Part shown: positions 1-64,000 of the stretch, in pieces
Layout of the letters: every line of letters begins with the position of its first letter
Numbering within the stretch: position 1 is the first letter of the stretch
DNA from: a virus
Taxonomy: Duplodnaviria > Heunggongvirae > Uroviricota > Caudoviricetes
Strand: one strand, 5' to 3'
Length of the DNA: 64,000 nucleotides
Virus record (IMG/VR): IMGVR_UViG_3300033069_001366
Coordinates: 47,108-111,107 of that record
Position numbers and translations under genes: made by a program
Notes under the pieces: model-generated
The model's input: the letters and a program-made list of their open reading frames with translations, nothing else
Databases searched by the model: none
What the model was told of the DNA's origin: nothing

Positions 1-163
1 AGTCCATTAATGACCTTCTTTCACCTTCTTGATTAGTGAAAGAGAAATTATAATCTAATACAGGAAGACCTTCATTATCAAGTCTCCCGTTTCCAAACCA
101 ATCCTTAAAGTCCTGAGTATCAATAAGATTTGCAATGCGTTCTCTATTTTTAGAGAGAAACAT
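1..163 (-). CDS. Partial CDS, N-terminus only. Translation starts MFLSKNRERIANLIDTQDFKDW and the gene continues beyond the window start.
   Basis: The reverse complement of plus 161-163 is ATG, and an open frame runs from there to position 1, directly after the giant ORF and on the same strand. Confidence 0.35.
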   Translation of the reverse strand, partial: MFLSKNRERIANLIDTQDFKDWFGNGRLDNEGLPVLDYNFSFTNQEGERRSLMD

Positions 164-217
164 TGAATTTATTTTTTGCCCAAGAAAATTAGATTCTATA
201 TTACAATATGCCATTTT

Positions 218-3200
218 TTAACAAGGTATTTGTTGATCTGATATATCAAATCTAGATTTATTAAATTCAATTGAGTAGTTCTTTCCAGATGTAAAGTTAT
301 GAAAAAATTGAATATCTTTCTCTTTAGCCCTTCTTTTTTTAGAATCTTGTTCTGATTCAGGGTTAAATAGATCTTTTATACCATACATCATTTTATAAAC
401 ATTCCAATTATATCTTTTGTTATTCTCAATAAACATTAGAGCAAACATTTTCATTTCATTCCTCTTTTTCATTGCTTTAAGTAACTGGTCTTGTTCTGAT
501 AAAACTTGTCCAGGTAGCTCACCCATTTCCTCTTTATAGTTGTTTATTGCAGTATCTATGAAAAACATCCAGAAGTCTGTAGGTAATAAGTCAGAAAAAT
601 TATCACTTACATTACTTGCCCCACTCTGATAAAGTGATAAGTAGGCTAATTCTGTAAAGAATGTACTTATATTTATCCTATCTTCAGGTGAAAACTCTTC
701 AGGTAACAAGAAATGAACAGGATTAAAAGTCATAAGATTTTTAAATTCTTCTACTAAAGTATTTAGATTATTTACATCATTATCATCTCTCTCAAAGAAA
801 AGATTTGAAGCAACATAGTTATCTAAAGGATTTCTAGATGTCTCATTGTCAAAGTTAAACATAGGAGACTTATTCTCTTCTTTTAAACTTTTAACAAATT
901 GAATCTTCTCTAAAGATGGATATCTTTTAATTAATGCTTTTAACTTTTGTCCATAACTAACAAAATCTTCTTTTTTACTTATATTATAAATATTTTGAAT
1001 GAAATATTTAGAAAAATTATAAGACATTTTTCTTTCAGATAAAGTTTTTAGCTTATCTTCTGATTTATTTTTTAAATCAATAACTTTATTAGGGTCTTGG
1101 ACTAAATATTCAGAGATATGTTTTCTTGTATTTGATATAGGGTCATAAATCTCAATATCTAAGTTATAATAATTTTTATATATATATTCTAAGAAATCAT
1201 TTTCTATAACATCAATCATTTCAGTTTTTACAGTCTTTCTCTCAAAAGCTTTACTTAAGATATTTCTTATCATAGTCTGGTATCCTGCGCCAAATGATTT
1301 ATTATAGAAAATATCACTTAAAACCTTTATTGTTTTTGAAGGATTAAAGATTGAATAAATAGACCTTTGATTAGTAAGTTTCTCAATTCCTTCAATATTA
1401 AAAAATCCAGAATTTTTGATTTTATCTAAAGCAATCTCTTGATCTTCTATAGAATATATATTCACATCTTTGATCCTGTCTGCAGACAGGTTGTACAAGA
1501 GACCACTAAACATTGCTGCTTCTGTATCAGCTATAGCAAAATATTTTAAAATATCTGCTTGTAATTCTTTATTTGGTTTAGTAAAGGATTCCTCCATCTC
1601 TTCTTTACTAAATTTAGTAGCTTGGTCAAACTGAGAAGATAATACTGCACCTGGTCTTCTTACTGATGGATTTAATTCAACTAATATTCTACCATCTTCC
1701 AGTGTAGCATATGTAGTTGTTGTAGTATCATTCATATTTTTACCTTCAAACATAATAGGTATATTATTTGAATTTGCTGTAAAATAAATAGCATGAGATA
1801 ACTTGTAAACTGACCCATAAAATGCTCTACCTTTACGGAAAGTTTCGTATAACTCAATTAAGATTGGTTGATTCAAGAAAAGTAAAACATTTTCTACAGA
1901 AACTCCTTTAGAAACAAGATATATAAATATTTTCTTATTTATATCATTGATACCAGCAATACTATATATAGGGTCAGCCTGTAAGTCAATAGTTAATGAC
2001 ATAAATTCATCCCATATATTAGCAATAAACATTAAATCTTCAGAATACGCACCAAAACTATTATCATTATCCTGTTTTAAAGGATTAGATATTTTCATGG
2101 TATAATCTTTAGTCATACCTGCGTATTTCCATGTATCATTTGCTTTAAGTCCAGCAAAATTTAACATAGAAAAACTCCTTCTCATAATTGCATAAAGTCC
2201 TAAAGAACCTTGATGTACATTATAATCTCTATGAATCTTTTGTTCAATTAAGTAAGAAATCTTTTGAGAGCCAGTTAATGCATTAGGTTCAATAATTTCC
2301 CTTTTTGTTAACTTTTGAATTTTTTCAATAACAGCCCTCATATTTTTTGTAGAGGATGGGTTAACTAACAAAGGATAGTAATGCTTATTTAAGACAGTAT
2401 CTATGCTACTTTTTAGTACGTCATTACTATTTGATTTATAATATACACTTAATTCCTCTAAAAGACCTTCAAATCTTTTATCTACATTCTTCCTAGGTTT
2501 TTGAGAATATTCTGAAATTTTTTCTTGAAGGGTTTTTAAAGTTCTCATATAAGAACTTAAAGTATCATCTAATTCAATTTCTTCTTTATAATTATTAACA
2601 ATCTCGTTAAATATACCATTTGATCTATTATATACCCTATCAAAATTATCTTTATCAATTTGAGATAAATCAAAAAGAATAACCTGCATTAAAGTTTCTT
2701 CAAACTTATCTAACTGTTTTAAGTCTTTAGTAAATTGTCTATTGAAGTTAGCAATTTCACTTTGCATTCTACTATATTCAGATATATCACTAGTGATAGC
2801 ATTTATATCTGCGAATATTTGATTGATATTTCTTGCCTTTGTTTTACTATCATACAAACTACCATCCTTTCTAATAGAAGGGAATATCAAGTTTGATTTA
2901 TCAATATCAAAGTCAGAACCTGTTTTAACAATATATTCAGGAGGAGTAATAATTATATTACCTGCGGATTCTGGTAAAAATTCCATAATCTCACCAACAT
3001 CTATAAAGTTGTTATTATTTGTTGGAATTCTATATGCATAAACCATAAGTTTATCCATATGTTTTGCCTTCCACTCTTTATTTTTTATAGCTTTATTTAG
3101 ATTATCTAAGGTTTTAATTTTTTTACCATTATACTCTAAGTTTAAAAGGTTTTTAAAATCACCCTGTAGAGTTATTTTAATCCCCATTGGACTAGTACTG

Positions 3201-6200
3201 ACTATATTACCCTCTTTGTCATAAACAAAATCATAATATTGCAGCCTTTCTCCTGTTTCTCTATATTGTTGTAATTCCTCAACACTAGCATTTCTAAATA
3301 AAGACTTACCTGCTGCAGTTACTTGGATAGCTGCAGTTCCTGGAAGTCTTAGAATCCTAGTTTCTTCATCAATAATACCACCAATTGATTTCATTAATCT
3401 AGCTCTTGAGAAGAGCTTTGAGAAGTCAAGATTGTATTCTCCTGTTTGTTCATTAAGGTCAAGTGCATCCAGAACATTATTTGGAAGCTTACCTTGTTTT
3501 GCCATCTTCTTAAGGAAGGAACTAAATCTTTCCTCTGAGATAAGTGTAGCTTTACCATTTTTTATTCTTACTCCTATTTGATTATATAATACCTGAGATT
3601 TGTAGTACATCAGGTTTTCAAAAGCCTGATGATAATTTTCTTCATTCTTCAGAATTTTAGCATATTCTACAGGATCTGATAGTAGCTCTTTTGTGTATTT
3701 TACATCAAACAATGAGTTCTTTTGTTGAATACCAACAATATTAGTTTTCTTAAATTGATCAGTAGATAACTGAGTCTTAAAATTACTTCTAAGGAAAACA
3801 GATGCATTTCCAGAATGTAATATTCCATTTTTCTTATCGTGAGTACCATCTTCTTTAAAGAAATTGATAACCTCACCTTTTACACCTTTTTCTACAGTTT
3901 GAAATTTAACATAGTCACCATTATTTTCAATTAATTGTTCCATTACAGCCTCATCACCATAACCTGTACCTAATAAAAATTCAGGAATAAGAACTTCCAG
4001 TGACATTTTATCAAATGAAGTTTCAAGTGGATGAGATTCATCTGTAAAAATATATGGTCCTGTATGAGACATTTTTAAAGGGTTAAATCCTTTAAATGGA
4101 GTTTTAATTAATTCCTCATCTTGCTTTCTCAATAAATCACCACTTTCACCTTCTTCATAGAGTCCATGATGTTTTCTATATATTGCAACTTGTCTATTGT
4201 ACTCATTTTCATCAGATGGTGACCATGCATTATGTAATGTTTTCATGATTCTATAAGAATCAAGACTCATCTTAGCCTGACCATTACCTACTTTAATATC
4301 GTTATATTGTTCTGTCTCTATCTTAATATCTGAACCTGTTTGCTTTCTATAGTTCTCCATATTTCTATCAATACTAGCAATATAAGGAGAGTTTAATTTC
4401 ATTTCTTTAATAGTCCATGAAGTTAACTTTCTGAAATCTTTTTGTTTAAATCCTTTTAATGCACCAAGAGATTTTTCTGACAATTTATTTAACTCTTTAT
4501 TAATACTAGGAGTTATAATAATTTGTGTACCTGTATTTGTTGAAGCTTTACCTCTTTTGAATACGTTATCAAAACTACCAGCATCACCTAATACCCATGA
4601 GTAGTACTCCACCCTATTAATAAAGTGGTTTAATACGTAAAGTTTAGCTATAGAAGGAAGAGCTGTATTTACATCAGAACCTACAGTAGCAGTTTGTTTT
4701 TTAGTTTCCTCTATCTCCTGTTCACTCATTTTTTTAGAAGTATCATCATTAGTGACAGTTTCAACATTAGCACCTCTAACATGTACATTTTTTAAGATAC
4801 TTATCTGTCTTGAAGAAAGATTTTTTAAATTAACACCATCATTACCTTTTTCTAATTCATTTATTATATTTGTAAAGTATTCAGCTAAGTTTTTAAATAC
4901 TCCTTCTTTATGTTCAGTAAAGATATCATCTATACTTTTCTTACCTATTTTATCTAGTATCTCTCCAGGATTTTCTATAATACCATCAAATATATTAAAT
5001 TTAATTTTATCTTTATATTTGGATTCATTTTTCTTATAATACTGAATTTTTTCAAGTTCCATTAAAAAGTAGTCACCAAAAATTTGCTGTAACTTTTTTC
5101 CAGTAATCTCATCTTTAGTCATAGAAGCTTCTGCTGGAGTTATAGCCATATAAACTTCTTTCTGACCTATACCATGTTGTCTAGAACCATAGTTATTTAG
5201 ACCAAAAGCAAATGCAGTAGAAGAGTCCGCAGCTCTTGGAATCTCGAATTTTCCACTTTCAAGAAACATTAAAATGTCAAAAAATACTCTATCATGCTCA
5301 TTCAAATCATTAGGATGAACTGTCTGATAAAGCCCACTCTGTTTAAATCTAAATGAAGATAAGTCAGATAATTCTATTTTTACTTTTTGGAAAGTCTCTT
5401 TTTTTCCAAACCAATAATTATTCCTATTACCATCTTTATCAAACATTAACTTATAAAATAATGTTCTTTGAAGATACGTTTTCTTATTTGGGTTTATAGG
5501 ACTTAATTCTTCTTGGAAGTCAAAATCTTTGACATTTCTTACAGAGTTTAAGAAATGAGTTCTCTCTGTAATTAGAGATTTTTCATAAGCTGGATATTTA
5601 GTTTTACCATCTCCAGATACATATGAACTATTTAGATTTTCTATAGCAAATCTTGAATCTATCTTTATTAGATCTGAAAAATTTTTCATTAAAGAATATA
5701 TCTCATAAACTGAACCTTTAAAGTCTATGTATTTTCTATCTTTGAAAAATCCAATAGGATTGTCAATTTTTGTTATGTATACAGGATTAACTTCTTTATT
5801 ATTGATTTTATCAAAAGTATGTCCCATAAGGAAACTTCTTATTGCTTTCTTTCTAGAATAAGCTGCTTCCTTATCTTCATTACTAGCAATTTTTTGAAAA
5901 TCAACAAGGTCTGAAACATTAGCCATTACAGTATCAAGATATGATCTATAAATTTGGAAGTTTTTAATCATGAAATTAAAAAGCTCTCTTGCTGTAGAAG
6001 ACAATTCACTATCCCAAAATTCTTCAGATAATTCAATACCTATATATCTAAAGAATTCCTTTTCATCTGCAACTTCACTAAATGGAAAGAAAGGATTAAG
6101 TCTTAAGATACCATCTATATTATATACAAGATTTTTTAAACTTGTATCTGTTTTAAGTTTATTTAATGTTAACTCATCATTAATAGTTCCTGTTTCTTTA

Positions 6201-9200
6201 TCTAATTTTACAGCATTGAAATTACTTCTCCATTTTGCTAATTTTTTATTAATACCTCTTCTATTCAGTTCACCTACAGAAGCTACTAATTTATGTTTAT
6301 CAGGATTACGATCATAGTCTACAAATAATTCATAGTTAGTAATATGAGGTAAACTCATAATATTTGTAAATGAATTAATAAATGCAAAGTTTTCAGCATT
6401 ATCAATTTTAGATGATAATGTTTCTAAATCATTAGCAATGAATCTTGCCTGAGGGAATTTTTTAACAAATGCCTCTGATTTAAGTACAAGAATCATATCT
6501 TCAATTGTCCTAGTGTTCTTTAACATTTCTTTTACGTTATTGAACATTGTTTTGGAGTCAACTAATTCTTTAAGTCCTAATTCATTATATTTAAATACAA
6601 AATTTCCATTACTATCAATAGAATCAACTTGAGGTAAAGAAAGAAAATAATCTTTTATTTGCTTGGATGCTTTATCAAAAGCATCCTCATCATTAGCCCC
6701 TTTATTATATGTTGAAGTTTTTTTACTTTCAGTTTCTGAACCTATTTCGTCCATATCTCCATCAATCACTTCTATAAATGTATCATCGAGTTCATTAACT
6801 TCCTTTTCAATATCTTGAATAGTTTTATCTTCTAAAGGAGTAGGATTATTTACAATAATATCACGAAGAGCCTGTATAGAAGACCTTGATAAGTATGCAT
6901 CATAGAATATATTAAAGTTGTTTTCCTCTAAGAGATTATCCATCTCTTTAGCAGTATTTATTCTTTGTCTAACATAATCTATGTTTAAACCATTAATTTT
7001 AGCTGTTCTATTGACTATACTTTCTTCATCATTATTAATAGCATCCATATAGTAAGTATACTTACTTTCAGGATAACTAAATTCTTTTAGTATTTTTTCG
7101 TGAGCATCTTGTAAAGCTCTTCTTACATTACTTTTTAAAGTTTCAGGTCTTTTAAGAACTCTTAAGAAATTAGGAGCTAATCCCATTTTCCTAAGTAGAT
7201 CCGAAACAATACCATCTACAGATTTTATATATAAAGGTATTCTAGAAGGAAGAATAATGTTGTTACCATCCCTATCATAAATCCCTGCATTTAACCCACT
7301 AAACATTACATTAGATACAGACCTAGTATATTTTTCAATAGAGCCATTATAAAGATCATTAAAATATCTTTCTGCTAATGGTCTATAATTAAAAATAAAT
7401 TTAATAAAATCCCAAAGTCTTTGGAAAATACCTTTTATACCTTTATATTTTTCAGGATTTTTAGGGAAACTATATGAAGCAGGATCTTTAGCAAATCTCA
7501 TAAACTCATATGCTAAAAATTCTTCTATTTCCATAAAGGTAGAATCCTTTGTATTTCTTGCATTACCTTTTTCATCAATATAAGGAATAGCTTCTTTTTG
7601 AATAGATGTATATAAAATATTCTTCTGTTCTCTAGTTAAGTATAACTGAGAAAATTCATGCCATCCTTCATGATAAGCCACACCATCTAGGAATCTTTTA
7701 TAGAAAGTTGTACCTTGAGTAGTCCAATAAGCAGCAGTTTTATCATGAACCATTGCAGACAATCTGTACTTAAACTTACCTTTAAACATTCTCTGAACAT
7801 GTTCTAATTGAGGTTTCATTTTCCCCCAATCAATCTCCTCATATCGGTTATTGAAAACCATTTCTAAAGGTTCAACCTCATCTTTATTTCCAAATGTTGG
7901 TTGTTCAGGAATACCAGTATTATTTTCGTCAATCTTAATAGTAGCCTCACGTATACTTTCATATGAAGAAGCTATATTTAGCTGACTTATAGTAAAATCA
8001 TAAGCATAAGTTATTCCTAATACAGTTTTACCTCTGTATATATCTGGTAGATCAGATTCTTTTAAATCTATATAATCTACATTTAAATTACTTGGTGCAA
8101 CAGGTAGTAAATTATTATCATTTTGTGCTTTTAATACAGTAGTATATGTAAAATTAATAAGAGTTGAAATAGGGTCTACACTGAACCCTGCTTTCTTTAA
8201 AGACTCTCTATAAATATGAAGCTGAGTAGCGTAATTCTCAAGTTTTGTTATATTACCATATTTTCCAGGTTTTGTAAGTTTATCTGAAGTTACCTTTACA
8301 TCAAATACTTTTACATTTCCATTTTTATCAATACCTATAACATCCACCTCACCATGCGTAAATCTTTCTGTATTAAATTCCATAAATGTTTTTACTGCAG
8401 GGATAAGGTAATACTCGTCAGATAACTGGTCTATTATATTTTGAAAGTTTTTAATATACCTAGTCAAAGTATCTGCAGTCATTATAGAGCTAAGTTTAAC
8501 TTTAGAGTTACCTACTATAAACTGGGTATCTAAATTTGGAATTTCTCCATTAGTTACCATCTTAAATATTTCATCTACTGCAGTACCTAAATTTATATAA
8601 ATATTAGGATCAAGTGATTTTATTTCTTCAAAAGGTCTAACTATATTACTAGCACGGAATCTTGCCTTACCAGCTTTATTTGCAAAAGTTTGAGCTTGTT
8701 TATGATAAGTTTTAATTTTGTTAGCAACCTCAGTTTGTATAGTAGTTCTGATTATTTCTTTCTTCTCTTCTACTTTTACATAGTTTTCCATTAAAACCTT
8801 CTTAGGCATTTGCTGTCCATCTTCAAGCTCAATAGTATTACCTTTAATAGAAGATACTCTTATTTTTATACTTGGATCTTTTTTAAGTTGATATAGACCT
8901 ACTTCTAGGTTATCTTCATTTACTCCTGAGGTAGGCTCTTTTACATTCTGTACAGATATTAAACCATCTTCATTTAAATCAAGCTTAAAAAGAAGTCTTT
9001 TATTGATTTTAACAAATCTAGTATCACTAGGTCCCACTTTTGCTTTTATAGCTCCTGACCTAAAGTTATTATATAAGAAATTTTGTGCTGAGATTGTTGC
9101 ATTATTACTTAAAGGAATCTTAAGTTCAAATGTATCAAAAAGTCCTCTTGAGTAGTTTATTTCCATATCCCATAAACCACCCCTTCCAGGAACTGATGTA

Positions 9201-12200
9201 TTAAATTTTATTTCAATATTTCCATCACTATTAAAGTGTATATTGGCATATTTTGAATAAGCAAATGTTCTAAGAAAACTAAAGAATTCAAGATATTCAT
9301 CAGAGTTTTCAAATAGTTTATTTCCTTTATATTCATCTTCTAAACGGAGAACTCCTTTATCACTTAAAACTTGAATTGCTCCATATAATCTAGTATCGCT
9401 AGTAATTTTTTCACCATTATCAAATACCATCTCTCTTAGAGATGTTCCTTGAAGTGGGATGTATAATTTAGAAGGTATATCATATATATAAGGTCTACCA
9501 ATCTTAATTCTTTGTGTTAAAGAACCATCATTATTTGGACCCGAATCCCATGAACCTCTTACATAATCTACAGTATATCCATCTATTTTTACATCAAAGT
9601 CCTGTTCTGTAATATCATTATCATCAACCATTTGTTGAACAGTTCTCATGTTCTCCCACTTAGCTCCACCAGAGGCAAAGCTATTATCTTCTAGATTTGA
9701 TGTAAGAAGTCTTCCTGCAAGTATATACCCAACTGTTCCTAAAATAGGAACTTTATTATGTAAGGCTTCATAAAGAAGTGTCTGAGGATCTTTATCAGAT
9801 TTAAATCCTGATTTAATAGAACCTGGCTTTTTTGTAATTTTACTACTTCTAGATATGTTTAAATTAGCTTTTGTAAATAATTCAAACTCAAATCTAAAAC
9901 CATGTATCGTACCCTCTTCTTTTTCTACAATATCACCTTTATCATTAAAATAAAGATAATTACCTTGTTCATCAGCAAGAAAAGCAACTATTTCAGGGAT
10001 AGTAGTAAACTTAGTTTCCAGACTAAATTTCTTATTTTCATCTGTAAGAAGTTCGAATTTAAGTTTTATAGGTTGTGGATTTTCAGCTATTTTTTCTAAA
10101 ATATAATGCTGTTTTCTTGCTAGTTTATCAGATTCAGTAGTAAGACCACCACCTTCTGCTAACTCTTGAGGGTTTACAGTAACAGTTGCTATTTCCCCTT
10201 GCTGTCTTGATAAATCAACAAAGTGACTGATTATATTTTCTTCGCTATCTTTTTGAGGGAACTCAAAGAAATCCTTATCTCCATCAGAAGGAGGTATATT
10301 TATTGAGTCATTATCTCCTACTTCAGGAGTATCCTCTAAAGGTTCTGCTTTTTTAAATTCTTCAATTTTACCATCTTTTGCAATATCCTCTGGAGATTTT
10401 CCTGCAGGAGGGATATTATTTATAAACCTTTGGAACTCGTCCTTTACTATTTTAGGGACATCTTCGTTTTTAATTGGATTTATTTGCTCATTTTCATCTT
10501 CAATCCAGAAAAGGTCTGGTTCATCCTTAAAGACTGCATATGTTTGATTGTTATACTTTATATCATAACTATCTCCTACGTCTTCAATTTTTACTTCTGG
10601 TTTAGATTCAGGAGCTTTTTCTTTAGTTCCATAAATATCTTTATAAGCCTGACTATTCTTTTCTCCCTCAGAAGGTTCAGGTAATAAATCTTCATTAAAT
10701 ATAGTAGAAATAGCCTTTCTTACAACTGCAGGGTTGGCAAGTTTTGGATATTCTTTTTGTAGATACCCTCTTACAAATCCTTTATCCATATTTCCTACAG
10801 CTTGTTCTAATTGGTCAGCAGTATCTTTATCATTTGAATCTAAAGCATTAATAAATGTCTTTAATGTATTTTCATCAGGGTTTATCTCAGGGGTTTCTTC
10901 TTTAGTAGGTTCTTCTTGAGTCTGAGGTTGTTCTTCAGCAGTTTGTAATTTCTCTTCTGCTTTTTTTAAATCTTCTTCAGCTTGTTCTTCTTTCTCTTTA
11001 CTTTTAGCAAATTCTTTTGCAAGAGGAACTAAGAAGTTTGCAATTTGATCATTAAATCTAATGTATTTAGTATTACCTGTAGCTAAAAAATTATTCAGAT
11101 CTAAATTATCCTGATAATTCTTTTGATATTTTAGATAATCAATTAAATCATCTCTTTTAGACCTATTAAAATCTTCAACTCTCCTTGATAAAGGAGCTGT
11201 ATTTTCCCAAGAACCTTGGGTTTTTATAGAAGCTTCTACATAACCTTGAATTTCATCTGCAAGTTCTTCAATAGGATATTGCTTTTTTTCAACTAGTGTT
11301 TTTATATTATCTAATCTACTAAGTGCCTCTTCAATATAATTTTTTCTATCTTCATTAGTTTCTATTTGTAATCTCTTAGTTAAATTATCTATTAAAGGTT
11401 TAGTGTTACCTAAAAAGAAAATATCCTCTAAGAATGAATAATCTGCCTTAGAGTTTAAGTCATAAGGATCAGATGATAAAGATTTATCATTTAATTTAGA
11501 TAAAATCTTCTTAGCTTCTTTAGCTGCATTTAACATGTTTGCTTGAGAAAAAACAGAAGCTTTATGCATTTCTGTTAATCCAATCATAGCTATCTGATGA
11601 AGATTAAATTCTCCATATATTTCCTGTAGCTCATTAAATATAGCAGGATCTAAATTATCTACATCTACCTCACCTTTATCATTTTTAGGAAGAGTTAGAA
11701 GAAAACTATCATACTTATCTTTTGCGTTACTATATGCAGTAGCTGCTACTTCAAAGTCAGATTGAATAAGCTTCTTTTGATTCTCGAATATTTTCTCGAA
11801 TTCTTTGCTGTTTTCTTGTAAATTTGAAGAAAAGTTCTTAATAGAAGACATTAATTGTTCCTGAGACTCAGGAGTTAAATATTCCTCTTTATCAATTTGC
11901 AGGGTATTAGCAAGTGTTTCAAAATCCATACTTGCTAAATTTTTCATCTTCTCAATCTGTAAATCTATTTTACCTGTTTGTAATCCATTATATAGGAATC
12001 TTAAAAGTTGAATATTTTGAGCATTTTTTAAATTAAAAATGTCATTTTTATCAATAAATTTACCAGCAACATATTGAGTTCTTCTATCTTTTATAAAATC
12101 TAAAAACCCATCTGTTTTAAATATATCTGCTATACCTTGAGCATTTAGAAATGCTGCAGTTTTCTTAAGATTTGCTATGTATCTTTCCTTTTGGATTTTA

Positions 12201-13804
12201 TCCATTCCAAGACCAAAAGCCTTGTTAAGAAAGTTTTCTTTATATTGAGGAACACCATCTATTTCAACTTTATTACCTTGTTCATCAACAGCTTGTTTTG
12301 GTCTTGCTAAAATATCAAAAGGTTTTCTGATATGTTGAAAAATAGCACCTGTAGCTAAACCTGCAGTAAATTCTTTAAGACCTTCGTTACTCAGTACATA
12401 ATCAAATCCTGCACCTAAAGATCCTAATAAATCGCTATCTTTACCTTGATAAATATCTTTATAATAATCAGTTACAGATTTAGTAACTAATGCCTGATAA
12501 GATTCTTCTACACCTTCCCATGAGGTATTTTTTAAACCAGAACCAACTGCCATTAAAGCCCCTTTTATTCCTTGCCTCTTTACAGGCTCTTCTACTGCTG
12601 CTTCTAAACCTTTAACAACAAGTTTAGCCTCATTCTTGCTTATTCCTAGAATTCTACCAAGACTTGTAGCAGCAAGTTTTTCAAATGATTTAGGAGCAAC
12701 CATATTACCAAACTGTACAAAGTTACTTGCCATTAAAAATGGTGTCTCAAATTGAATAGTCCTTCTAGCAATATTATCACCAGCAGCATTAATTCTTTTT
12801 AATTCTTCTGAATTAGGGAGCCTTCCATTCTTTCTAAAAAAGTCTTGTGTCTGGGATTCTACAAAATCATTTTTTGCCATTGCTCCTTCAAGAGTTGACT
12901 CAGATAAAGCACCATTCATTATTCTATATCCCTGACCTATTCCTTGTAGTGTTTTTCCTATATTTTTAGCAGCTATACCACCTTTTATAGTATTATAAAT
13001 TTTCTTAATATTATAATAATCTGATATTGCCTTATATGCAGTTCTCGCATTTTTGAATAAAGCTGGAACTGCACCAATTCCCTCTGTTGCAGCAGATATT
13101 GCTGCAGTTTCAGTAAGTGCTGCTCCAATAGTACCTAATGTAAAACCAATAGATTGTCCTGCTTCTTCCCAATAGTCACCTCTATATAATTCATACCATT
13201 TAGTAGGTTTATCTGTTTTATAATCAGGATACAAATCTTCTAGTGCTTCCATTCCTTTTACATACTCTTGGAATCTAGGTTGGTTTGCTAAAACAGCTAA
13301 ATCAAGTTTATGTACGTTAGATAAAACATCTGCATATTCCATGAAATAATTTCCATATTGAAACTTAGTAGTATTCCACATTTTTGCGAATACACTTTGT
13401 AAAGATTCAAATGAAGATTCATGAAAATCATATTGAGCATCCATTATATCATTTGGTAGCTCTGGATTAAACCCTACTTTTGCATAAAGCTCTGGGTCTC
13501 TCTCATATCTTGAGCTTTGTTTAGCACTATAACCTCTAAACATTAGAGGTTTGGAAGGTGATGGTTTGAACGTAGGATTAGACATTACATCTGATAATAT
13601 CTTCAATGTATCAGGATTAGTCTTATCAAGAGATAGACTTACTGCATCTTTTACATTAGATGGAGTAATTTCCTCACCTGATAATCTACCTAAAATATTA
13701 TTATACTCCTCTAAACCTGGAGGTATAGGAAGCTTTGATGGTAAATCTTCTGGCATCACAACATTAAGAGGTGAGCCTACTGAACTATCAATTGGATTTG
13801 GCAT
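218..13804 (-). CDS. Giant multidomain virion protein (4528 aa), candidate crAss-like virion-packaged RNA polymerase with a beta-prime-like DPBB domain.
   Basis: The ORF is 13.6 kb and uninterrupted. The motif GSDFDIDK lies at about residue 3630 (plus about 2898-2920) and resembles the NADFDGD-type catalytic Asp triad of two-barrel RNAPs. It sits at the end of a block of large virion proteins. Confidence 0.6.
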   Translation of the reverse strand: MPNPIDSSVGSPLNVVMPEDLPSKLPIPPGLEEYNNILGRLSGEEITPSNVKDAVSLSLDKTNPDTLKILSDVMSNPTFKPSPSKPLMFRGYSAKQSSRYERDPELYAKVGFNPELPNDIMDAQYDFHESSFESLQSVFAKMWNTTKFQYGNYFMEYADVLSNVHKLDLAVLANQPRFQEYVKGMEALEDLYPDYKTDKPTKWYELYRGDYWEEAGQSIGFTLGTIGAALTETAAISAATEGIGAVPALFKNARTAYKAISDYYNIKKIYNTIKGGIAAKNIGKTLQGIGQGYRIMNGALSESTLEGAMAKNDFVESQTQDFFRKNGRLPNSEELKRINAAGDNIARRTIQFETPFLMASNFVQFGNMVAPKSFEKLAATSLGRILGISKNEAKLVVKGLEAAVEEPVKRQGIKGALMAVGSGLKNTSWEGVEESYQALVTKSVTDYYKDIYQGKDSDLLGSLGAGFDYVLSNEGLKEFTAGLATGAIFQHIRKPFDILARPKQAVDEQGNKVEIDGVPQYKENFLNKAFGLGMDKIQKERYIANLKKTAAFLNAQGIADIFKTDGFLDFIKDRRTQYVAGKFIDKNDIFNLKNAQNIQLLRFLYNGLQTGKIDLQIEKMKNLASMDFETLANTLQIDKEEYLTPESQEQLMSSIKNFSSNLQENSKEFEKIFENQKKLIQSDFEVAATAYSNAKDKYDSFLLTLPKNDKGEVDVDNLDPAIFNELQEIYGEFNLHQIAMIGLTEMHKASVFSQANMLNAAKEAKKILSKLNDKSLSSDPYDLNSKADYSFLEDIFFLGNTKPLIDNLTKRLQIETNEDRKNYIEEALSRLDNIKTLVEKKQYPIEELADEIQGYVEASIKTQGSWENTAPLSRRVEDFNRSKRDDLIDYLKYQKNYQDNLDLNNFLATGNTKYIRFNDQIANFLVPLAKEFAKSKEKEEQAEEDLKKAEEKLQTAEEQPQTQEEPTKEETPEINPDENTLKTFINALDSNDKDTADQLEQAVGNMDKGFVRGYLQKEYPKLANPAVVRKAISTIFNEDLLPEPSEGEKNSQAYKDIYGTKEKAPESKPEVKIEDVGDSYDIKYNNQTYAVFKDEPDLFWIEDENEQINPIKNEDVPKIVKDEFQRFINNIPPAGKSPEDIAKDGKIEEFKKAEPLEDTPEVGDNDSINIPPSDGDKDFFEFPQKDSEENIISHFVDLSRQQGEIATVTVNPQELAEGGGLTTESDKLARKQHYILEKIAENPQPIKLKFELLTDENKKFSLETKFTTIPEIVAFLADEQGNYLYFNDKGDIVEKEEGTIHGFRFEFELFTKANLNISRSSKITKKPGSIKSGFKSDKDPQTLLYEALHNKVPILGTVGYILAGRLLTSNLEDNSFASGGAKWENMRTVQQMVDDNDITEQDFDVKIDGYTVDYVRGSWDSGPNNDGSLTQRIKIGRPYIYDIPSKLYIPLQGTSLREMVFDNGEKITSDTRLYGAIQVLSDKGVLRLEDEYKGNKLFENSDEYLEFFSFLRTFAYSKYANIHFNSDGNIEIKFNTSVPGRGGLWDMEINYSRGLFDTFELKIPLSNNATISAQNFLYNNFRSGAIKAKVGPSDTRFVKINKRLLFKLDLNEDGLISVQNVKEPTSGVNEDNLEVGLYQLKKDPSIKIRVSSIKGNTIELEDGQQMPKKVLMENYVKVEEKKEIIRTTIQTEVANKIKTYHKQAQTFANKAGKARFRASNIVRPFEEIKSLDPNIYINLGTAVDEIFKMVTNGEIPNLDTQFIVGNSKVKLSSIMTADTLTRYIKNFQNIIDQLSDEYYLIPAVKTFMEFNTERFTHGEVDVIGIDKNGNVKVFDVKVTSDKLTKPGKYGNITKLENYATQLHIYRESLKKAGFSVDPISTLINFTYTTVLKAQNDNNLLPVAPSNLNVDYIDLKESDLPDIYRGKTVLGITYAYDFTISQLNIASSYESIREATIKIDENNTGIPEQPTFGNKDEVEPLEMVFNNRYEEIDWGKMKPQLEHVQRMFKGKFKYRLSAMVHDKTAAYWTTQGTTFYKRFLDGVAYHEGWHEFSQLYLTREQKNILYTSIQKEAIPYIDEKGNARNTKDSTFMEIEEFLAYEFMRFAKDPASYSFPKNPEKYKGIKGIFQRLWDFIKFIFNYRPLAERYFNDLYNGSIEKYTRSVSNVMFSGLNAGIYDRDGNNIILPSRIPLYIKSVDGIVSDLLRKMGLAPNFLRVLKRPETLKSNVRRALQDAHEKILKEFSYPESKYTYYMDAINNDEESIVNRTAKINGLNIDYVRQRINTAKEMDNLLEENNFNIFYDAYLSRSSIQALRDIIVNNPTPLEDKTIQDIEKEVNELDDTFIEVIDGDMDEIGSETESKKTSTYNKGANDEDAFDKASKQIKDYFLSLPQVDSIDSNGNFVFKYNELGLKELVDSKTMFNNVKEMLKNTRTIEDMILVLKSEAFVKKFPQARFIANDLETLSSKIDNAENFAFINSFTNIMSLPHITNYELFVDYDRNPDKHKLVASVGELNRRGINKKLAKWRSNFNAVKLDKETGTINDELTLNKLKTDTSLKNLVYNIDGILRLNPFFPFSEVADEKEFFRYIGIELSEEFWDSELSSTARELFNFMIKNFQIYRSYLDTVMANVSDLVDFQKIASNEDKEAAYSRKKAIRSFLMGHTFDKINNKEVNPVYITKIDNPIGFFKDRKYIDFKGSVYEIYSLMKNFSDLIKIDSRFAIENLNSSYVSGDGKTKYPAYEKSLITERTHFLNSVRNVKDFDFQEELSPINPNKKTYLQRTLFYKLMFDKDGNRNNYWFGKKETFQKVKIELSDLSSFRFKQSGLYQTVHPNDLNEHDRVFFDILMFLESGKFEIPRAADSSTAFAFGLNNYGSRQHGIGQKEVYMAITPAEASMTKDEITGKKLQQIFGDYFLMELEKIQYYKKNESKYKDKIKFNIFDGIIENPGEILDKIGKKSIDDIFTEHKEGVFKNLAEYFTNIINELEKGNDGVNLKNLSSRQISILKNVHVRGANVETVTNDDTSKKMSEQEIEETKKQTATVGSDVNTALPSIAKLYVLNHFINRVEYYSWVLGDAGSFDNVFKRGKASTNTGTQIIITPSINKELNKLSEKSLGALKGFKQKDFRKLTSWTIKEMKLNSPYIASIDRNMENYRKQTGSDIKIETEQYNDIKVGNGQAKMSLDSYRIMKTLHNAWSPSDENEYNRQVAIYRKHHGLYEEGESGDLLRKQDEELIKTPFKGFNPLKMSHTGPYIFTDESHPLETSFDKMSLEVLIPEFLLGTGYGDEAVMEQLIENNGDYVKFQTVEKGVKGEVINFFKEDGTHDKKNGILHSGNASVFLRSNFKTQLSTDQFKKTNIVGIQQKNSLFDVKYTKELLSDPVEYAKILKNEENYHQAFENLMYYKSQVLYNQIGVRIKNGKATLISEERFSSFLKKMAKQGKLPNNVLDALDLNEQTGEYNLDFSKLFSRARLMKSIGGIIDEETRILRLPGTAAIQVTAAGKSLFRNASVEELQQYRETGERLQYYDFVYDKEGNIVSTSPMGIKITLQGDFKNLLNLEYNGKKIKTLDNLNKAIKNKEWKAKHMDKLMVYAYRIPTNNNNFIDVGEIMEFLPESAGNIIITPPEYIVKTGSDFDIDKSNLIFPSIRKDGSLYDSKTKARNINQIFADINAITSDISEYSRMQSEIANFNRQFTKDLKQLDKFEETLMQVILFDLSQIDKDNFDRVYNRSNGIFNEIVNNYKEEIELDDTLSSYMRTLKTLQEKISEYSQKPRKNVDKRFEGLLEELSVYYKSNSNDVLKSSIDTVLNKHYYPLLVNPSSTKNMRAVIEKIQKLTKREIIEPNALTGSQKISYLIEQKIHRDYNVHQGSLGLYAIMRRSFSMLNFAGLKANDTWKYAGMTKDYTMKISNPLKQDNDNSFGAYSEDLMFIANIWDEFMSLTIDLQADPIYSIAGINDINKKIFIYLVSKGVSVENVLLFLNQPILIELYETFRKGRAFYGSVYKLSHAIYFTANSNNIPIMFEGKNMNDTTTTTYATLEDGRILVELNPSVRRPGAVLSSQFDQATKFSKEEMEESFTKPNKELQADILKYFAIADTEAAMFSGLLYNLSADRIKDVNIYSIEDQEIALDKIKNSGFFNIEGIEKLTNQRSIYSIFNPSKTIKVLSDIFYNKSFGAGYQTMIRNILSKAFERKTVKTEMIDVIENDFLEYIYKNYYNLDIEIYDPISNTRKHISEYLVQDPNKVIDLKNKSEDKLKTLSERKMSYNFSKYFIQNIYNISKKEDFVSYGQKLKALIKRYPSLEKIQFVKSLKEENKSPMFNFDNETSRNPLDNYVASNLFFERDDNDVNNLNTLVEEFKNLMTFNPVHFLLPEEFSPEDRINISTFFTELAYLSLYQSGASNVSDNFSDLLPTDFWMFFIDTAINNYKEEMGELPGQVLSEQDQLLKAMKKRNEMKMFALMFIENNKRYNWNVYKMMYGIKDLFNPESEQDSKKRRAKEKDIQFFHNFTSGKNYSIEFNKSRFDISDQQIPC

Positions 13805-16484
13805 TTTTCTTTTTTATATATTCTGTAATTGAATTTTGTAATTTTAACATCTTATCTGCAAAGACACTATTAAAATTCGCAATATTATCATCATAGTATC
13901 TTTCTACCACCTCTTTTAAAGATGAAGTTCCTGGATAATTTGATATAATCATTGCTTCTATCTGAGCCTCTGTAAAATATGGATCTTCTTTATCCTTGGC
14001 AGCAGGATTAATTATCTTATTTGATAAGAAAATCTTTGGCATTATATTATTTTCTGAACCCATATTTACAACCTTTACTTGAGTTCCTAACTTTGGTAAG
14101 TCTTGTATTGCAATGACAGCACCTGGAAAAGCCACATGTTTTAAATTTCCTTGTTTTGACATCCATTTTGTATCTATAAATTTTCCATCAGGTTGAACAT
14201 ATAACTTAAAGTTTTTATATTCATTTACAGCATTTTTATTATCTTTAGTTTCATTTATTGCAAATGTAAGATAAGGATAAGTTTCATCAATTCCTGGAGA
14301 ATGTATTGTATATGATACGACATCTTTTTGATTACTTTTTAAGAAATCTACAAAATCTTCAGAACCTTTATATTTACCTTCTGTTTCTCTTATATAATTT
14401 GCATCAATGGTAGCCATTTGTAAAATACGATTACTTTGAGCATCATCTCCTTTGCCTGGACCAAATTGGAAAGTTTCCATTGCGGTATTAGCTCTTCTTG
14501 CACCTATTGAGAGATATAAACCTCTCATTTTATTATCTACTACTTCTTTGAAAGATTCAAATGAGGGAATTATAAAATTTGAGTAAATTATATCTGATTC
14601 TCCTCTTACTGTTTTTGCAGATTTTTCTCTTCTTACTGTTTTTACATATGTTGGATTGTTTTGGTATTTTTCCCAAGCTTTTTTAATTTCATCATCACTA
14701 ATAAGAGTTTTGCCACCATCTGTAAAGTATCTAGATAACTCTCCTAAATATGTAGGAGTATCTCTTAAAACCTGAGTATGTATATTTAATCTATGTTTTT
14801 GTGCGTCATTTATATGTCTTTGTAAGACTGCTGCTGTTTCCTGACCTTTTGGTTTACCATAAATATCTGTTACTACATCTGACGTAAAGTCAGGATTTGC
14901 TAACATCATTCTTGATAAATCTGAATATAGTTGAGGAACTGTTTTCTTTTTAAATGCATTTTTATAATCTTCTACTGTAAGGTTTATAGAAGATGGTTGC
15001 ATTTTTCCATCAGCGACCATTTTATTTGTAAAATTAAATGCAAATTTTGCAAGCTCATCTACTTCCTCATCAATAAGAGCATGATTATCTCCGATAGTTC
15101 TTGTGTCCATTTCTTTCTCAGAAAGTCTATCAAGTGCTGCAGGACTCAGTAATGTTGATATAGTTGCTTTTTTAAGTTCTATATCATTGTTATTAAGAAG
15201 ATAATCTTTTGCAGCCTTTACTTTTTGATCATTTGATTCTAATGCTGCATCTTGAGGTCTAGCTTCTGGAACTACACCAGTTCCTTGGAAAGGATTTTCT
15301 AGTTGTTTTTTTTCTCTTTCGTTTTTTTCTCTTGCTATTTTAAGATTTTCTAAAGCAATCTCATAGTTTTGTTGTGCTATAAGGGCTTTATTTTCTTCAT
15401 AATCAATATCAATATCTTCATACGCAAGATTATCAGATATTTTTTGTATACCTGTTGCTAATCCTAACTTTTCTACAAGTTCTCTATTCTTAGCTAGATT
15501 ATTAACATCAGAAAGACCACTCAGTGTTTGAATATATTGAGCTTTATCAGTATTTGCTTTTGTTATTTTACCAGTTAGATTCTTCAGTGATTCCTCATAA
15601 GTTGATATTTCACTAGGATCAGTAGCCCTGCTTTTTGCGTAAGATAGTTTTGCTTCTGCTATTTTTAAATCATTAATATGAGTATCATAGAAATTACTAG
15701 CAAGTCCTTGATAATAATTATCAATATTCTCAGGATTTGCAGTAAGCTGGCTATAATAGTTATTTCTAGCCTCAACTCTAAGTTGTTCTTTAAGTTGTGG
15801 GGAACCCATTTCATCAAGCAAAGCCTGAAGTCTTATTTTATCTACTCCTGATTTAGTTGTTTTAATAAGAGTATATGGATTACCTGATTCTGACCAATCT
15901 ACAATACCTCTTTCTTTTGCAATACTCATTATATTTTTCAACTCACCACTTATATCTACATAAGGTGTATATCTTGATACTTGTCCAAGTTTTTGCCAAC
16001 CATCTGCTCTATTTAATGCAGATGTAAGTAAACTTTTTTCAAAGAGAATATTCTGCATAGAAGCAGGATTGTAATTTTTACCACCTTTTTCATCTCTTGA
16101 CCTTAAAGCTTTAGAATACTCAGTGTCAAGAGTCTTAACAGTCATATCTTCTCCTGCAATATTATTATCATCAAATAAGGGTTTAAGTAGATTCAAACCT
16201 TGTCTTTGTACAGAAGGATCACCTAAGTTCATTGAATTTAGCTTAACTAGTTGACTTTCAGCATTTTTCATGAAGTCATCTCTTCTTTTTTTATTATCGT
16301 CTGTAACAAGATTTAAATCACGAGCATCTTGATACCTATTTTTTACTTTCAAAGCACCTTGGTCCCAATATTGGTTTTGAGCTACAAGGGATTTAAAAAT
16401 ATCATTTACAGGCAACTGGTAAGGGCGAAATGTATTCGCACTTTGATAGTCATTCTGTACATATGGGGATGTTGAAACTGCCAT
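13788..16484 (-). CDS. Large virion-associated protein (898 aa), function unknown.
   Basis: Long ORF whose stop overlaps the start of the giant ORF by 17 nt, suggesting coupling. It has coiled-coil-rich segments. Confidence 0.55.
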   Translation of the reverse strand: MAVSTSPYVQNDYQSANTFRPYQLPVNDIFKSLVAQNQYWDQGALKVKNRYQDARDLNLVTDDNKKRRDDFMKNAESQLVKLNSMNLGDPSVQRQGLNLLKPLFDDNNIAGEDMTVKTLDTEYSKALRSRDEKGGKNYNPASMQNILFEKSLLTSALNRADGWQKLGQVSRYTPYVDISGELKNIMSIAKERGIVDWSESGNPYTLIKTTKSGVDKIRLQALLDEMGSPQLKEQLRVEARNNYYSQLTANPENIDNYYQGLASNFYDTHINDLKIAEAKLSYAKSRATDPSEISTYEESLKNLTGKITKANTDKAQYIQTLSGLSDVNNLAKNRELVEKLGLATGIQKISDNLAYEDIDIDYEENKALIAQQNYEIALENLKIAREKNEREKKQLENPFQGTGVVPEARPQDAALESNDQKVKAAKDYLLNNNDIELKKATISTLLSPAALDRLSEKEMDTRTIGDNHALIDEEVDELAKFAFNFTNKMVADGKMQPSSINLTVEDYKNAFKKKTVPQLYSDLSRMMLANPDFTSDVVTDIYGKPKGQETAAVLQRHINDAQKHRLNIHTQVLRDTPTYLGELSRYFTDGGKTLISDDEIKKAWEKYQNNPTYVKTVRREKSAKTVRGESDIIYSNFIIPSFESFKEVVDNKMRGLYLSIGARRANTAMETFQFGPGKGDDAQSNRILQMATIDANYIRETEGKYKGSEDFVDFLKSNQKDVVSYTIHSPGIDETYPYLTFAINETKDNKNAVNEYKNFKLYVQPDGKFIDTKWMSKQGNLKHVAFPGAVIAIQDLPKLGTQVKVVNMGSENNIMPKIFLSNKIINPAAKDKEDPYFTEAQIEAMIISNYPGTSSLKEVVERYYDDNIANFNSVFADKMLKLQNSITEYIKKKNAKSN

Positions 16485-16496
16485 AATTTTGCAAAT

Positions 16497-16925
16497 TTAT
16501 TTATGTGATATTAGATAATACAATGCGTTTTCTATATTTGATTGATTATCTTTAAATGAACCTAAACCTTTATTACACAAAGAACAGAGTAAGCCTCGTA
16601 CTTTTCCTGTTTTATGATCATGATCTACACATAAACTCTTATTTAGTTCTGATTCTGGAGTACCACAAATAGCACATTTTCCTACTTGTTCAAAGTATAT
16701 TTTGTCATATTCTTTCTTTGTAAGATTATACTTACTTATGACAAATTTTTCTCTATAGTACTCTTTAGGATAAATTTTCCTACTTTTAGGGTAGGACTTT
16801 TGCTTTTGACATAAACATTCTTTACAGGAACCTGTAAAATATCCATCTGATTTAGGATAAAATTCAGATATTGTTTTCTGAATTTTACATATTTTACAAA
16901 CTTTTTCCTTTATATTATGTTTCAT
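16497..16925 (-). CDS. HNH, endonuclease-VII type homing endonuclease (142 aa).
   Basis: Motif CAICG...LCVDHDHKTGKVRGLLCSLCNKGLG, which is the canonical DHDH-TG-RGLLC-CN-LG endo VII/HNH_3 signature. An N-terminal Cys pair suggests a zinc finger. Confidence 0.75.
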   Translation of the reverse strand: MKHNIKEKVCKICKIQKTISEFYPKSDGYFTGSCKECLCQKQKSYPKSRKIYPKEYYREKFVISKYNLTKKEYDKIYFEQVGKCAICGTPESELNKSLCVDHDHKTGKVRGLLCSLCNKGLGSFKDNQSNIENALYYLISHK

Positions 16926-16970
16926 AAACTACAAAGATATTGATTAATTGTATGATTTCCAATTAATCTT

Positions 16971-18641
16971 TTATGTTAATTTAGATTTTAAAAGTGACAG
17001 AATTGCAACTTGTACCTTTGGATCATATGATTTATAATTTCCAATCATCTCATTTAAAAGCTTTGAGAATTGATCATCATCAACATCTCTAAAATCTTTC
17101 TTATTTCTTAAGAATTGACCTGTTTTATAATCAAATCTCCAAGCTGGATTCTTTTGAGTAGCCATCATATATGCTAAAGATTGATTAGTCTCTACATCTC
17201 TCATTCTATTATTCATAAACTGATCCCACATGTAGTTCTTCATGTTATCATAGTTCTGTTGACCAGTTATAGACTCTCTATAGTAATTCTGATCATTCTG
17301 CATATCTGTAAGGGTTTTCTGAGTTTTTAATTGAGTATTAAATTGTCTAGAACTATTTATAATCTGTGAGTTTTGATTATCATATTGGTTTCTTATAGTT
17401 GGAGCTTTATCCAGTAAAGATGCCCATATATCATTTGCCTGTGCATTACCAAGTATAGGATTTAATGCAGATGTAGCTCCAACTTGTTGATTAGCAAGAC
17501 CTTTCATGTCTGCTATAGTTTGCTCTGGATTAAGTAAAGAAGGGTCCATGTAAGTAGTATTAAATCTACTTCTCATAGGCATATACCTTTTTACAGAGGC
17601 TGCTTTTAGTGCATTATAAGCTTGACTTTCCTTTTGATAAGGAGTAAACTCCCACGGAATTTTCATAAATGAATCTGGTTTTTCATCTATTTTACCAACT
17701 CCTATATCTGGAGTAGCATATCCAATTTCCCCAGGAGTTATTTTTATTTCTAACTGTTTATTATATGGATTACCTGAAGTTTTTTCAGGAACACCAGAAA
17801 CTTTTGTATTAGTACTAGTTTGTGGAGGAGTAGTTGCTACGGGAGGAGTTGTTGTCTGTGTAGTTACTGACTGAGTACCTGTAGGAATATATCTTGGCAT
17901 ACCTCTAAATCCAGCTAATGGATTTAATCTATATCCTTCTGGGATCACTTCTTTCTTTTGGTCAAAAAATGTAGATAATCTTCCCCAACCACCTGCCACT
18001 TGAAACTTAGGAAGAATTCTTCCACCGTACTTCATATATTGTTTACTTTCCATAATATCTTCTTTTATATCTTTGTCAAATACAGGTGCAGTATTTGTAG
18101 AAAATGCAGGAGTACCATCTGGAAATCCTTTTTTGGATTCTTGTATGTATCCTATTTGTCCTAGTTTTTCAACATACTTTTCTAACATCATAGATGAACT
18201 TCTTTTAGCTAAATCATCCTTTTTAGGATCTAAAAGGTTCTGAACCAATGCATTATAATGCTTAGTATCAATATTTCTTTTAAGTACCTCTGCAGGAGTA
18301 TTCTTTTTGCCTGTTTTTAGTTCAAACATTTCTTGTTCATCATTAGATATATTCATTGACTTATGATCAGAAAATACAAAAGATCCTCCTTTAAGGTATA
18401 CATCTGTACCACCTTGAGAGTGCTTTTTACCCTTTGCTTTGAATAATGCAGATAAATCAGGATTGAGTATTATCTCTCCTTCCTCTACTTCTACATTAGC
18501 TGCATAAGGATTCTCATCAATAGAATCATTGATTTTTGGATTATCATTATGTAATGATGGTAATTTACTAGGATCGTTCTGATAGTACTTTCCTGTAAAA
18601 TGGTACATATTTTTGTACGATTTGTTATCTCCTACTCCCAT
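16971..18641 (-). CDS. Virion-associated protein (556 aa) with a Thr/Pro-rich linker.
   Basis: ORF containing a TQSVTTQTTTPPVATTPPQTSTNT low-complexity linker. It overlaps the next gene by 10 nt. Confidence 0.55.
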   Translation of the reverse strand: MGVGDNKSYKNMYHFTGKYYQNDPSKLPSLHNDNPKINDSIDENPYAANVEVEEGEIILNPDLSALFKAKGKKHSQGGTDVYLKGGSFVFSDHKSMNISNDEQEMFELKTGKKNTPAEVLKRNIDTKHYNALVQNLLDPKKDDLAKRSSSMMLEKYVEKLGQIGYIQESKKGFPDGTPAFSTNTAPVFDKDIKEDIMESKQYMKYGGRILPKFQVAGGWGRLSTFFDQKKEVIPEGYRLNPLAGFRGMPRYIPTGTQSVTTQTTTPPVATTPPQTSTNTKVSGVPEKTSGNPYNKQLEIKITPGEIGYATPDIGVGKIDEKPDSFMKIPWEFTPYQKESQAYNALKAASVKRYMPMRSRFNTTYMDPSLLNPEQTIADMKGLANQQVGATSALNPILGNAQANDIWASLLDKAPTIRNQYDNQNSQIINSSRQFNTQLKTQKTLTDMQNDQNYYRESITGQQNYDNMKNYMWDQFMNNRMRDVETNQSLAYMMATQKNPAWRFDYKTGQFLRNKKDFRDVDDDQFSKLLNEMIGNYKSYDPKVQVAILSLLKSKLT

Positions 18642-21600
18642 ATATTATATTTGTTAGTGTGTTTTAATCTTAAGTATCTTGTAGCTGGATTTCTTGAATC
18701 TGCCGAAACTTCATAATTATAGTTAAATACATGTGTTGCTTCAGGTATATCTTTAGTATTTAATAACTTATCCCAGTCACCTCTTTGTTTTGCCTCTATT
18801 TCAACAAACATCAATTGAGTGTCTAAACTATAAGGATTTAAACCATTTGAGGATGCAAATTTTAAAAAGTTATTTTTTCTTTCGCCTTTCCATTGAGCAA
18901 CTCCATAAGCCTTATCTTTTAAGTTATTGTCTCCAGTTGTTTCAAAAGATATAACATCATCTCTAAAATTTCCAGATTCTTGTATTAAATTATTAACAAC
19001 TCCTGCAGCCTGATGAGATGCTAATCCTCTAGATTTAAAAAAGTTATAAGCATATTGTGCTTTATTTTCCCCACCTCCAAATTGAGAAGCATTATAACTT
19101 TGAATATAATACTCTCTTTGTCTTTTTGCATCAGTTTTTTCATCTCTACTTTGAGCAACTGTATCTACCTGATTCCAAATAGAACCTACCTGCATATCGT
19201 CTTCTTGTTCTTGTTCTACCTCTTCATCACTAAATAAGAAGTTAAAGAATTCATCATTGTCATCTATTTGTCCACCATCTTGTAATTTTGTATATTGTGT
19301 TATACTTCCACGATAAGGAGCAACAGAATTTAAATTACGCTGATTAAGTATCTTTATGAAATCATCTGCTGCTTCTTTAGTTGGAAACCCTCTATCCACT
19401 CCTTGATTACTTTCATCAAAGTATCCCACCATATAATTCCCTTGAGGAACTGGTGGAAGTTTTTGAGTTCCAACACCTTGTAATCTATCAGGAAATCCAT
19501 ACATATTGTCTGGAGTAGTTATAGGATTTACTTTACCTACTCTTTTTTGTAATCCAGGTTGTTCTTGAAAAATATATGGTTGTACTGGTTTTTTATATAG
19601 TGTTACAAGTCCACTATTCCAATTATCTTTATCAGACATATCACCATATCCTGAACCTATTGGTGCTATTTTTGTGTTTCTTAAAGCAACTCCTTTATCA
19701 TCAGTAATCATATTACCTCTATTATGGGTAAAAGGTGTAATAGCAACTTTATTACGGTATTGTTCTGCTTTATTTGATTCTAAATTTAATTCTTTTTGAG
19801 AATAATTCTTTCCTACAACAAAATTAGTTTTACGACCATATTCCTCAAAAGTACTTTTAGTGTATGGGTCTAACTTAATATTTTCTACTGTAGTTACTTT
19901 GTTATTTGGGTATAGTAATTTAAGATAATTAGCATCATCTTGAGAATATGCCGTGATAGGTTTTTTAGTATCTAAACTATATTTTTTAATACTATTATAC
20001 AAAGCTAAACTATCATTATAAGCTCTAAGTCTTGGGTCGTTTTTATCTGTTACCGTAATAGGTGCTCTACCACCTTGTTGAGCTATTGGATATTCTGTCA
20101 CCTTCTTACCCTTAAATTTATAATCTTTTCCCGGTTCCATGTATTGAATATCTCCTTCATCTGAGATTCCTAAGAGAGGTTGATTTACTCCCTGCATTGT
20201 TATATCTGGAGAATTTATTTCCACCACCTTTCCCCAATTCTCTGGATTCCAATATCCCATATTATCTTTTACTACACCACCTTGTTTTTGTTTAGTAACT
20301 TTTTTAAATGTTTCTAACCAATTTTGAATAACTTCAGGATTAGTTCTAATACGACTTCTTACCAATGGATCGTATATACCTCTTTCCATTGATTTTGTAA
20401 TAGGATTATATGTAAATGACTTTAACCCTTCTATATCTTCTAAAGATTTTTCAACATTAGGTGTTATTGTAATACCCTCTCTTGGTACATTTCCTTTATT
20501 AATTACATCTCCTATCAACTCTCTGTGTTGGTCAAGCGGTTTTTTTAAAAAAGACTCCAAAGATGATTGTTTTGTAAATAAATGTCTACCAACAGGTTTA
20601 TCAAATAAAGTCCTTGCAGTAGTTCCTTTATATGGACTACTTTTTTTCCACCATGTTTTATCTCCTTTTATTTGTCCAAAATCATTATGAATAATCCAAT
20701 CATCTACAGGAGTGACAGTTTGATCAAAAGGATAATAGTTATCATATGGTGTGGATATGCTATTAAATTCAGATTCAGCAGCATCCGAAACATTATATTT
20801 TTTTTGTAAGTTTTTTATATGTTTAGAGGGATATTTATAATCTGGTCTTGGCATAAAATCATATGTAGCATCGTTAAGTCCAAAACCATTTTCAAATTCT
20901 GCCATATAGTACATTCTACCATCTTTCTGTAGAAAAGGAGCACCATAGTGGTTTATTATTTTACCTTCTGGAAAATTAGGTGTCCCTCTATATGATATAT
21001 TAGGAGCTATTAATTCTTCCTCAAGAATACGATTGGCATAAAGATTATCAGCTAATGTTTTATTCAGTTTACTATTATTCAACATTTTAGATAGAGTAAT
21101 AGTTTTGGGACCAGGTATATTAGAAAGAAGTCCTGATTCCATAGACTGAGCTATCTTACCAGGAACTTTAGAAATACCACCAATCATTCCAACAGGACCA
21201 AATCCTAAATTAGAAATAAACTCACGATTGGAAACCTCATTAGTCCAAAACTTTTTACTAAGGGGGTTAATCTTTCCAGAACCTGCCATTCTTCCCATAA
21301 GTAGTGGACTTGCTACAGCTCCAATGTAAGGAAGATTGGAATCAGATTGTTTAGCCTCATAAGGAGCTGTTCCTAATGCTCCACTCATATTACCTATTAT
21401 ACCAAAAGGATTTAACCAATCATCATACCAGGCTTCATCATTTTCATTAAATCTACCTTTACCTTCAACAGATTTACCAGAAACATAAGCTTTCTCTCTC
21501 CAGTCCATTTGGTCTAGAGATTTAGTTTCTCCTGTAGGGAATGTGAAGGTTTTAGATTTGCCCTCATTAAAAGCTTTAGCAGCTTTTCTCTCAGCTATTC

Positions 21601-24496
21601 TTTGTTTTTTCTCTTGTTCTTCTCTTCTTTTAGCTTTCCCCATAGCTTCTGTAGAAGCTTTTACATCTTCTTTCTTTTGTCCTGTAGTGGCTGTACTAAC
21701 CATTCTTTTTGTTACAGGATCAAAGAACATTATAGCAGTGCTTTCAGAAGCTGCTCTAGGCATTACATACTTAATGCCCACTTGAGCTTTTGGAACTTTA
21801 GATCCTTTTTTACTAATACTCTTTGGTTTCCAGTCTAGTCCATGTTGGTAGTAGGACATACCACCATTTTCTTGTTTTGGAAAAATAGATTTACCACCAC
21901 TATTAATATAATCTTCATATAGTCTAGCCTCTCCTTCAAGAGTAGAAGGATTTTCATATATGAGATCTTCAGCACCTACAAAAGACTTTTGACCTTTCTC
22001 ATTAGGTTTTGATCCACTTATTAATTTACTTTTTGGAATAAACTGCAATCCTGGATTAGACTTAATCATTTCATTCACTTGATTATCTACCTCTTGCTGT
22101 CTTCTTTCTTTTGGATTCCTTCCAGATAATGTTTGGAAATGATGATATTTCTCATGCTCAACCCACCAAGGATTATTTATGTTTTCTATCTGACTATTTG
22201 GATCATAATTAATTGTGCCTTTGCCATCATATCCATAGTGTCCTTCAGAATTTAATCCTGCGACATATTTAGGTTCTTGCCAATTTTCAACTTTTTCAGG
22301 TAAATATTTTTTATGAACTTTTCCATTCTGTGCACTAGGCATAGTCTTCTTAGCATAAGGTCCTTCAGAAGGAATACCTTGTGTACGTGCGTATGTAAAT
22401 CCTACAGAACCAGGAAGAGAACCACCCATTTGAAACTGTCCACCCCAAGCACTATTGTATTTAAAAGGAATGTCTGTATATCCTCCCATAGTTCCTTCTA
22501 TTCCATTTTGGGCTTTTATTACACCACCTTTCTTATGTTGCTTCACTCCATAATGAGGAAGTATAACATATTCTCCTTTTACAAAAGGTCTTTGTATATT
22601 TTTTGGAAGTATGCCTCTTTTAATTTGTTCATCTATTTCACTATTTAAATATTTAGCAATATCTTTTCCTTCATACCCATACCCTGATAGAAAACCAAGT
22701 GTATTCATAGGTCTATATCCAAGGAACTGAGGATCTCCTTTAGTGTATTTAAATACTTGTTTTAACTGAGGAAGATATGAACTGTGTGATGTATTTGTAC
22801 TTCCTGTAAATACATCTCCTGATTTAATACCTTCTGGTGCAAAACTAACTTTTTTAGAAACTTCTTTTTGCATCCTGTGCAAACGATGGTAATTTGTGGC
22901 AAATAAATTTCCTGAACCAGATAGGGAAAGAGAAGGAACTTTTTCAAGAACCTCTCCACTGTAGAATGGATAGTTTTGTGCTACATTACCTACAAAGTCT
23001 TCTAATTTATTACTAAGTTTATTTACTCCAAGATTAATATCTTGTTTTAATTGCATGGATAGAGGTATTCTAGAACTCTCTTGTCCTGGAATAATTGTTC
23101 TACTTACTCTTCCTGAACTAATTAAATCATTATAAGCTCTTTGAAATCTTTCATCTGTAATACCTGTTACATCAATATCTAAATCTCTTCCTCTAGATGG
23201 TCTTTGTAAATTTATTCTACCTCTTATATCAGCAAATCTAGCAGCTTTCTGTTGACCAAATCCTTCATTTAATAAATCTTGAGCTTCTTGTCTAGATTTT
23301 CTAAATACTTGTTGGAAGTGTTCTTCTGGAAGATTACTCTCCAAACCATATTTCATTTGTTCAGCCATTGAAACATTTGTTGCCCTAAGTCTTCCTATTT
23401 CCTGAACTTGCCTAAGAGCTTTAACATCCTCAGCAGCCATTCTTGGAAGATCCTTCTTTAGAGGAATACCAGCAACTCTTCCCATCGCTTCTTTTAAACT
23501 TTCAGCTCTTGGAATATCTATAAGTGTTTTTGTTATATTTTTTAATTGTGGACGAAATTCTGCAGCAAATGGTAATATACTAGCTGTATTTAATCCAGCT
23601 TGAAGATATTCTCCTCTTCTGATATTTCCTGGAATAGAAGCAGCAATATCTCCATATGCAAAAGGATTAACTATATTGACAGCATGTTCTAAAGGGTTAA
23701 CTTCCCCTCTTTCAAAGTTTTCTGGAATATCTTGTCCATGCAGTTTATATTTAAGAGCTGTCATGGGATGTGTAGCAATAGCCCATGCTTTAGATTTAGC
23801 AGATCTTTTTGGCTCAGCTTGTTTAATTTGTCCTTGTTTTTCAAGACTTTCCTGAATAGCTCTTTGATTAGCAACTTTACGTTCAAGTTCGGGATTTCTT
23901 CTTAGAACATCTACTCCCATACTTGTACTTTCAGATGAAGGTCTTGGAATTGGTTGCATCCAAGAAAACCCTCCTTTTCCTCCACTTTGCATTTTTGGAA
24001 CATATTTCCAAAACAGTCCTGTAGAATCTATGTCATACTTACTTTTAAAACCCTGTGCTTCAGGACTATTATACCATTCTAATTCTGACTTAATACTAGG
24101 ATGATTCGGAGCTTTTAAAAATTCTAAAGTTTGATTATCTACACTTGGTAAATGACCTTGATTATCAGGAACATAACCCAATTCCCAAGCTCTTTGTAAT
24201 CTATAGTCATTACTTTCTTTCAGGTTATATTTTTTCTTCCAATCTTCATAACTAATACCCCCTTTTTGCATTAAAGGAATTTCCATTACAGAATCTGCAG
24301 AAGGGAACAAGTATGGATTTTTATCAAATGGTATTCCCATTTTTGGTTTTCCAAACTTTTTACCTTTCTTCATTGGTTGCAAAAGTAAAGGAATATCAGT
24401 ATTTTGCATAGTGATATTATTACCCTGTATATTTAAATAAGGGTTATTTGCAAATGGTGAACCTTGACTATATCCAAGTATTGATTTTAAATCCAT
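18632..24496 (-). CDS. Very large virion or ejection protein (1954 aa) with a C-terminal lysozyme-like (lytic transglycosylase-like) domain.
   Basis: The C-terminal about 170 aa contain LIQESGNF...AYGVAQW, with a catalytic Glu-Ser followed by a GxxQW motif. The protein also contains the repeated peptide PIAQQGGRAPITVTDKNDPRLRAYNDSLALYN. Confidence 0.6.
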   Translation of the reverse strand: MDLKSILGYSQGSPFANNPYLNIQGNNITMQNTDIPLLLQPMKKGKKFGKPKMGIPFDKNPYLFPSADSVMEIPLMQKGGISYEDWKKKYNLKESNDYRLQRAWELGYVPDNQGHLPSVDNQTLEFLKAPNHPSIKSELEWYNSPEAQGFKSKYDIDSTGLFWKYVPKMQSGGKGGFSWMQPIPRPSSESTSMGVDVLRRNPELERKVANQRAIQESLEKQGQIKQAEPKRSAKSKAWAIATHPMTALKYKLHGQDIPENFERGEVNPLEHAVNIVNPFAYGDIAASIPGNIRRGEYLQAGLNTASILPFAAEFRPQLKNITKTLIDIPRAESLKEAMGRVAGIPLKKDLPRMAAEDVKALRQVQEIGRLRATNVSMAEQMKYGLESNLPEEHFQQVFRKSRQEAQDLLNEGFGQQKAARFADIRGRINLQRPSRGRDLDIDVTGITDERFQRAYNDLISSGRVSRTIIPGQESSRIPLSMQLKQDINLGVNKLSNKLEDFVGNVAQNYPFYSGEVLEKVPSLSLSGSGNLFATNYHRLHRMQKEVSKKVSFAPEGIKSGDVFTGSTNTSHSSYLPQLKQVFKYTKGDPQFLGYRPMNTLGFLSGYGYEGKDIAKYLNSEIDEQIKRGILPKNIQRPFVKGEYVILPHYGVKQHKKGGVIKAQNGIEGTMGGYTDIPFKYNSAWGGQFQMGGSLPGSVGFTYARTQGIPSEGPYAKKTMPSAQNGKVHKKYLPEKVENWQEPKYVAGLNSEGHYGYDGKGTINYDPNSQIENINNPWWVEHEKYHHFQTLSGRNPKERRQQEVDNQVNEMIKSNPGLQFIPKSKLISGSKPNEKGQKSFVGAEDLIYENPSTLEGEARLYEDYINSGGKSIFPKQENGGMSYYQHGLDWKPKSISKKGSKVPKAQVGIKYVMPRAASESTAIMFFDPVTKRMVSTATTGQKKEDVKASTEAMGKAKRREEQEKKQRIAERKAAKAFNEGKSKTFTFPTGETKSLDQMDWREKAYVSGKSVEGKGRFNENDEAWYDDWLNPFGIIGNMSGALGTAPYEAKQSDSNLPYIGAVASPLLMGRMAGSGKINPLSKKFWTNEVSNREFISNLGFGPVGMIGGISKVPGKIAQSMESGLLSNIPGPKTITLSKMLNNSKLNKTLADNLYANRILEEELIAPNISYRGTPNFPEGKIINHYGAPFLQKDGRMYYMAEFENGFGLNDATYDFMPRPDYKYPSKHIKNLQKKYNVSDAAESEFNSISTPYDNYYPFDQTVTPVDDWIIHNDFGQIKGDKTWWKKSSPYKGTTARTLFDKPVGRHLFTKQSSLESFLKKPLDQHRELIGDVINKGNVPREGITITPNVEKSLEDIEGLKSFTYNPITKSMERGIYDPLVRSRIRTNPEVIQNWLETFKKVTKQKQGGVVKDNMGYWNPENWGKVVEINSPDITMQGVNQPLLGISDEGDIQYMEPGKDYKFKGKKVTEYPIAQQGGRAPITVTDKNDPRLRAYNDSLALYNSIKKYSLDTKKPITAYSQDDANYLKLLYPNNKVTTVENIKLDPYTKSTFEEYGRKTNFVVGKNYSQKELNLESNKAEQYRNKVAITPFTHNRGNMITDDKGVALRNTKIAPIGSGYGDMSDKDNWNSGLVTLYKKPVQPYIFQEQPGLQKRVGKVNPITTPDNMYGFPDRLQGVGTQKLPPVPQGNYMVGYFDESNQGVDRGFPTKEAADDFIKILNQRNLNSVAPYRGSITQYTKLQDGGQIDDNDEFFNFLFSDEEVEQEQEDDMQVGSIWNQVDTVAQSRDEKTDAKRQREYYIQSYNASQFGGGENKAQYAYNFFKSRGLASHQAAGVVNNLIQESGNFRDDVISFETTGDNNLKDKAYGVAQWKGERKNNFLKFASSNGLNPYSLDTQLMFVEIEAKQRGDWDKLLNTKDIPEATHVFNYNYEVSADSRNPATRYLRLKHTNKYNIWE
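20007..20090 (-). repeat. Copy 1 of a roughly 85-bp near-identical direct repeat, inside the 1954-aa gene.
   Basis: aaactatcattataagctctaagtcttgggtcgtttttatctgttaccgtaataggtgctctaccacc is identical to 25702-25770. It encodes GGRAPITVTDKNDPRLRAYNDSL. Confidence 0.8.
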
Positions 24497-24497
24497 A

Positions 24498-27134
24498 TTA
24501 TTTTTTTTTATGAAATCCGTGATATTTTTTTAAAGTCTTAGCAAGTGCTTTTCTATGTGGTGTACAAGTTGATTTTGTCATTGGCGTACAATATCCTTTA
24601 TGTTCTGGATTAATTCCCATAAATCCACCCTTTTTCATTTGTAAACCTTTACCTCTTAGAAATTTAGAAAGTTCTTCTGGATTATTCTTTAAATCTAAAT
24701 CAGCTTGATTTACTTTTCCAGCAGCACCATCAGTTGGCCAAAATTGACCATCTTTCCAATAACCAATTAAACTATTAGCAGGGCCAAAAACTGAAGCACC
24801 ACTTTTTGTTGTATCTGGACTCATTTCTCCACCACTTATAGTACCTCTTACTTGTCCTTTAGGTCTGGTTACTATTGGATAATCTTTTGGTTCTTCTTTA
24901 TATACTACTGGTTGTACTGGTTTTTTATAAAAATCTTTTTGATATAAAGGTCCAGCTTTTGAAACACTTAATTGTTTATCTACAGGTTTTATTTTTTTAT
25001 TTGTATTATTAGGATTTTGTATTATTCTCTCTTGATTTTTAAAATATTCTTTATTTAAATCTTCTTCTTTTAAAATCCAATCGCTATATGCTGAAGAATT
25101 AGTTATTTTAGGTTTATAAAAGCTATTATATAAACTCAAACTATCATTATAAGCTTTTAAACGAGGGTCATTAGGATTGGTAACAACAATAGGGACTCTC
25201 TCTTGAGTTTTAGGTTGTGGTTTCTGATATACTACTGGTTGTACTGGTTTTATCAAATCTCTATCATATATAGGAACATCAGTAATATCAATTTTTCTGG
25301 TTTTATCTTTATTATTAGAAGCTATATATGATTCCCATTTTTGAGGTAGTATATTGTCACTGAATAGAGAAACTGGGGCTTTAGGGTCAAAATAGTAATC
25401 AATAGCTCCATCTAATATATCTCCCGATGAATAAATATTATTATTAACTTTTCTATATCTATTATTAAAATTCTTTTCTTGTTTTGGAGAGAACACTATA
25501 TCTGAACCAAAATTTGCATCAATAGATAATTTTTCCAATAAGTATTCATATTGTTTTGTAGAAAGGTTTTTTTTAAATTTCTCTATTCCTTGTATTAAAT
25601 TTGGAATATTGTCATTAGAAGTGCCACTTTTCTCTCTCTTTATATAGTTTGGATTATTTTTATAAAAATTATCTTTTAAAATCTGATTCTTGTACAAAAT
25701 CAAACTATCATTATAAGCTCTAAGTCTTGGGTCGTTTTTATCTGTTACCGTAATAGGTGCTCTACCACCTTTTTGAGCAATTGGAATATTAGATTGCTCA
25801 CCACCCATTTGTTTACTTACTTTACCACCAAATCTTGCATATAAGGAGTAATAATTCGGTTGAAAATCTTCAATGTTTGCTGGTTCCATTTGCCCAAGAG
25901 TACTATATTGATTATACATATATTGATTCTGCCTATTCATTTCTTTATTATTTGCCAACCATGAAAGTCCAGTTGTAGCTCCTCTTAACATAAAGTAAGG
26001 ATTAAAAGGTTCTTTCTTTTGAGTTTGAGGACTTCTTGTTATAGGTTGACCAACTGCAGTTCTTCCTTTCTGAATAGGATTTGCAGGATTCATTCTTTCA
26101 GAAAATTGGTCAAATCCTGGAATCATACTCCACCTATCTTCTGCAATTAAATCATTTTGTATTTCTTCTGGTATTTGTACTCCTGTATCAGAAAATTTTA
26201 CTTGAGGATAAGGTTGATTTATTTCAATAGGATTATCCCATAAGTAATTACCTTGTCTTCTAACTCCTTGTAAAGGTGTTCCATTTAATCCAATTTGAGC
26301 TTTTATTAGTCCTCCTTTCTTTTGATAAGAAGGTGATGAAAAATACTTTCCTAGTATTTTACCAATAGTTTCACTATTCTCAGCCTCTGCAACCTTCATT
26401 GCTCTAGATGGAATCCATGAATTAGGAATTGGAACTTGCATATTATCAATAAGTTGATTAACATGGTAGTCTTCATTATATAGTACTCTTCTAGCATCTC
26501 TAGATAAAGGAGTATCTTCTTCTAAAAATTTTTTATATTGTTCACTGGAAAAATGAGGTTCATAGTCAGGTGTAAACATTTCTTCATCTGTAAGTTCATA
26601 CACTTGTTTACCTGTTTTTGAATCAAGACTATGATAACCTAAATCATCAACAGCAGTTGAGAATCTAGGTCTAAACATTTTAGTAGTAAGTTTATCTAAT
26701 GCTTTAGTTCCTAAATTTGATAGTTTTGAATAAACTTTTTCTATAGGTCTAAAAACTACATTAGGTGTAATACCTGCATTAAACATATCAACTGCACTAC
26801 TACCCATTGATTCCAGCATACTTTGTCCTTTATAGGCTTCTTCTGGATTTAATAGATTTGCTACAGATGCACCTGGACCTAACATTATATCACGAAGAAT
26901 ACCTAATCCTTTTGGCATTTCAGCATTCATTGCTAGTTTACTACCATCATAAATCCTCTTTCTTATAGATTTAGTCTCTGGTTCTTTAACTTTTTTAGCA
27001 TTATTTAACACAGTGCTAACTGGTGTTTTATAACCAGTTGGATTTGTTAAAACATGATATGGCATCTCTTCCTGAGATAATGGAGGTACTTTATTTTTAC
27101 CTAATTGATATTTAGGTCTATATTTATTTTTCAT
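24498..27134 (-). CDS. Large virion protein (878 aa) sharing a repeated peptide module with the 1954-aa neighbour.
   Basis: Contains PIAQKGGRAPITVTDKNDPRLRAYNDSLILY and a diverged second copy VPIVVTNPNDPRLKAYNDSLSLYN. The C-terminus is Cys/His/Lys-rich. Confidence 0.55.
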   Translation of the reverse strand: MKNKYRPKYQLGKNKVPPLSQEEMPYHVLTNPTGYKTPVSTVLNNAKKVKEPETKSIRKRIYDGSKLAMNAEMPKGLGILRDIMLGPGASVANLLNPEEAYKGQSMLESMGSSAVDMFNAGITPNVVFRPIEKVYSKLSNLGTKALDKLTTKMFRPRFSTAVDDLGYHSLDSKTGKQVYELTDEEMFTPDYEPHFSSEQYKKFLEEDTPLSRDARRVLYNEDYHVNQLIDNMQVPIPNSWIPSRAMKVAEAENSETIGKILGKYFSSPSYQKKGGLIKAQIGLNGTPLQGVRRQGNYLWDNPIEINQPYPQVKFSDTGVQIPEEIQNDLIAEDRWSMIPGFDQFSERMNPANPIQKGRTAVGQPITRSPQTQKKEPFNPYFMLRGATTGLSWLANNKEMNRQNQYMYNQYSTLGQMEPANIEDFQPNYYSLYARFGGKVSKQMGGEQSNIPIAQKGGRAPITVTDKNDPRLRAYNDSLILYKNQILKDNFYKNNPNYIKREKSGTSNDNIPNLIQGIEKFKKNLSTKQYEYLLEKLSIDANFGSDIVFSPKQEKNFNNRYRKVNNNIYSSGDILDGAIDYYFDPKAPVSLFSDNILPQKWESYIASNNKDKTRKIDITDVPIYDRDLIKPVQPVVYQKPQPKTQERVPIVVTNPNDPRLKAYNDSLSLYNSFYKPKITNSSAYSDWILKEEDLNKEYFKNQERIIQNPNNTNKKIKPVDKQLSVSKAGPLYQKDFYKKPVQPVVYKEEPKDYPIVTRPKGQVRGTISGGEMSPDTTKSGASVFGPANSLIGYWKDGQFWPTDGAAGKVNQADLDLKNNPEELSKFLRGKGLQMKKGGFMGINPEHKGYCTPMTKSTCTPHRKALAKTLKKYHGFHKKK
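25702..25785 (-). repeat. Copy 2 of the same repeat, inside the 878-aa gene.
   Basis: About 69 nt identical to copy 1, then 2 mismatches over the next 15 nt. A diverged third copy lies at 25138-25200, with the first 18 nt identical. Confidence 0.8.
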
Positions 27135-30100
27135 CGTAAGCTTATTAACTTCTTGATATTTATTATTTTAAATATAAATTTATGTGAACCAGATATAGAT
27201 TTTATCAATCTGAATTTTGTAAAGTAATGTCTAAATTTCTTTCTTTGTTCTTCTGGTTTATCTATATTTATAGCTACTGGATTGATTACATTCTTATAAC
27301 CAGATTCATCTGTAGGGAATAAATGATACTCATTATTTGTAAATTCACCTCTATCTTTTGTTATATCCCAGAACTGATTTACTCTATATTTATTCTCTTC
27401 TTTAAAAAATACAATATCATATGATAAATTTGTACTCTTCTTAGGGTATTTTAGATTCTGTTCTGGATCAGGATTACCATATGAGAGATTTAATAATGGT
27501 GATATTTGTTCTGAATTATGAACAATTAAATTACTAAAGTTCTCATGATGAACATGAAATCTATCTCTTCCAAAGTTCTTATATTTGTATACTTCTAATA
27601 TGTACTCAAGACTTCTTATTATCTCTACATTTTGACCTGTAGCCGAAATAGGTTCAATCTCAAAAGGATATTCTACATCATAGAAATTACAAAAAGATTC
27701 ATATGATTCATTATGTTTCCATAAAGTTTTATCTTTTACAGAATAAAAGTGATTTTCCCCTTGAACAACTAAGTCTGGATGCCAGTCATGCCATGAAACA
27801 AATGCTTTATCCATTGGTGAATAAGAGAGTGTCCATGATACATCTTTAAAATATTTACTATCTCTTAAAGAGACTTTTACACCTCTAAAGAAAAATTCAT
27901 TGTTTTCACAAATAATTTCATTTGATACTGGTACAAAATCTCTTTTTGAGATATACAATGTTTCATAAAAGTTATCAAAAACTATTTGGTAACCAACTCC
28001 TGATATTGTATTTTCATCTTTAGTATAAGATGGAAAGTATTTATATAAGAATATTGGCATATAATTTTTGCACCAAAAAGATATTCCTTTCATTGAAATA
28101 TCATCAAGATTTTCTCCAAAAGAAAGTATTTTTCCTTGCTTTTCAGAGATATAAAATCTTCCAAACTGATTTGATGCAAAAGCTAGTCTACTAGATGATG
28201 CACCAAAATTGTTTGTCGTTGGCATTATTTCTCTTGGATCTTGAGCAAATAAACCACCATCCCCTATAGTTACAGTTTGTCCTGATAATTCTAATAAACT
28301 TCTACCCATTGATACAAATGGAGAAGCTTTTGTAAACAAAAACATTAATCTATCCTGATCTATAGGATGAATACCTGTTAATTTTCCAAAATCAGTTTCA
28401 CTGAAGTTAAAAAAGTTCAGAGGTAAAAAGTACTGCCAGTTGTCAATCTTCTGTAAATTGTATGCAGGAAGACTGTATATGACAGAATTTGGTTCATTTA
28501 CTGGTATAGGGTTTTTTGGATCAAAGTCTGACCTTTGTTGAGGTGCAAATATTTCGGTTGTATATAAATCAGAGTATACTCTATTTATTTTGAACTCCTC
28601 ATCAAAGTCAAGTTTATCTGATGCAAATATTTTTGATAATGTTTTGTTCTTTTGATAATAAAAAGGATGCTCACTTTCTTCTCTAAATGAAATATTGTAG
28701 TCAGCTTCACATATAAAATCAATAGCACAATTATTTGACAAATACATATAAGCATCATCTATTCTAGATAATGTTTTTCCATCCTTAGATTTTTTACAAT
28801 CAAGATTATGTTTATTTGCAGTTGTTCTATTAAAAGTAGAAAAGTTTACAGTTTTTAATGTAAATATTTCTGAAAAATCATATTTTGTGCTATCTAACCA
28901 ATATCTGGGATATCCTATATTTCTATAAAGTCTGTAATCATATTCTATTCCATCAGGGAAATTTGCGTTTGCAAGATTCTGATTAAAGAATTGCATCTTT
29001 TTTAAAAAATACATTCTTGCAATAATACAATCTCCTCCATATAATACTGGACTTTCTTTAAAATCATTTAATACACAAGAGTGCATAGATACAGGTGAAC
29101 TTGAACCAAGTCTACCATATTGATTTCTATTATTTACTTTGTTAGTAACATAGTATGCAGAACCTTGTGATTTTACTTTCTGATTAATATCATTACATAT
29201 TCCAAATCCAGATATTGTATTCCTTGAATTATCTTTAGTACTTGGGTCTATAATCTCTTTATTTAATTTTAAATATACCCCTTTTTCTCTTTTAAAGTTA
29301 TTAATTGTTTCATTATCAATACTTACAACTTGTGAGGGTAAATATTTCGATTGAATAATAGCCCTCCTTTTGTTTCCTGTTTTAGCAGCAGTAGATTTTC
29401 TAAATTCTGCTGATGCATTATATTGGAGTACATAGTCAGTATTTGCTGTAAAACCATTAATTATATCTAGAACCTCGTTAGCATATTTTATTGCAGTTAG
29501 TGCTAGTAAAGTAACAGAAATTCCTACGCTTCCAATAAGCTGTAATACTAATTTTATTTGTTTTAATAATCTTCCTTTTTTAGGAAGGTCTTTTACTTTA
29601 CTTAGTTCTTGAATTATATCTGCAATACCTTTAAAAGATAATGAAAGTAAAGTATATTGGTTTGATATGTTTGTACCTTGAGTTTTTAAATTAGATGTTT
29701 GAAAATTAAATCCAAAATTTATATCACCAACTGTTCCTGTTGTAGGAACATTCCCAAAACTAGCTTGATCAACAGATTCTGTAACTTGTTTATCTAAACC
29801 TTTTGCTTGATAAAAAGCTTCTAATGAACCAATAGCAAGAGCAGCCCAAAATGAAAACTGATTTAAAAGTTTTAATTTAGGATGATTTTTTACAATCTCA
29901 AACTGTCCAGTTATCTCTGCAACTTCTTCACATTCAACTTTTAGTTCATTCCCGATTGAGTATCTAGGTTCGAATAAAGTATGTGGTGAATAGAATGTAA
30001 AGGTATCTTTTTTATATTCAGAAAGAGGAACAAAATTAGTTTCTCGTCCACTTTTGTACACTGTCTGTTTTGCAGATATGTATACATCTGGTGATAAGTC

Positions 30101-31735
30101 GTTGACTGTATAGTTTGAGTAGAGTATTTCTTCATTGGTTTGTTTGTCAACATAAGCTCTCATGTTTGTTATAAGTCCTCTAGATACAACTGTTCCATTT
30201 CCTCCTTTTCTATCAGACCTTGTGATTTTGTAACCTATTATATCAGGGTCACTAAATTTTGGTATATTTTTAAACCTTACACCTAGAATATTAATATAAG
30301 TTTTTCCATCAACTATAGAATATCTAGGAACTTTCTCCTCATCTGGAAATTTGTGGTATCTAATTGGTTTATTAGCATTTTCTCCATAAACTTCCTCATT
30401 ATCAGGATAGAGGTCAGTACTCTCAAAATACCCCATCTCTCCTCTACCTATAACTCTAATACCACAAGAAAATTCATTATTTTCAGACCTCATTTTTCCA
30501 GCAGTATTTTCTATCATCCATCTTTGGATTTTCTCTGGAATATCACAATCTTTTACGTTTTTATCTAATTCATAAACATCTGCAGAGGAGACAGCGTCTC
30601 TATCTTTTGCATTTGCTTTTCTTCCTGCTATGTGATATTTATCTGTTAACTCACCTGTTTTATAAACACCTTGTATATAAAAGTCGTAGTTCTCATCTCT
30701 ATAGTATCCAATATTATCACCATCATTTTCATAATAATCAATAGGTGCTTGAGTAACTACATATTCTGCTTCTATTTCAAAAGCCTTAAGTTGATAATTT
30801 TCTTCATCCCTTCTTACCAAGTCTCCTAATATAAGAGTATTGGAGTTAGAAGAAATAATACCCCCTTTAACCCATGTATTTTTCTTAATAACAAGATCTG
30901 ATAAATTAATTGTCTCAAATGTTGTATTATTTATATCTGTTACTGTTATAGATTTTACTTTTGTAGAATAGTATCCTACTATCTTTGCTACTTTTGTAGC
31001 TCCTTTAGTAACTGGGTCAATATAGTTCGCTACTATACATAATGCAAATTCATCAAATTCTGTATCAATATCTGATATAGATACATCTAATGAACATGTA
31101 TTATTGTCAGAATAAAGAAGTTTTCTATTAGAAATAGAATACCAATCAGAATATATTTTTCCATCAATTGTATATGCTATAGCAGCGGAATATGCGCCAT
31201 TTGGTAAATTTCCAATAAAACCTTGTTTGGTTGATATACAAGGATGTTGTATATTCTTAAAAAGAAGAATTTCATCGCAATCTTTGATTTTTGGTAATGT
31301 TAATAAATCTATTCTTCTAAAAGGATTATATTTATCAGTAAAATATACAATAGTACTTTTATTAAAATCCTTTCTAGCTTTACCTGTAATTTGGTAATCG
31401 GTATTAAAATTTAAACAACTTTTATTAAGAAGTTTTGTATATGTATCTGTAGAAGGATCTCCTATTCCTATTTCTGAATTAATGTTATCTGTAGAAAATA
31501 CAAGATGTTTACCATCTGGTAAATCTATTATTCCTATTATTTTGTAAGGTGCTGAATATGATTTTATAGTAGATGGTTCGTTACCAAGTGTTCCAAGACT
31601 ACCTTCTTTACTGGCTCTTATAATATTCCTTGCATGTGAATAAGATTCACCATTTACATAAGAAGAATCCAGGTCTGTAACTAGACCTGGTTTATTTAAT
31701 GCATTAGTATCTACTTTATTTAAATTATTATCCAT
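27131..31735 (-). CDS. Large virion structural protein (1534 aa), function unknown; possibly a tail, stopper or ejection component.
   Basis: Long uninterrupted ORF in the same block as the neighbouring large proteins. It overlaps the downstream gene start by 4 nt. Confidence 0.55.
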   Translation of the reverse strand: MDNNLNKVDTNALNKPGLVTDLDSSYVNGESYSHARNIIRASKEGSLGTLGNEPSTIKSYSAPYKIIGIIDLPDGKHLVFSTDNINSEIGIGDPSTDTYTKLLNKSCLNFNTDYQITGKARKDFNKSTIVYFTDKYNPFRRIDLLTLPKIKDCDEILLFKNIQHPCISTKQGFIGNLPNGAYSAAIAYTIDGKIYSDWYSISNRKLLYSDNNTCSLDVSISDIDTEFDEFALCIVANYIDPVTKGATKVAKIVGYYSTKVKSITVTDINNTTFETINLSDLVIKKNTWVKGGIISSNSNTLILGDLVRRDEENYQLKAFEIEAEYVVTQAPIDYYENDGDNIGYYRDENYDFYIQGVYKTGELTDKYHIAGRKANAKDRDAVSSADVYELDKNVKDCDIPEKIQRWMIENTAGKMRSENNEFSCGIRVIGRGEMGYFESTDLYPDNEEVYGENANKPIRYHKFPDEEKVPRYSIVDGKTYINILGVRFKNIPKFSDPDIIGYKITRSDRKGGNGTVVSRGLITNMRAYVDKQTNEEILYSNYTVNDLSPDVYISAKQTVYKSGRETNFVPLSEYKKDTFTFYSPHTLFEPRYSIGNELKVECEEVAEITGQFEIVKNHPKLKLLNQFSFWAALAIGSLEAFYQAKGLDKQVTESVDQASFGNVPTTGTVGDINFGFNFQTSNLKTQGTNISNQYTLLSLSFKGIADIIQELSKVKDLPKKGRLLKQIKLVLQLIGSVGISVTLLALTAIKYANEVLDIINGFTANTDYVLQYNASAEFRKSTAAKTGNKRRAIIQSKYLPSQVVSIDNETINNFKREKGVYLKLNKEIIDPSTKDNSRNTISGFGICNDINQKVKSQGSAYYVTNKVNNRNQYGRLGSSSPVSMHSCVLNDFKESPVLYGGDCIIARMYFLKKMQFFNQNLANANFPDGIEYDYRLYRNIGYPRYWLDSTKYDFSEIFTLKTVNFSTFNRTTANKHNLDCKKSKDGKTLSRIDDAYMYLSNNCAIDFICEADYNISFREESEHPFYYQKNKTLSKIFASDKLDFDEEFKINRVYSDLYTTEIFAPQQRSDFDPKNPIPVNEPNSVIYSLPAYNLQKIDNWQYFLPLNFFNFSETDFGKLTGIHPIDQDRLMFLFTKASPFVSMGRSLLELSGQTVTIGDGGLFAQDPREIMPTTNNFGASSSRLAFASNQFGRFYISEKQGKILSFGENLDDISMKGISFWCKNYMPIFLYKYFPSYTKDENTISGVGYQIVFDNFYETLYISKRDFVPVSNEIICENNEFFFRGVKVSLRDSKYFKDVSWTLSYSPMDKAFVSWHDWHPDLVVQGENHFYSVKDKTLWKHNESYESFCNFYDVEYPFEIEPISATGQNVEIIRSLEYILEVYKYKNFGRDRFHVHHENFSNLIVHNSEQISPLLNLSYGNPDPEQNLKYPKKSTNLSYDIVFFKEENKYRVNQFWDITKDRGEFTNNEYHLFPTDESGYKNVINPVAINIDKPEEQRKKFRHYFTKFRLIKSISGSHKFIFKIINIKKLISLR

Positions 31736-32258
31736 TTACAATATTTGACATCTCATTAAATAATCTTAATGATTTTATTATACCTATATCTGTAAGTGTT
31801 ACTTTCTCAACATTTATTCCCCATTTCTTTACTTCAACTCTTACTTTTTTTGTAATAGTGTTATCTGTTTCATTGTCTGTAACATCTTCCCATGCTCTTG
31901 ATGTAACCTGTTCTTTTATTATTGCTTGGGTAGTATCCGATATTGCGTCAACAGGGTCATATACTTCCAATATAACATCTTTTATAGAAGAGATATTATA
32001 TTTTACAACTGCCTTTGCAACTATTTGTTTACCATCTTTTGTTGTTAAAGATTGTGTAGGGATACTTAATGTTGTAGTAACAACAGTTCTCGTTTCTACT
32101 TTATCTAAAAATGGAATCTTCCAACAAATTCCTGGCTCAACAATCTTTAAAAACTTTCCACCTCTAAAATGTACACCTCTATCGTATTCTTTCACAATAA
32201 CAAGTGGAAGAACATCTTCTATAAAATTTAGTAAAAAGTCTACAAGTTTATCAAACAT
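31728..32258 (-). CDS. Hypothetical protein (176 aa).
   Basis: ORF tightly packed with its neighbours, overlapping by 8 nt. Confidence 0.45.
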   Translation of the reverse strand: MFDKLVDFLLNFIEDVLPLVIVKEYDRGVHFRGGKFLKIVEPGICWKIPFLDKVETRTVVTTTLSIPTQSLTTKDGKQIVAKAVVKYNISSIKDVILEVYDPVDAISDTTQAIIKEQVTSRAWEDVTDNETDNTITKKVRVEVKKWGINVEKVTLTDIGIIKSLRLFNEMSNIVNG

Positions 32259-33100
32259 TATTGAAAATATCTAAACCATTGATGATACCAACCTAATTGT
32301 TTTTTCTTTTCTCTTTGGAGTGTTTCATTATAAGACTTTTCAGTCGTAAAATTATATGCATCCAACCAAGCAAGTTGTCTTTGTCTATTTGCTAATTTCC
32401 ATAACTCACCAAGATTAGGAGAGTCACTATTAAATAAAGCAGTACTAACTATACTTTCTTTCAAAGTCCATTCGTAATATGGTGTAATTAATGGATGAAA
32501 AGGAAATGTAATATTACCATTCTCATCCTTCATCATACCTATATATACAAGATATAAAGTACCAGACCTAAAAGGAGTATGTATATATTCACCATCAATC
32601 TCTACTTTATACCTACCTTTCTTTGTTTTATTTGGACAGTCTATATGACAGTAACTAGTACTTGGATCAACCTCAAGTTGAACCCAATTACCATATTGAT
32701 ATACAACATGTTTAGATTCTCTTTTAATTTGGACCCTATAGTTATCTACACATCCAAGAGATTCTCTATCTAAAGATGCTTCATATATAATATCTTGGTC
32801 TACATTATTATCAAAAGGATTTGTAAGTGTTACATTTTGTGTATTTGTAGCTTCTAACGCACATACATAAAACATCTTCTCAAAATCAAGAGGTAATTTA
32901 GCTTTATACTCATTTACAGGAATTGCTATTTCTCTTATCTCTCTAATATTTAAACCAAGTTTATCATTACAATACATTACTGATTTGATGAGGTTTCCAT
33001 CATCAATTAATCCTTCAAGATCAAATTTCTTAAAGTCATTTTTAACAATGGCTATAAGCTCCTGAATAGGTTTATGATCTATTGTTTTATTATTTACCAT
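32258..33100 (-). CDS. Hypothetical protein (280 aa).
   Basis: ORF with start/stop overlap with its neighbours. Confidence 0.5.
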   Translation of the reverse strand: MVNNKTIDHKPIQELIAIVKNDFKKFDLEGLIDDGNLIKSVMYCNDKLGLNIREIREIAIPVNEYKAKLPLDFEKMFYVCALEATNTQNVTLTNPFDNNVDQDIIYEASLDRESLGCVDNYRVQIKRESKHVVYQYGNWVQLEVDPSTSYCHIDCPNKTKKGRYKVEIDGEYIHTPFRSGTLYLVYIGMMKDENGNITFPFHPLITPYYEWTLKESIVSTALFNSDSPNLGELWKLANRQRQLAWLDAYNFTTEKSYNETLQREKKKQLGWYHQWFRYFQ

Positions 33101-33789
33101 TATAGCTTACGGTTTGCATTTTTATCAATTTGTTGGTCTTCAGGTATCTGTTTTAATGGAACAAGTAACTGAAGTGCTTTTGCATACATTTCTGCTTCAA
33201 CCCAATCTGGTATTAAAAACTCAGTTTCAAGAAATTGTATACACTCATTCTCATTAGTATCACAATCCTCACATTTAATATCCATTAATCTAACGTCATC
33301 TACTGCAAATACTCTTATATTTACCTTGTGAGGATTAAATTCTGGAAACCATAAATAACCATTTTCATAAAAAACATACTTTGTAGGTTGTAATTTATGA
33401 TAAGGATCTTGTCTTTTGGACTGCCATGTTCTATAGTTTGTTATAAAAAAGTTTGTTGTGTTGTCTACAGAGGTAACTGAGAATATTGCTGGACCATTTG
33501 CAGTTTGCCACATTTCAGGCAATTGATGCTTAGTCCTATATATTTTACAATTAACTGTTACTGGACAACACTCTTCAATAGTTGAAGATGGAACTATATC
33601 CCAACAAGATAAAGTTTGTAAAAACTTTGGATTTTTATGAACATTTCCATTATTTATTTCTCTTTTTATCAACCATTTTGCTTGGTCGAAAAGTACATTA
33701 TATAAATACTGATTGGTGTAATTAGTATCTATATTTCGTTCCTTTAACATTTGTCTAAAGGTATCAATATGTTTTCTTTTTGTACTCAT
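33100..33789 (-). CDS. Hypothetical protein (229 aa), Cys-rich.
   Basis: ORF with several Cys pairs (CCPVTVNC, CEDCDTNENEC). Confidence 0.5.
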   Translation of the reverse strand: MSTKRKHIDTFRQMLKERNIDTNYTNQYLYNVLFDQAKWLIKREINNGNVHKNPKFLQTLSCWDIVPSSTIEECCPVTVNCKIYRTKHQLPEMWQTANGPAIFSVTSVDNTTNFFITNYRTWQSKRQDPYHKLQPTKYVFYENGYLWFPEFNPHKVNIRVFAVDDVRLMDIKCEDCDTNENECIQFLETEFLIPDWVEAEMYAKALQLLVPLKQIPEDQQIDKNANRKL

Positions 33790-33791
33790 TT

Positions 33792-34283
33792 TTATATTTT
33801 TTGTCTCCAGACACTTTTTCCACCAGTTGTAATTCTTGACATTCTTATCATATGAGGGTTTTCATCAGTATGAGCTTTTGCCATAGTATTCATTTTTCTG
33901 AATGGGTCAAAAGCATAAAACTGTAAAATCTTATTAAACTTTACAGCCCACCTTCTTTCCCATTTAATAACCCCAATTTTTCCTTTTGTATTCAGGTTTA
34001 CAAAATTATTTTCTTCACCTGTTTCAGAGAATGTATTATGTCCAGTTGCCTTAAATTTATAAGGTAAATATTGGTATTTTAACTCCCCTAAATAAGAACC
34101 AAGTTTTACTCCAAGTGGGTTTGTAATAACCTCACTATGAAGGGTTTCTGTTAACTCTTTCCATCTCTGTAAGAAATCTGAATAATTCAGATCTTTATGT
34201 TCTGGATATTCTTTTATAAATTCTTCAAAATTCTCCTTACATACTATGTTTATAGAGAATTCTTTTTTTCCTGTTCTTTTCAT
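33792..34283 (-). CDS. Hypothetical protein (163 aa).
   Basis: ORF. Confidence 0.45.
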   Translation of the reverse strand: MKRTGKKEFSINIVCKENFEEFIKEYPEHKDLNYSDFLQRWKELTETLHSEVITNPLGVKLGSYLGELKYQYLPYKFKATGHNTFSETGEENNFVNLNTKGKIGVIKWERRWAVKFNKILQFYAFDPFRKMNTMAKAHTDENPHMIRMSRITTGGKSVWRQKI

Positions 34284-34349
34284 CCTAAATATTAAAATTT
34301 CCTAGTATAATATAGTGATTTTTAGTGTATAATCAAAATTAATTTGATA

Positions 34350-34378
34350 TATTAAAAATCCCTCACTTCAGAGGGATC
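34350..34378 (-). terminator. Rho-independent terminator-like hairpin after the exonuclease gene.
   Basis: atccctc-acttca-gagggat hairpin. On the minus strand it is followed by TTTTTAAT. Confidence 0.45.
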
Positions 34379-35208
34379 TTATATTTAAACTTTTTAATAG
34401 GTGAGTAACTTTGTAATTCATTATAAACTAGTTCTAAAAGATTTACATCCTGTTTACAATAATCTATCATTTTTTTCATAGATACTTTACAATTCTTTAG
34501 TACAATATTTTTCCATAAATCTGGTTCAGTTTTAATTTTTTCACCAAGACCTAGGAATTGTCCCATATAATCAAGTTTATTTGAATTAAATTTAAAACCT
34601 GCTCTTGCCATTTTTAAAGTATCTATAGAGTTAAACTTTGGAGAGAGTTCAATTCTATGATATAAACATCTAGTTCTCAACCATTTAATATCAAAAGAAT
34701 CTCCATTTTGAGTAACTGTTTCATCTGCAGAATCTATGATTTTAGCAAATTTTACTAACATTTCATAATCATCTCCATCTTTCCATTGTAAAGATTCTAC
34801 TTTATCAGAATCTGACCATTTCCAACAAATACATATGACCGCCCTTTCTTGTATAATATTTTCATGTGAAAGTTTTATATCTGAACCAATTCTCCAAGAA
34901 GTTACAATATTTGGACTAACCTCTATGTCAAAGAATAGTTTTCTTTTAGGTCTTTCTCTTTCTTTATGTATTAAATTGTAGGTTTCTAATAAGGCAAGAT
35001 CTGATGTAGAATGAATAATTTTATCAGCTTCTCTAAGCTCAGATTGAACACTTTTTACAAGTTCTAGTTCTTTTTGTGCTTCTTTTATAGTTTTAGCAGT
35101 AGTTTTTGGAAGACTTTTCCAAATTGCCTCTAATGTAACATGTGGAGATTTTTTAAGATACCCCTTACGAACCAAAATAAATTTTTCTATTTCCTTTTTA
35201 CTTATCAT
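34363..35208 (-). CDS. DEDDy-type 3'-5' exonuclease (DnaQ/RNase D-like).
   Basis: Exo I LFFDIEVS, Exo II TQNGDSFDIKWL and Exo III YCKQDVNLL motifs are present in the canonical order. Confidence 0.65.
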   Translation of the reverse strand: MISKKEIEKFILVRKGYLKKSPHVTLEAIWKSLPKTTAKTIKEAQKELELVKSVQSELREADKIIHSTSDLALLETYNLIHKERERPKRKLFFDIEVSPNIVTSWRIGSDIKLSHENIIQERAVICICWKWSDSDKVESLQWKDGDDYEMLVKFAKIIDSADETVTQNGDSFDIKWLRTRCLYHRIELSPKFNSIDTLKMARAGFKFNSNKLDYMGQFLGLGEKIKTEPDLWKNIVLKNCKVSMKKMIDYCKQDVNLLELVYNELQSYSPIKKFKYKIPLK

Positions 35209-35830
35209 ATAATTTTTTTATTATTTTCCAATCAAATCCTTTATAAGACTTTCTCTTGCCCTGTATATAATTTCTAGCAGCAGAAGGATAATAACCATTC
35301 TTCTTGGCTTCTTCAAAACTCCAGGTATTTAAAATTTTACCAGTACTTTTACATATTTGTTGAATAAGTTTTTTATTTTTTTCAGATCTTTTAGAGATCA
35401 TAGATTGAGGCTGTTTTTTATTTTTCCAATAGCAATTTCTTTTTAATGAATATGATATTTTCTCTTTATGATCTTCAGAAAATTTTTTACCTTTATTTGA
35501 AATATTTGGAACTGGTAATTCTAATGGAATAGCCATATTATAACCTTTATCTTTTAAATGCGAAGAGTATAATTTAATAAAGAAATTTTCTAATATTACT
35601 GTATGTTCTTCTTTACATATTGCCAATATTTCAAATGTAAAGAAATTCTCGCCATATTTATTAAATGACAACTGAAGATGTGTATTGAAATGAATATTAT
35701 TTTTTAATTTTAAAAAATGGGACCTTTTTCTACTATATAATGTTTTTGTAGTACTACCGATATATACCTTATTATTTTTTAAGTTTGTAATTTTATAAAC
35801 TCCACATCTTTTTAAATCTGAATCTATCAT
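35198..35830 (-). CDS. GIY-YIG homing endonuclease (210 aa).
   Basis: N-terminal GVYKITNLKNNKVYIGSTTKTLYSRKRSHF is the GIY-(10-11)-YIG...R...H signature. The C-terminus is basic, as expected for a DNA-binding region. Confidence 0.7.
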   Translation of the reverse strand: MIDSDLKRCGVYKITNLKNNKVYIGSTTKTLYSRKRSHFLKLKNNIHFNTHLQLSFNKYGENFFTFEILAICKEEHTVILENFFIKLYSSHLKDKGYNMAIPLELPVPNISNKGKKFSEDHKEKISYSLKRNCYWKNKKQPQSMISKRSEKNKKLIQQICKSTGKILNTWSFEEAKKNGYYPSAARNYIQGKRKSYKGFDWKIIKKLYDK

Positions 35831-35929
35831 AATACAAAATTATGAAAAAGTATTCATATAAAAAAATAATTTTTTACATTAATTATTGAAGTAAACAATA
35901 TTTAATCATTAGATGATAAAAAGAAAAAG

Positions 35930-36002
35930 TGGGATAGGGAGTACTCGAAACTCACGAGCCTACGTTTTACAGACGTTGCTAAGTGCCCTGCTTTCTATCC
36001 CA
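35930..36002 (-). tRNA. tRNA, probable Tyr(GUA), class-I-like with imperfect stems.
   Basis: Acceptor GGGATAG/CTATCCC. Anticodon arm ACGT-CTGTAAA-ACGT. T-loop TTCGAGT. Confidence 0.45.
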
Positions 36003-36011
36003 TTGATTATG

Positions 36012-36096
36012 AGGAGAGTACAAGATTCGAACTCTTGCGACTTTTACATCTTCTGTTTAGCAAACAGAACAGTTTACCAATTCCTGCAACTCTCCA
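36012..36096 (-). tRNA. tRNA-Ser(GCU), class II.
   Basis: Acceptor GGAGAGT/ACTCTCC. Anticodon arm TCTGT-TTGCTAA-ACAGA. Long variable arm. T-loop GTTCGAA. Confidence 0.65.
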
Positions 36097-36100
36097 TTTG

Positions 36101-36187
36101 AGGCAAGGGTGGGATTCGAACCCACGGGACTTTTACATCACACAGGCTTTCAAAGCGAGGCTCTTATGACCACTTGAGCACCTTACC
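36101..36187 (-). tRNA. Class-II tRNA, probably Ser(UGA).
   Basis: Acceptor GGTAAGG/CCTTGCC. T-arm GTGGG-TTCGAAT-CCCAC. Anticodon loop TTTGAAA, but the anticodon stem has two mismatches. Confidence 0.5.
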
Positions 36188-36191
36188 ATTG

Positions 36192-36265
36192 TAGTCTAGG
36201 TGAGATTCGAACTCACAAACATAAAATTTTAAGTTTTATAGCTTTCCCAGTTAGCTTACTAGACC
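36192..36265 (-). tRNA. tRNA with anticodon UAA (Leu-type) but class-I architecture.
   Basis: Acceptor GGTCTAG/CTAGACT with discriminator A. D-arm AGCT-AACTGGGAA-AGCT. Anticodon arm TAAAA-CTTAAAA-TTTTA. Variable loop of 5 nt. T-arm GTGAG-TTCGAAT-CTCAC. Confidence 0.6.
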
Positions 36266-36270
36266 ATTTG

Positions 36271-36356
36271 TAGGGATGGAGAGATTCAAACTCTCACGCC
36301 AGTTTATTAACACTAGATCCTAAGTCTAGGGTGTCTATCAATTCCACCACATCCCC
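36271..36356 (-). tRNA. tRNA-Leu(UAG), class II.
   Basis: Acceptor GGGGATG/CATCCCT. Anticodon arm CTAGA-CTTAGGA-TCTAG. Long variable arm. T-loop TTTGAAT. Confidence 0.65.
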
Positions 36357-36361
36357 AAAAA

Positions 36362-36390
36362 GAAAAACCCCACCAAAATTGGCAGGGTTT
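36362..36390 (-). terminator. Terminator-like hairpin with a U-tract on the minus strand.
   Basis: In minus sense: CCCTGCC-AATTTTGG-TGGGG followed by TTTTTCT. Confidence 0.35.
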
Positions 36391-36489
36391 TATTGTAAAC
36401 AATATAATTATTTTTAAACAATATAATCCCTGCTCTTACTTTGTAAGAGATACGATAAGGAACTATATAGTTTGTTATTTTTCATGATG

Positions 36490-36521
36490 CAAATATAGTA
36501 TAATAATTTACAAAAACCAAA
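36490..36521 (-). promoter_or_regulatory. Candidate Bacteroidetes-type promoter upstream of tRNA cluster 1 (-33 TTTG and -7 TAnnTTTG).
   Basis: Minus sense reads TTTG, then 20 nt, then TATATTTG, directly downstream of the tailspike stop codon. Confidence 0.25.
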
Positions 36522-36527
36522 TTTATT

Positions 36528-38327
36528 TTAAACATCTATTAAAAATCCCTGATTATTATAACTTATAGTCTGAGAGTATTTTATATTTCCATAACTATCT
36601 ACTACTTTAATTCTAAAAGTATTAATGGTTAAACTTAATTTGATATCCCTACAGTTAGATGCTGTAGTACTATAACCACCAGGAATAGTGTAAATAGTTG
36701 TAAATACATTATTTGTCATTCTTTCAATATATTTTACTACAGGTACATTTGTATTTATATTCCAACAAATATTTGAAACTCTTCTTCTTGGTAATGTTCC
36801 TGATAAAGAAATAGTTCCTTGAATAGGTTCATTTATAGTTGTAGTCGTAGTTGTACTAGAACTTGTAGTTGTAGTTGTTGAACTAGTGGTAGTTGTACTA
36901 CTTGTTGATGTTGTTGATGTACTTGAAGTAGTAGTTGTTGTAGTAGGAACTAAAGTTGTAGTTGTAGTTGTACTTGTACTTGAAGTAGAAGTTGTACTTG
37001 TACTACTTGTACTTGAAGTAGAACTTGTAGTAGTTGTTGTACCAGCAACATATTCTAAAATACCTATTTCAGGAGGATTACTAACAGCAACACCTGCAAA
37101 ATCTACAGAGTACCCCACATTTGTTCCTGCATTTATTAATACACTGCCAACTAAAGGAGAGAAGTTCCAATCTTTTGCATTTCCTGAAGTTGAGGTCCAA
37201 AAGTTAGCACTTGTTACAATCTCACTAGGGTTTGCTGTAATATTTAATAATGAACCTGTTCCTGATGTATTTAATTTGTATACATTATTTTCATGAATAA
37301 GAGTAGTATTATTCCACTGTGCTCTATAGACATCTACAGTACCATATAATTGAAATATATTATTCTTTACAGTTAAAGTAGCTGCTGTAGTAGGAGTGCT
37401 CTTATATCCTATCATTGCATTACTTGATACTCTAAATGGTTGAGTTTCGACAATAACATTATTAAGTATACTTGTATTAATTACATTTGTAGCAAAAGTG
37501 CCTGAATTACTCACATACATAAAAGACCCATTATTTGTACATTTATTGTATGCTAATACAGTTCCGGTTACAGTACGTCCACCTGAACCACCAATTTCAA
37601 TAACACCATTGCAATCATTAAAACTATTGTATGCTATAAGGTTATTACTACAATCTACATCAGCGTAAATATCTACTGCTCCACCATCATATTCATAATC
37701 ATATGAATCTGCCCAACACCCTTCAAATATATTATTTGTAATAATATTATTAGAAGAAGATATAATTACACCATTAGCACCATAGTCATCATCATTTCCG
37801 GGAGGCGGACCATCTTTGGTGTTTTTAATCATCCTCATATTCTGTACTGTAGAATATGTAAAAGTTGTATTATCACCAGTAGTATACAACGCACAACCAG
37901 TTCTATCAAAATTACATCTTGTAATAGTAATATTAGTAGATGAATCTGGAACAATAGCTCTTTGAATTTTTGCCTGTATTGTTCTATCTACTGCAGATAT
38001 AGACTCATCTACTATAGTCCAGTCTTGCAGTGTAATATATGATCTATTATACATAGATATAAGAACATTAATAGATGCACCTGTACCTAATAATTTAGGT
38101 TGTGCCCCTGTTCCATATGCACCAAAAATAATTCTTGCTGATGAATTACCAGATCTTGTTATATTTAGAGTTCCTGAATAACTCTGTCCTCTTTTTAATA
38201 AGACTTGGTCTCCAGGTTGAAGTAAACTCATATTTGAATTTACATTTGATAGAGACTTCCAAGGTGTATTTATACCACCATTAGATGTTGAACCAGTGTA
38301 ACTGGAATCTACGTAATATATTGCCAT
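36528..38327 (-). CDS. Tailspike or receptor-binding protein (599 aa) with a right-handed beta-helix (pectate-lyase-like), a Ser/Thr linker and a C-terminal domain.
   Basis: Repeated NNxIxNN and CxNNG turns (NNIITNNIFEGC, SNNLIAYNSFNDCNG, YNKCTNNGSF). A 70-aa S/T-only linker is followed by a roughly 100-aa C-terminal domain. Confidence 0.65.
   Translation of the reverse strand: MAIYYVDSSYTGSTSNGGINTPWKSLSNVNSNMSLLQPGDQVLLKRGQSYSGTLNITRSGNSSARIIFGAYGTGAQPKLLGTGASINVLISMYNRSYITLQDWTIVDESISAVDRTIQAKIQRAIVPDSSTNITITRCNFDRTGCALYTTGDNTTFTYSTVQNMRMIKNTKDGPPPGNDDDYGANGVIISSSNNIITNNIFEGCWADSYDYEYDGGAVDIYADVDCSNNLIAYNSFNDCNGVIEIGGSGGRTVTGTVLAYNKCTNNGSFMYVSNSGTFATNVINTSILNNVIVETQPFRVSSNAMIGYKSTPTTAATLTVKNNIFQLYGTVDVYRAQWNNTTLIHENNVYKLNTSGTGSLLNITANPSEIVTSANFWTSTSGNAKDWNFSPLVGSVLINAGTNVGYSVDFAGVAVSNPPEIGILEYVAGTTTTTSSTSSTSSTSTTSTSSTSTTTTTTLVPTTTTTTSSTSTTSTSSTTTTSSTTTTTSSSTTTTTTINEPIQGTISLSGTLPRRRVSNICWNINTNVPVVKYIERMTNNVFTTIYTIPGGYSTTASNCRDIKLSLTINTFRIKVVDSYGNIKYSQTISYNNQGFLIDV
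36838..37040 (-). repeat. Low-complexity tandem codon repeats encoding the Ser/Thr linker of the tailspike.
   Basis: Plus-strand gtagttgta/acttgtagt-type units are repeated many times. Confidence 0.7.
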
Positions 38328-38892
38328 TTTTATACTTTTATTATAATATACTAAATATTTCTGATATTACCAAACACACCTCCGTTTATCCCTGCAAGTA
38401 GGGTTTCTATCTTCAAGCATTTAGATAGACTCATCTAACCTAAAACTCCCGTGTCCCTGTGCCTCATCTTTTCACCATGTAGGCTGTTGATTATGAGGAC
38501 TTTATATTTTCACGGAGGAATGTATTTTAGCCTACTTGGTTTTTTCTTGCAGGTACAAGTTGTCACGGATAGACATTGCTTGATATTTATACATCCTATC
38601 GTATGAATTAGTTACTTTCATACTAGTTTTAATAGATAACTTTTATTGTGCTAAAGGATAAAAGTTGGAAAAAACCTTTTGGCAAAAATAAGGGATATTA
38701 GTCAAAATAAAAAATCCTTCTATTTCTAGAAGGACTTTCTATTCCGTGACAATGATGCCTATAAAAACCAAGGCAAAAATACAACTTTTCTTTTTTCTTC
38801 CAAAATTTATTTTGTGGAGATGAAGATAATCGAAATCTTCTCAAATAGTTTGCAAAACTACTTCGCCAGCCTTGGAACATGCACCCCCTTAG

Positions 38893-38965
38893 TTGACTTG
38901 GTGAGTAACGATCTCACTACCTTTACATTATCAGTGTAACGCTCTACCATTTGAGCTACAAGTCA
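38893..38965 (-). tRNA. tRNA-Ile(GAU).
   Basis: Acceptor TGACTTG/CAAGTCA. D-arm GCTC-AAATGGTA-GAGC. Anticodon arm TTACA-CTGATAA-TGTAA. T-arm GTGAG-ATCGTTA-CTCAC. Confidence 0.65.
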
Positions 38966-39501
38966 TTATTAATTATTTGAAAATGTATCTCTGCATGACA
39001 ATTTTTACACACTAAAATACATTTATCTAATTCAGACTTTAAGTTTTGAAAACTTTTAGTTCCACCACTTATAGTATAATCTTTTTTATTAGGATCAATA
39101 TGATGAAATTCTAAAGCAGCAAGACATTTATTATATCCACATTTACAACATTTCCCTCCTTTATATTCTACACATTGTTCTTTTACTTTTAACCTATAGC
39201 CTTTTTTTCTTTTGTCAGCTTTTTGTTTAATTTGAAGTTTTGTAAGTTTTCTTGCTTTTAATTTTTTACCTAATAATTGTCTTGATACTTTAAATTTATC
39301 AGCAACACCTTTAAAAGATAATCCTTGATCATAAGCATCCTGATATATTTTTAATAATTCAGGTGTATATTTATCAACTTTGTTAATAAATTTTGAACAA
39401 TGATAACTTACTGTTGATTTAGAGCATCTTAACTGTTTAGATATTTCAGCAGAACTAAATCCTTTATGAAAAAGTTCCAAAATTTTTGTCTTTTTAACCA
39501 T
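38956..39501 (-). CDS. HTH-HNH homing endonuclease (181 aa).
   Basis: N-terminal HTH-like segment (SSAEISKQLRCSKSTVSYH). C-terminal EFHHIDPNKKD...LVCKNCHAEIH HNH motif with Cys pairs. Confidence 0.65.
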   Translation of the reverse strand: MVKKTKILELFHKGFSSAEISKQLRCSKSTVSYHCSKFINKVDKYTPELLKIYQDAYDQGLSFKGVADKFKVSRQLLGKKLKARKLTKLQIKQKADKRKKGYRLKVKEQCVEYKGGKCCKCGYNKCLAALEFHHIDPNKKDYTISGGTKSFQNLKSELDKCILVCKNCHAEIHFQIINNDL

Positions 39502-39561
39502 TATTGTATACTTTATATATACAATATAAGATAAAAGTTCGAATTTATCAAATTTATTTTG

Positions 39562-39638
39562 TACTGATGATTAGATTCGAACTAATGTGTAACCAACTAC
39601 CTTTTCAACTGGATATAAGCCAGAGAGGATACATCAGC
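39562..39638 (-). tRNA. tRNA-like element, non-canonical and a possible pseudo-tRNA; identity unresolved.
   Basis: Acceptor GCTGATG/CATCAGT and a good T-arm ATTAG-TTCGAAT-CTAAT. The body has only one clean stem-loop (CTGG-CTTATAT-CCAG) and no standard D-arm. Confidence 0.3.
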
Positions 39639-39641
39639 ATG

Positions 39642-39716
39642 TCGCCTATCACGGATTCGAACCGAGGATCTTTCCTTAGACAGAGGAACAGGGACGACCA
39701 ACTCCCCTAATAGGCG
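39642..39716 (-). tRNA. tRNA-Asp(GUC).
   Basis: Anticodon arm TTCCT-CTGTCTA-AGGAA. D-arm GGGG/CCCT. T-loop TTCGAAT with one U-U pair in the T-stem. Confidence 0.6.
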
Positions 39717-39720
39717 TTAG

Positions 39721-39794
39721 TACCATGTATGGGATTCGAACCCATGAATAACACCGTGAAAGAGTGTTGACCTAGACCGCTAGTCAAACATGGC
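39721..39794 (-). tRNA. tRNA-Glu(UUC).
   Basis: Acceptor GCCATGT/ACATGGT. Anticodon arm ACACT-CTTTCAC-GGTGT. T-arm ATGGG-TTCGAAT-CCCAT. Confidence 0.65.
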
Positions 39795-39797
39795 ATG

Positions 39798-39871
39798 TGC
39801 AGTAGACAAGACTCGAACTTGCAAACCTCCGACTTGGAAGGACGGCATTCTACCAATTGAACTACTACTGC
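39798..39871 (-). tRNA. tRNA-Gly(UCC).
   Basis: Acceptor GCAGTAG/CTACTGC. Anticodon loop CTTCCAA, with one U-U in the stem. T-arm GCAAG-TTCGAGT-CTTGT. Confidence 0.55.
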
Positions 39872-39994
39872 AGGTTTAGGTTTTTGTACGCCCGATAGAA
39901 CCTATTAACTATGTGTACTTTACGATTACACTCTTCATTTGAGCTTGAATCAGAGGCTTAAGAGGGACTACGACACTGTGTACATCAGTAACAC

Positions 39995-40459
39995 TTATTT
40001 ATATACAGAAGGGTGTCTTATGACGTGATCTGCAGCCTTACATGCTATCATTTCTCCAGTTTTAAAAGTTGAGTTTGCATAACCTTTAAACGCAGAAACT
40101 AATTTAGAACTTATAGTTTTCTTTGCATCTGCAAAATCAAATTCCAAAGCTTTAACAGCAATAGGGATATCTTGAGTCAAAGTATCATGTATTTCAAGAG
40201 TTCTTAATCCTTCTCCATATAATCTTGTAAATTGACTAAAATCTTTTATTCTTGATACAACTTCTTTTAAGTAAATAAAATGAGCACCTCTTCTTCCATA
40301 TCTATAAGCTATACAAGTTACATAAACGGTATCTTGTCCCCAGTCTTGACTATCTGTTCCGATAGATATTTCTAGATGATTGAATTTTTCAATCTGATCT
40401 AGCGTATGTTCGATGATATTTACTATTTTACCATCTTGTGTCCGAAAATATTTTTCCAT
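39995..40459 (-). CDS. Hypothetical protein (154 aa) embedded in the tRNA array.
   Basis: ORF with no motif I can assign; a segment LEISIGTDSQDWG is noted. Confidence 0.45.
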   Translation of the reverse strand: MEKYFRTQDGKIVNIIEHTLDQIEKFNHLEISIGTDSQDWGQDTVYVTCIAYRYGRRGAHFIYLKEVVSRIKDFSQFTRLYGEGLRTLEIHDTLTQDIPIAVKALEFDFADAKKTISSKLVSAFKGYANSTFKTGEMIACKAADHVIRHPSVYK

Positions 40460-40483
40460 ATTGCAAAGATAGTAATTTTTCTG

Positions 40484-40555
40484 TTGCGAGGGGGAGATTC
40501 GAACTCCCGACTAAAAGGGTATGAGCCTTTTCTGCTACCGCTGCATTACCTCACA
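40484..40555 (-). tRNA. tRNA with CAU anticodon (Met or Ile2).
   Basis: Anticodon arm AAAGG-CTCATAC-CCTTT. T-arm GGGAG-TTCGAAT-CTCCC. Acceptor TGTGAGG/CCTCGCA. Confidence 0.6.
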
Positions 40556-40560
40556 TTATG

Positions 40561-40634
40561 AGGGAAGTAAGGGTGACGATCCCTTCACCTAATGATTAAC
40601 AGTCATTTGCTCTACCAACATGAGCTAACTTCCC
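40561..40634 (-). tRNA. tRNA-Asn(GUU).
   Basis: Acceptor GGGAAGT/ACTTCCC. Anticodon arm AATGA-CTGTTAA-TCATT. Atypical T-loop ATCGTCA. Confidence 0.6.
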
Positions 40635-40676
40635 ACATCTCCTTTTTTAACTCCACGGGGAAAGGTAACCCACCTG

Positions 40677-40750
40677 TATCCTTGGTAAGAATCGAACTTA
40701 CAACTTTTTGCTTAGAAGGCAAATACTCTATCCGTTGAGTTACAAGGACT
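40677..40750 (-). tRNA. tRNA-Arg(UCU).
   Basis: Anticodon arm TTTGC-CTTCTAA-GCAAA. D-arm ACTC/GAGT. T-arm GTAAG-TTCGATT-CTTAC. Confidence 0.65.
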
Positions 40751-40754
40751 TGTG

Positions 40755-40828
40755 TAGAGGATAGGAATTCCGAGATCCTGACTTCTTGTTTGTAATACAA
40801 GCACTCTGCCAACTGAGTTAATCCTCTA
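40755..40828 (-). tRNA. tRNA-Val(UAC).
   Basis: Acceptor AGAGGAT/ATCCTCT. Anticodon arm CTTGT-ATTACAA-ACAAG. T-arm imperfect. Confidence 0.55.
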
Positions 40829-40832
40829 TATG

Positions 40833-40906
40833 TCTCCCCTGAGGGACTCGAACCCACGACTCGTAAATTAAAAGTTTACTACTCTAGCCAACTGAGTTAA
40901 GAGGAG
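40833..40906 (-). tRNA. tRNA-Lys(UUU).
   Basis: Anticodon arm GTAAA-CTTTTAA-TTTAC. D-arm ACTC-AGTTGGCTA-GAGT. T-arm GTGGG-TTCGAGT-CCCTC with one U-U. Confidence 0.65.
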
Positions 40907-40938
40907 AAATAAAAAAGCCCTTCTTTTTGGGAAGGGCT
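40907..40938 (-). terminator. Hairpin with a U-tract (on the minus strand) abutting the 5' end of tRNA-Lys; a terminator or processing signal.
   Basis: agcccttc-tttttgg-gaagggct. On the minus strand it is followed by TTTTTTATTT. Confidence 0.4.
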
Positions 40939-41110
40939 TGTGTATTTTATTTTCTTAACTCTCACTTACAGAAAGACAACACAAACCCTATTGAGTTTCT
41001 ATCCTCAATATTACCTTTCACCATCGCTATGATATTTAAAGATTGCATTTGTGAATGTCTATAACTTTTAATTAGTGCAAATATACAATGTATTTTTTAA
41101 AAATCCAAAT

Positions 41111-41323
41111 TTATTTTTTTGTTCTAAAAAAATATTTTCCGTTTTCTGCTTTTTCTATTTTCTTATGAACTTTTCTTAGTATTCTAGGGACCTTTTTGCC
41201 TATATATACTCTTCTAGTCCCAAGAGTTATTTGTTCTAATGACTCTTGAAACATTATATAACCACCAACTCCAGTATAAAGTGTGATATTTCTCATACTA
41301 CAAAGATATATATTTTTGACCAC
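41111..41323 (-). CDS. Small hypothetical protein (70 aa) with a Lys-rich C-terminus.
   Basis: ORF between tRNA clusters; weak support. Confidence 0.3.
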   Translation of the reverse strand: MVKNIYLCSMRNITLYTGVGGYIMFQESLEQITLGTRRVYIGKKVPRILRKVHKKIEKAENGKYFFRTKK

Positions 41324-41389
41324 TTTATCTGATTCGAACAGATAATTTTTGATCCGTAGTCAAAGGTTATTTCCAGTTTAACTAAAAGT
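41317..41389 (-). tRNA. tRNA-Arg(ACG).
   Basis: Acceptor CCACTTT/AAAGTGG. Anticodon arm TTTGA-CTACGGA-TCAAA. T-arm ATCTG-TTCGAAT-CAGAT. Confidence 0.65.
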
Positions 41390-41396
41390 GGTTTAC

Positions 41397-41469
41397 AGGG
41401 TGATTAAAGGGACTCGAACCCTCACATAATACAGCCACAATGTACCGCTCTACCATTAAGCTATAACCA
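41397..41469 (-). tRNA. tRNA-His(GUG) with an encoded G-1 and C73.
   Basis: Anticodon arm GTACA-TTGTGGC-TGTAT. Extra 5' G pairs with discriminator C. D-arm GCTT-AATGGTA-GAGC. Confidence 0.7.
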
Positions 41470-41471
41470 CC

Positions 41472-41544
41472 AGATCCAATACTAGGGTTCGAACCTAGAA
41501 TCTACTGAATCAAAGTCAGTCGGGTTACCAATTACCCCATATTG
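41472..41544 (-). tRNA. tRNA-Gln(UUG).
   Basis: U1-A72 acceptor pair TCCAATA/TATTGGA. Anticodon arm ACTGA-CTTTGAT-TCAGT. T-arm CTAGG-TTCGAAC-CCTAG. Confidence 0.65.
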
Positions 41545-41567
41545 GAATTTTTCTTCATCCAGTATCC

Positions 41568-41638
41568 TGCACCTCGTACCCTAATCGAAAAGGTTCCAAG
41601 AGGTTTGGAAGCTCTTGTGCTACCATTACACCAACGAG
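41568..41638 (-). tRNA. tRNA-Trp(CCA).
   Basis: Acceptor ACCTCGT/ACGAGGT. Anticodon loop TTCCAAA, with a C-C at the 31-39 pair. T-arm ACCTT-TTCGATT-AGGGT. Confidence 0.55.
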
Positions 41639-41643
41639 GTATC

Positions 41644-41717
41644 TGTGGTAACTCTCAGGTTCGAACTGAGTTAGTCTGTTCTTCAAACAGATGCATTGAC
41701 CAACAATTGCTTAGTTA
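41644..41717 (-). tRNA. tRNA-Phe(GAA).
   Basis: Acceptor GGTAACT/AGTTACC with A73. Anticodon arm TCTGT-TTGAAGA-ACAGA. T-arm CTCAG-TTCGAAC-CTGAG. Confidence 0.7.
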
Positions 41718-41723
41718 CCTTTT

Positions 41724-41797
41724 AGATCCTCCTGAGTTACTCGAAAACTCTCTATTTCTGCTTACAAGGCAGACGCAGCACCATATCTGCATAGGAG
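41724..41797 (-). tRNA. tRNA-Thr(UGU).
   Basis: D-arm GCAG-ATATGGTG-CTGC. Anticodon arm TCTGC-CTTGTAA-GCAGA. T-arm GAGTT-TTCGAGT-AACTC. G1-A72 mismatch. Confidence 0.6.
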
Positions 41798-41803
41798 GCA
41801 TTT

Positions 41804-41879
41804 AGAGTCCATAGTTGGATTTGAACCAACGGTTTTACAATTTTGCAGATTGTTGCTTTTGACCTCTCAGCCATATGGA
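41804..41879 (-). tRNA. tRNA-Cys(GCA).
   Basis: Acceptor GTCCATA/TATGGAC with U73. Anticodon arm ACAAT-CTGCAAA-ATTGT. T-arm GTTGG-TTCAAAT-CCAAC. Confidence 0.65.
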
Positions 41880-41883
41880 CCTA

Positions 41884-42022
41884 TGTGGCAATGAATGGAT
41901 TCGAACCATCTATTTTATAACTTAGTCGCTTAAATTATTCAATCTTTTGTGTCAGGTAGACAGAGGACGATTCTGCATGATGTCCACATCCCAAATGTGG
42001 CGGCTTACCAATTAGCCCACTA
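41884..42022 (-). tRNA. Interrupted tRNA-Pro(UGG)-like gene. The 5' half (acceptor, D-arm, anticodon arm) and the 3' half (T-arm, acceptor) are separated by an insertion of about 70 nt; it may be a pseudogene or an intron-containing tRNA.
   Basis: 3' half: GATGG-TTCGAAT-CCATT plus CATTGCC. 5' half: GGTAGTG (which pairs with CATTGCC through two G-U wobbles), D-arm GGCT-AATTGGTA-AGCC, and a perfect anticodon arm CCACA-TTTGGGA-TGTGG. Confidence 0.3.
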
Positions 42023-42498
42023 CCTGTTTTATGCTTTATTGTATGACAATTACAACAAAGTAGTTGTAAGTTATCAAGATTATTATTTTTTCTATTTCTA
42101 TCTTTATGATGAACTTCTAAAGCTAAAGGGTTATCAAAATTACATTCCTCACATTTTAATTCCTTCATTGATTTTATCTTTATCCATCTATAACTACCTA
42201 TACCAGTTTTATATTGAGGATGATTTTCCCATTTTTTAAAAAGAGTATTGTTTTTTATAGTCGAACACTTTTTACTACAATATAAATTTCCTGTTTTAGA
42301 CCTTTTAATTCTACTAGGAGTAACTATCAAATCTTTACCACAATTTGCACATTTATAATTATATTCTTTTGCTTTTCCTATATGCTTACATTCATTTGAA
42401 CAATAAATTTTCCAATCTTTTTTGATACTAAAATTTATATATTTCTCTTCCTTTTCAAATTTAGATTTACAAACAGGACATATTAAACTTACTTTCAT
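41935..42498 (-). CDS. Zn-finger HNH homing endonuclease (187 aa) whose 3' end overlaps the 5' half of the interrupted tRNA-Pro-like gene.
   Basis: Motif EVHHKDRNRKNNNLDNLQLLCCNCH, which is the HNH signature. Multiple CxxC pairs. Confidence 0.65.
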   Translation of the reverse strand: MKVSLICPVCKSKFEKEEKYINFSIKKDWKIYCSNECKHIGKAKEYNYKCANCGKDLIVTPSRIKRSKTGNLYCSKKCSTIKNNTLFKKWENHPQYKTGIGSYRWIKIKSMKELKCEECNFDNPLALEVHHKDRNRKNNNLDNLQLLCCNCHTIKHKTGSGLIGKPPHLGCGHHAESSSVYLTQKIE

Positions 42499-42587
42499 AC
42501 TACTAATATAGTAAAAAGTTTTCGAACTTCCAAATTTATTTTTATCCCAAAGCTAGTGGGAAAAACCTGACTTCCCTACATCGCCAT

Positions 42588-42616
42588 AAAATAAAAAACC
42601 CTCATGTTATTGAGGG
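42588..42616 (-). terminator. Bidirectional rho-independent terminator-like hairpin.
   Basis: ccctca-tgttat-tgaggg, flanked by an A-run on plus (a T-run on minus) and TTTGTGTAT. Confidence 0.45.
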
Positions 42617-42731
42617 TTTGTGTATGAATCGGAAAAAATAAAAGCTTACTTTTTAATACATATACATAGACCCTCGCAGATGCCAAATGGACACTGGGTT
42701 GTGGGTTGCCATGTATGTGTAAAGTTATTTT

Positions 42732-42965
42732 TCATAAAATTAAGTCTTTGATCTTATCAAAATTTTTACCTATAAAAAATCCTAAAAGGATTCCAAATAT
42801 AAACCACATATTTTTATTTTTTAGGTTTGGGTTTAGGTTTTCCACAGCCACAAGCCATAGTAATCTGTTTTGGAATACAAATATACGAAATGTTTTTATA
42901 TTTTCCAAATTTATTTTAAAAAAAGACCCTTGAGAACAAGGGTCAAAACTTTTTACAGAAACCAA
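42732..42965 (-). CDS. Possible small membrane protein; probably only the C-terminal transmembrane peptide MWFIFGILLGFFIGKNFDKIKDLIL is real.
   Basis: ORF with a hydrophobic C-terminal helix; weak support. Confidence 0.25.
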   Translation of the reverse strand: MVSVKSFDPCSQGSFFKINLENIKTFRIFVFQNRLLWLVAVENLNPNLKNKNMWFIFGILLGFFIGKNFDKIKDLIL

Positions 42966-42981
42966 GAAAACTGCAAGTTTA

Positions 42982-43971
42982 TTATATGTTAGGATGAATT
43001 ATTACTCCTTCAAAATTTACTACAATTTGTTTTGATGTAGCATTTATAAAAGCTGATTGGAATTCTAAGATAAGATTTGTTCCATTCTTTCTTACAATAT
43101 AACCATATTGTTGAGTTATTTGATCTCCAGTTCCAGGTTGGTCTATATAGTTAATAGATTTTAGGTCTGCTGTACCAAGAAGTTCCGCTGCAGAAACACC
43201 ACATCCAGTTGCTAAAGCAGTTATTGTAGAAATATTTCCTACAGTAACAGTTCTTTTTCTAGTTCCAGCAAGATCACTATATGCTCCAAAATTTACAGTA
43301 TATGTTGCAGAACCTTTAAATTCTATAGTTCCATCAAATCTTACTCTATATTTAGGAGTACCAGATACATAAACTACATTTGCATTTCCTGTAGCTGTTA
43401 ATGTAACATCTCTCCAAACTCCATCAAAGCACTTTCTTGTTGCTGTAATAGAAGGATTAATTGATACTATAAATGGATCTGTTGCAGGACCTGTACCTGT
43501 TACAGTGACTCCTGTACCACCTTGTACATACATATTTATAGTAGGGGTTGGAGGAATTGCTCTTAATTTTCCATCTGTACCTATTTCAAGATAGTTTCCA
43601 CTATCGGCTGAAATAAGTGAAGCTGGAGCTACATTAAATCTTATTTTTTCATTTAATCCAGGATTCAAGACTGTTTTAGTCATGAAGTTTCCTACTAATA
43701 ATTTGTTATTTAGATAATCTGCAGTATCATCTGATGATGAAACTTTTGCATATATATCTGAACCACTTGGTGGAGTAGGAATATCAAGATTTGCAATAAG
43801 AGTATCAAGAGCTTCTAAAACTTGAAGCCCATTCATATCATTTGTAATACCAAGAGCTGAATGAACACCAGGAAGTGTTATGCACTCAAAAGTAGTTGGG
43901 TTTAAACAACCACAATTATCATAGCTATTTTCAGAACAAGGATTACAAGGTGTATTTTCTAAACAAGACAT
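42982..43971 (-). CDS. Tail-fibre-like protein (329 aa) with a Cys-rich N-terminal module.
   Basis: N-terminus CLENTPCNPCSENSYDNCGCLNPTTFEC. Gly/Thr-rich beta-rich body (VQGGTGVTVTGTGPATDP). Confidence 0.5.
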   Translation of the reverse strand: MSCLENTPCNPCSENSYDNCGCLNPTTFECITLPGVHSALGITNDMNGLQVLEALDTLIANLDIPTPPSGSDIYAKVSSSDDTADYLNNKLLVGNFMTKTVLNPGLNEKIRFNVAPASLISADSGNYLEIGTDGKLRAIPPTPTINMYVQGGTGVTVTGTGPATDPFIVSINPSITATRKCFDGVWRDVTLTATGNANVVYVSGTPKYRVRFDGTIEFKGSATYTVNFGAYSDLAGTRKRTVTVGNISTITALATGCGVSAAELLGTADLKSINYIDQPGTGDQITQQYGYIVRKNGTNLILEFQSAFINATSKQIVVNFEGVIIHPNI

Positions 43972-43994
43972 ATTTAAAATATTTTAAAAAGTTA

Positions 43995-44426
43995 TTAAGG
44001 TGCTACAGTAGTAGTCGTTGTTGTACTAGTTGTAGTAGTCGTTGTTGTTATTATTGGTGAACATGTACTAAATATAGTATGATTTATAGGAGGATATGAA
44101 ATAAGTTCTCCAACTATATATAAATTCGAATCATCTACAATATCACTATAACCTAACTTTAGCATTGTAGTTGTAACTAAAGGTACTATATCAACAACAA
44201 GTTCATGTATTACTTTATTAGAATCCGATACAGTTCTATATGTAACAGCACTTATATCTGAATCATTTAGATCATTAATAGCATTACCTATTTTTTTTGA
44301 ACTATCGAAAGGAAAATATTTGTCAACAAAATTTTTCTCAGTAGAATCTAATAATACTGATTTTATTTTTATTATAGGGTAACTAGTATTTTCTAGTTTT
44401 TCCCACGTATATTTATAGTATGCCAT
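43995..44426 (-). CDS. Small structural protein (143 aa) with a poly-Thr C-terminus.
   Basis: The ORF ends in TTTTTTSTTTTTTVAP. Confidence 0.45.
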   Translation of the reverse strand: MAYYKYTWEKLENTSYPIIKIKSVLLDSTEKNFVDKYFPFDSSKKIGNAINDLNDSDISAVTYRTVSDSNKVIHELVVDIVPLVTTTMLKLGYSDIVDDSNLYIVGELISYPPINHTIFSTCSPIITTTTTTTSTTTTTTVAP

Positions 44427-44438
44427 TTTTTTAATTTA

Positions 44439-45071
44439 TTATTGATCATAACAAGAGCAAGCATTTACAAAATTGGTATATCCTCCTCCTCCTAAATACT
44501 GAGTTAACATTTGATCTGCTGTTAATATTGGAATAATAATTGGTACATTAGGAGCACTTCCGTCTTGATCACCATAAGCTTTAAAAATTAAATTTTGTGC
44601 AATAGAAGGAAAAGTTTTAAAACATATCATTATAACCATTGCAGCATCTCCTGAATTTGGAATTTCATCCGCATAACCTGACCAATCACTAAATGCTCCT
44701 AGTATTCCCATTTCATTTAATGCATTTTGTAGTTGAGTAATAGATGAAGTAGGAATACAACCTGAACAATTATAAAAACTAATAGGAGTACTAAATATAA
44801 TAGTATTTCCATTTAAAGTTGCCTCAGTTATATAAACATCATTATATGCAGCATCTCCACCATCAGATATAGACTCTTGTATTTGTATAGAGTAACATTG
44901 AATCTCTTCAAGATTAAACTCTTCATCACAAGAAGAAACAATTGCTGTTTCATTAGTTGATCCAATAAGCTCAGCTCCAGGAGGTAAAACAAAAGTTTCT
45001 CCTTGTTGTAAAGTAACTGATTTATATATACATTTTGTTCCTGTTGCCATAATTATACGTTTGAAATACAA
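44439..45071 (-). CDS. Hypothetical tail-associated protein (210 aa).
   Basis: ORF within the fibre module. Confidence 0.45.
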   Translation of the reverse strand: MYFKRIIMATGTKCIYKSVTLQQGETFVLPPGAELIGSTNETAIVSSCDEEFNLEEIQCYSIQIQESISDGGDAAYNDVYITEATLNGNTIIFSTPISFYNCSGCIPTSSITQLQNALNEMGILGAFSDWSGYADEIPNSGDAAMVIMICFKTFPSIAQNLIFKAYGDQDGSAPNVPIIIPILTADQMLTQYLGGGGYTNFVNACSCYDQ

Positions 45072-46276
45072 GTTTTATAAATAATAGTAACATCTTCAGT
45101 AGCAGTAATAGTACAATAAGCACAACCTGGTCTCTTAACTGTTTGTGAAAGACATTTATCACAAGTAATAGAACCATTCGTAATCTTAGCATCTATAGAT
45201 ATTACTAAGTCATCCAGATTTGATAAAGTAAGAATAGGTATCTCTACTTCAGTTCCGTTATAGAACATATCTGGAATATCTAGATTATAAGTAATTTGAC
45301 CATTTTGAGCATCAGATATAGTAACCATTGATCCAGCATCTGTAAACCCAAGAGGTATATAAGTTCCTGAACCTGAGGTAAATGTGATAATAATACCATC
45401 TCTATCCTCATTGTATCTTGTTGAGAAACCAAGCTCAATATCTTTACATGATACCTGACAACAAGTTTCTTCAATAGATTTGACTCTTGCTGTTAAGTTA
45501 CCAAATGCAATAAGCAAGTTATTCATTACATCTGCAAAAGAATTCCTTACATTTGCAGGAATCCATGCACCAGGATTTACAGCAGAATAGTCAGTGTCAA
45601 AGTCTGTTGGAACTTGTCCAAGAGCTGTTTGCATTTCTGCAACTGAACCATAAAGATCTCTAAAATCACAAAAAGCATCAGCAATATTCTTTACTTGAGT
45701 TGAGGTAGGTTTTACACCTGCATCTACACAAGTTGCAAAAGAAAGTTCTTCAACTTGACTTGTGTTATTAAGAGTATCAATTTGTGACTGTAAATCTATA
45801 ACTTTACCTTCTAAAGTTTCTATTCTTGTTTTGTGCTCACATACAATATTAATAAGTAATTGATCAAATTGATCTCTATTTAACTGTAGAGAGTTTCCAA
45901 GATTGTCAAAATCAGCATAACATTTTAAGTTTGCTGATACTACTCCAGACCTATTTATTTCGTTAATTCTTTCTTCAAGAATCTTTATAAAATCAAATAA
46001 ACATATTTGATTCTGTTTTATTATATTTAGTACTGATATTAGAGTTACTTGAGTAGGTGCTTTTTGATTGCATATATCTAACAGAGAGTCTATATCAAAT
46101 GATGATAAGTCATCACCTGCAATATCCTCTAGTTTAGTTACTATTTCCCAAATAACATTATTAATGGACTGACCATTACATATTCCAAGATAATCAATAT
46201 CTCCACCATTCCATATAGTACAAGAAGATTGTGTTTCTATACAATTATCTGTATTACAATTATTTACTTTCTTCAT
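45053..46276 (-). CDS. Tail-fibre-like protein (407 aa) with a Cys-rich N-terminus and a coiled coil.
   Basis: N-terminus CNTDNCIETQSSCTIWNGGDIDYLGIC. Heptad-like LEGKVIDLQSQIDTLNN. Cys-rich C-terminus. Confidence 0.5.
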   Translation of the reverse strand: MKKVNNCNTDNCIETQSSCTIWNGGDIDYLGICNGQSINNVIWEIVTKLEDIAGDDLSSFDIDSLLDICNQKAPTQVTLISVLNIIKQNQICLFDFIKILEERINEINRSGVVSANLKCYADFDNLGNSLQLNRDQFDQLLINIVCEHKTRIETLEGKVIDLQSQIDTLNNTSQVEELSFATCVDAGVKPTSTQVKNIADAFCDFRDLYGSVAEMQTALGQVPTDFDTDYSAVNPGAWIPANVRNSFADVMNNLLIAFGNLTARVKSIEETCCQVSCKDIELGFSTRYNEDRDGIIITFTSGSGTYIPLGFTDAGSMVTISDAQNGQITYNLDIPDMFYNGTEVEIPILTLSNLDDLVISIDAKITNGSITCDKCLSQTVKRPGCAYCTITATEDVTIIYKTCISNV

Positions 46277-46278
46277 TT

Positions 46279-46761
46279 TTAATTATTTGAGGGACAATCA
46301 TCTACAATTGAACATGGATAAATTCCACCTAATACTTGTGCCTGATTTGCTGGTGTCAGACAATATGGACTTACAGAACCTTCTTGAGCACACATTGTTA
46401 TAACTGAAGGGTTAGCTTTTCCTCCTCCTATTGGAGATGTCTGAGGTGTTCCATCACAATCAATCCAATCCACATTACATTCACCTTCTAATATTTCAAC
46501 TTGATAACAATAACAGGTTGCTTGGATAGGAGCTTCTGTTGATGTAGTTGTAGGGAAAACTATATCATCATAACATTCAATTGGTTCTGAAAAAGTTACA
46601 CATTTATCAGACTCTCTAATAGAAAACAATATATCAATAAGCTTTTGTTTAGAAGAGTATGATTCAAATTTCTTTGAAAAACATGTTTCGACAAAATACT
46701 TATCATTTAATAATTGCTCAAATTTTAGTTTAGCAAAAGATGCTTTAGCATTTACACTCAT
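46279..46761 (-). CDS. Cys-rich small structural protein (160 aa).
   Basis: ORF with many Cys residues (CYCYQVEILEGECNVDWIDCDG). Confidence 0.45.
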   Translation of the reverse strand: MSVNAKASFAKLKFEQLLNDKYFVETCFSKKFESYSSKQKLIDILFSIRESDKCVTFSEPIECYDDIVFPTTTSTEAPIQATCYCYQVEILEGECNVDWIDCDGTPQTSPIGGGKANPSVITMCAQEGSVSPYCLTPANQAQVLGGIYPCSIVDDCPSNN

Positions 46762-47293
46762 TTGAATATTGTTCTAATAAAGATTTTGCAAAATCATACA
46801 ACTCTTTACCTTTTACTTTATCTAAAGATTCTTCAACTTTCCACTTTGCAGCAAGAGCAAACTCCTCAATATCTCTGAGTTTATCTCTATTAGCAATATA
46901 TTCCTTTTGGGAAAGTTTGCAAGTATTATCTATAAGTTTATCTTTTTCGGTATTAATTTTATTAATTAATTCAACAATTCTAAAATGATAGTAGTGTTGA
47001 ACACTATAAATATTTGGTTTTATAGATTGTTTTATTTCATAAATACCATCTGGTAAGTCCATTAGGTCTTCAGCTTTATTTACCTTTTTATACTGTAAAT
47101 TAGATGCATTTAAGACTAATGAGAAATTCTTACTTACATGAAAAGTATACCAGTTTGTTTTATTTACTGGTAGAACCTCAATTAAGTAATTTTCTACTGT
47201 TTGATTATTATAATAAAAAGAGGTATCAAATAACCTCATAACCTTTGGATTATTACTATTTGAAACCTCTAAAGATAATTCTGTTGTAATCAC
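46745..47293 (-). CDS. Hypothetical protein (182 aa), possibly a fibre-assembly or chaperone protein.
   Basis: ORF immediately downstream of the terminator and upstream of the fibre genes. Confidence 0.4.
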   Translation of the reverse strand: MITTELSLEVSNSNNPKVMRLFDTSFYYNNQTVENYLIEVLPVNKTNWYTFHVSKNFSLVLNASNLQYKKVNKAEDLMDLPDGIYEIKQSIKPNIYSVQHYYHFRIVELINKINTEKDKLIDNTCKLSQKEYIANRDKLRDIEEFALAAKWKVEESLDKVKGKELYDFAKSLLEQYSNECKC

Positions 47294-47342
47294 ACTATAA
47301 GATAATGAAAATTTTCTAAAAATTAAAATAATTCTGGATGTT

Positions 47343-47382
47343 AAAAAGAAAAAGGCGGCAGACTTTTAACTGCCTACCGCCT
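47343..47382 (-). terminator. Strong rho-independent terminator after the 737-aa structural gene.
   Basis: Minus sense reads GGCGGTAGGCAG-TTAAAAGT-CTGCCGCC followed by TTTTTCTTTTT. Confidence 0.6.
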
Positions 47383-47403
47383 TTATATTAGTTCTTCTTA
47401 AGT

Positions 47404-49617
47404 TTAGGAATTAATGTGCATTTTAACACCAGATTTTGCAGTAAGAGTATCAATTACTTGAGCCTCAAACTTCTGAGCTGCAGGGTCACCTTCTTTGAAA
47501 GCAAATACTGCTGTAAATTTCTCTTGTTCGCCTTTTCTAAAGCTAGCTCCATAAGAGGCTTTGAAAGTTACATAGTAAAGATTATAGAAAGCTTTTCTGT
47601 CAACCATAGAAAGAAGATTTTGGTCAAATGCTTCTCTCATTCTGGTATCTACTGAGAACTGTTGCATATGCTTAAGATAAGCGTCAGTTTTCATAATTAC
47701 TTCCCTTACAACATACTCACCTGACTGTCTAGCAATTTGCCCAACTTTAGCCTGATGAACTGTAGGTAATGTTGCGTAATCGCAAGCACTTCCACTTTCA
47801 GTAAGTAAAGAAAGTTCCATTTTAACTGGCATTGTCTCATAGTAATCCTGAGGAGTAAAGCTAGCATCACCAAACTTAGGATCAACATATCCTGCAGTTA
47901 TTCTGATACCAGTTTTTCTTGAAGCATTTTCAACAATTGTCTCAGGAACTACAACCCATGACCTTCCTTCAAAAGCAGGAAGAGTATCATAAGTAAAGCT
48001 TACATTATTAGTAAGACAATCTTCATCAAGACAATCTTCTGAATCTTGTTGAACAGTGTAATCATCTACACAACCAACACCTGCAATCTTAGTTAATGTA
48101 CCAATTTGAATTCCTTGAACATCTGCTAAAATAGATGTAAGATCATCAATTCTATCTCCATCTGCATCACAGTCTGGTCTATTTAGAGCATTAATTCTAA
48201 GTGTTCTTTGTGAACTAATACCAGTACCTGATAATTCCCAAGCTATTGGTGTTGGTGCAGCAAAACTACACTCAGCACCTACACTATGTGAGAAATCTAC
48301 ACTATCAGCAAGTAATGTTGTAACTACTGCATCAGTTGGAACTGAAAGCTTTACTAAAGCTGTTGCTCCATTTTGACTTATAAATGTAGAACTGATAACT
48401 GGAGTTAAGGTATGAGCTGCTCCAACACCATCTGCAATAGCAATTGCAGTACCTGCAAGAGCATTAGCTGCTGTAGTAGCTAGCTTAATTGTATTTGCAG
48501 AAGCATTGATAACGTAGTAATCAGTAGCTGTAGTTAAACCTACAACACTTGTACCTCCACCATTTGCATAAGTTACTCTTTCACCTGTAACAAATTTATG
48601 AGCTGTTACTGTGATTGCATCACTTGCTGCTACAACTTCCACATCAGTTGCACCATTAAAGGTAACTGCAGGGAAGTAAGCTGTAGCAATACTTGCTGCA
48701 TATGTAGCTTTAGCATTATCAGTACTTAAGTCTGTTGAAGGTGTAATAGCACGACTCACATAGTAGATATCTTTACCAACTGATAAAGTAGATCCTGCTG
48801 GACACTCACCACAAACTGCTAATGAAACAGAACCAGATTGTGCAAAATCAGCAGGAGCACTCAATGAGTCTTTTTGACAGAATTCATAGCAAGATGTAGA
48901 ACCACTTCTGCTAATTCTTTTAATGTCTTTTCCTGGGAATTGAGCTTTAACAGCATTAAGAGCTACAGAATCTCCATTGTCACAAACACAAAGTTTGTAT
49001 TTTTCCATATTAGGAGTAGCTGCAGTATATGGATCTACTACTAATTTAGCTCTTACACCAAATTTTCTAAGTTCAGTATGATTGTTGATTAGATCAATTA
49101 CCTTTTGAGTATGCTCTAATGAATCAACAATTGGGTCTGGACAATCACCTTCTGCACAAGGAGCTACGCAACTTGGGTCAGGAGTATAAGAAACTACATA
49201 GGTCTTTGGACCAGCGTAGTATCTATAAGTAGGTTGTCCATGAAAATAGAACTGCATTTTGAAAGCCTTACCTTCTTCGAATTTAAGACCTACAGAAGAA
49301 GCAGCACCATTGTAACCAATTACCCACTCTTCATTTTGGATTTTATGAGGGAGTGATAAATACATGTTCTCCACGTCTTTCCCTCTAAAGAAAGGAGATT
49401 TGTGTGTTTCAGAAACAGCTCCACCAAACCAGTCTTTACCACCAATATTACCTTGGGCAAAGAAGAATTCTGTACCATTTCCTACACCTGTAGCAACATT
49501 AAAGTTAGCTCTATCAAAAAGACCAACTTGTCCTGCTGGAAGATCTGATGAGTGACCTGAAGTGGCAACCCCACCATTTACCACGTAAAACGGTACGTGA
49601 TAGCTAAAATTTTCCAT
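47404..49617 (-). CDS. Major virion structural protein (737 aa), beta-rich and Ala/Thr/Val/Gly-rich; a candidate head decoration, auxiliary capsid or major tail protein, and an alternative MCP candidate.
   Basis: Long ORF followed by the strongest terminator in the window, which suggests high expression. Low-complexity beta-strand-like segment (TVTAHKFVTGERVTYANGGGTSVVGLTTATDYYV). Confidence 0.55.
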   Translation of the reverse strand: MENFSYHVPFYVVNGGVATSGHSSDLPAGQVGLFDRANFNVATGVGNGTEFFFAQGNIGGKDWFGGAVSETHKSPFFRGKDVENMYLSLPHKIQNEEWVIGYNGAASSVGLKFEEGKAFKMQFYFHGQPTYRYYAGPKTYVVSYTPDPSCVAPCAEGDCPDPIVDSLEHTQKVIDLINNHTELRKFGVRAKLVVDPYTAATPNMEKYKLCVCDNGDSVALNAVKAQFPGKDIKRISRSGSTSCYEFCQKDSLSAPADFAQSGSVSLAVCGECPAGSTLSVGKDIYYVSRAITPSTDLSTDNAKATYAASIATAYFPAVTFNGATDVEVVAASDAITVTAHKFVTGERVTYANGGGTSVVGLTTATDYYVINASANTIKLATTAANALAGTAIAIADGVGAAHTLTPVISSTFISQNGATALVKLSVPTDAVVTTLLADSVDFSHSVGAECSFAAPTPIAWELSGTGISSQRTLRINALNRPDCDADGDRIDDLTSILADVQGIQIGTLTKIAGVGCVDDYTVQQDSEDCLDEDCLTNNVSFTYDTLPAFEGRSWVVVPETIVENASRKTGIRITAGYVDPKFGDASFTPQDYYETMPVKMELSLLTESGSACDYATLPTVHQAKVGQIARQSGEYVVREVIMKTDAYLKHMQQFSVDTRMREAFDQNLLSMVDRKAFYNLYYVTFKASYGASFRKGEQEKFTAVFAFKEGDPAAQKFEAQVIDTLTAKSGVKMHINS

Positions 49618-49645
49618 AAAAATTTTTGTTTAGTTTATTAAAAAA

Positions 49646-50317
49646 TTAATTGTTTACTTCTATTCTTTCTTGACTAAGAGTTTTTTGATTTGCACTTTCT
49701 ATATCAGAAGCTATTATTTTAACTGCTTCATCTACAAGAATTTCACATACATCATCTTTAAACTCAACTACTTCATCAAGATTTTTAAAACTGTAAGTTT
49801 TTGGTTTTCTATAATACGTCAAACTTACTTTATCTATATTAAAATCATTGTTATGATAAACTCTGATTTTATTACCTATTAATGTGTGGAAAGTCTCTTC
49901 AAAATTAAAAGAAGGCATTGTAATCCAAACATCAACATTTGCTTCTTCTTTTAGGTATGATAAGATATTTCTACCTTTTGGACATCTACTTGTTGAAACT
50001 AATGGACTAAGTCTTTTAAAATATAAATAGTCTGCTGGTAACTTCTCAGTTTCTACATATAAACCTTTATTCCTAAAGGATAAATTTTCTGACTTTAAAA
50101 GAACTTGTAAGTCATCAACTCTCATGGCAGTTTCTTCATCGCCTTCTTGAGTTTGATTCTTACCGTGAATTTGTCTACGAACCCATTCGCTTATTGCTTT
50201 TGAAAAAGCTTCTTTCTTGTGATAATTCCAAATGTTATCGTAGTCACCACTTGCAGCCTTATTTAGTCTCGAATCTATTTTTGCAGACACCTGTGATATT
50301 GTCATTATTCTTTCCAT
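49646..50317 (-). CDS. Hypothetical head-module protein (223 aa).
   Basis: ORF. Confidence 0.45.
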   Translation of the reverse strand: MERIMTISQVSAKIDSRLNKAASGDYDNIWNYHKKEAFSKAISEWVRRQIHGKNQTQEGDEETAMRVDDLQVLLKSENLSFRNKGLYVETEKLPADYLYFKRLSPLVSTSRCPKGRNILSYLKEEANVDVWITMPSFNFEETFHTLIGNKIRVYHNNDFNIDKVSLTYYRKPKTYSFKNLDEVVEFKDDVCEILVDEAVKIIASDIESANQKTLSQERIEVNN

Positions 50318-51297
50318 TTAGCTTCTACAAGATCTCTCAACGCTTCAAGATCCTGAGAATTTTTAGTTTTAACTATTTCCTGAATTGCCTCATCAATAGT
50401 ATTTCCTAAAACTGTACCAGCATGGGTAACATACTTTTTCTCTTTTTGCTTAATGAATCCAAAGTATTCACCTGCTTTAATATAAGCCTCTGCATAAAGA
50501 AGAGGTCTTGTTTGTTTACCTTTCCACTTTTCTGCATATTCAAGAAAAGTTTTTGGCATATTTCTTTTTTTCTTAGTAACTAGTTTTCCATCAATATAGT
50601 TAATATGATATTTAACCAGTTCTTTATAAGATGTAGATCTTAAATGAGCACCATAAGCACTAGTGTCATATTGTAAACACCAAGCTAAAATGAATAATGC
50701 TTCTGGATCTGAATTCTTTCTAAGTTCAGTAAGAGCTGCGTGAGCCTCACTTTTAGTTACATCTGTATCAACTTCTTCATCGAACTTATCTGTCTCAAGT
50801 GCAATATAATGCGGTATCTGATGTTGTTCAGCCCATTCTTTTGTAGGAGCAATAAGTTCCCCAAAAGCACCACTTATAAAACTTAAGTAGGCAAGTGCAT
50901 GAATAGGATCTTTTGTATCTAAAAAGATGTCCATGTCATGATTTGTCAAAGAAACTCTACTAACGTCCCTTCTTTGTCCCCAAAAGTATTTATTACTTGG
51001 ATCTAATGTTTCAGAACCTCCGTAATAATCTTCAATGGTAGGTTTTAATTCCTTTAGCTGTTTCAAGATTTCTTCTTTCTCAGCTTCTGTAAACCATTTG
51101 TAGTAAGGAACTTTTGTTTCATCCAAACCTGTTACAAATCTTAAAATTGGATTCCTTTCTTTGTCTTCTCCAACTTTTGTTGCAGTTCTCTCTGAAACTC
51201 TATAAAAAGGTTCAGATGTTCCTGAGAATCTAACAATGTCATTTCCCTCTTTTGAGGCAGGTGCTTCTGTGCACCTAATTGCAAATCTTATACTCAT
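50305..51297 (-). CDS. Hypothetical head-module protein (330 aa).
   Basis: ORF overlapping the upstream gene by 13 nt. Confidence 0.5.
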   Translation of the reverse strand: MSIRFAIRCTEAPASKEGNDIVRFSGTSEPFYRVSERTATKVGEDKERNPILRFVTGLDETKVPYYKWFTEAEKEEILKQLKELKPTIEDYYGGSETLDPSNKYFWGQRRDVSRVSLTNHDMDIFLDTKDPIHALAYLSFISGAFGELIAPTKEWAEQHQIPHYIALETDKFDEEVDTDVTKSEAHAALTELRKNSDPEALFILAWCLQYDTSAYGAHLRSTSYKELVKYHINYIDGKLVTKKKRNMPKTFLEYAEKWKGKQTRPLLYAEAYIKAGEYFGFIKQKEKKYVTHAGTVLGNTIDEAIQEIVKTKNSQDLEALRDLVEAKWKE

Positions 51298-51397
51298 TTT
51301 TTCTTGGTTTTTATTGTAAATTTGGTTGATTATCTAGTACCGCCACGTAGAGGCATTTACTTGGTACCAAGGAGTCTTTCGACTCCCGAAAAAATAT

Positions 51398-53092
51398 TTA
51401 AAGAGCTGCAATACCAGTTCTAGGGTTCTTAGGTACAAGCTTTAACAATCTTGTAGGGTCTTTTACAATTGCTGTATCTGCTCTACTAGAGAATTTAACT
51501 TGGTAACCTGTAAGCTCATCAGAACCATTAACAACTGTCACATTATTACCTGCAACATTTGTAGTTTGTCTTAACAGAGGATGTGTTTCATCACCTGATT
51601 CAACGTGCATTTTGATTCTGTTAGCTGCTTGCTTTCTAACAATAAGGATGTTTTCTCTTGAAGTATTGTAATCTTCAATTAACATTGTATAAGAAGAAAG
51701 TCTATAACCAGTTGGTAATACTGGGTTTACAAATTCGTCAGCTTTTACTGGATCAAATCCTGGTTCCCATTCTACTTTAATGTAACCAATATTAGGAATT
51801 TGATACATTACAAATCTTGGAGCATTGTAAGTTAAGTTATTAGCTTGACCAGTAATAAATCCATGATCTGCATTTTGAACTTGTGCAGGAATTTGGAATC
51901 CTGATTTTAAGAACGCTTGATAAATAAGTTCAGAACCACCTCTACCTGTTTTAACAACATAGACATTCTGAGAAATTGATTCTCTTAATGGAACTTTACC
52001 ATATTCAAAGTCCTTAATTGCATTGGTGATAGTATCAAGTGTAAATGTGTCAATTGAGTAGCTATGCTTGTAACCTGCAAGGTCTAATTGGAACCATACA
52101 CCAGGAACAAGTCTTGTACTATCATAACCATCTCTTAAGATATTGATAAAATCAGACCAAATAAGAAGGTTATTATTTTGTTGCATCATCAGATTGATGG
52201 CAATATTGTCAAGAAGGTTTACAAAAGCCATGTGTCCAACACCTTTCTTTTTAGCTTCTTGTACTCTTTCCCAATACATCTTATAGCTTTCGCCATCTTT
52301 AAGGTCAATTACTTTATTATCAGCAATACCTTTTACTTGATAGAATTGGATAACTGCTTGTTCCATCATCTTAGCTTTCTGAGCATCAAACCTTGTATTC
52401 ATATCAAGGTATTCAACACCACCAGAAGTCATTCTATATGATTGTTGCAGTCTAGCATTTGAAAGATAGTTCTTGTATTTAGCAAGTCCCATTGATTCTA
52501 CTGACCAAGTTGATTTATAACTTGAGAAGTCGAGACCTCTAATGTCAGCCATTTTAAGGATTTGTCTTTGAGGTTGGAATTCAGCTTTAGTAATATACTT
52601 AACTCTTGAGTTAGTATTAAGAACTGCCCATACCTTAAAGTGTTCACCAACTTGCTCAATTGGTCTGTCAACAACTGTGAAAGAGATTGGAGAAGTCAAG
52701 TCAAATTTGAAGATAGAACCTCCTGAAAGATCTCTTTTTGAGACAACAAAAGGAATTTCTTCACCGTCCATACCAAACTTGTCTTTGTCAAGACCACCAC
52801 TGATTAACCTTGTAGTAGCATCAGTTGCTGAAGGTAATTCAAAAGTATAGTACTCTGCGTCAGTGTAAATCACTTGAGCATTTTCTATAGCCATTGTTAA
52901 AAGTGGTGATTCTGTTCTTTGTTTAAGTGCCCAAAGATCAAGTACACCAAGGTCCAAGCTAGAAGCTGGAGCCATAGAGGTCACATAAGGAATATCAATA
53001 TGGTTTCTAATACCAAAATCTTTTCCCTGACCCATGAAAATACCAGGTAAACCAAGTTTTCCTGCCATTTGATCAGATGCAAAATTATTCAT
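51398..53092 (-). CDS. Candidate major capsid protein (564 aa).
   Basis: It sits in the canonical portal-scaffold-MCP order immediately after an acidic scaffold-like gene, and its size is consistent with a crAss-like HK97-fold MCP. There is no direct motif evidence. Confidence 0.4.
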   Translation of the reverse strand: MNNFASDQMAGKLGLPGIFMGQGKDFGIRNHIDIPYVTSMAPASSLDLGVLDLWALKQRTESPLLTMAIENAQVIYTDAEYYTFELPSATDATTRLISGGLDKDKFGMDGEEIPFVVSKRDLSGGSIFKFDLTSPISFTVVDRPIEQVGEHFKVWAVLNTNSRVKYITKAEFQPQRQILKMADIRGLDFSSYKSTWSVESMGLAKYKNYLSNARLQQSYRMTSGGVEYLDMNTRFDAQKAKMMEQAVIQFYQVKGIADNKVIDLKDGESYKMYWERVQEAKKKGVGHMAFVNLLDNIAINLMMQQNNNLLIWSDFINILRDGYDSTRLVPGVWFQLDLAGYKHSYSIDTFTLDTITNAIKDFEYGKVPLRESISQNVYVVKTGRGGSELIYQAFLKSGFQIPAQVQNADHGFITGQANNLTYNAPRFVMYQIPNIGYIKVEWEPGFDPVKADEFVNPVLPTGYRLSSYTMLIEDYNTSRENILIVRKQAANRIKMHVESGDETHPLLRQTTNVAGNNVTVVNGSDELTGYQVKFSSRADTAIVKDPTRLLKLVPKNPRTGIAAL

Positions 53093-53112
53093 AATTATTT
53101 TAATTTTAAAAT

Positions 53113-54282
53113 TTATTTAGTCTTAAAACCAGAGTCAAATCTTCTTCTTTGTACTACTGGTTGTTGGTCATTTATCTCTTCTTCTGCACCAGAGCCTTGC
53201 ATTTGACCACTTACTCTGAGTTTTCTTTCTAACTGTTGTGCATTTTTATTTACTGCATCAAGAGATAAATAATTTGTCAGTGCTTCTTCTTTTGCAATTA
53301 AGAGAGCTACTTTTGCTAGCAATTTGAAATCACCTTTTTCAAATAAGTTATCAATTGCATTGTAGATCTTATAACCACCTGTTTCTACAGAAGGAGCAGC
53401 GATTAAATCATAAACTACTGCCTTTTCTTCATTCTTCAGTTTTTGCTTTCCAAGGAAAGGAGATTCAATTGTTTCAATTGCTTTTTCCCTTATAGAAGAT
53501 ACCATTTGAATATAGTTATCTTGCTGGATTTTAGCTTCTTGCATTCTTTCCTGAAGATAAGCTGCTTCATCCTGAAGAATCATAGGTTTAAACTTTGTAG
53601 CAGTAGCTATAAGTTTATCTGTTGTTTTCAATGAGTCAATCTGATCTTCAATAATATCATCAGGTTCTCCTCTTTGTTGAAGTCTGATTCTTATTATTTT
53701 TTCAGCACCTTCGATATCTTTTTCGTCAATATCTTTTACTGAATTTATAGTTTTAACACCTTGAATAAAAGGTAAAACCTCTGAAGGATCATCAACCATC
53801 TCTGCATACTTAGCAACTGCTTGCCATGCTGGAGATTTAGATTGATACCATTGTTGCTCAGTTTCCTTATACTTTTGTTCCAGTTTAGTGTTTATCTGAA
53901 TTTCAAAGAATTCATCCATTTCTTCTGGTGTCTTAGGAATAAAGAGTTTCTTCTCACCTTCAATTTCTTCCTCTATTTTTAAGAACTTACCTGTTTTTAC
54001 CCTATCTTCAAAATAACCGACAGTATCTGTAAAGTTATATTTAGGTTTTCTTCCAGGTTTATTATCTGGCTCATCTGTTAAATCAGGAGCTACAGTTGTT
54101 GTTTCAGTCGTACTAGCTGTTGTTGTTTCAGTTGTACTTGCTTGTGTTATTTCTTCAGTTATTGAAGATGTCAAATCAGTATTTGGTTCATCCGTCCCTC
54201 TACCAAAACTTTTTTGTGATGAAGTTGCTAAATCGTTAAAAATGTCGGCAACTTGCTCATTTGTTAAATCTGTGACTTCCAT
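53113..54282 (-). CDS. Acidic scaffold-like protein (389 aa) with a Thr/Glu-rich N-terminus.
   Basis: Strongly acidic and helical-looking, with a low-complexity TTETTTASTTETTTVAPD segment. It lies between the portal and MCP candidates. Confidence 0.45.
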   Translation of the reverse strand: MEVTDLTNEQVADIFNDLATSSQKSFGRGTDEPNTDLTSSITEEITQASTTETTTASTTETTTVAPDLTDEPDNKPGRKPKYNFTDTVGYFEDRVKTGKFLKIEEEIEGEKKLFIPKTPEEMDEFFEIQINTKLEQKYKETEQQWYQSKSPAWQAVAKYAEMVDDPSEVLPFIQGVKTINSVKDIDEKDIEGAEKIIRIRLQQRGEPDDIIEDQIDSLKTTDKLIATATKFKPMILQDEAAYLQERMQEAKIQQDNYIQMVSSIREKAIETIESPFLGKQKLKNEEKAVVYDLIAAPSVETGGYKIYNAIDNLFEKGDFKLLAKVALLIAKEEALTNYLSLDAVNKNAQQLERKLRVSGQMQGSGAEEEINDQQPVVQRRRFDSGFKTK

Positions 54283-54376
54283 AATCTTTCTTGGTTTTAT
54301 AAATTGATAATAAACATTTTAAATTAATTTACCAAATATTTTTAGCTGTATTTCCGATTATAGTATAATATAGCTA

Positions 54377-57136
54377 TTATCCTTTTTTCCTTGTGTTCTC
54401 TTTTGCTATTTTCAATTGAGTATCAGCAACATACTTCTTAGCTTCAGCATCAGCAAGAGCCTTTTCTCTCTGTGCAATAAGTTTTTCTCTTTCAATTTGA
54501 CTCTTTTGAGAAAGCTCATCTTTCTTCATTTGTGCAGAAGTTTGTATGTCTTTTTCTTGTAAAGCTAGTTTTGCCATATTCTCCTGAGAATCAATCATTC
54601 CATTAGCATTGATGTCACTCTGTAAACCACCTGAAGCTCTTATTTGAGCAATCTCAATTTCTTTTTGACGATCAAGTTCTTTTTGTTGATTTTCATTTTG
54701 AATCTTTGCAAGTTCAAGTTCTTGAGCTTGTTGGAATTGCTGCTGTTGTTGTTGCATTTCTGCCTCTTGTTGTTCTCTTTGAATCTTAACTTGCTCAAGT
54801 TCACTTGTCTTAATAAGGTTAAGAATCGTAGGAACAGAATAACTTACAAGTGCTTCAAGTTTTGCTGAAGGAGCTATAGGTAATGTATTTTCTTGAATTA
54901 AGAAATCTGCCATTGTTTTTAATGCAGCCTTTACATTTGCCCTTGATTGTAAATGAATATTGTAATGAGGTAATAAGTTATCCATACCTTCAATTTCAAG
55001 CATGATTGTCTCATCCATATTGTTCATGTACACCTGCCTAGATGACTCTGTAAAGGTTGTATAGTATTGAGCAGCATCAAGCATTCTTTGTCTAACTCTT
55101 TCCATTACATTAGCATGTTGTTCAAAGTATTTCTCTGTTTGTATTTCAGAGTAGTTAATACCTTGATTTACAGAGTATGCTGTCTCTGAAGCCATTGATT
55201 TTCCTTGTCTTTGTCTTGTAATACCAACAATTTCTCCAGCTTCCATTTTAATCTCTTGAGCTAATCTAAAGTATAACTGAGCATCGGATACTGTAGAAAG
55301 TTGAAGTACTTGAGGTATAGCTGGTTGACCCATACCTTCAGCAGTTTCTCTGGATATCGTATAATCAAGAATTAAGGATTGTTCTAACTTATTTTCATAA
55401 GCTTCTATTGGGTCCATTCCATCATTTGAATCCATATTTGTTTGAGACATTCCTCTTCTATCAATAGCTACTTTTAATCCCTTGTCATCTAAAATCTTCT
55501 TAGGGACTTTATTCATAGCAATATTATAAAGTATTTGGAATGGTCTAACTCTATCAATAAGAGAATGAGACACTGCATTTTTCCAGTTAAATACACATCC
55601 TTCTATAGGAGGTAAACTATCAAAAGGATTATCTTTTCCTTTAAATTGGAACTTAACAGGTCCACCATCTATGTATACAGATTTAAAGCTATTTGTAGAG
55701 TGTAGCCAGAATGTATGTTTCATATTTGGAGAGATCTTTATAAGATGTCTCCATTCTGTAGTCCATGTCCAATCTACGTGCTCACCATATATAAGATTAT
55801 CTTTTGTTTCTTTTTTAATAACTGATTTGTCATACTTTGGTTCTACAGTAACTCTATAGTTTTCATCAATCCATTCAGGAGGATGAACTGTACCATCTCT
55901 ATCAATCTTTGTTAACCAACCTATTCTTTTTAATGATCTCCAGTATAACCTCATTACTCTAAACATCTGAGGATAACCTGTTGCAAATCTTCCAAACATT
56001 GGATTTAATATATCCACATCCATATTATGGTCAAAGTTTGGACTTCTCATAAATGAGTAAACCAATTCTTTACCTAATAAAGCATCATTCATTTTAGGAT
56101 CTAAATCTGTTGCTTGTGCCCAATTTTTAGAAGTATCATAGTATGAACCCTGAAATGCTTTTTGTGAATCAGGTACAATTATATTTGCTGTTTTTACATA
56201 TATATCTTTAAGTTTAATCAAGTCTTCTTCATCCATTCTTCTACCAAACTTATTTACAATATCACCAACAGACATAAAATCAAACCATAAAAAGTAGTCT
56301 CCTTCAGATACATACTTTACGTTTGGACCTTTATGATAATCACACCACTTTGGATTAAGTAACTCTAGTTTAAAATCATCATCTAATAAATCAAGATGCC
56401 AAAACTCAGAATCTGATATAAGTCCAGTTTCAAAAGCATCTGGTTCAAGCTCATGAAGTTTGTATCTTTTCTCTTGTACTTTTATTACTTTCTCTGCCCA
56501 TTTAACACCTGTTGTTCTAAATGTTTTAGATTTAAGTTCAATCTCTTGTAAGTTTTGATAGAACTTCTGAATCTCCATTTCATATTGTTGAGGATCAACT
56601 TCTGGAGATAATCCCATCTCAGCAAGAGTTTGCTGCTTCTGAAGCAAAGCTATTTGAGTGATAGCCTGTGAAAATTCTTCTTGTTTATTATTAAATACTT
56701 CATCAACAGATAATTGATCTATAGCTTCTACAGTAAAAGTATTATCTCTTTTTATAAATTCACCACGAAGGATATCTATAAGATTTGGAGCAATAGGATA
56801 AAATTGTTGAAGAGGAGATTCCCTTTCAGGTTCAGGTAAAACCATACCCACAACTTGGTGATATGGATTTACATTAGGGTCTATAATATAATCAGTGGGA
56901 GTTATTTTCCCAGTTCTCATATCAAAATTTCTTTGTATTTTAGCGGCTTTTTTCTCTACATTTCTCCATCCCACAACTTCGTAAAAGTCACCAACAGCTT
57001 TAATCCAATCAATTGTCTTTTCTTCCATTGTTAACATTTGGAAGGGTAGTATATCATGAATTGCTGTTCCGAGTAATTTATTTGGTTCAAGCTTAAATCC
57101 TTTGTAAAGGTCAGCTCCCCATATTAACTTTGCCAT
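54377..57136 (-). CDS. Portal protein candidate (919 aa).
   Basis: Immediately downstream of the large terminase. Portal-like size, with a Gln-rich coiled-coil C-terminus (QQEAEMQQQQQQFQQAQELE). Confidence 0.55.
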   Translation of the reverse strand: MAKLIWGADLYKGFKLEPNKLLGTAIHDILPFQMLTMEEKTIDWIKAVGDFYEVVGWRNVEKKAAKIQRNFDMRTGKITPTDYIIDPNVNPYHQVVGMVLPEPERESPLQQFYPIAPNLIDILRGEFIKRDNTFTVEAIDQLSVDEVFNNKQEEFSQAITQIALLQKQQTLAEMGLSPEVDPQQYEMEIQKFYQNLQEIELKSKTFRTTGVKWAEKVIKVQEKRYKLHELEPDAFETGLISDSEFWHLDLLDDDFKLELLNPKWCDYHKGPNVKYVSEGDYFLWFDFMSVGDIVNKFGRRMDEEDLIKLKDIYVKTANIIVPDSQKAFQGSYYDTSKNWAQATDLDPKMNDALLGKELVYSFMRSPNFDHNMDVDILNPMFGRFATGYPQMFRVMRLYWRSLKRIGWLTKIDRDGTVHPPEWIDENYRVTVEPKYDKSVIKKETKDNLIYGEHVDWTWTTEWRHLIKISPNMKHTFWLHSTNSFKSVYIDGGPVKFQFKGKDNPFDSLPPIEGCVFNWKNAVSHSLIDRVRPFQILYNIAMNKVPKKILDDKGLKVAIDRRGMSQTNMDSNDGMDPIEAYENKLEQSLILDYTISRETAEGMGQPAIPQVLQLSTVSDAQLYFRLAQEIKMEAGEIVGITRQRQGKSMASETAYSVNQGINYSEIQTEKYFEQHANVMERVRQRMLDAAQYYTTFTESSRQVYMNNMDETIMLEIEGMDNLLPHYNIHLQSRANVKAALKTMADFLIQENTLPIAPSAKLEALVSYSVPTILNLIKTSELEQVKIQREQQEAEMQQQQQQFQQAQELELAKIQNENQQKELDRQKEIEIAQIRASGGLQSDINANGMIDSQENMAKLALQEKDIQTSAQMKKDELSQKSQIEREKLIAQREKALADAEAKKYVADTQLKIAKENTRKKG

Positions 57137-57139
57137 ATT

Positions 57140-59356
57140 TTATAGTAATGATTTATATCCTCTGTTATTTCCTCCTAACATATTAATAACAGGTTTCTTT
57201 TGAATCCCTTGTTTCTTTTCTGGTTTCTTAGTCTCATCTCTTCTTTTTACAAATCTATTTTGTTGATATGTTTTACAGATAAAGAGTGCTCCCATAAATG
57301 ATACAAGTCGGTCATAGTTACCCTTTCCTTCTACAAAAAGACAGAACTCCTCAAGTAACCAGTAGTCATCTATACGGTCTATTCCTGTAAATAATTTCAG
57401 AGTTTCTTCAAGTCCATCTTTTTCAAAAGTTTGTCTTCCGTACTCTGTAGCAAAATACTCTTTTGCTGTACTCTTAAAATACTTCCAAATTTCCGTATTA
57501 TCACCTTTATGAAAACCAAATTTTGAATTATTAGCTATATTGCCATTTTTTATATTCATGTCCTTAAATAAAGGTACATCTGATTCTTTTGCAAGGTAAC
57601 TTTCAGCTCTACCCATCTTTCTCATGTAGTTAATAAAGTTTGGTTTATTACGTTCTGCATATGTCCATGCATTGAAAACTTTAATACCATACCACATTTG
57701 TTCATTTGTTTGCTCCGCTGTTTTAAATCTACCTCTATATGTAGCGACAAGTTTGTCACCTTCTATTCTTTGCCTTTTTACTCCTTTTTCATCTGTATAG
57801 TCTACAAAAATAGGAGCCATATAAATATCTATAGAGGCTACAGATTCTGAAGTTTCTGTTTCATCTACTTCTACTGAGTCCACACAAGCAAAGAATAAAT
57901 ACTTCTCTGGTATAGTCTCAGGAATAGGCATATATAATGTCCAACAACCTCTTTTATCTTCCCAATCTGGTTTAATAGGATATGCATGTTCTGGACCATG
58001 ATTTTTATCAAGTACTATTCTACCTGTACTGTCTTCTTTAAATAATCCTTTTAATGGTTTAAATTCCCATAAATTATTCTTTTCCTTATGTAAGATAATC
58101 TCCTGTTGTCTTCTTAACTTATCAATAGGGAACTCAGAATGACTTCTTTCTGCAAAAGCTTGTTTTGGAGATAAAGGTTTTTGAGATACATCAAGTTGAG
58201 CTAAGTCCTTTCTTTTATTTTTCTTATTCTTTTCATTATGTTCTATGATAAAAGCTGTAGCACTTTCAACATCAGAATTACCATCTTTATCCATGAAACC
58301 TTCTGCGTTATATGCTTCAGATACAAATAGCCCACATTGTTGTCCTTTATTCTCATCTTCATCCCAGACATTCTCTACTGATAGAAAGTTATGTTTGTCT
58401 GGATTATAGAATATTTCCTTTAAATCTTGAGCATCATCAAGCTCACCTACTGCACCTGATACAATAATTAAACCAGTTATAGTATTACCTCTTTCAAGAG
58501 CTGGTCTTACATAACCAACTGTTTTTAATAGTGTTGGAGCAATACCTGCTTCCTCATAGAAGAATATAGTTTGAGAACCACCAACCCCATTTTCTGGAGA
58601 TACTTTAAATGTTGTTCCTGATAACTTACTATCTAATCCATATGGTTTTCCTTCATCTGTCATTGTAGATTCTTCCCAATGTAAAGATTTAGGAATAACA
58701 GGACCCCTTATCCATCTTGTATAACTGTTGATATGCTTTCTATAGAAGTCAAGGAATCTCCATGATTTTGTTACATATTCTTCTTTGTAAGCACCTACTG
58801 TATTTACACTGATTTCAAACCAACAATAGCTCCAGTATAATAGAGCCATTATTTTAAGAGAGTAACCTCTTTGTCTTGCTTTTACAACAACTGCATGTTT
58901 ACCAAGAAGCATGCATAACATGATATATTGGAAAAACCAAAAGTCACTATCCCATACGTCTCCAAATTTCTTTTTCTTCTTAACAGCATCTACAATAGGA
59001 CAAAAGTTAAGATACCAAGAATAGAATCCAGGAATATACCAACCATCTACTATATAACCATTAAGAACTTTTTGTTTTTCTTGCTGGAAGAATATTTTTT
59101 CCTTATATGAATCTTTTGGATATTCGACATATCTACCTCCTTCAAAATTAGGTCTTCCTGTTTTTGATTGAGATTTGGCATATGCATTTCCTGCATCTTG
59201 CCATCGTTCTGTATTTTTTAAATTGTATTGTCCAGGTCTTTTAAATTGAGCTTTTATATAGTCAATATGTTCCTGTTTTGTTTCAAATACCTTTTCATAT
59301 TCGGCATTTGTAGTTGTATCAATACATTTTACAATTAAAGGATAATCCCATAGCAT
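57140..59356 (-). CDS. terL: Terminase large subunit (738 aa).
   Basis: N-terminal ATPase with a deviant Walker A (VVVKARQRGYS) and Walker B (TIFFYEEAG). C-terminal RNase-H-like nuclease segment FFACVDSVEVDETE...IDIY. It is adjacent to the portal-sized gene. Confidence 0.65.
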   Translation of the reverse strand: MLWDYPLIVKCIDTTTNAEYEKVFETKQEHIDYIKAQFKRPGQYNLKNTERWQDAGNAYAKSQSKTGRPNFEGGRYVEYPKDSYKEKIFFQQEKQKVLNGYIVDGWYIPGFYSWYLNFCPIVDAVKKKKKFGDVWDSDFWFFQYIMLCMLLGKHAVVVKARQRGYSLKIMALLYWSYCWFEISVNTVGAYKEEYVTKSWRFLDFYRKHINSYTRWIRGPVIPKSLHWEESTMTDEGKPYGLDSKLSGTTFKVSPENGVGGSQTIFFYEEAGIAPTLLKTVGYVRPALERGNTITGLIIVSGAVGELDDAQDLKEIFYNPDKHNFLSVENVWDEDENKGQQCGLFVSEAYNAEGFMDKDGNSDVESATAFIIEHNEKNKKNKRKDLAQLDVSQKPLSPKQAFAERSHSEFPIDKLRRQQEIILHKEKNNLWEFKPLKGLFKEDSTGRIVLDKNHGPEHAYPIKPDWEDKRGCWTLYMPIPETIPEKYLFFACVDSVEVDETETSESVASIDIYMAPIFVDYTDEKGVKRQRIEGDKLVATYRGRFKTAEQTNEQMWYGIKVFNAWTYAERNKPNFINYMRKMGRAESYLAKESDVPLFKDMNIKNGNIANNSKFGFHKGDNTEIWKYFKSTAKEYFATEYGRQTFEKDGLEETLKLFTGIDRIDDYWLLEEFCLFVEGKGNYDRLVSFMGALFICKTYQQNRFVKRRDETKKPEKKQGIQKKPVINMLGGNNRGYKSLL

Positions 59357-59358
59357 AA

Positions 59359-59889
59359 TTAATAATCTCCAATTTCAGCCTTACCTCTACCTTTTACTCT
59401 AAGTTCTTCTTCGGCTGCTAACTTTGTTTTATTGTAGGAGTTTGTTAGAGCACCTGCCTCTTTAAGAATTCTAAACCTCTCTGTTAAATCACCGTCTTTA
59501 CCTGCAGAAATAGCATTATCTTTTAAATAATTCCTTAATCTATGAAGTTCCTGTTCAATCTCTAAAAAGAACAAAGTTAGAGCTGAACTATTCATTTGCT
59601 CTAACTTATTTAATGCAGGTTCTAAAAGAGGTTCATCAATATCAAAATCACCCATTGTGGTAATTACATCAAAAATCACAAGTTCTTTCTTCTCGGAGTC
59701 TTGATAGTTTCTATAAGGTGATGAGATTGATTTCATCAAATGTACATATCCTATATAAGGAATAGCACCTGATTCACCATATTTATCTACTATAGCCTTT
59801 ATTTCAGGAATAAACATTGATTCAGGAGTAAGGAAAACTCTTCCTTCCTCATAAATAAATATTTTAGGTGTAATAGATACGTCACTCAT
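59359..59889 (-). CDS. Possible terminase small subunit (176 aa).
   Basis: Called by position only: it is immediately upstream of terL and overlaps by 1 codon. Confidence 0.3.
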   Translation of the reverse strand: MSDVSITPKIFIYEEGRVFLTPESMFIPEIKAIVDKYGESGAIPYIGYVHLMKSISSPYRNYQDSEKKELVIFDVITTMGDFDIDEPLLEPALNKLEQMNSSALTLFFLEIEQELHRLRNYLKDNAISAGKDGDLTERFRILKEAGALTNSYNKTKLAAEEELRVKGRGKAEIGDY

Positions 59890-60668
59890 TTTAATGTTTT
59901 TAGTATTGCTTCAACTTCCTTTTTTAAGTAAGGTAGCTTTATTTTTTGTTCGGATACAACAATTGGTTTCCCATTTTTTAAAACAGGTCTATCATCCTCA
60001 TCTCTAAGTAAAGACTTATGTTCTATAATAAGGTCTCCTGTCATAAACCTTCCTCTGTTTGCTTTCCAGAGCATGTACATATACATGCTCATTTTTATAG
60101 CATATTGATTTCCATTACAGTCATCGAGATGAGATAATGGAGGTTCAAGCTTTCTAGGTTTTACCCAATCATTTGAAAAAGCTTTAAATTTTATTTCTTT
60201 ATCTGTTTTATAATCCCAGATATGTATTCTATTATTAGTTACAATGACCTTATCACTTTGTCCACATACCATGTGTTCAGTATCATAGATCATGAGTTCT
60301 GGATATATTGTATTATTTTCCAGATTGTTTATAGGGATAGACCATTTTGCACCGTCTCTAAAATCACATGTCTTTCTTTTACAAGAGACATTGTAGAATT
60401 TTTCATCTGAGTTAATAACCTTCTCTTCCTCTATAAAGTGAAGGATCTTACCAACATGTGTTGACCAATCTCCTTTTTCTTTCCACATAGCTTGAACTTG
60501 AGCACCTGTCATTGGAGTACCTGCCTTTGTCATCTTTTTTGCATACTTATTTGCAATCTCTTTCCAATCAACAAATGGTTCAAATTTCTTGTATAGCTTT
60601 GATACGGATATTAGCTCTCTATCGTCTTCTGTAAAATACCTATGGCTATCTTCTATAAATTTAATCAT
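59886..60668 (-). CDS. PD-(D/E)XK family nuclease (RecB/lambda-exonuclease-like) (260 aa).
   Basis: GQSD, followed by IHIWDYK ((D/E)xK) and NQYAIKMSMY (QxxxY-like), in the canonical order. Confidence 0.45.
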   Translation of the reverse strand: MIKFIEDSHRYFTEDDRELISVSKLYKKFEPFVDWKEIANKYAKKMTKAGTPMTGAQVQAMWKEKGDWSTHVGKILHFIEEEKVINSDEKFYNVSCKRKTCDFRDGAKWSIPINNLENNTIYPELMIYDTEHMVCGQSDKVIVTNNRIHIWDYKTDKEIKFKAFSNDWVKPRKLEPPLSHLDDCNGNQYAIKMSMYMYMLWKANRGRFMTGDLIIEHKSLLRDEDDRPVLKNGKPIVVSEQKIKLPYLKKEVEAILKTLK

Positions 60669-60967
60669 TTCTGTACGAATGCTTTAAATGACAGAGTCAG
60701 GTTTTCTTTATCATCATACAATACCTGTATTGTCTTTTTGTTTATACCTGTAGAACCAGGTGTAAATTCTACACTTATTAGGGCTGATTCATTAGGTGCA
60801 ATATCAGTTTTATTAATAGATGCTTTTGTACAAGAACCACACCCTTTAATAAGTTTTGTAACTTTAATATTCTGATCTGAATTGTTTTTAACCTTATATT
60901 GGAAATTGTGAGGTTTTCCAAAAGAAAGGTTACCTAAATCTATATCTGCTTCATTAACCACTAACAT
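60665..60967 (-). CDS. DUF1573-like beta-sandwich protein (100 aa).
   Basis: GxxSFG...F.F.N.....I.V....CGSCT pattern resembling DUF1573 proteins of Bacteroidetes. Confidence 0.35.
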   Translation of the reverse strand: MLVVNEADIDLGNLSFGKPHNFQYKVKNNSDQNIKVTKLIKGCGSCTKASINKTDIAPNESALISVEFTPGSTGINKKTIQVLYDDKENLTLSFKAFVQK

Positions 60968-61325
60968 CTGTAAATAATTTTATTTGGTTATCTAATTTAA
61001 ATTTCTCCCAAGTTTCTTGATCCATCATAGGTAAATAGCAAGGAAAATCCCCAACATCTTCTGCAGAACACCCTCTATCTTCCATAGTCTTACCAAGTAT
61101 ATCACAGCCACAAACAATACAATAACCTGATTCCCAACATCTTGGCTCAAGATCCATAACTTTTAGTCTTCGCCATATAATCTGTTCTCTTATATGATAA
61201 GGTATATTGGTCTTCGATCTTTTAAAAGCTTGAAAAACAGCTTTTAGGTTAGCGAAACTTAGTTTAGCTTTCTTCTTTACTTTTATCTTCCCTGTTAGAA
61301 GATTGTATATTTGCTTTATACTCAT
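60954..61325 (-). CDS. Hypothetical protein (123 aa) with a Cys cluster.
   Basis: ORF; CIVCGCD motif. Confidence 0.4.
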   Translation of the reverse strand: MSIKQIYNLLTGKIKVKKKAKLSFANLKAVFQAFKRSKTNIPYHIREQIIWRRLKVMDLEPRCWESGYCIVCGCDILGKTMEDRGCSAEDVGDFPCYLPMMDQETWEKFKLDNQIKLFTDVSG

Positions 61326-61680
61326 TTCTTAAACCTTTGATTAATTTCCTTTTCTCTACGTATTTTTCGTAGTCTTTTAATCTATCTCTAAATATTTTCA
61401 TTATCTCTGGGATTTCTTCTCCATCCACACCAATAGATTGTCCCCAATCAGGACTATGAAACTCCTCGTATAGTGCAATTTTTATTTTCAGTCTTTTCAT
61501 TCTTAAGAACCAAGAACCTACACCTCGAAGCCTAATAATCAGATTCTTAGGTTTTTTCATTTCCTCTGCAGTTTTTGCAAATAAGAAATTACATAAGTCC
61601 TTGTATATCTGCTCATTAACTCCTGTTCTCCAAGATGTAAGTTTTACCAATTCTTTATAATCACTCTGCATGACTAACAA
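61264..61680 (-). CDS. Hypothetical protein (138 aa).
   Basis: ORF. It overlaps its neighbour by 62 nt, so the true start may be internal. Confidence 0.4.
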   Translation of the reverse strand: MLVMQSDYKELVKLTSWRTGVNEQIYKDLCNFLFAKTAEEMKKPKNLIIRLRGVGSWFLRMKRLKIKIALYEEFHSPDWGQSIGVDGEEIPEIMKIFRDRLKDYEKYVEKRKLIKGLRNEYKANIQSSNREDKSKEES

Positions 61681-62029
61681 TATAATTTACAACAAGTCTA
61701 TCACATTCAAGTTTTGGGATAAAATCTTCCCTTAAAAAGAGAGTACAATTCTTAGGTTTTTGAAGGACTCCTTTTGTAACATATTTGGAAATAGTATTCC
61801 TTAGAGACTGATCACTTTTTCTCAATCTCTTTGAAATACAGTTCTTAATGAATTCAGCTTGTTCATCAGCATTTTTATAACCTCCTGATTTATAGACTTC
61901 TAAGATTATATCTATATCACTTTCAATTGGTTTTATATTGTTCTGAAGTAACTTTAAATAAAGCTGAAGTCTAAGAACATCATCCATATTCCCCAACAAG
62001 ACTTTATCTTGCAAACTTTTAACTCTCAT
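61661..62029 (-). CDS. Hypothetical protein (122 aa).
   Basis: ORF. Confidence 0.4.
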   Translation of the reverse strand: MRVKSLQDKVLLGNMDDVLRLQLYLKLLQNNIKPIESDIDIILEVYKSGGYKNADEQAEFIKNCISKRLRKSDQSLRNTISKYVTKGVLQKPKNCTLFLREDFIPKLECDRLVVNYIVSHAE

Positions 62030-62073
62030 TGTTATAATATAATGAAAAAAAATAACTTAACAAAATAAATTTA

Positions 62074-62430
62074 TTAAGTTATTCTTTTACTGTTCTCAAC
62101 TCTATTTTCTAAAACTACACAAATATCCCTTAGTGTCATGAGAGGAGTGCCCTGATCACTAATAGCTTTTTCATCCCATCTAATACCTTCTTGTCCTCTT
62201 AGGACAAATTCTTGATGCCACTCATGAGCATAAACAGCAGAGATAGAGAGGATTCTTGAAATCAAATCCTCTCTATATTTACTTTGCCAATCTTTGTCAT
62301 AGTCGCTTTCTAAGAATATTTTAACTTTAGGGTCATGGTCAACATATGTAAACTGCCTGGATTGCCCATCTACATCTGTATATGCACCACCATGATTTCC
62401 TACATAATCACTTTTCTTATCTACAGCCAT
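62074..62430 (-). CDS. Hypothetical protein (118 aa).
   Basis: ORF. Confidence 0.4.
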   Translation of the reverse strand: MAVDKKSDYVGNHGGAYTDVDGQSRQFTYVDHDPKVKIFLESDYDKDWQSKYREDLISRILSISAVYAHEWHQEFVLRGQEGIRWDEKAISDQGTPLMTLRDICVVLENRVENSKRIT

Positions 62431-62436
62431 AACTTA

Positions 62437-62712
62437 TTAATTTATAGTTTCTTGAAGTTCTTTTTCTTTTTCAGCTAATTCTTCCTGAAGCTTTTTCATT
62501 TGTTCAATTTCAGCTTCTCTTTTAATTCTCATTCTTTCTTGCAGTTCTTTATAGGGAGCCTCAAGCTTTTCTGCTTCTAAAGAATAATACATTTTTTCAT
62601 AATATGCTTTCCAGCTTCTTGCTGAAAGTTCTTGCTCAATAACTTGAGCTTTCATCATTTCTCTGCTATCATCTAGCATTTTTTTAACATTCTTTTGCAT
62701 TAGTAGTTCCAA
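62437..62712 (-). CDS. Small coiled-coil protein (91 aa).
   Basis: ORF, highly charged and helical. Confidence 0.4.
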   Translation of the reverse strand: MELLMQKNVKKMLDDSREMMKAQVIEQELSARSWKAYYEKMYYSLEAEKLEAPYKELQERMRIKREAEIEQMKKLQEELAEKEKELQETIN

Positions 62713-63212
62713 TTTTTGTTTTTAGGATTCTCCCATTCAAAAATGAGTCCTCCTTGGTTTATAAAATTAAATTTCTCAACGTAGTAATCAGGTATAAAAA
62801 TAGAGTCATCCTGCACATATAACGAGGCAAATCTACAGTCAGCTTTATACTTAATGAGATTTTTAACCCTTGTAAAGTTTTTACCTCTTAATGTACCTGA
62901 GTCTATAAAAAGGTATTTATATTCAGGGTCTATGTATTTAGTTACCCATTCTGACAAATACCTATCAAAGTCTTTATACTCTAAGTTATACCTATCAAAT
63001 ATCTGGTTTGATACTGGATATGGCATCTCAAGAAGGATTTCTTCAAATAAGTCTGCAGAAGATAATGAGTGATTCAAAATCTGGCAAACTATAGATGAAT
63101 AATCAGGTGAACAATTGACAAATATTGTCTTGTTATCTACCCAATTATCAAGCTCTATCTTTTCCTTCAGGATCAGTATGTCCTGTATCTCCTTCTTGAA
63201 CTTTACTAGCAT
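62700..63212 (-). CDS. Hypothetical protein (170 aa).
   Basis: ORF with a YLFIDSGTLRGKN segment of unknown significance. Confidence 0.4.
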   Translation of the reverse strand: MLVKFKKEIQDILILKEKIELDNWVDNKTIFVNCSPDYSSIVCQILNHSLSSADLFEEILLEMPYPVSNQIFDRYNLEYKDFDRYLSEWVTKYIDPEYKYLFIDSGTLRGKNFTRVKNLIKYKADCRFASLYVQDDSIFIPDYYVEKFNFINQGGLIFEWENPKNKNWNY

Positions 63213-63597
63213 CCATTACAGGTTTTGTTAGATCAATCATAAATAACTGAGGTCTTTCTGGTTTTGGTAACCTCTCTCTAAATTCATCTAATTTCTTTAA
63301 AAATTTTTCTTTTGATAAAGGTGATATAAATGTACCACATTGATCAAAAACAACTAAACAACATTCAAACTTTCCAAGCAGAGCTTTTTTATAAGATTCC
63401 TCTGTTAGATTCCATCTATCTCTTATAAAGAGAAAATCCCAATGAGGAACCATTGCTTCTCCAATAAGAATCTCAGGGTCTTCCTCTTGTACCTTGATAC
63501 CAAGACTTTGAGTAAGCTCATCCCTTTCATCCTCTTTATCAGGATCAATCATTATTACTGGAAATGTAAATAGTTCCTCTGTTTTAACAATATTCAT
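63148..63597 (-). CDS. Hypothetical acidic protein (149 aa).
   Basis: ORF. It overlaps the downstream gene by 65 nt, so the start is uncertain. Confidence 0.4.
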   Translation of the reverse strand: MNIVKTEELFTFPVIMIDPDKEDERDELTQSLGIKVQEEDPEILIGEAMVPHWDFLFIRDRWNLTEESYKKALLGKFECCLVVFDQCGTFISPLSKEKFLKKLDEFRERLPKPERPQLFMIDLTKPVMDASKVQEGDTGHTDPEGKDRA

Positions 63598-64000
63598 ATT
63601 CTAAGGTTTAATAATTTTTCCCGATTTTCATCAAAATAAGACCAATCATCTATAGCTCTCTGATAATCAAGTTTATGCAAAGTTACAATAGGATTTTCAT
63701 TTTTCCTAATAATTCCTACTCCCCAATCTGTATTATGAGTAAAATAAGAATATGAACCATCCTGATATTCCATTTGAAACTTCAAAACTGCTTTATAAGT
63801 ATCTCCTGTCCAGCAACCATCTATACCTGTAGTAGTATGTTCATATAAAGGAGGGTTACAGTCATGGAGTACTATAGTACCACCTTTATTAAGTACAGTA
63901 ATAGAGTTCTGGATATCTCTGTATACTTGTTCAGCAGTATGAAGACCATCTATAAAAACTATATCAAAAGTCTTCTTATTCTTACTAAAGAACTCATCAG
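63594..64000 (-). CDS. Class I SAM-dependent methyltransferase (O-methyltransferase family-3 or CmcI-like), partial; the N-terminus is beyond the window end.
   Basis: The listed 63-aa ORF extends upstream in frame to the window edge. Translation: ...KKTFDIVFIDGLHTAEQVYRDIQNSITVLNKGGTIVLHDCNPP..., matching the FD(F/I)VF(I/V)DG-H...L..GG.I..HD core of this MTase family. Confidence 0.5.
   Translation of the reverse strand, partial: DEFFSKNKKTFDIVFIDGLHTAEQVYRDIQNSITVLNKGGTIVLHDCNPPLYEHTTTGIDGCWTGDTYKAVLKFQMEYQDGSYSYFTHNTDWGVGIIRKNENPIVTLHKLDYQRAIDDWSYFDENREKLLNLRI

What the first reader, a model, noticed from the sequence alone, without database searches (positions are those of the whole stretch)
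218..13804. Giant 4528-aa ORF with a DFDID catalytic-loop motif: candidate virion-packaged multisubunit-like RNA polymerase of a crAss-like phage
A single uninterrupted 13.6-kb gene encodes GSDFDIDK at about residue 3630 (plus about 2898-2920), resembling the universally conserved NADFDGD Mg-binding loop of the beta-prime double-psi beta-barrel. It lies at the end of a block of very large virion proteins (898, 556, 1954, 878 and 1534 aa), which is the arrangement described for crAss-like phages that inject a giant RNAP. At 4528 aa it would be among the largest phage proteins, and most of it (residues 1 to about 3400) is unassigned.
Basis: partly seen in the sequence, partly recalled or inferred. 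Interest (0 to 1): 0.8.

Follow-up and report, generated by a model that had tools for sequence, protein, structure and literature searches.

The report
Fused giant crAss-like virion RNA polymerase
The 13.6-kb gene is real and encodes a crAss-like phage's virion RNA polymerase fused to its usual partner protein; this is a known hallmark of these phages, but its single, very last cysteine led to an apparently undescribed rule of cysteine-capped ends in this protein set.

Summary
ORF 218..13804 (-) is an uninterrupted 4528-aa gene with GSDFDIDK at aa 3629-3636 (window 2897-2920).

The RNA polymerase (RNAP) interpretation is supported.
- A family profile hits phi14:2 gp66 (PDB 6VR4) at E=1.5e-100.
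- hhalign aligns giant aa 3049-3988 to the gp66 catalytic core 856-1660 (Prob 99.4%), and every family-invariant residue is identical.

- The giant is collinear with PhiCrAss001 gp47 plus gp50. A partner protein carrying a conserved HExxH...EE domain is fused to the RNAP.
- It is not the last gene of the block: a 2151-aa gene starts at window 214.
- Its size is ordinary for the family, which has many 4000-4900-aa members.

So this is a new member of a known kind.

One by-product deserves attention. These proteins almost lack cysteine (1 in 4528 here), and the few they have sit at the termini. The partner protein has one at its C-end, the RNAP at both ends, and the third protein at its N-end. 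This held in 63/63 to 75/76 cases across 80 loci. Fused giants lack the junction pair. A head-to-tail disulfide chain of ejected proteins would explain this, but it is untested.

The parts
218..13804 (-). Giant gene of 4528 aa: a fusion of a gp47-type RNAP-associated cargo protein (N-terminal about 2200 aa) and a gp66/gp50-type virion RNA polymerase (C-terminal about 2300 aa).
   Evidence: ORF confirmed. The identical protein occurs in two other assemblies. An end-to-end homologue, P0005 (4523 aa), is 31-37% identical.
11015..13549 (-). Module A, aa about 86-930. It is homologous to the N-terminal part of PhiCrAss001 gp47; its biochemical function is unknown.
   Evidence: Shared with 13 of the 150 best representatives. 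hhalign of the module A profile against gp47 gives Prob 96.4%, E=1.3e-9, with giant 127-750 aligned to gp47 90-724. The match to phi14:2 gp67 is only suggestive (Prob 40%).
10415..10927 (-). Acidic, poorly conserved linker, aa about 960-1130.
   Evidence: No homologue coverage. E+D make up 25-27 residues per 100.
8546..10297 (-). Module B, aa about 1170-1753. It is specific to this clade and remains unassigned.
   Evidence: Found only in the 6 closest homologues. No hit in crAss001, crAss002, cr4_1 or phi14:2 proteins.
7085..7852 (-). Conserved HExxH...EE domain, aa about 1985-2240. HEGWH is aa 2045-2049 (window 7658-7672) and E2094/E2095 are at window 7520-7525. It is a candidate gluzincin-type metallopeptidase.
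   Evidence: Present upstream of the polymerase in 95-101 of 150 representatives. H2045, E2046, H2049, F2051 and E2095 are invariant. It matches the gp47 C-terminal region (HMM E=1.7e-23; hhalign Prob 98.7%) and the crAss002 gp32 C-terminus (Prob 70.7%). The fold was not confirmed.
221..6997 (-). RNA polymerase module, aa about 2270-4528, equivalent to phi14:2 gp66 and PhiCrAss001 gp50.
   Evidence: Collinear BLAST segments to gp66 with an offset of about 2200-2330. The A2 profile covers gp66 153-2061. The later part of the modC HMM matches gp50 170-378.
1841..4660 (-). Catalytic core, aa 3049-3988, containing both barrels, the connector, the bridge helix and the trigger loop.
3887..4075 (-). 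First (beta-like) barrel region with invariant K3244, K3266 and K3306.
   Evidence: These are invariant columns in A1. They are identical to gp66 K1012, K1027 and K1065 and lie on predicted beta-strands at model residues 244-273 and 299-302.
3329..3787 (-). Connector between the two barrels, aa about 3340-3492.
   Evidence: Aligned to the gp66 connector 1095-1238 (landmark positions from the paper read).
2900..2914 (-). DFDID Mg-binding catalytic loop, aa 3631-3635.
   Evidence: Identical to gp66 1361-DFDID-1365. D3631, D3633 and D3635 are invariant. Position 4 is I or V, as stated for all crAss-like RNAPs.
2156..2230 (-). Bridge-helix equivalent, aa about 3859-3883.
   Evidence: Aligned to gp66 1529-1559.
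1913..2020 (-). Trigger-loop equivalent, aa about 3929-3964, containing invariant D3940.
   Evidence: Aligned to gp66 1598-1636, with D3940 matching D1612. A collinear BLAST segment links giant 3920-3985 to gp66 1588-1657.
221..223 (-). Codon of Cys4528, the only cysteine and the last residue of the protein.
   Evidence: A Cys in the last 8 residues occurs in 140/150 representatives and in 75/76 IMG/VR polymerase ORFs.
1..214 (-). 5' end of the next gene, which encodes a 2151-aa protein starting MAYC... It is the third protein of the set (the gp65/gp49 position) and runs off the window edge.
   Evidence: Its C-terminal part is homologous to cr4_1 gp27 (Prob 98.6%) and to the C-terminal part of crAss002 gp33 (Prob 91.8%). 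The match to phi14:2 gp65 is weak (Prob 48.8%).

Best explanation
The ORF is a genuine single gene of a deeply divergent crAss-like phage. It encodes, in one chain, two of the three large 'transcription block' cargo proteins of crassviruses. The first is a gp47-type partner protein (aa 1 to about 2200), whose C-terminal end carries a conserved HExxH...EE domain. The second is the virion RNA polymerase (aa about 2270-4528), a single-chain two-barrel DNA-dependent RNAP of the phi14:2 gp66 / PhiCrAss001 gp50 type. Its active site is built from a beta-like barrel with invariant lysines and a beta-prime-like barrel carrying DFDID. By analogy with phi14:2 and PhiCrAss001, the protein is made late and packed in the capsid as cargo. 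It is then pushed partly unfolded through the tail into the host, where it transcribes early phage genes from the incoming DNA. Shown here: gene integrity, homology, fold, conservation of every catalytic-core invariant, synteny, and cysteine depletion. Inferred: packaging, ejection, activity, and any processing.
For: Gene integrity: the ORF is intact. The identical protein is encoded in two other independent assemblies. The same fused architecture occurs in homologues at 30-37% identity (P0005, P0004, P0002), in cr4_1 gp26 (HEAFH at 2002, DFDID at 3433) and in IMG/VR loci L015, L021 and L081.

Family: phmmer with aa 3100-4100 finds 637 representative proteins at E<=1e-3, mostly 2000-4800 aa.

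Link to the solved enzyme: a family profile hits 6VR4 at E=1.5e-100. hhalign of the giant-clade profile against gp66 gives Prob 99.4% and E=5e-21. K3083, R3084, K3244, K3266, K3306, Q3345, Q3360, R3592, D3631, D3633, D3635, N3794 and D3940 are all identical in gp66.

Fusion map: module A matches gp47 90-724 (Prob 96.4%). The HExxH module matches gp47 1775-2297, and its later part matches gp50 170-378. The RNAP module matches gp50 1060-1930 (Prob 98.6%).

Context: the gene lies on the same strand downstream of TerL, portal, major capsid protein and tail genes.

Ejection: the giant has 1 Cys where about 74 are expected from the rest of the window (P about 1e-30). This is the signature reported for ejected proteins of N4-like phages (PMC11445570). 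gp47, gp49 and gp50 were found in PhiCrAss001 virions by mass spectrometry (PMC10172136). gp66 was shown to be virion-borne and active, and it is dead when any DFDID Asp is mutated (bioRxiv 10.1101/2020.03.07.982082).
Against: There is no experimental data for this phage. Direct pairwise similarity to gp66 is short: 60 aa at 40% identity, E=5e-8 in a three-protein database. The link therefore rests on profiles and a predicted structure. Pfam, PHROGs and single-sequence PDB searches of the whole protein find nothing. About 1300 aa (the linker, module B and parts of 2480-3050) remain unassigned. The metallopeptidase nature of the HExxH domain rests on motifs only. Whether the fusion stays intact or is cleaved is unknown.
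Confidence: 0.9

Rival explanations
1. Self-processing polyprotein. The chain is cut after translation or after ejection near aa 2200-2400, possibly by its own HExxH domain, to release a free RNAP of about 2300 aa. This refines the best explanation rather than contradicting it.
For: Drobysheva et al. state that fused versions are 'likely cleaved into individual components' and that a zincin-like protease might activate the RNAP. The invariant HExxH...EE domain sits next to the point where other phages split the gene. An acidic, poorly conserved stretch lies at aa about 2300-2400.
Against: No peptidase family or fold could be confirmed for the domain. No cleavage-site motif was identified. In split phages the same domain is retained although nothing needs cutting at that position.
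Confidence: 0.3
2. Catalytically inactive relic. The protein keeps the polymerase fold but serves only as structural or ejection cargo, for example as a channel or plug.
For: Most of the chain is not polymerase. Crassvirus cargo proteins are also proposed to build the ejection channel.
Against: Every residue that is invariant across the family, including the three Asp, the barrel lysines and the trigger-loop Asp, is retained. Retention at 20% overall identity indicates purifying selection on catalysis.
Confidence: 0.04
3. Assembly or gene-calling artefact. Two adjacent genes (gp47-like and gp50-like) appear joined because a stop codon was lost to a sequencing error.
For: Many relatives do have two genes split near this point.
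Against: The identical 4528-aa product occurs in a JGI assembly and an independent Logan assembly, and 16,493 nt are identical to the window. Fused homologues at only 30-37% identity exist. The fused giants also lack the cysteine pair that flanks real gene junctions.
Confidence: 0.02
4. A T7/N4-type single-subunit RNAP, or a beta-prime subunit that needs a separate beta partner.
For: N4-like phages also inject a giant, cysteine-free virion RNAP. The DFDxD motif resembles the beta-prime NADFDGD loop.
Against: There are no Pfam hits to T7-type or Rpb1-type domains. The top structural matches are the single-chain two-barrel enzymes gp66, QDE-1 and RDR2. Both barrels lie in one chain.
Confidence: 0.01

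Closest known systems
Cellulophaga phage phi14:2 gp66, virion-packaged DNA-dependent RNAP (PDB 6VR4; Drobysheva et al.)
   Different: gp66 is a separate 2180-aa protein with Cys at both ends (C3, C2179). The window protein has about 2270 extra N-terminal residues, including an HExxH domain that gp66 and gp67 lack. Identity is only about 20% over the core.
Bacteroides phage PhiCrAss001 gp47 (2341 aa) plus gp50 (2412 aa), RNAP-associated cargo proteins detected in virions
   Same: The giant is collinear with gp47 followed by gp50. Module A matches the gp47 N-terminus, the HExxH domain matches the gp47 C-terminus (HEAFH at 2157), and the RNAP matches gp50 (DFDVD at 1483). Combined length is 4753 aa against 4528 aa.
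   Different: In PhiCrAss001 the two genes are separate and lie on opposite strands. gp47 ends in Cys and gp50 starts with Cys, whereas the fusion has no cysteine at the junction. Module B has no counterpart.
Uncultured crAss-like phage cr4_1 gp26 (4491 aa; Suoliviridae) and crAss002 gp32/gp33
   Same: cr4_1 gp26 has the same fused architecture (HEAFH at 2002, DFDID at 3433) and is followed by a homologue of the downstream 2151-aa protein. crAss002 gp33 (4245 aa) is already annotated 'putative RNAP catalytic subunit'.
   Different: Identity is 21-24% and only over the core. cr4_1 uses recoded stop codons (38 in-frame stops under table 11). crAss002 splits after the HExxH domain and instead fuses the RNAP to the third protein.
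Neurospora QDE-1 and plant RDR2 (eukaryotic two-barrel RNA-silencing polymerases)
   Different: There is no detectable sequence similarity. They are cellular enzymes, are not virion-packaged, and lack the phage-specific domains.
Phage N4 gp50 and DEV gp71 virion RNAPs (Schitoviridae)
   Same: They work alike: a giant (about 3400-3500 aa), cysteine-free polymerase is packaged and ejected to transcribe early genes.
   Different: The catalytic fold is unrelated (T7-like single-subunit). They are not family members.

Membership tests
crAss-like virion RNAP (phi14:2 gp66 / PhiCrAss001 gp50 family) | DFDxD catalytic loop with I or V at position 4 and three invariant Asp | tested here: met
   DFDID lies at aa 3631-3635. 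The Asp are invariant in alignments A1 and A2. Among the 150 best homologues, 89 have DFDID and 17 have DFDVD. The rule is stated in the paper read.
crAss-like virion RNAP (phi14:2 gp66 / PhiCrAss001 gp50 family) | Significant sequence or profile homology to the solved enzyme | tested here: met
   Profile A2 against PDB hits 6vr4_A at E=1.5e-100. hhalign of the giant-clade profile against gp66 gives Prob 99.4% and E=5e-21, and against gp50 gives Prob 98.6%.
crAss-like virion RNAP (phi14:2 gp66 / PhiCrAss001 gp50 family) | Two double-psi beta-barrels in one chain joined by a connector, plus a bridge helix and a trigger loop | tested here: met
crAss-like virion RNAP (phi14:2 gp66 / PhiCrAss001 gp50 family) | Encoded in the block of giant genes after the tail genes of a crAss-like genome | tested here: met
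   TerL, portal and major capsid protein match PHROGs families. The best TerL relatives are crAss-like Flavobacterium and Bacteroides phages at about 25% identity. Gene order is given.
crAss-like virion RNAP (phi14:2 gp66 / PhiCrAss001 gp50 family) | Present in the virion and translocated into the host | not testable with these tools
   Support is indirect: extreme Cys depletion, as in ejected N4-like proteins, and homologues detected in virions.
crAss-like virion RNAP (phi14:2 gp66 / PhiCrAss001 gp50 family) | Mg-dependent DNA-templated RNA synthesis | not testable with these tools
   Inferred from conserved catalytic residues.
Cellular multisubunit RNAP beta-prime (RpoC/Rpb1) | Recognisable Rpb1-type domains by sequence | tested here: not met
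T7/N4-type single-subunit RNAP | Pfam RNA_pol (T7-like) domain or a right-hand fold | tested here: not met
   There is no Pfam or PDB sequence hit. No such structure appears among the top structural matches.
Zincin (gluzincin) metallopeptidase, for the aa 1985-2240 domain | HExxH on a helix plus a downstream Glu as the third zinc ligand | tested here: met
   HEGWH at 2045-2049 and E2094/E2095 are invariant or nearly so in about 100 homologues. The model places HExxH on helix 83-96 and EE on helix 131-147, with local pLDDT 60-91.
Zincin (gluzincin) metallopeptidase, for the aa 1985-2240 domain | Zincin fold, or homology to a known peptidase family | tested here: inconclusive
   The model has mean pLDDT 57 and Foldseek found no match at E<=0.001. 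The profile against PDB finds nothing significant. Pfam scans of 16 members return no peptidase family. There is no significant similarity to the HExxH region of phi14:2 gp65 (Prob 3%).

The most novel reading that the evidence does not exclude
The three giant 'transcription block' proteins of crassviruses (called P1, P2 and P3 in the full report) are joined head to tail through single terminal cysteines. The partner protein's C-terminus bonds to the RNAP N-terminus, and the RNAP C-terminus bonds to the third protein's N-terminus, most simply by disulfides formed in the virion. They would then leave the capsid as one linear thread in a fixed order and be released by reduction in the cytoplasm. 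Wherever evolution splits the polyprotein into genes, a cysteine pair caps the break. Where genes are fused, as in this 4528-aa protein, the pair is gone. All other cysteines are purged so that the thread cannot branch.
Probability: 0.3. Interest if true: 0.75.

Novelty: new member of a known kind. Interest (0 to 1): 0.38.

Why it matters
The finding as given does not change what is known. Giant RNAP genes with a DFDxD loop are the recognised hallmark of crAss-like phages, and fused 'polyprotein' versions have been mentioned before. Three things are added.

1. A precise domain map of a fused version. It shows that the fusion equals PhiCrAss001 gp47 plus gp50 and places a conserved HExxH...EE domain at the junction.

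2. A highly divergent clade: TerL is about 25% identical to any deposited phage, and the RNAP is at most 39% identical to any cluster representative. This is useful for alignments and for defining the truly invariant residues.

3. The terminal-cysteine rule. [quoted passage not shown]

Tried and rejected
- A whole-protein search of the 5.8-billion-protein database timed out. With aa 3100-4100 it found a single homologue, so the exhaustive HMMER library was used instead.
- PHROGs, Pfam and single-sequence PDB searches of the whole giant found nothing.
- tblastn of aa 1-1500 and 1501-3000 against 50,697 phage records found nothing.
- Alignment A1 was too large for structure prediction and for the PDB profile search. 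It was replaced by A2.
- For the HExxH domain, the PDB profile search, the AF2 model (pLDDT 57), Foldseek and Pfam scans of 16 members gave no peptidase assignment.
- The giant's HExxH domain is not detectably the same as the HExxH region of phi14:2 gp65, cr4_1 gp27 or the window's 1954-aa ORF (Prob 3%, 16% and 1%). I therefore did not equate it with the published 'gp65 zincin'.
- The idea that the 1534-aa ORF might be the real RNAP (it hits a 2289-position PHROG) was rejected: it has no DxDxD motif and the giant carries the homology.
- Module B and the downstream protein gave no usable match to gp47, gp49 or gp67. The hhalign line for the downstream protein against gp49 aligned only 2 columns and was discarded as unreliable.
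- Single-sequence hhalign of the 898-, 556-, 878- and 1954-aa ORFs against PhiCrAss001 cargo proteins gp45 and gp46 found nothing.
- A nucleotide-level explanation of the junction cysteines (translational coupling or readthrough signal) was rejected because PhiCrAss001 gp47 and gp50 obey the rule while lying on opposite strands.
- A control set of 150-900-aa ORFs from the IMG/VR loci was contaminated by block fragments and is not a clean baseline. The window's own 26 non-block ORFs were used instead.
- The Nature version of Drobysheva et al. is not held, so only the preprint could be checked for cysteines.
Full report
OBSERVATION. The minus-strand ORF 218..13804 is real: 4528 codons, ATG start and no internal stop. 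It overlaps the upstream 898-aa ORF by 17 nt. GSDFDIDK is at aa 3629-3636, which is window 2897-2920. A loose DxDxD motif is expected about 1.4 times by chance, and 3 occur. Exact DFDID is expected 0.006 times. Only one ORF of at least 100 aa lies on the opposite strand (5970..6317); it is probably spurious. The identical 4528-aa product is encoded on a JGI contig (3300020576, Ga0212216_10000077) and on an independent Logan contig (SRR32380203). The JGI locus is identical to the window over 16,493 nt.

CONTEXT. All ORFs of at least 150 aa lie on the minus strand. PHROGs identifies TerL (57140-59356), portal (54377-57136) and major head protein (51398-53092). It also finds tail-related matches and 'virion structural protein' matches among the large ORFs. 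TerL is only about 25% identical to its best relatives in 50,697 phage records. Those relatives are crAss-like Flavobacterium and Bacteroides phages. The window is therefore a deeply divergent crAss-like phage.

IS IT THE RNA POLYMERASE? The whole protein has no Pfam, PHROGs or PDB match by single-sequence search. tblastn of aa 3001-4528 hits 46 Crassvirales records over giant aa about 3160-3998. These include crAss002 gp33, annotated 'putative RNAP catalytic subunit', and cr4_1 gp26.

An exhaustive phmmer search with aa 3100-4100 finds 637 cluster representatives at E<=1e-3 and 83 at E<=1e-30. Most are 2000-4800 aa. Among the best 150, 89 carry DFDID, 17 DFDVD and 5 DFDFD.

A 45-sequence alignment has 19 invariant columns. 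The 17 followed up here, in giant numbering, are K3083, R3084, G3092, K3244, K3266, K3306, Q3345, Q3360, G3489, R3592, P3594, G3629, D3631, D3633, D3635, N3794 and D3940.

A profile of a 35-sequence alignment hits 6VR4 (phi14:2 gp66) at E=1.5e-100, covering gp66 153-1264 and 1328-2061. To exclude a purely transitive link, I built a profile from the giant and its 13 closest relatives only and aligned it to the gp66 sequence. The result was Prob 99.4%, E=5e-21, with giant 3049-3988 aligned to gp66 856-1660, 768 columns and 19.5% identity. Of those residues, the eleven non-glycine, non-proline ones checked one by one, plus the aligned DFDID loop, are identical in gp66.

The published gp66 landmarks map as follows:
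- connector: aa 3340-3492
- DFDID: aa 3631-3635
- bridge helix: aa 3859-3883
- trigger loop: aa 3929-3964

Direct BLASTP gives 40% identity over giant 3586-3645 against gp66 1316-1375, plus weaker collinear segments.

WHAT IS THE REST? BLAST of the giant against the 150 representatives divides it into parts:
- Module A (about aa 20-980) occurs in 13 representatives.
- An acidic linker (about 980-1130) has no conservation.
- Module B (about 1130-1800) occurs only in the 6 closest relatives.
- Module C (about 1800-2480) occurs in 95-101 representatives.
- The polymerase follows.

Module C contains HEGWH at 2045-2049 and E2094/E2095. H2045, E2046, H2049, F2051 and E2095 are invariant. That is a gluzincin-like signature, but no peptidase family or fold could be confirmed.

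Against PhiCrAss001:
- Module A matches gp47 90-724 (Prob 96.4%).
- Module C matches gp47 1775-1873 and 2073-2297 (E=1.7e-23). This region contains gp47's HEAFH at 2157.
- The later part of module C matches gp50 170-378.
- The polymerase module matches gp50 1060-1930 (Prob 98.6%).

The giant is therefore collinear with gp47 followed by gp50 (4753 aa together). The former gene boundary lies at roughly aa 2180-2270.

The same fusion exists in P0005, P0004 and P0002 (end-to-end homologues at 30-37% identity), in cr4_1 gp26 and in IMG/VR loci L015, L021 and L081. [quoted passage not shown] A review quotes RNAP genes of 'up to ~6000 aa' as a hallmark.

NOT THE END OF THE BLOCK. Four nucleotides after the stop codon, at window 214, the next gene starts (MAYCNIE...) and runs off the window. 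On the JGI contig it encodes 2151 aa. Its C-terminal part is homologous to cr4_1 gp27 (Prob 98.6%) and to the C-terminal part of crAss002 gp33 (Prob 91.8%). Its match to phi14:2 gp65 is weak (Prob 48.8%). It occupies the position of the third protein of the set.

MECHANISM (inferred). Three published results frame the inference. gp66 is virion-borne, enters the cell and transcribes early genes, and mutating any DFDID Asp kills it. gp47, gp49 and gp50 are PhiCrAss001 virion cargo, thought to be extruded partly unfolded through the tail. Ejected proteins of N4-like phages are purged of cysteine. The giant has 1 Cys where about 74 are expected from the other window ORFs (1.62% Cys; Poisson P about 1e-30). 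The neighbouring 898-, 556- and 1954-aa ORFs have none. This supports ejection, and it does not depend on homology.

BY-PRODUCT: A TERMINAL-CYSTEINE RULE. The giant's only Cys is its last residue. In what follows, P1 is the gp47/gp67-type partner protein, P2 is the RNAP, and P3 is the third protein (the gp65/gp49 position).

In the 150 representatives there are 347 Cys in 478,139 residues (0.073%). Of these, 244 lie within the first or last 8 residues, against 1.7 expected.

Named phages follow the pattern:
- In phi14:2, gp67 ends ...NTIC and this is its only Cys.
- gp66 has exactly C3 and C2179.
- gp65 has only C3.
- In PhiCrAss001, gp47 has only C2339.
- gp50 has C5, C1334 and C2404.
- gp49 has only C5.
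- gp47 is encoded on the strand opposite to gp50 and gp49. This excludes a nucleotide-level junction signal.

I then tested the prediction that P1 has a C-terminal Cys, P2 has a Cys at both ends, and P3 has an N-terminal Cys. It held in three newly fetched split-type contigs. It also held in 80 IMG/VR loci:
- P2 N-terminal Cys: 63 of 67.
- P2 C-terminal Cys: 75 of 76.
- Upstream ORF C-terminal Cys: 55 of 62 (its N-terminus: 1 of 15).
- Downstream ORF N-terminal Cys: 63 of 63 (its C-terminus: 4 of 40).

Those 4 downstream ORFs with a C-terminal Cys are short (506-1064 aa). I read them as a further split of the third protein, capped by a further cysteine pair.

The four polymerase ORFs without an N-terminal Cys are giants of 4065-5002 aa with cysteine-free upstream neighbours. 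Three of them (L015, L021, L081) look like fusions of the window's type. The fourth, L077 (5002 aa), lacks both terminal cysteines and is unexplained.

The baseline in the window's 26 other ORFs is 3 and 4 of 26, despite their 1.6% Cys content.

The simplest reading is that cysteine pairs re-join the pieces of a split polyprotein head to tail. Disulfides do exist in PhiCrAss001 virions. The gp66 termini are among the few residues not modelled in the crystal structure. No bond has been shown. A role in metal binding or in attachment to another partner is not excluded.

I found no mention of these cysteines in the gp66 preprint, the PhiCrAss001 atlas or a 2023 review. The journal version of the gp66 paper is not held.

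VERDICT. The protein is a new, very divergent member of a known kind: a fused gp47-type plus gp50/gp66-type crAss virion RNAP. On its own merits it is of modest interest. The terminal-cysteine rule is the part worth following up.

Noticed in passing
window 221-223 (Cys4528) and 203-205 (Cys4 of the next gene); loci L003, L005, L007, L009-L093: Terminal-cysteine rule in the crAss RNAP block. The partner protein has its only Cys at the C-end, the RNAP has one Cys at each end, and the third protein has one at the N-end. In 150 representatives, 244 of 347 Cys lie in the terminal 8 residues (1.7 expected). In 80 IMG/VR loci the rule holds in 63/63 to 75/76 cases. Fused giants lack the junction pair. 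PhiCrAss001 obeys the rule although gp47 and gp50 lie on opposite strands. This suggests head-to-tail covalent chaining of ejected proteins.
   Followed up: yes
window 13788-16484, 16971-18641, 18632-24496, 24498-27134: The 898-, 556- and 1954-aa ORFs contain no cysteine at all, and the 878-aa ORF has 2. The other 26 window ORFs average 1.62% Cys. This marks these proteins as likely ejected cargo too. No similarity to PhiCrAss001 gp45 or gp46 was detectable with single sequences.
   Followed up: partly
window 1-214 (-): Start of a further giant gene (2151 aa on the JGI contig), separated from the giant's stop codon by 3 nt.
   Followed up: yes
window 16497-16925 (-): A 142-aa, cysteine-rich ORF (10 Cys) with a Pfam Endonuclease_7 hit sits between the 556- and 898-aa cargo genes. 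It is probably a homing-type endonuclease inserted in the block. A similar gene occupies the same position in L012.
   Followed up: no
window 18632-24496 (-), 1954-aa ORF: It has its own HExxH (HEKYH at aa 781) with a weak, non-significant resemblance to the HEIMH region of phi14:2 gp65. Its C-terminal 150 aa match tail and tape-measure PHROGs at E=1e-13.
   Followed up: partly
window 27131-31735 (-), 1534-aa ORF: It matches positions 1188-1739 of a 2289-position PHROG, 'virion structural protein' (E=4e-38). It is rich in Cys (17) and has no DxDxD motif. By position it may be the muzzle ('stabilization') protein, but this was not tested.
   Followed up: no
L012 19606-26079, L013 16969-22719, L005 (phi14:2 gp65): The third protein of the set often carries a second, different HExxH domain about 250-275 aa from its N-terminal Cys (HEVAHFF, HEIIHPF, HEIMH). 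The window phage's 2151-aa homologue has no HExxH. Both HExxH domains of the block therefore lie close to a cysteine-capped junction.
   Followed up: partly
L002 5800-19275 (cr4_1 gp26): Under table 11 this 4491-aa homologue contains 38 in-frame stops, so that phage recodes a stop codon. The window phage does not.
   Followed up: no
L077 3743-18760: A 5002-aa ORF with DYDID at aa 2613 has no terminal cysteines and two internal ones (2130, 2533). It is an exception to the rule, possibly a fully fused or different architecture.
   Followed up: no
L007 22737-22934; L003 11732-11935; L009 24470-24688; L011 24821-25045: A conserved 65-74-aa ORF starting MNIQL.TG, with a single Cys at position 34, directly follows the third giant gene in four related phages.
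   Followed up: no
window 13777-13804 and 16457-16484; L008, L009, L011, L012, L013: N-termini are conserved across distant relatives. The partner protein or giant starts MP[DN]..(N)P (MPNPIDSS, MPDILNPA, MPDLINPL, MPDTPNIL). The upstream 860-990-aa protein starts M..(S)TSPY or similar. These may be leading ends for packaging or ejection.
   Followed up: no
window 38956-47293: A run of small and medium ORFs has unusually high cysteine content (4-7.5%; for example 41935-42498 has 14 Cys in 187 aa). This contrasts sharply with the cysteine-free cargo block.
   Followed up: no

Follow-up and report, generated by a model that had tools for sequence, protein, structure and literature searches.

Putative free-standing homing endonuclease genes in and around the tRNA array of a distant crAss-like phage, one of them in a cassette with a replacement tRNA-Pro

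Introduction

Free-standing homing endonuclease genes (HEGs) in phages are an already known and well documented phenomenon, and some of the closest described systems lie in tRNA regions. SegB of T4 homes the tRNA region and recognises the tRNA T-psi-C motif (PMC2330249), a conserved tRNA element within its recognition site; as it homes, tRNA genes next to it are co-converted, the arrays of HEG-less relatives are shorter, and an association between HEGs and tRNAs across phages has been documented (PMC2330249; PMC13096335). In T6, SegB amplifies tRNA-Tyr, leading to escape from Septu (PMC13096335). The close genomes of the Zeta crAss-like phage Lera and of ct1yV3, which have about 26 tRNAs, differ mainly by HEG ORFs, taken in the passages on these phages as a sign of introns or inteins, and those passages describe no insertion sites (PMC12386605). 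The anticodon loops of bacterial tRNA genes can also harbour group I introns that encode HNH or GIY-YIG proteins (e.g. PMC13011429).

The locus analysed here lies in a stretch of 64,000 nucleotides (the window) from the IMG/VR virus record IMGVR_UViG_3300033069_001366, positions 47,108 to 111,107, the source of which is a distant crAss-like phage with a Bacteroidota-type host: its TerL and portal match crAss-type PHROGs, and the best GenBank matches of TerL, at 25% identity, come from crAss-like phages of Flavobacterium and Bacteroides. We know of no cultured isolate of this phage. As with SegB, free-standing HEGs lie within a tRNA array, but SegB is a GIY-YIG protein that sits between tRNA genes, splits none of them and has no replacement tRNA fused to its ORF, whereas the tRNA-embedded genes of the window encode HNH proteins; the window's GIY-YIG protein is I-TevI-like by its PDB match and, unlike SegB, is encoded at the flank of the array by an exonuclease gene. 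The activity of SegB has been demonstrated; that of the window nucleases is predicted. As in Lera and ct1yV3, the setting is a large crAss-like genome, but here the insertion sites are mapped to the base and hold no intron, and the TerL proteins of crAss-like phages in the GenBank phage collection match that of the window at only about 25% identity. We consider it likely that the window carries four free-standing HEGs, each with its own predicted -7-type box and each at a site that is HEG-free in relatives, and that one of them forms a self-compensating HEG-tRNA cassette. The combination of an HEG with a replacement tRNA is the unusual twist on the known phenomenon.

Results

Four nuclease genes at polymorphic sites

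A sequence-only reading of this DNA had proposed four free-standing homing endonuclease genes, three HNH and one GIY-YIG. All four ORFs were found, on the minus strand and exactly where it had placed them, and the Pfam and PHROGs matches agree with the types, the PHROGs labels for all four being endonuclease VII, homing endonuclease or HNH endonuclease. Relatives always occupied at these positions would have spoken against mobility; instead, when the exact junctions were compared with fetched loci (L-labels below), presence/absence polymorphism of the kind that functionally defines a free-standing HEG was found at four of four sites, each being HEG-less in some relatives. The core of the proposal, homing-endonuclease-type genes that stand free, is thus supported at the level of sequence comparison. 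Active mobility was borne out in part: recent movement, seen as an element far more similar than its flanks, is directly evident for the Zn-finger HNH gene at 41935-42498 (HNH4) and not for the HTH-HNH gene at 38956-39501 (HNH3), the 15 contigs with an identical HNH3 all belonging to the window's own strain. For HNH3, the GIY-YIG gene and the Endo VII-type gene the relatives compared are 54-76% identical.

The Endo VII-type gene

The gene at 16497..16925 (minus strand) encodes a 142-aa protein of the beta-beta-alpha-Me/HNH type, according to Pfam, PHROGs and the PDB, with a CxxC...CxxC region N-terminally and the catalytic core C-terminally. It matches Pfam PF02945 Endonuclease_7 (E=7.7e-25, profile positions 6-80 of 82), phrog_2633 (6.5e-35) and, in the PDB, Hpy99I as well as T4 endonuclease VII (1.6e-8, T4 residues 7-70 only). 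Its membership of PF02945 is indicated by the Zn-binding CxxC pairs and the DHDH/N motif, which align with T4 endo VII (CAICG/CLICQ, VDHDH/LDHDH and LCSLCN/LCNLCN in the 1e7d alignment). The full-length architecture of a T4 gp49-type resolvase was not found: the C-terminal helical dimerisation domain of the T4 protein (residues about 80-157) is unmatched, our protein ends after the catalytic core, and its N-terminal extension differs from T4 endo VII.

Read against L025 and L024, in which the orthologs of the flanking 556-aa and 898-aa proteins are encoded only 46-57 nt apart, the gene is part of an insertion of about 442 bp (16503..16944, minus strand, with edges ambiguous by a few nt) that brings, besides the ORF with its stop codon, a TATCTTTG box of its own (16932-16939). 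The two flanking proteins, which the sequence-only reading had taken for virion proteins and for which no Pfam or PHROG family match was found, are 72% and 76% identical (aa) to those of L025 and 59% and 39% to those of L024. In the small size of the gene and its near full-length similarity (40-44% aa), it resembles the gp13.5-type nucleases of T7-like phages (e.g. Yersinia phage phiYeO3-12 gene 13.5), which lie between virion genes and are sporadically distributed, but which belong to another phage family and another host clade. To our knowledge, none of the gp13.5-type nucleases has been biochemically characterised as a homing enzyme.

The tRNA array, the GIY-YIG gene and HNH3

The tRNA array (35929..42026, minus strand) comprises 20 tRNAs called by ARAGORN (36011-42026, all on the minus strand), two more found by Rfam and 2 degenerate copies; there are no tandem tRNA amplifications in the window. 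It is interrupted by HNH3, HNH4, a 154-aa RNaseH-like gene and a 599-aa gene, and is flanked by the GIY-YIG gene, so the ARAGORN and Rfam map confirms that three tRNA-associated nuclease genes flank or interrupt it. The two non-nuclease genes are conserved in L067, L068, L103 and L105. Nuclease content turns over rapidly: the arrays of clade relatives carry at least seven other, different nuclease genes, three of them in L067 and others in L066, L103 and L105. L069 and L068, which share the same 332-aa neighbour, are one NUMOD3-HNH_2 gene apart, and L206, 93.6% identical to the window at the nucleotide level, has an extra HNH_2 gene 5' of tRNA-Met.

The GIY-YIG gene (35198..35830, minus strand) is free-standing and encodes an I-TevI-like protein of 210 aa, as judged from Pfam (GIY-YIG, E=3.1e-10), PHROGs and the PDB (1mk0, the I-TevI catalytic domain, 7e-12). 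The GVYKI, VYIGS, R, H, E and GYN elements align with 1mk0 over residues 8-100, and phrog_314 ('homing endonuclease') aligns to residues 3-206; the family assignment rests on the N-terminal domain and phrog_314 rather than on a specific C-terminal DNA-binding module. An exact TAATTTTG box (35835-35842) stands 4 nt upstream of the ATG, and the stop codon runs into the beginning of the exonuclease gene (34363-35208). No GIY-YIG gene was found upstream of the orthologous exonuclease in L027, L026 and L068, nor in the syntenic array of L067.

HNH3 (38956..39501, minus strand) is likewise free-standing and encodes 181 aa, with Pfam matches to several HTH families (GerE 3e-8) and HNH (1e-4) and a PHROGs match to phrog_2255 (1.5e-23). 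It belongs to the HNH family (PF01844) by a score above gathering and by EFHHIDPN...CKNCHAEIH behind the N-terminal HTH. On one side of the gene is a degenerate tRNA-Ile(tat)-like sequence and on the other tRNA-Ile(gat), which its last 10 nt overlap. L027, L067, L068, L103 and L105 have no ortholog of HNH3 at the Ile junction, and the array of L027, without HNH3 and the GIY-YIG gene, reads ...Asp, Met, Ile, Ala, Leu, Leu, (Ser, Ser), Tyr, tRNA-like stretch, exonuclease. The IMG/VR homologs of HNH3 occur in many unrelated viral contigs, every one inside a tRNA array. A non-nuclease gene (214 aa in L067, 242 aa in L068) also extends into the tRNA that follows it, at the 5' end, and such an overlap is therefore not specific to HEGs.

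The HNH4 element and the split tRNA-Pro

Did HNH4 enter the array alone? Its edges, obtained by rejoining the halves of a split tRNA-Pro gene, delimit an insert of 623 bp (41922..42544, minus strand; the HNH4 element) that contains a predicted promoter (AAAATAAATTTGGAAGTTCGAAAAC...TATATTAG, 42499-42544, minus strand), the HNH ORF and a complete foreign tRNA-Pro(UGG), allele B. HNH4 itself (41935..42498, minus strand, 187 aa) was delimited by Pfam and by homolog alignment; it matches HNH (1e-5), HNH_3 (2.7e-5) and, weakly, zf-FCS, and it is placed in PF01844 by a score above gathering and by EVHHKDRN...CCNCHTIKH together with N-terminal CxxC fingers. Its homologs have 160-164 aa, and the last 30 or so codons of HNH4 read through tRNA-Pro(B), which is intact within the 3' end of the ORF (41951..42026, minus strand; ARAGORN, Rfam 45.5 bits). 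This tRNA is 79-84% identical to the tRNA-Pro of the unrelated IMG/VR contigs L070-L072 and 85% to that of Tenacibaculum phage Gundel_1, but only 59-67% to the tRNA-Pro of clade relatives.

The resident tRNA-Pro(UGG), allele A, lies on either side of the insert on the minus strand. Its 5' half (42545..42585, nt 1-38 through the anticodon loop CTTTGGGA) is homologous in position and sequence to the intact tRNA-Pro of L066, which follows the same small ORF and terminator directly and thus represents the empty site; its 3' half (41886..41921) consists of the 3' strand of the anticodon stem, the variable loop, the T-arm and the 3' strand of the acceptor. The 3' half was recognised by an 8-bp acceptor complementarity (TGGCGATG/CATTGCCA) and by the tRNA-Pro(tgg) cloverleaf that ARAGORN calls when the halves are joined in silico, which puts the insertion point at nt 37/38 or 38/39, the 3' edge of the anticodon loop. 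Directly 3' of this half, the sequences of related contigs diverge completely. The split tRNA-Pro is also present in L204-L209; because these contigs come from no fewer than 5 samples and 3 assemblers or sources, it is not an assembly artefact. Intact allele A was found neither in the fetched loci nor in GenBank phages nor in 185,579 bacterial and archaeal genomes, so that the proposed target of HNH4 is a reconstruction. The resident gene appears dead.

The clearest evidence of movement comes from L209. The insert is 623/623 identical there and in L206, while the flanks are 94% identical in L206 and only 74-84% in L209 (84% in the upstream small-ORF region; 74% nt, 71% aa, in a 329-aa gene). 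The tRNA halves of L209 match the window at 36/36 (3') and 39/41 (5') positions, and 3' of the insert the two cannot be aligned, tRNA-Thr following in L209 and tRNA-Cys in the window. An identical block within such divergent flanks indicates that the element, as judged from these alignments, was recently transferred horizontally. Homologs of HNH4 (57-77% aa) in L103-L106 all lie directly 5' of a tRNA-Pro(tgg), with an overlap of 10-20 nt; those of L103 and L105 are 57-63% identical to HNH4 and the conserved neighbour gene is 61% identical, a similarity in divergence that could mean that the older part of the history of HNH4 was vertical.

A comparable arrangement occurs in Gundel_1, an isolated Flavobacteriia phage with gene 110 (annotated HNH endonuclease; MT732474) within a tRNA array: this HTH-HNH ORF overlaps the 5' end of tRNA-Pro by 15 nt, and over 34 aa its N-terminal HTH shares 47% identity with the HTH of HNH3. 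Its protein is not homologous to HNH4, and no split tRNA is seen there. Gene 110 is annotation only, and we know of no functional study of it.

Promoters and the shared motif

The two tRNA-associated HNH genes had been thought to share a -7 motif as the mark of a duplicated cassette. The motif, caaatttatttt, is indeed present at 39549-39559 and 42531-42541, but it is not private to these genes: AAATAAATTTG has 6 copies on the minus strand against 0.6 expected (0/100 shuffles reach 6), and with a near copy at 38804 the total is at least 7. Because a TAnnTTTG-like box follows downstream at constant spacing, the motif is more likely a -33 (TTTG) region than a -7 box, and is probably the -33 part of the phage's general Bacteroidetes-type promoter. 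Canonical TAnnTTTG lies 19-20 nt downstream at four copies, an example being AAATAAATTTG-N20-TATATTTG at 36490..36528 (minus strand), and further copies of this predicted promoter start at 38774, 41078 and 42878. Taking as sigma-A promoters TTTG and TAnnTTTG 19-21 nt apart upstream of a gene, as predicted from sequence, we found three exact TAAATTTG-N20-TATATTTG sites (0.07 expected) and one more at 38804. At 16492, TAAATTTG in the same 11-mer stands 7 nt upstream of the 898-aa gene, in the -7 position.

The predicted promoters of HNH3 (39502..39560, minus strand; AAAATAAATTTG at 39549-39560, a TTCGAA spacer and TATATTGT 20 nt downstream) and HNH4 have a near-canonical box at the same spacing, with -7 matches of 4/6 and 5/6, respectively; the HNH4 homolog of L105 has the canonical TAGATTTG at the predicted -7 position (6/6). 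A duplicated cassette finds no support in the proteins, which align over the HNH core only (12/24 residues, E=0.005). That HNH4 travels with a promoter of its own seems correct, the predicted promoter being conserved in the homologs of L103 and L105. Both HNH promoters contain the spacer with TTCGAA, which in about 190 kb of sequence from the clade turned up in front of HNH genes and nowhere else; it may serve in regulation or recognition. Only 4/40 genes have an exact TAnnTTTG no more than 25 nt from the ATG, and the Endo VII-type and GIY-YIG genes are among the four, which argues for the autonomy of the HEGs.

Discussion

Could some of these genes be something other than mobile HEGs? It has to be considered that 16497-16925 is a true T4 gp49-type Holliday-junction resolvase that debranches DNA before packaging, because its Endonuclease_7 match is strong, its Zn cysteines and DHDH align with those of T4 endo VII, and it lies in a late/structural block. 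We find this unlikely: only residues 7-70 of the 157 aa of the T4 protein are matched, an unrelated CxxC N-terminus is present and the C-terminal half is absent, Hpy99I, a sequence-specific restriction enzyme, scores equally well, and homologs at 40-44% are scattered sporadically in T7-like phages, cyanophages and mycobacteriophages. The C-terminal half of T4 endo VII mediates dimerisation. An essential role is also difficult to reconcile with the closest relatives, L025 and L024, which dispense with the gene at a precisely conserved junction. For the 623-bp insert, the alternative is an intron, self-splicing or otherwise processed, with an HNH ORF on board and a tRNA-Pro that is still functional; the boundary in the anticodon loop (37/38 or 38/39) is the classical place of a tRNA intron, and the halves rejoin into a good cloverleaf, as with the endonuclease-bearing group I introns of bacterial tRNAs. 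This is highly improbable, since unlike those introns the insert has no ribozyme, carries a Bacteroidetes-type promoter and a complete second tRNA-Pro, and interrupts a gene that appears dead. No Intron_gpI or group II covariance-model match was obtained with Rfam at E<=1 over 7.4 kb, or even at E<=10 over the isolated 801-nt region, and the sequence outside the HNH ORF (a 5' leader of about 46 nt, the 76-nt tRNA and a 3' tail of 29 nt) is too little for a ribozyme core. By direct reading the boundaries lack a 5' splice-site U with terminal G and do not fit GUGYG...AY, ARAGORN in intron mode makes no call, and two substitutions in the 5' half of L209 leave it with a weaker anticodon stem, consistent with pseudogene drift. 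On the covariance models and splice-site nucleotides, the identity as a self-splicing intron was rejected.

Nor do we favour the view that the polymorphism reflects deletions in relatives after vertical inheritance of genes that are no longer mobile. Divergence to 54-76% identity for the Endo VII-type gene, the GIY-YIG gene and HNH3 would have left time for losses, and HNH4 has diverged from its L103 and L105 homologs about as far as the conserved neighbour has; but the 623/623 block inside 74-84% flanks cannot be vertical, the empty sites of the Endo VII-type gene show no scar and have kept their compact intergenic promoter whole, and near-identical strains differ by one HEG (L068 and L069; L206 and the window), which makes simple loss quite unlikely. 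A different question is whether the nucleases are purely selfish. They may have been domesticated, to exclude or out-compete co-infecting relatives or to reshape the tRNA array and amplify it as a counter to host defences directed at tRNAs. T6 SegB is the precedent, and SegB homologs are statistically tied to tRNAs across phages (PMC13096335); HNH3 homologs recur in the arrays of many unrelated contigs, the tRNA-Pro allele that the HNH4 cassette brings in differs strongly from the resident one, and three degenerate tRNA-like copies adjoin HEGs. Benefit and selfishness are not distinguished by sequence, the window is without tandem tRNA amplification, and a sporadic distribution with rapid turnover suits selfish elements equally. 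Domestication is doubtful as an explanation, and it is compatible with the mobile-HEG reading rather than an alternative to it.

If the four genes are mobile HEGs, then during co-infection each nuclease would cut the HEG-less allele of a related phage (intron-less homing), and recombinational repair from the HEG-bearing genome would copy the HEG and adjacent DNA. The HNH4 insert has disrupted the resident tRNA-Pro gene, and the cassette's own tRNA-Pro takes its place. We infer that the HNH4 nuclease recognises an intact resident-type tRNA-Pro gene around the anticodon arm and that the cargo allele B resists its cutting; the first insertion may have been illegitimate, with later spread using the tRNA halves and flanks as homology arms. 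On this basis we suggest, tentatively and with somewhat more doubt than conviction, that the HNH4 element is an autonomous mobile element of minimal size (623 bp) that compensates for its own insertion: intron-less and targeted to the anticodon arm, it would kill the resident gene yet spare the phage harm through the cleavage-resistant xenologous tRNA-Pro fused to the end of its ORF.

If this were so, the GTTCGAA of the HNH promoters, which is T-loop-like, could serve as an operator or for recognition, tying expression of the nucleases to tRNA-like DNA. HEG-tRNA modules would then be a force by which tRNA alleles are replaced wholesale across distant phage lineages, and could offer phage tRNA arrays a route to diversify, for example against host anticodon nucleases.

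Genome setting and identity of the nuclease genes

The window has a G+C content of about 30%, and its long ORFs are all on the minus strand. The large terminase and portal proteins match crAss-type PHROGs (phrog_6681, 7e-73, and phrog_6547, 4e-67, respectively), the terminase being only about 25% identical to its best GenBank matches, which belong to crAss-like phages of Flavobacterium and Bacteroides and to uncultured crAssphages, and two structural-block proteins have homologs on contigs of up to 160-175 kb, these searches showing about 200 members of the clade. The structural block is closed by a 4528-aa ORF (218-13804, minus strand) that comes after an 898-aa gene, has a counterpart of at least 2963 aa in the related contig L024, and probably represents the giant virion-associated protein that such phages typically have. 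Together these features indicate that the window is part of a large, distant crAss-like phage, whose host probably belongs to the Flavobacteriia or Bacteroidia. Among GenBank phages there was no close DNA relative, megablast giving tRNA-length matches only.

The four ORFs of the sequence-only reading are present exactly at the coordinates it gave and carry the domains it claimed, all on the minus strand. The Endo VII-type gene (16497-16925) encodes an Endonuclease_7 domain (E=7.7e-25) and matches T4 endo VII in the PDB (1.6e-8); the GIY-YIG gene (35198-35830) has a GIY-YIG domain (3.1e-10) and aligns with the I-TevI catalytic domain (7e-12), with the GIY, YIG, Arg, His, Glu and Asn positions lining up; HNH3 (38956-39501) matches HTH families and HNH (1e-4); and HNH4 (41935-42498) matches HNH (1e-5), HNH_3 and, weakly, a zinc finger. 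PHROGs concur on all four assignments. This is sound yet ordinary annotation, because free-standing homing endonuclease genes (HEGs) are textbook in the tRNA clusters of T4 and have been noted in large crAss-like phages. What did not survive was the proposal that HNH3 and HNH4 are a duplicated cassette: their proteins align over the HNH core only, and we rejected paralogy or cassette duplication on that ground. In each of the five IMG/VR contigs inspected, the HNH3 homolog is located within a tRNA array, and HNH3 itself, when sought in other genetic backgrounds, was found only in the window's own strain. On L074, an unrelated 149-kb IMG/VR contig, an HNH3 homolog (3862-4633) has a tRNA-Asn(gtt) on both sides, the two being very different in sequence and reminiscent of a resident and imported tRNA pair.

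Sites lacking the nucleases in relatives

The check in relatives for presence or absence of these genes gave one empty site per gene. The 556-aa upstream neighbor of the Endo VII-type gene has homologs, which we used to find relatives. In L025 (flanking proteins 72% and 76% identical) and L024 (59% and 39%) the flanking genes are 46 and 57 nt apart, respectively, with no nuclease gene between them. The empty site reads ...CATACAATTA-GTAT-TAAATTTG-N7-ATG, and the L025-type intergenic site contains ...CATACAATTAGTATTAAATTTG...; in the window about 442 bp (16503-16944), containing a TATCTTTG box, the ORF and its stop codon, lie between CATACAATTA and AAATAAATTTG. Comparison with the empty sites revealed no target-site duplication at this insertion. 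Beside the exonuclease gene (34363-35208), the GIY-YIG gene is missing in L027 (exonuclease 54% identical), L068 (61%) and L026 (64%). The tRNA array of L027 is syntenic and also has no HNH3, whose empty site would be the Met-Ile junction; its end runs ...Asp, Met, Ile, Ala, Leu, Leu, (Ser, Ser), Tyr and one tRNA-like stretch, and then directly into the exonuclease gene. The HNH4 empty site is in L066 (upstream 329-aa protein 74% identical), where a small Cys-rich ORF, a terminator and a tRNA-Pro follow each other with nothing between.

The exonuclease-gene search of IMG/VR and JGI also returned L001-L020 and L028-L065, which are mostly non-syntenic phages without tRNA arrays. L023, whose MCP is 80% identical, could not inform on the array: its sequence diverges just past the small ORF rich in Cys, and no tRNAs lie within reach. 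L209 and L024 come from sample SRR27686863 and L066 from SRR12762303. The tiny-ORF operon downstream of the 329-aa gene (42600-42860, minus strand) is kept in relatives (L023 20200-20265, L066 11130-11340, L209 2600-2900), and some of its ORFs are Cys-rich (MACGCGKPKPKPKK; MWFIFGILLGFF...; ...QCPFGICEGLCICIKK).

HNH4 lies in an insert that splits one tRNA-Pro and carries another

HNH4 appears to be an unusually clean case of a mobile element. A tRNA-Pro(UGG) begins upstream of its promoter with a 5' part that reaches through the anticodon loop (GGCGATGTAGGGAAGTCAGGTTTTTCCCACTAGCTTTGGGA, 42585-42545); this part is homologous to the L066 tRNA-Pro and directly follows the terminator found ahead of that tRNA in L066. 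The 3' part (GTTATAAAATAGATGGTTCGAATCCATTCATTGCCA, 41921-41886) lies downstream of the HNH4 stop codon and consists of the 3' strand of the anticodon stem, the variable loop, a canonical T-arm and an acceptor strand that can pair with the 5' part through 8 complementary bp. Joined, the halves make 77 nt that ARAGORN calls as tRNA-Pro(tgg) with a normal cloverleaf, and CACTAGCTTTGGGAGTTATAA is the reconstructed intact junction of this resident allele (allele A). The insert between them (42544-41922) is 623 bp long and comprises the promoter, the HNH ORF, a complete second tRNA-Pro(UGG) (42026-41951; the cargo, or allele B) and 29 further nt. The cargo tRNA-Pro lies within the last 30 codons of the ORF; HNH4 has 187 aa, and its homologs stop at 160-164 aa. 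Its identity is 59-67% to the tRNA-Pro of clade relatives, 79-84% to those of the unrelated IMG/VR contigs L070-L072 and 85% to that of Tenacibaculum phage Gundel_1, values that mark it as foreign to the clade. No bacterial source of either allele was found, an allele-B 25-mer and the reconstructed allele-A junction 21-mer both being absent from 185,579 species genomes, nor did any GenBank phage have an intact allele A.

The same split is found in six further contigs (L204-L209) from at least five samples, and since these come from different samples and assemblers and are all alike, we rejected assembly chimerism as its cause. The comparison with L209 is the most telling. Identity there is 74% nt (71% aa) in the upstream 329-aa gene, 282/336 (84%) in the upstream small-ORF region and 39/41 in the 5' half of the split tRNA, then 623/623 across the insert and 36/36 in the 3' half; directly 3' of the split tRNA there is no resemblance, L209, L204 and L205 having a tRNA-Thr whereas the window and L206 have a tRNA-Cys. 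A perfectly identical, sharp-edged block within diverged flanks argues strongly for recent horizontal transfer of the HNH4 insert. In addition, more distant HNH4 homologs (57-77% aa) in L103, L104, L105 and L106 are all immediately 5' of a tRNA-Pro(tgg) with a 10-20-nt overlap, and the HNH4 promoter with its GGAAGTTCGAAAAC spacer is common to L103 and L105, which shows a family regularly linked to tRNA-Pro and a promoter that is part of the cassette.

Promoter elements

The motif that the sequence-only reading saw upstream of both HNH3 and HNH4, AAATAAATTTG, is indeed at both places, although its interpretation as a -7 box is the less likely one. Further copies are at 16492, 36518, 41106 and 42906, with a near copy at 38804; the six exact minus-strand copies compare with 0.6 expected, and no shuffle reached six. 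An exact TAnnTTTG is found 20 nt downstream of the copies at 36518, 41106 and 42906 (three sites vs 0.07 expected), and likewise downstream of the near copy. The canonical Bacteroidetes promoter has a -33 TTTG, 19-21 nt and a -7 TAnnTTTG. At the same 20-nt spacing from AAATAAATTTG, HNH4 has a near-canonical box, TATATTAG, 4 nt ahead of its ATG, and HNH3 has TATATTGT 19 nt ahead; the HNH4 homolog of L105 has a perfect box, TAGATTTG. These observations make AAATAAATTTG a general promoter element of the phage that, judged by box spacing, is more likely the -33 part at the HNH genes than a -7 box.

The HNH3 and HNH4 promoters also have TTCGAA 5-6 nt after TTTG, which is absent from the other AAATAAATTTG copies. 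The pattern A[AT]TTTG-N2-8-TTCGAA occurs five times in about 190 kb (window and clade loci), every time directly upstream of an HNH gene: HNH3, HNH4 and the HNH4 homologs of L103, L104 and L105. The HNH4 promoter 21-mer had no match in IMG/VR. All four nuclease genes start near a -7-type box, which is exact at the Endo VII-type and GIY-YIG genes; just 4 of the 40 genes in the window have an exact one no more than 25 nt from the ATG. This gives the nuclease genes the look of autonomous transcription units. The grammar AAATAAATTTG-N19/20-TAnnTTTG, with several genes beginning just 3-7 nt past the -7 box, suggests that mRNAs of this phage clade are leaderless or nearly so. The sites concerned, all on the minus strand, are 36490-36528, 38774-38815, 41078-41116, 42878-42916, 16492-16502, 16932-16939 and 35835-35842, and the layout is also seen in the relatives L023, L025, L066 and L105. 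A clean promoter grammar is now available for an uncultured crAss-like clade.

The tRNA array and other nucleases of the clade

ARAGORN finds 20 tRNAs at 36011-42026 and Rfam adds two (40755-40827 and 39562-39638). Four tRNA-like sequences, all on the minus strand, were missed by the standard ARAGORN run: a Tyr(gta)-like one (35929-36003; 84% identical to the L027 tRNA-Tyr), an Ala(tgc)-like one (about 38816-38889), an Ile(tat)-like one of odd structure (39562-39638; Rfam 30.6 bits) and a Val-like one (40755-40827; Rfam 46 bits). The Tyr-, Ala- and Ile-like sequences have imperfect stems and each directly adjoins a nuclease gene or its promoter. The T-loops of the cargo tRNA-Pro (41951-42026, ATCGTCC) and of tRNA-Ile (38892-38965, ATCGTTA), both on the minus strand, are A54...T58 and not the usual T54...A58, as is that of the L068 tRNA-Ile. 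As a yardstick for the divergence of the cargo tRNA-Pro, the window's tRNA-Phe and tRNA-His are 100% and 84% identical to their L066 counterparts.

The arrays of the clade are rich in other nucleases. L066 has an HNH ORF reading through tRNA-Arg; L067 has a NUMOD3 nuclease 5' of tRNA-Pro, an HTH-HNH 5' of tRNA-Phe and a DUF559 protein 5' of tRNA-Gly; L068 has a different GIY-YIG gene, L103 an Endo VII-type and an HNH gene, and L105 an HTH-HNH gene. L069 and L068 have an identical neighboring protein, and a NUMOD3-HNH_2 gene is 5' of tRNA-His in L069 only. In L206 (93.6% nt identity with the window) an additional HNH_2 gene stands 5' of tRNA-Met; past this gene, identity falls to about 70% (L206 4834-5864 vs window 40460-40665), which places it at a mosaic boundary. 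The nucleases of L067 (12463-13302, 5' of tRNA-Pro) and L069 (4601-5197, 5' of tRNA-His) have a 79%-identical NUMOD3-containing N-terminal region of about 180 aa and different C-terminal domains, HNH_2 in L069 and another in L067, in what looks like domain shuffling among array-resident HEGs.

Not every gene of the array is of this kind. The 154-aa RNaseH-like and 599-aa genes have counterparts at the same positions in L067, L068, L103 and L105 (38-67% identity), so we rejected their mobility; an ORF running into the next tRNA was likewise discarded as a HEG-specific trait, a glycosyltransferase-like ORF doing the same in L067 and L068. Suppressor tRNAs with anticodon CTA (ARAGORN label "Pyl") are present in L027 (337-410) and L068 (5755-5827), and the L027 array has a PTH2 peptidyl-tRNA hydrolase, which hints that some members of the clade recode amber codons; the 64-kb window has neither. 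L071, a viral contig with a 23-tRNA array, encodes a tmRNA (7661-8084) with the tag peptide ANEYALAA.

Proposed homing and its alternatives

How did these genes come to occupy their sites? The sequence-only reading proposed homing, and the core of that proposal is upheld by the HEG-less sites and the identical cassette in diverged genomes, while its -7 reading of the promoter motif is probably wrong and the duplication did not stand. The four proteins would be site-specific nucleases that cut HEG-less alleles in co-infection and so spread themselves, repair of the cut allele from the HEG-bearing genome constituting intron-less homing, a process established for the T4 Seg and Mob enzymes. HNH4 may recognize the intact resident-type tRNA-Pro gene around its anticodon arm; the cargo allele would be spared through its different anticodon stem and variable region. 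A non-homologous event probably founded the insertion, after which the tRNA halves and flanks could have served as homology arms for further spread.

Could the 623-bp insert instead be an intron? We found no support for this. Group I and II models matched nothing, whether across 7.4 kb with a cutoff of E<=1 or across 801 nt with E<=10, and ARAGORN in intron mode did not call the split tRNA; on these negatives we rejected a group I or II intron. By direct reading, the insert boundaries show neither the U nor the terminal G that mark a group I intron, and little non-coding RNA is left for a ribozyme. In the L209 copy, two substitutions in the 5' half weaken its anticodon stem. The Endo VII-type gene is unlikely to encode a true resolvase despite the match to T4 endo VII: the C-terminal half of that enzyme is absent from the protein, the match to Hpy99I is just as good, and the closest relatives do without the gene. 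Presence and absence of the Endo VII-type, GIY-YIG and HNH3 genes could stem from losses in relatives instead of gains in the window, an explanation that is excluded for HNH4. The nucleases could also be domesticated, which is compatible with homing.

Relation to known systems and implications

All four genes are members of already known kinds. A direct precedent for the proposed mode of spread is T4 SegB, which recognizes a tRNA structural motif in DNA and takes tRNA genes along (PMC2330249), and which was recently shown to remodel tRNA loci, benefiting the phage (PMC13096335). HEG polymorphism between close crAss-like genomes is already described (PMC12386605); Endo VII-like genes wedged among virion genes are common in T7-like phages; and an HNH ORF overlapping tRNA-Pro is already annotated in the GenBank record of Gundel_1. 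In the open-access papers searched, we found no description of an intron-less promoter-HEG-tRNA cassette that splits a tRNA at the anticodon loop and replaces it.

What our analysis adds is base-level resolution, one empty site per gene and a 623-bp element identical in diverged genomes. If HNH4 does target the resident allele, it would be a simple natural system in which a selfish nuclease spares its carrier without an intron, and it would illustrate how tRNA repertoires of phages pass between lineages, a question made more relevant by tRNA-targeting antiphage defenses.

Follow-up and report, generated by a model that had tools for sequence, protein, structure and literature searches.

An 85-bp DNA segment that recurs in two large neighboring genes, here called gpA and gpB, is a genuine repeat and encodes the conserved start of a swappable protein domain. 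Judged from the sequences, the repeat is a biological recombination footprint, neither an artefact nor a regulatory element. We consider it probable, at roughly three chances in four, that the ends of this domain act as crossover points at which cassettes are swapped, and that a patch of gpB has in addition been converted from gpA. "The window" below denotes the whole 64-kb stretch of DNA that was analyzed.

The Repeat and the Domain It Encodes

The original prediction of about 69 identical nucleotides (20007-20075 and 25702-25770), followed by 15 nt with two mismatches, was reproduced; the maximal exact match is one nucleotide longer (Table 1), and in register the repeat covers 96 nt at 94% identity. 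A third copy of this block shares 64% of its nucleotides with the other two, and minus is the coding strand of all three. The gpA copy encodes aa 1470-1501, and the gpB copies encode aa 450-482 and 638-670. Their description as three copies within otherwise unrelated proteins holds: scanning the six translated frames of the window with the profile HMM gives three copies of the domain and no more, and the sequence around them is unrelated at both the nucleotide and the protein level. The 64-kb window has no other long near-identical dispersed repeat.

Table 1. Positions of the repeat, the modules, and the surrounding genes in the window
Feature	Position	Strand	Remarks
Maximal exact match, 70 nt	20007-20076 / 25702-25771	minus	2 mismatches in the following 15 nt
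gpA module N-block	19995..20090	minus	encodes YPIAQQGGRAPITVTDKNDPRLRAYNDSLALYN; contains exact-identity core 20007-20076
gpB module 1 N-block	25690..25785	minus	encodes IPIAQKGGRAPITVTDKNDPRLRAYNDSLILYK; 94% identical to gpA copy; exact core 25702-25771; putative converted patch
gpB module 2 N-block	25126..25221	minus	encodes ERVPIVVTNPNDPRLKAYNDSLSLYN; 64% nucleotide identity to other two
Complete gpA module, aa 1475-1645	19562..20074	minus	N-block, variable cassette, KIAP block, C-block; profile HMM i-E 1.3e-29
Complete gpB module 1, aa 456-638	25221..25769	minus	profile HMM; AlphaFold model
Complete gpB module 2, aa 644-747	24894..25205	minus	profile HMM; AlphaFold model, pLDDT 77.7
gpA module C-block	19557..19597	minus	LYKKPVQPYIFQEQP
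gpB module 1 C-block	25216..25256	minus	LIKPVQPVVYQKPQP; adjoins module 2 N-block
gpB module 2 C-block	24889..24929	minus	FYKKPVQPVVYKEEP
497-nt cassette	25225..25721	minus	100% identical to L001 10703-11199 and equally to L077; RAYNDSL codons to KPVQPVVYQ end
Putative crossover zone, 20 nt	25702..25721	minus	coding strand AGAGCTTATAATGATAGTTT, encodes RAYNDSL; identical in gpA, gpB, and L001 (three-way alignment)
gpA, 1954-aa mosaic, probable virion cargo/ejection protein	18632..24496	minus	one module and C-terminal Phage_lysozyme2
gpB, 878-aa mosaic, probable cargo protein	24498..27134	minus	directly downstream of muzzle gene; two tandem modules
Phage tail lysozyme domain of gpA, aa 1812-1936	18689..19063	minus	Pfam PF18013, E 4.5e-23
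gpA upstream module ITMxGV...GISDxGDxQ...VTEYPIAQ	20078..20278	minus	C-terminal tail P-[IV]-[AM]-Q-x-G-G runs into N-block
Muzzle-like protein, 1534 aa	27131..31735	minus	PHROG 37948, E 3.6e-38
crAss-type tail ring protein 1	32258-33100	minus	Pfam PF24228 CrAss_Ring_1, E 5.6e-7, above the cutoff
crAss-type tail ring protein 2	33100-33789	minus	Pfam PF25702 CrAss_Ring_2, E 1.4e-16
EndoVII endonuclease gene	16497-16925		
GIY-YIG endonuclease gene	35198-35830		

The encoded peptide had been described as a conserved motif. It does recur in homologues, as a search of other proteins confirmed, so that its absence there, which had been named beforehand as a ground for giving up the idea, was not observed. 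What did not stand is its character as a free-standing motif: it is the N-terminal part (the N-block) of a domain of 100-190 aa that always ends in YKKPVQPVVY. This module opens with PIxVxDxNDPRLRAYNDSLxLYN, continues through a hypervariable middle that contains a small KIxP block, and closes with the conserved end, the C-block. There is one module in gpA and there are two in gpB; proteins of the family carry between one and four. Alignments A2 and A3 show a nearly invariant N-block, KIxP block, and C-block, together with a middle that cannot be aligned. Conservation within the module is highest in the N-block, where D13, P14, R15, Y19, D21, and S22 are invariant or nearly so.

Profile searching recovered 1096 protein clusters at E ≤ 1e-3, 333 of them at E ≤ 1e-10. 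No match in Pfam-A, PHROGs v4, or NCBIfam covers the module, and its profile matched nothing at E ≤ 1 among PDB sequences, a set in which the presence of ΦcrAss001 virion chains is unconfirmed. By these profile comparisons, the domain is a previously unannotated, widespread family. The closest relative (L007, ∼80% identical) is without the domain in both genes, from which it follows that the module is accessory.

Both AlphaFold models reach a pLDDT of ∼90 or more at the N-block, the KIxP region, and the C-block, with low confidence in the cassette. The N-block is predicted to be helical with pLDDT above 90, and the two models agree on a strand-helix-strand order of the blocks. We infer that the conserved ends together are predicted to form a small core of a strand, a helix, and three strands. 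When compared with BFVD by Foldseek, the modeled fold gave no match at E ≤ 1e-3 and is in this respect a fold without a structural relative.

Genomic Context of gpA and gpB

By gene content, the window represents the block of virion genes in a deep-branching crAss-like phage: genes for ring proteins 1 and 2 are followed by one for a large muzzle protein, and the portal shares 23-25% identity with those of crAss-like phages. In ΦcrAss001, the cargo genes gp45 and gp46 bear the numbers next after that of the muzzle gene, gp44 (Bayfield et al. 2023, PMC10172136). The products of gpA and gpB had been called giant virion proteins; they are better named probable cargo or ejection proteins encoded downstream of a crAss-like muzzle gene, an assignment that draws on their position and on the domain content of family members. 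A muzzle-like gene lies within 4 kb in 33 of the 69 IMG/VR module loci, and module-bearing proteins also carry lysozyme, VanY, and YkuD domains. One module-bearing relative, P0056, carries crAss_CARG1 (Pfam PF25725; 46.7 bits against a cutoff of 27). The same profile had no match in gpA, gpB, gp556, or gp898 even at E ≤ 5. As a CARG1 homologue gp556 was set aside; its best local alignment with P0056 falls at the expected place, but at E 0.92 it is not significant.

Among 50,697 phage records, neither the region by megablast nor gpB by tblastn (E ≤ 1e-5) had a match, and tblastn of gpA (E ≤ 1e-3) returned lysozyme-domain matches only, among the best 25 of 323 records. The N-block pattern had 0 matches in representative bacterial and archaeal genomes. 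The single match to the C-block pattern, in a Flavobacterium MAG, is out of frame amid ordinary bacterial genes; it is a chance match and therefore gives no host assignment.

Evidence for Recent Recombination

The N-blocks of gpA and gpB module 1 are the most similar (93% over 75 nt) of 2346 homologous pairs drawn from 64 sources, namely 63 loci and the window. Between genomes, N-block nucleotide identity has a median of 65% and a maximum of 90.7%. Some 38% of N-block codons for identical residues normally differ synonymously, and the exact core shared by gpA and gpB contains zero synonymous differences. Because this pair stands at the top of 2346 and departs from the usual synonymous divergence, the repeat is explained neither by chance nor by constraint on the peptide. 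Only seven intragenomic N-block pairs were available, and besides the pair in the window none is clearly homogenized; conversion between paralogues therefore appears to be occasional, and systematic within-genome concerted evolution was rejected as an explanation.

Directly after the putative converted patch, gpB matches a cassette of L001, a phage that is otherwise not alignable with the window at the nucleotide level: when 19 kb of L001 were compared with the 64-kb window by blastn, the cassette was the sole match. The muzzle-like protein of the window is 26% identical to a 1506-aa protein of L001, which there follows a CrAss_Ring_2 gene. The identical cassette is also found in L077, the only find of a metagenome scan with a degenerate cassette pattern. 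L077 is 99.64% identical to L001, represents the same phage species, and comes from an independent sample and assembler. Neither the cassette interior nor the gpA-type N-block had a match in exact scans of IMG/VR. L001 has 14 nucleotide differences in its N-block, for a peptide that is nearly the same. The 20-mer common to gpA, gpB, and L001 occurs in five IMG/VR contigs, in at least four of which it was confirmed to encode the motif.

The suggestion of recent recombination or gene conversion is thus borne out by the core free of synonymous differences, the outlying position of the pair, the sharp boundaries, and the three-way mosaic. This comparison of sequences supports the view that the nucleotide identity is the footprint of recent recombination.

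Cassette Exchange in Other Phages

The same kind of mosaic is seen in L079, L080, and L081, the flanks of which are 98-99.5% identical. They cease to be collinear where the N-block ends (L081:1387 / L080:6622) and again 17 nt past the second N-block (L079:7898 / L080:7229), and their C-blocks stand out as islands of 94-100% identity. Across the fetched loci, matches of at least 90% over 30-70 nt between otherwise unrelated contigs fall nearly all at N- and C-blocks. The 185 modules sort into 126 cassette clusters, and where two proteins have a cassette type in common, the flanks are unrelated on both sides in 80 of 135 pairs; one such pair, P0025 and P0136, is 100% identical over 94 aa. Hypervariable segments lie between conserved motifs, and identity breakpoints fall inside the motifs, as is expected of conserved-motif cassette swapping.

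Proposed Explanation and Alternatives

In the explanation we favor, gpA and gpB are mosaics of small modules, located where ΦcrAss001 has its cargo genes after the muzzle. The conserved module ends, as DNA islands of 20-70 nt, would be the sole homology between otherwise unrelated genes and phages, and because they provide the only homology, homologous recombination would repeatedly cross over in them. Module 1 of gpB and the L001/L077 cassette would derive from a very recent common source, with either direction of transfer possible. Some 70-75 nt of the N-block of this module would then have been overwritten by gene conversion from gpA or a gpA-like donor, with the crossover inside the 20-nt stretch that encodes RAYNDSL. 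We infer the direction from gpA to gpB purely by parsimony: with the L001/L077 cassette as outgroup one event suffices, and the reverse needs two. The PIAQxGG prefix had also been taken as proof of direction and was downgraded, since a PLAQNG tail precedes the L001-type module as well. At the 5′ end of the patch, similarity extends over no more than ∼6-14 nt (GCTCAA), and something other than simple homologous crossing-over may therefore have made this junction. The variable cassette is most likely the host-interaction surface of an injected protein.

A different account, which we regard as improbable, takes the N-block to be a docking or anchoring peptide, in which the amphipathic helix DPRLRAYNDSLxLYN binds a common partner (portal, ring, muzzle, or cell-envelope target) and the shared fit keeps the gpA and gpB copies identical. 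The exceptional conservation of the N-block and its confidently predicted helix would suit such a role, as would the precedent of ΦcrAss001, where short helical segments of the cargo protein gp45 bind the ring proteins and portal and helix 214-245 lines the tail barrel (PMC10172136). Selection on the peptide, however, leaves the identical synonymous sites unexplained, given how often homologues differ at such codons. The N-block is modeled with confidence beside the KIxP block and C-block, which suggests a role in the core, and placement there would account for its conservation without any partner. L007 lacks either copy, from which the motif appears dispensable for packaging these proteins, and the profile search of PDB sequences, among which ΦcrAss001 virion chains were not confirmed, also gave no match.

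We give slightly less credence to a dedicated diversification system, formed by the module and its linkers, in which the N- and C-blocks would be built-in recombination sites through which hypervariable effector cassettes pass between very distant crAss-like phages that co-infect one host, possibly aided by the free-standing endonucleases of this gene block, and in which the giant proteins would be polyproteins cut at [hydrophobic]-[Q/K]-x-G-G to free the modules in the host. This motif is enriched tenfold.

It is very unlikely that the repeat is itself a functional DNA or RNA element, be it an RNA structure, an internal promoter, or a site for a nuclease or recombinase. On this account a free-standing homing-type enzyme, EndoVII or GIY-YIG, might cut the N-block and drive exchange. 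In its favor, phages that otherwise cannot be aligned share 30-70-nt stretches of at least 90% nucleotide identity at the N- and C-blocks, and both the window and L001 have EndoVII-family endonuclease genes close to the cargo genes. Yet the genes for the endonucleases are 3-9 kb away from the modules, with no link to them in any locus examined, an Rfam search of 18-28 kb gave no match, and the median identity between genomes, with its ordinary synonymous variation, argues against a fixed DNA site.

Least probable of all is an assembly artefact, in which the 70-nt repeat or reads from co-occurring phages would have produced a chimeric gpB: although the contig is metagenome-derived and the support for its assembly is indirect, a chimera would require two in-frame switches, each within 20-30 nt of common sequence, and against it stand the intact, in-frame state of both ORFs, the 80% identity of the gpB upstream region to L007 that is expected for that gene, the resemblance of the gpA upstream ITM module and its cassette to P0024, the presence of the exact gpA and gpB sequences on two JGI contigs, the recovery of the partner cassette in two independent assemblies made with different assemblers, and the like mosaic in L079, L080, and L081.

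Two further identities were rejected. Against a diversity-generating retroelement, the two close copies share an identical core, with differences confined to the edges, and the third copy differs by all kinds of substitution; a scan of part of the ORFs in the window found no reverse transcriptase. The intein reading was rejected on anatomy.

Significance and Comparison with Known Systems

Phages of the crAss-like type are very abundant, and their cargo proteins belong to their least understood parts; a domain present in 1096 protein clusters gives a handle on these proteins. The absence of any substitution in 497 nt, set against core virion proteins only ∼26% identical, would indicate that genes still flow between deep crAss-like lineages. 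One possible explanation of the exchange is selection that favors diversity in putatively host-delivered proteins. The conserved blocks may serve as natural primer or profile anchors for metagenome surveys of cassettes, and as junctions at which chimeric cargo proteins could be built.

The T4 internal proteins, which are packaged and injected into the host, combine a conserved capsid-targeting sequence with a variable body; the prohead protease cuts off that sequence, which is an N-terminal leader. The module resembles them in pairing a short conserved peptide with a hypervariable payload. It differs in that its conserved block is internal, is matched by a C-terminal block, and by prediction belongs to the folded domain. 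A T4-type capsid-targeting leader was rejected as an identity for the motif, which begins at aa 1470, 450, and 638.

ΦcrAss001 gp45 (C1) and gp46 (C2) are similar to gpA and gpB in gene position after the muzzle in a crAss-type virion block and in being large proteins without a recognizable overall fold, and one module-bearing relative, P0056, has the crAss_CARG1 domain. Unlike these cargo proteins, gpA and gpB have no crAss_CARG1 match; gpA has a tail lysozyme domain, and relatives have VanY and YkuD.

In T4-type genomes, mobile regulatory cassettes have been reported to drive modular shuffling by insertion, deletion, and replacement between close relatives (Arbiol et al. 2010, PMC2839356). 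Those cassettes are named regulatory in that report, whereas the units described here are coding blocks within a domain, and their exchanges are in frame.

The T-even adhesin gp38 has hypervariable segments separated by glycine-rich motifs (GRMs) in which crossovers occur (Trojet et al. 2011, PMC3157838, where Tetart et al. 1998 is cited). The likeness to the module is that short conserved motifs surround hypervariable segments, are proposed to form the structural core, and provide the only homology for swapping, and that a restricted palette of variable types appears in recurring combinations. The two systems have no sequence or fold relationship. The unit here is a domain of 100-190 aa present one to four times per protein, and its bearers are probable injected cargo proteins with cell-wall enzymes, whereas gp38 is an adhesin of the tail-fiber tip; exchange here also extends between phages whose conserved virion proteins are as little as ∼26% identical.

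A Shared DNA Tract in Two Adjacent Genes

The repeat lies in two neighboring genes, which we call gpA (1954 aa) and gpB (878 aa), and all its copies are encoded on the minus strand (coordinates are collected in the table). The gpA copy and one gpB copy share a maximal exact match of 70 nt followed by 2 mismatches in 15 nt, and the longer alignment stays in register at 94% identity over 96 nt; the third copy is 64% identical. A codon-by-codon comparison of the gpA and gpB copies finds zero synonymous differences over ∼23 codons. Both flanks of these copies are unrelated to each other, and BLASTP of gpA against gpB recovers, beyond the repeat, only a short KKGGxIKAQxG linker. The original prediction of an identical stretch, trailing mismatches, and a third copy within otherwise unrelated coding sequence is thus confirmed. 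A repeat survey of the 64-kb window found no further long near-identical dispersed repeat.

Coordinates of the repeat, its domain, and neighboring features in the window
Feature	Position	Strand
gpA copy	aa 1470-1501 of ORF 18632-24496	minus
gpB copies	aa 450-482 and aa 638-670 of ORF 24498-27134	minus
Identical tracts, gpA and gpB	20007-20075 and 25702-25770	minus
In-register alignment (96 nt)	19995-20090 and 25690-25785	minus
Third copy	25126-25221	minus
Cassette shared with L001	25225-25721	
Putative crossover zone	25702-25721	
Gene order	terminase, portal, major head protein, CrAss_Ring_2 match, CrAss_Ring_1 match, muzzle-like (1534 aa), gpB, gpA	minus
Gene order after gpA	556-aa ORF, EndoVII gene, 898-aa ORF, 4528-aa ORF	minus
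4528-aa ORF	218-13804	minus
EndoVII-family gene	16497-16925	minus
556-aa ORF	16971-18641	minus
SPFH/Band 7 gene	31728-32258	minus
GIY-YIG gene	35198-35830	minus
Second small module, gpA	aa 1407-1473 (20078-20278)	
[hydrophobic]-[Q/K]-x-G-G sites, examples, gpA	aa 76, 169, 654, 688, 875, 1403, 1472, 1738	
[hydrophobic]-[Q/K]-x-G-G sites, examples, gpB	aa 271, 441, 453, 833	
Intergenic motif TTTGG...GTATATTTG	36490-36521, 38774-38804, 41078-41109, 42878-42909	minus
Periodic coding repeat	36824-37040, within ORF 36528-38327	
Short runs like the periodic repeat	44006-44057, 54093-54135	

Origin of the DNA Identity

We compared 69 homologous N-blocks, the conserved N-terminal motif of the repeat, taken from the window and 63 loci (64 sources), giving 2346 pairs. 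For pairs across genomes, identity has a median of 65%, reaches 87.5% at the 99.9th percentile, and peaks at 90.7%, with synonymous differences in ∼38% of the codons for identical residues. The highest value among all 2346, 93% over 75 nt, belongs to gpA and gpB, and constraint on the peptide does not account for this DNA identity.

What we find striking is that a 497-nt cassette with zero substitutions is common to gpB and to L001, a locus of another crAss-like phage whose muzzle protein is only 26% identical to that of the window. The identity begins at the RAYNDSL codons and ends exactly after KPVQPVVYQ, and blastn of the 19 kb of L001 against the 64-kb window returns no other match. On the upstream side of RAYNDSL, the L001 peptide (KRVPITTTNPNDPRLRAYNDSL) is nearly unchanged although its coding DNA differs at 14 nucleotides; here gpB is identical to gpA, unlike L001. 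Over 20 nt, where the two identity tracts overlap, gpA, gpB, and L001 all agree, and we take this stretch to be the crossover zone. In our reading of these alignments, the three-way mosaic is the decisive evidence for recombination; the recent gene conversion or recombination that had been proposed is borne out by the synonymous identity, the rank among the 2346 pairs, and this mosaic. The L001-side arrangement is not an assembly chimera, because the same cassette is also present in L077, which comes from a different sample and assembler and matches L001 at 99.64% identity over 12 kb. With L001 and L077 as the cassette outgroup, conversion would have run from gpA to gpB in one event, and the reverse needs two.

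A Cassette-Type Domain and Its Distribution

What the repeat encodes is the entry block of a new and widespread domain of cassette type (the module) in crAss-like cargo-region proteins. Every copy of the N-terminal motif has a second conserved motif, YKKPVQPVVY (the C-block), 80-170 residues C-terminal of it. In alignments of 18 and 71 instances, the N-block is almost invariant (P5, I6, D13, P14, R15, Y19, D21, S22, L23), a small KIxP block and the C-block (as K-P-x-Q-P) are conserved, and the middle varies in sequence and in length. In the six-frame translation of the window, a profile HMM detects the domain exactly three times, once in gpA and twice, in tandem, in gpB. The AlphaFold2 models of gpB modules 1 and 2 (pLDDT 65.9 and 77.7) have the same element order, namely, a strand, a long helix, the variable region, and three strands, and suggest that the conserved blocks form the domain core, since in both the pLDDT is ∼90 or above for these blocks and low for the cassette.

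The domain is unannotated yet common. No model in Pfam, PHROG, or NCBIfam covers it, and its profile has no match among PDB sequences; tblastn against 50,697 deposited phage genomes gave no match for gpB and, for gpA, only lysozyme-domain matches among 25 records listed of 323. Against 1.84 billion cluster representatives, the profile matches 1096 proteins with E ≤ 1e-3 (333 with E ≤ 1e-10), with one to four copies per protein in the 161 matching proteins retrieved.

The same junctions recur in other phages. In three of them (L079, L080, and L081), the muzzle gene and the gene downstream show 98-99.5% identity, and the gpB homologues measure 937, 726, and 563 aa. Collinearity is lost where the first N-block ends (L081:1387/L080:6622) and 17 nt past the second (L079:7898/L080:7229), and the C-blocks are islands of 94-100% identity amid unrelated cassettes. 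When 76 loci and the window region were compared all against all, nearly all short matches (30-70 nt, ≥90%) joining contigs that are unrelated elsewhere fell at N- and C-blocks. At the protein level, 185 modules form 126 cassette clusters; neither 80-aa flank is detectably similar in 80 of the 135 inter-protein pairs of the same cassette type, and the cassettes of one inter-protein pair are 100% identical over 94 aa. The module is accessory, because the gpB (600 aa) and gpA (1675 aa) homologues of L007, the closest relative found (∼80% nucleotide identity), both lack it. Between these two genes, L007 has a ferritin-family protein (PF00210, 2683-3207) with no counterpart there in the window.

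Among other readings, the N-block was originally put forward as an anchoring peptide; this candidate leaves the synonymous identity unexplained, and the motif is dispensable in L007. A second candidate, an embedded DNA/RNA signal or nuclease target, has against it the ordinary synonymous variation of N-blocks across genomes, the absence of any Rfam match at 18-28 kb of the window, and the lack, in the loci examined, of a link between the modules and the free-standing endonuclease genes nearby. These EndoVII-family and GIY-YIG genes lie among virion and cargo genes and could promote local gene conversion; the L001 EndoVII homologue is 44% identical to that of the window. An assembly artefact is unlikely given L077 and the occurrence of the exact gpA and gpB sequences on two JGI contigs each. 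DGR, intein, and capsid-targeting leader readings were rejected on anatomy.

Genomic Setting

The minus strand carries all large ORFs of the window, two of whose products match Pfam CrAss_Ring_2 and CrAss_Ring_1. Since its portal is just 23-25% identical to those of known crAss-like phages, the source is a deep-branching crAss-like phage. In ΦcrAss001, the gene numbers following the muzzle gene gp44 are those of cargo proteins gp45 and gp46 (PMC10172136). By position and domain content, gpA and gpB are probable cargo proteins, a role that fits because gpA has a C-terminal tail-lysozyme domain, module-bearing relatives contain VanY, YkuD, and DNase II domains and, in one (P0056), crAss_CARG1, and a muzzle-like gene lies within 4 kb of the module in 33 of 69 IMG/VR loci. 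Neither gpA nor gpB matches crAss_CARG1.

An SPFH/Band 7 domain (Pfam E 2.5e-23), unusual in a virion gene block, is encoded between the ring-1 and muzzle genes. No Pfam model matches the 4528-aa ORF, whose N-terminal part shares 26% identity with the final, truncated gene of L001; its position makes it a candidate giant RNA-polymerase-like cargo protein of the virion. The 556-aa ORF, with no Pfam or PDB match, contains within aa 50-170 an "HSQGG...GGSFVFSD" stretch that aligns with the P0056 crAss_CARG1 region at the expected place, an alignment that is not significant (E 0.92).

A [hydrophobic]-[Q/K]-x-G-G motif precedes nearly every module boundary in gpA and gpB, and its 440 occurrences in 167 related proteins compare with 43.8 ± 6.8 after shuffling; the motif may link domains or mark a site of double-glycine processing. 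A second small module (ITMxGV..P.LGISDxGDxQ.M.PG.DY.F.G..VTEYP) recurs in gpA and many relatives, often directly upstream of the studied domain, and relatives contain other recurrent modules, among them the tails KKGGLTPNKAREILHD...FFGAKSKGHTNFR and GINPxHKGxCTP...HGFHKK. Matches to TTTG-N17-21-TAnnTTTG, the consensus of Bacteroidota promoters, number 12 in the window against 3.8 ± 1.9 expected (0 of 100 shuffles reach 12). The intergenic motif, three of whose four sites belong to family D3 of the repeat survey, fits this consensus and suggests a Bacteroidota host. The periodic coding repeat has mostly 12 nt per unit.

Proposed Mechanism and Comparison with Known Systems

In the best-supported reading, the N- and C-blocks would be conserved as builders of the domain core. 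As a side effect, they would provide the sole DNA homology between otherwise unrelated genes, and crossovers would fall within them for that reason, swapping the variable cassette from one co-infecting phage to another and, on occasion, from one paralogous copy to another within a genome. The cassette is most likely a host-interaction surface of an ejected protein, because it is hypervariable and associated with cell-wall enzymes.

In the T-even adhesin gp38, the core is proposed to consist of conserved glycine-rich motifs, and hypervariable segments are exchanged by crossovers inside these motifs (PMC3157838). The two systems have no sequence or fold relationship, and they differ in unit size and repetition, in the evolutionary distance spanned by an identical cassette, and in that gp38 is an adhesin whereas the module sits in probable injected cargo proteins. 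What they have in common is the use of conserved motifs as crossover sites at which variable segments are swapped, and the module system is a variant of an already known kind of phage mosaicism.
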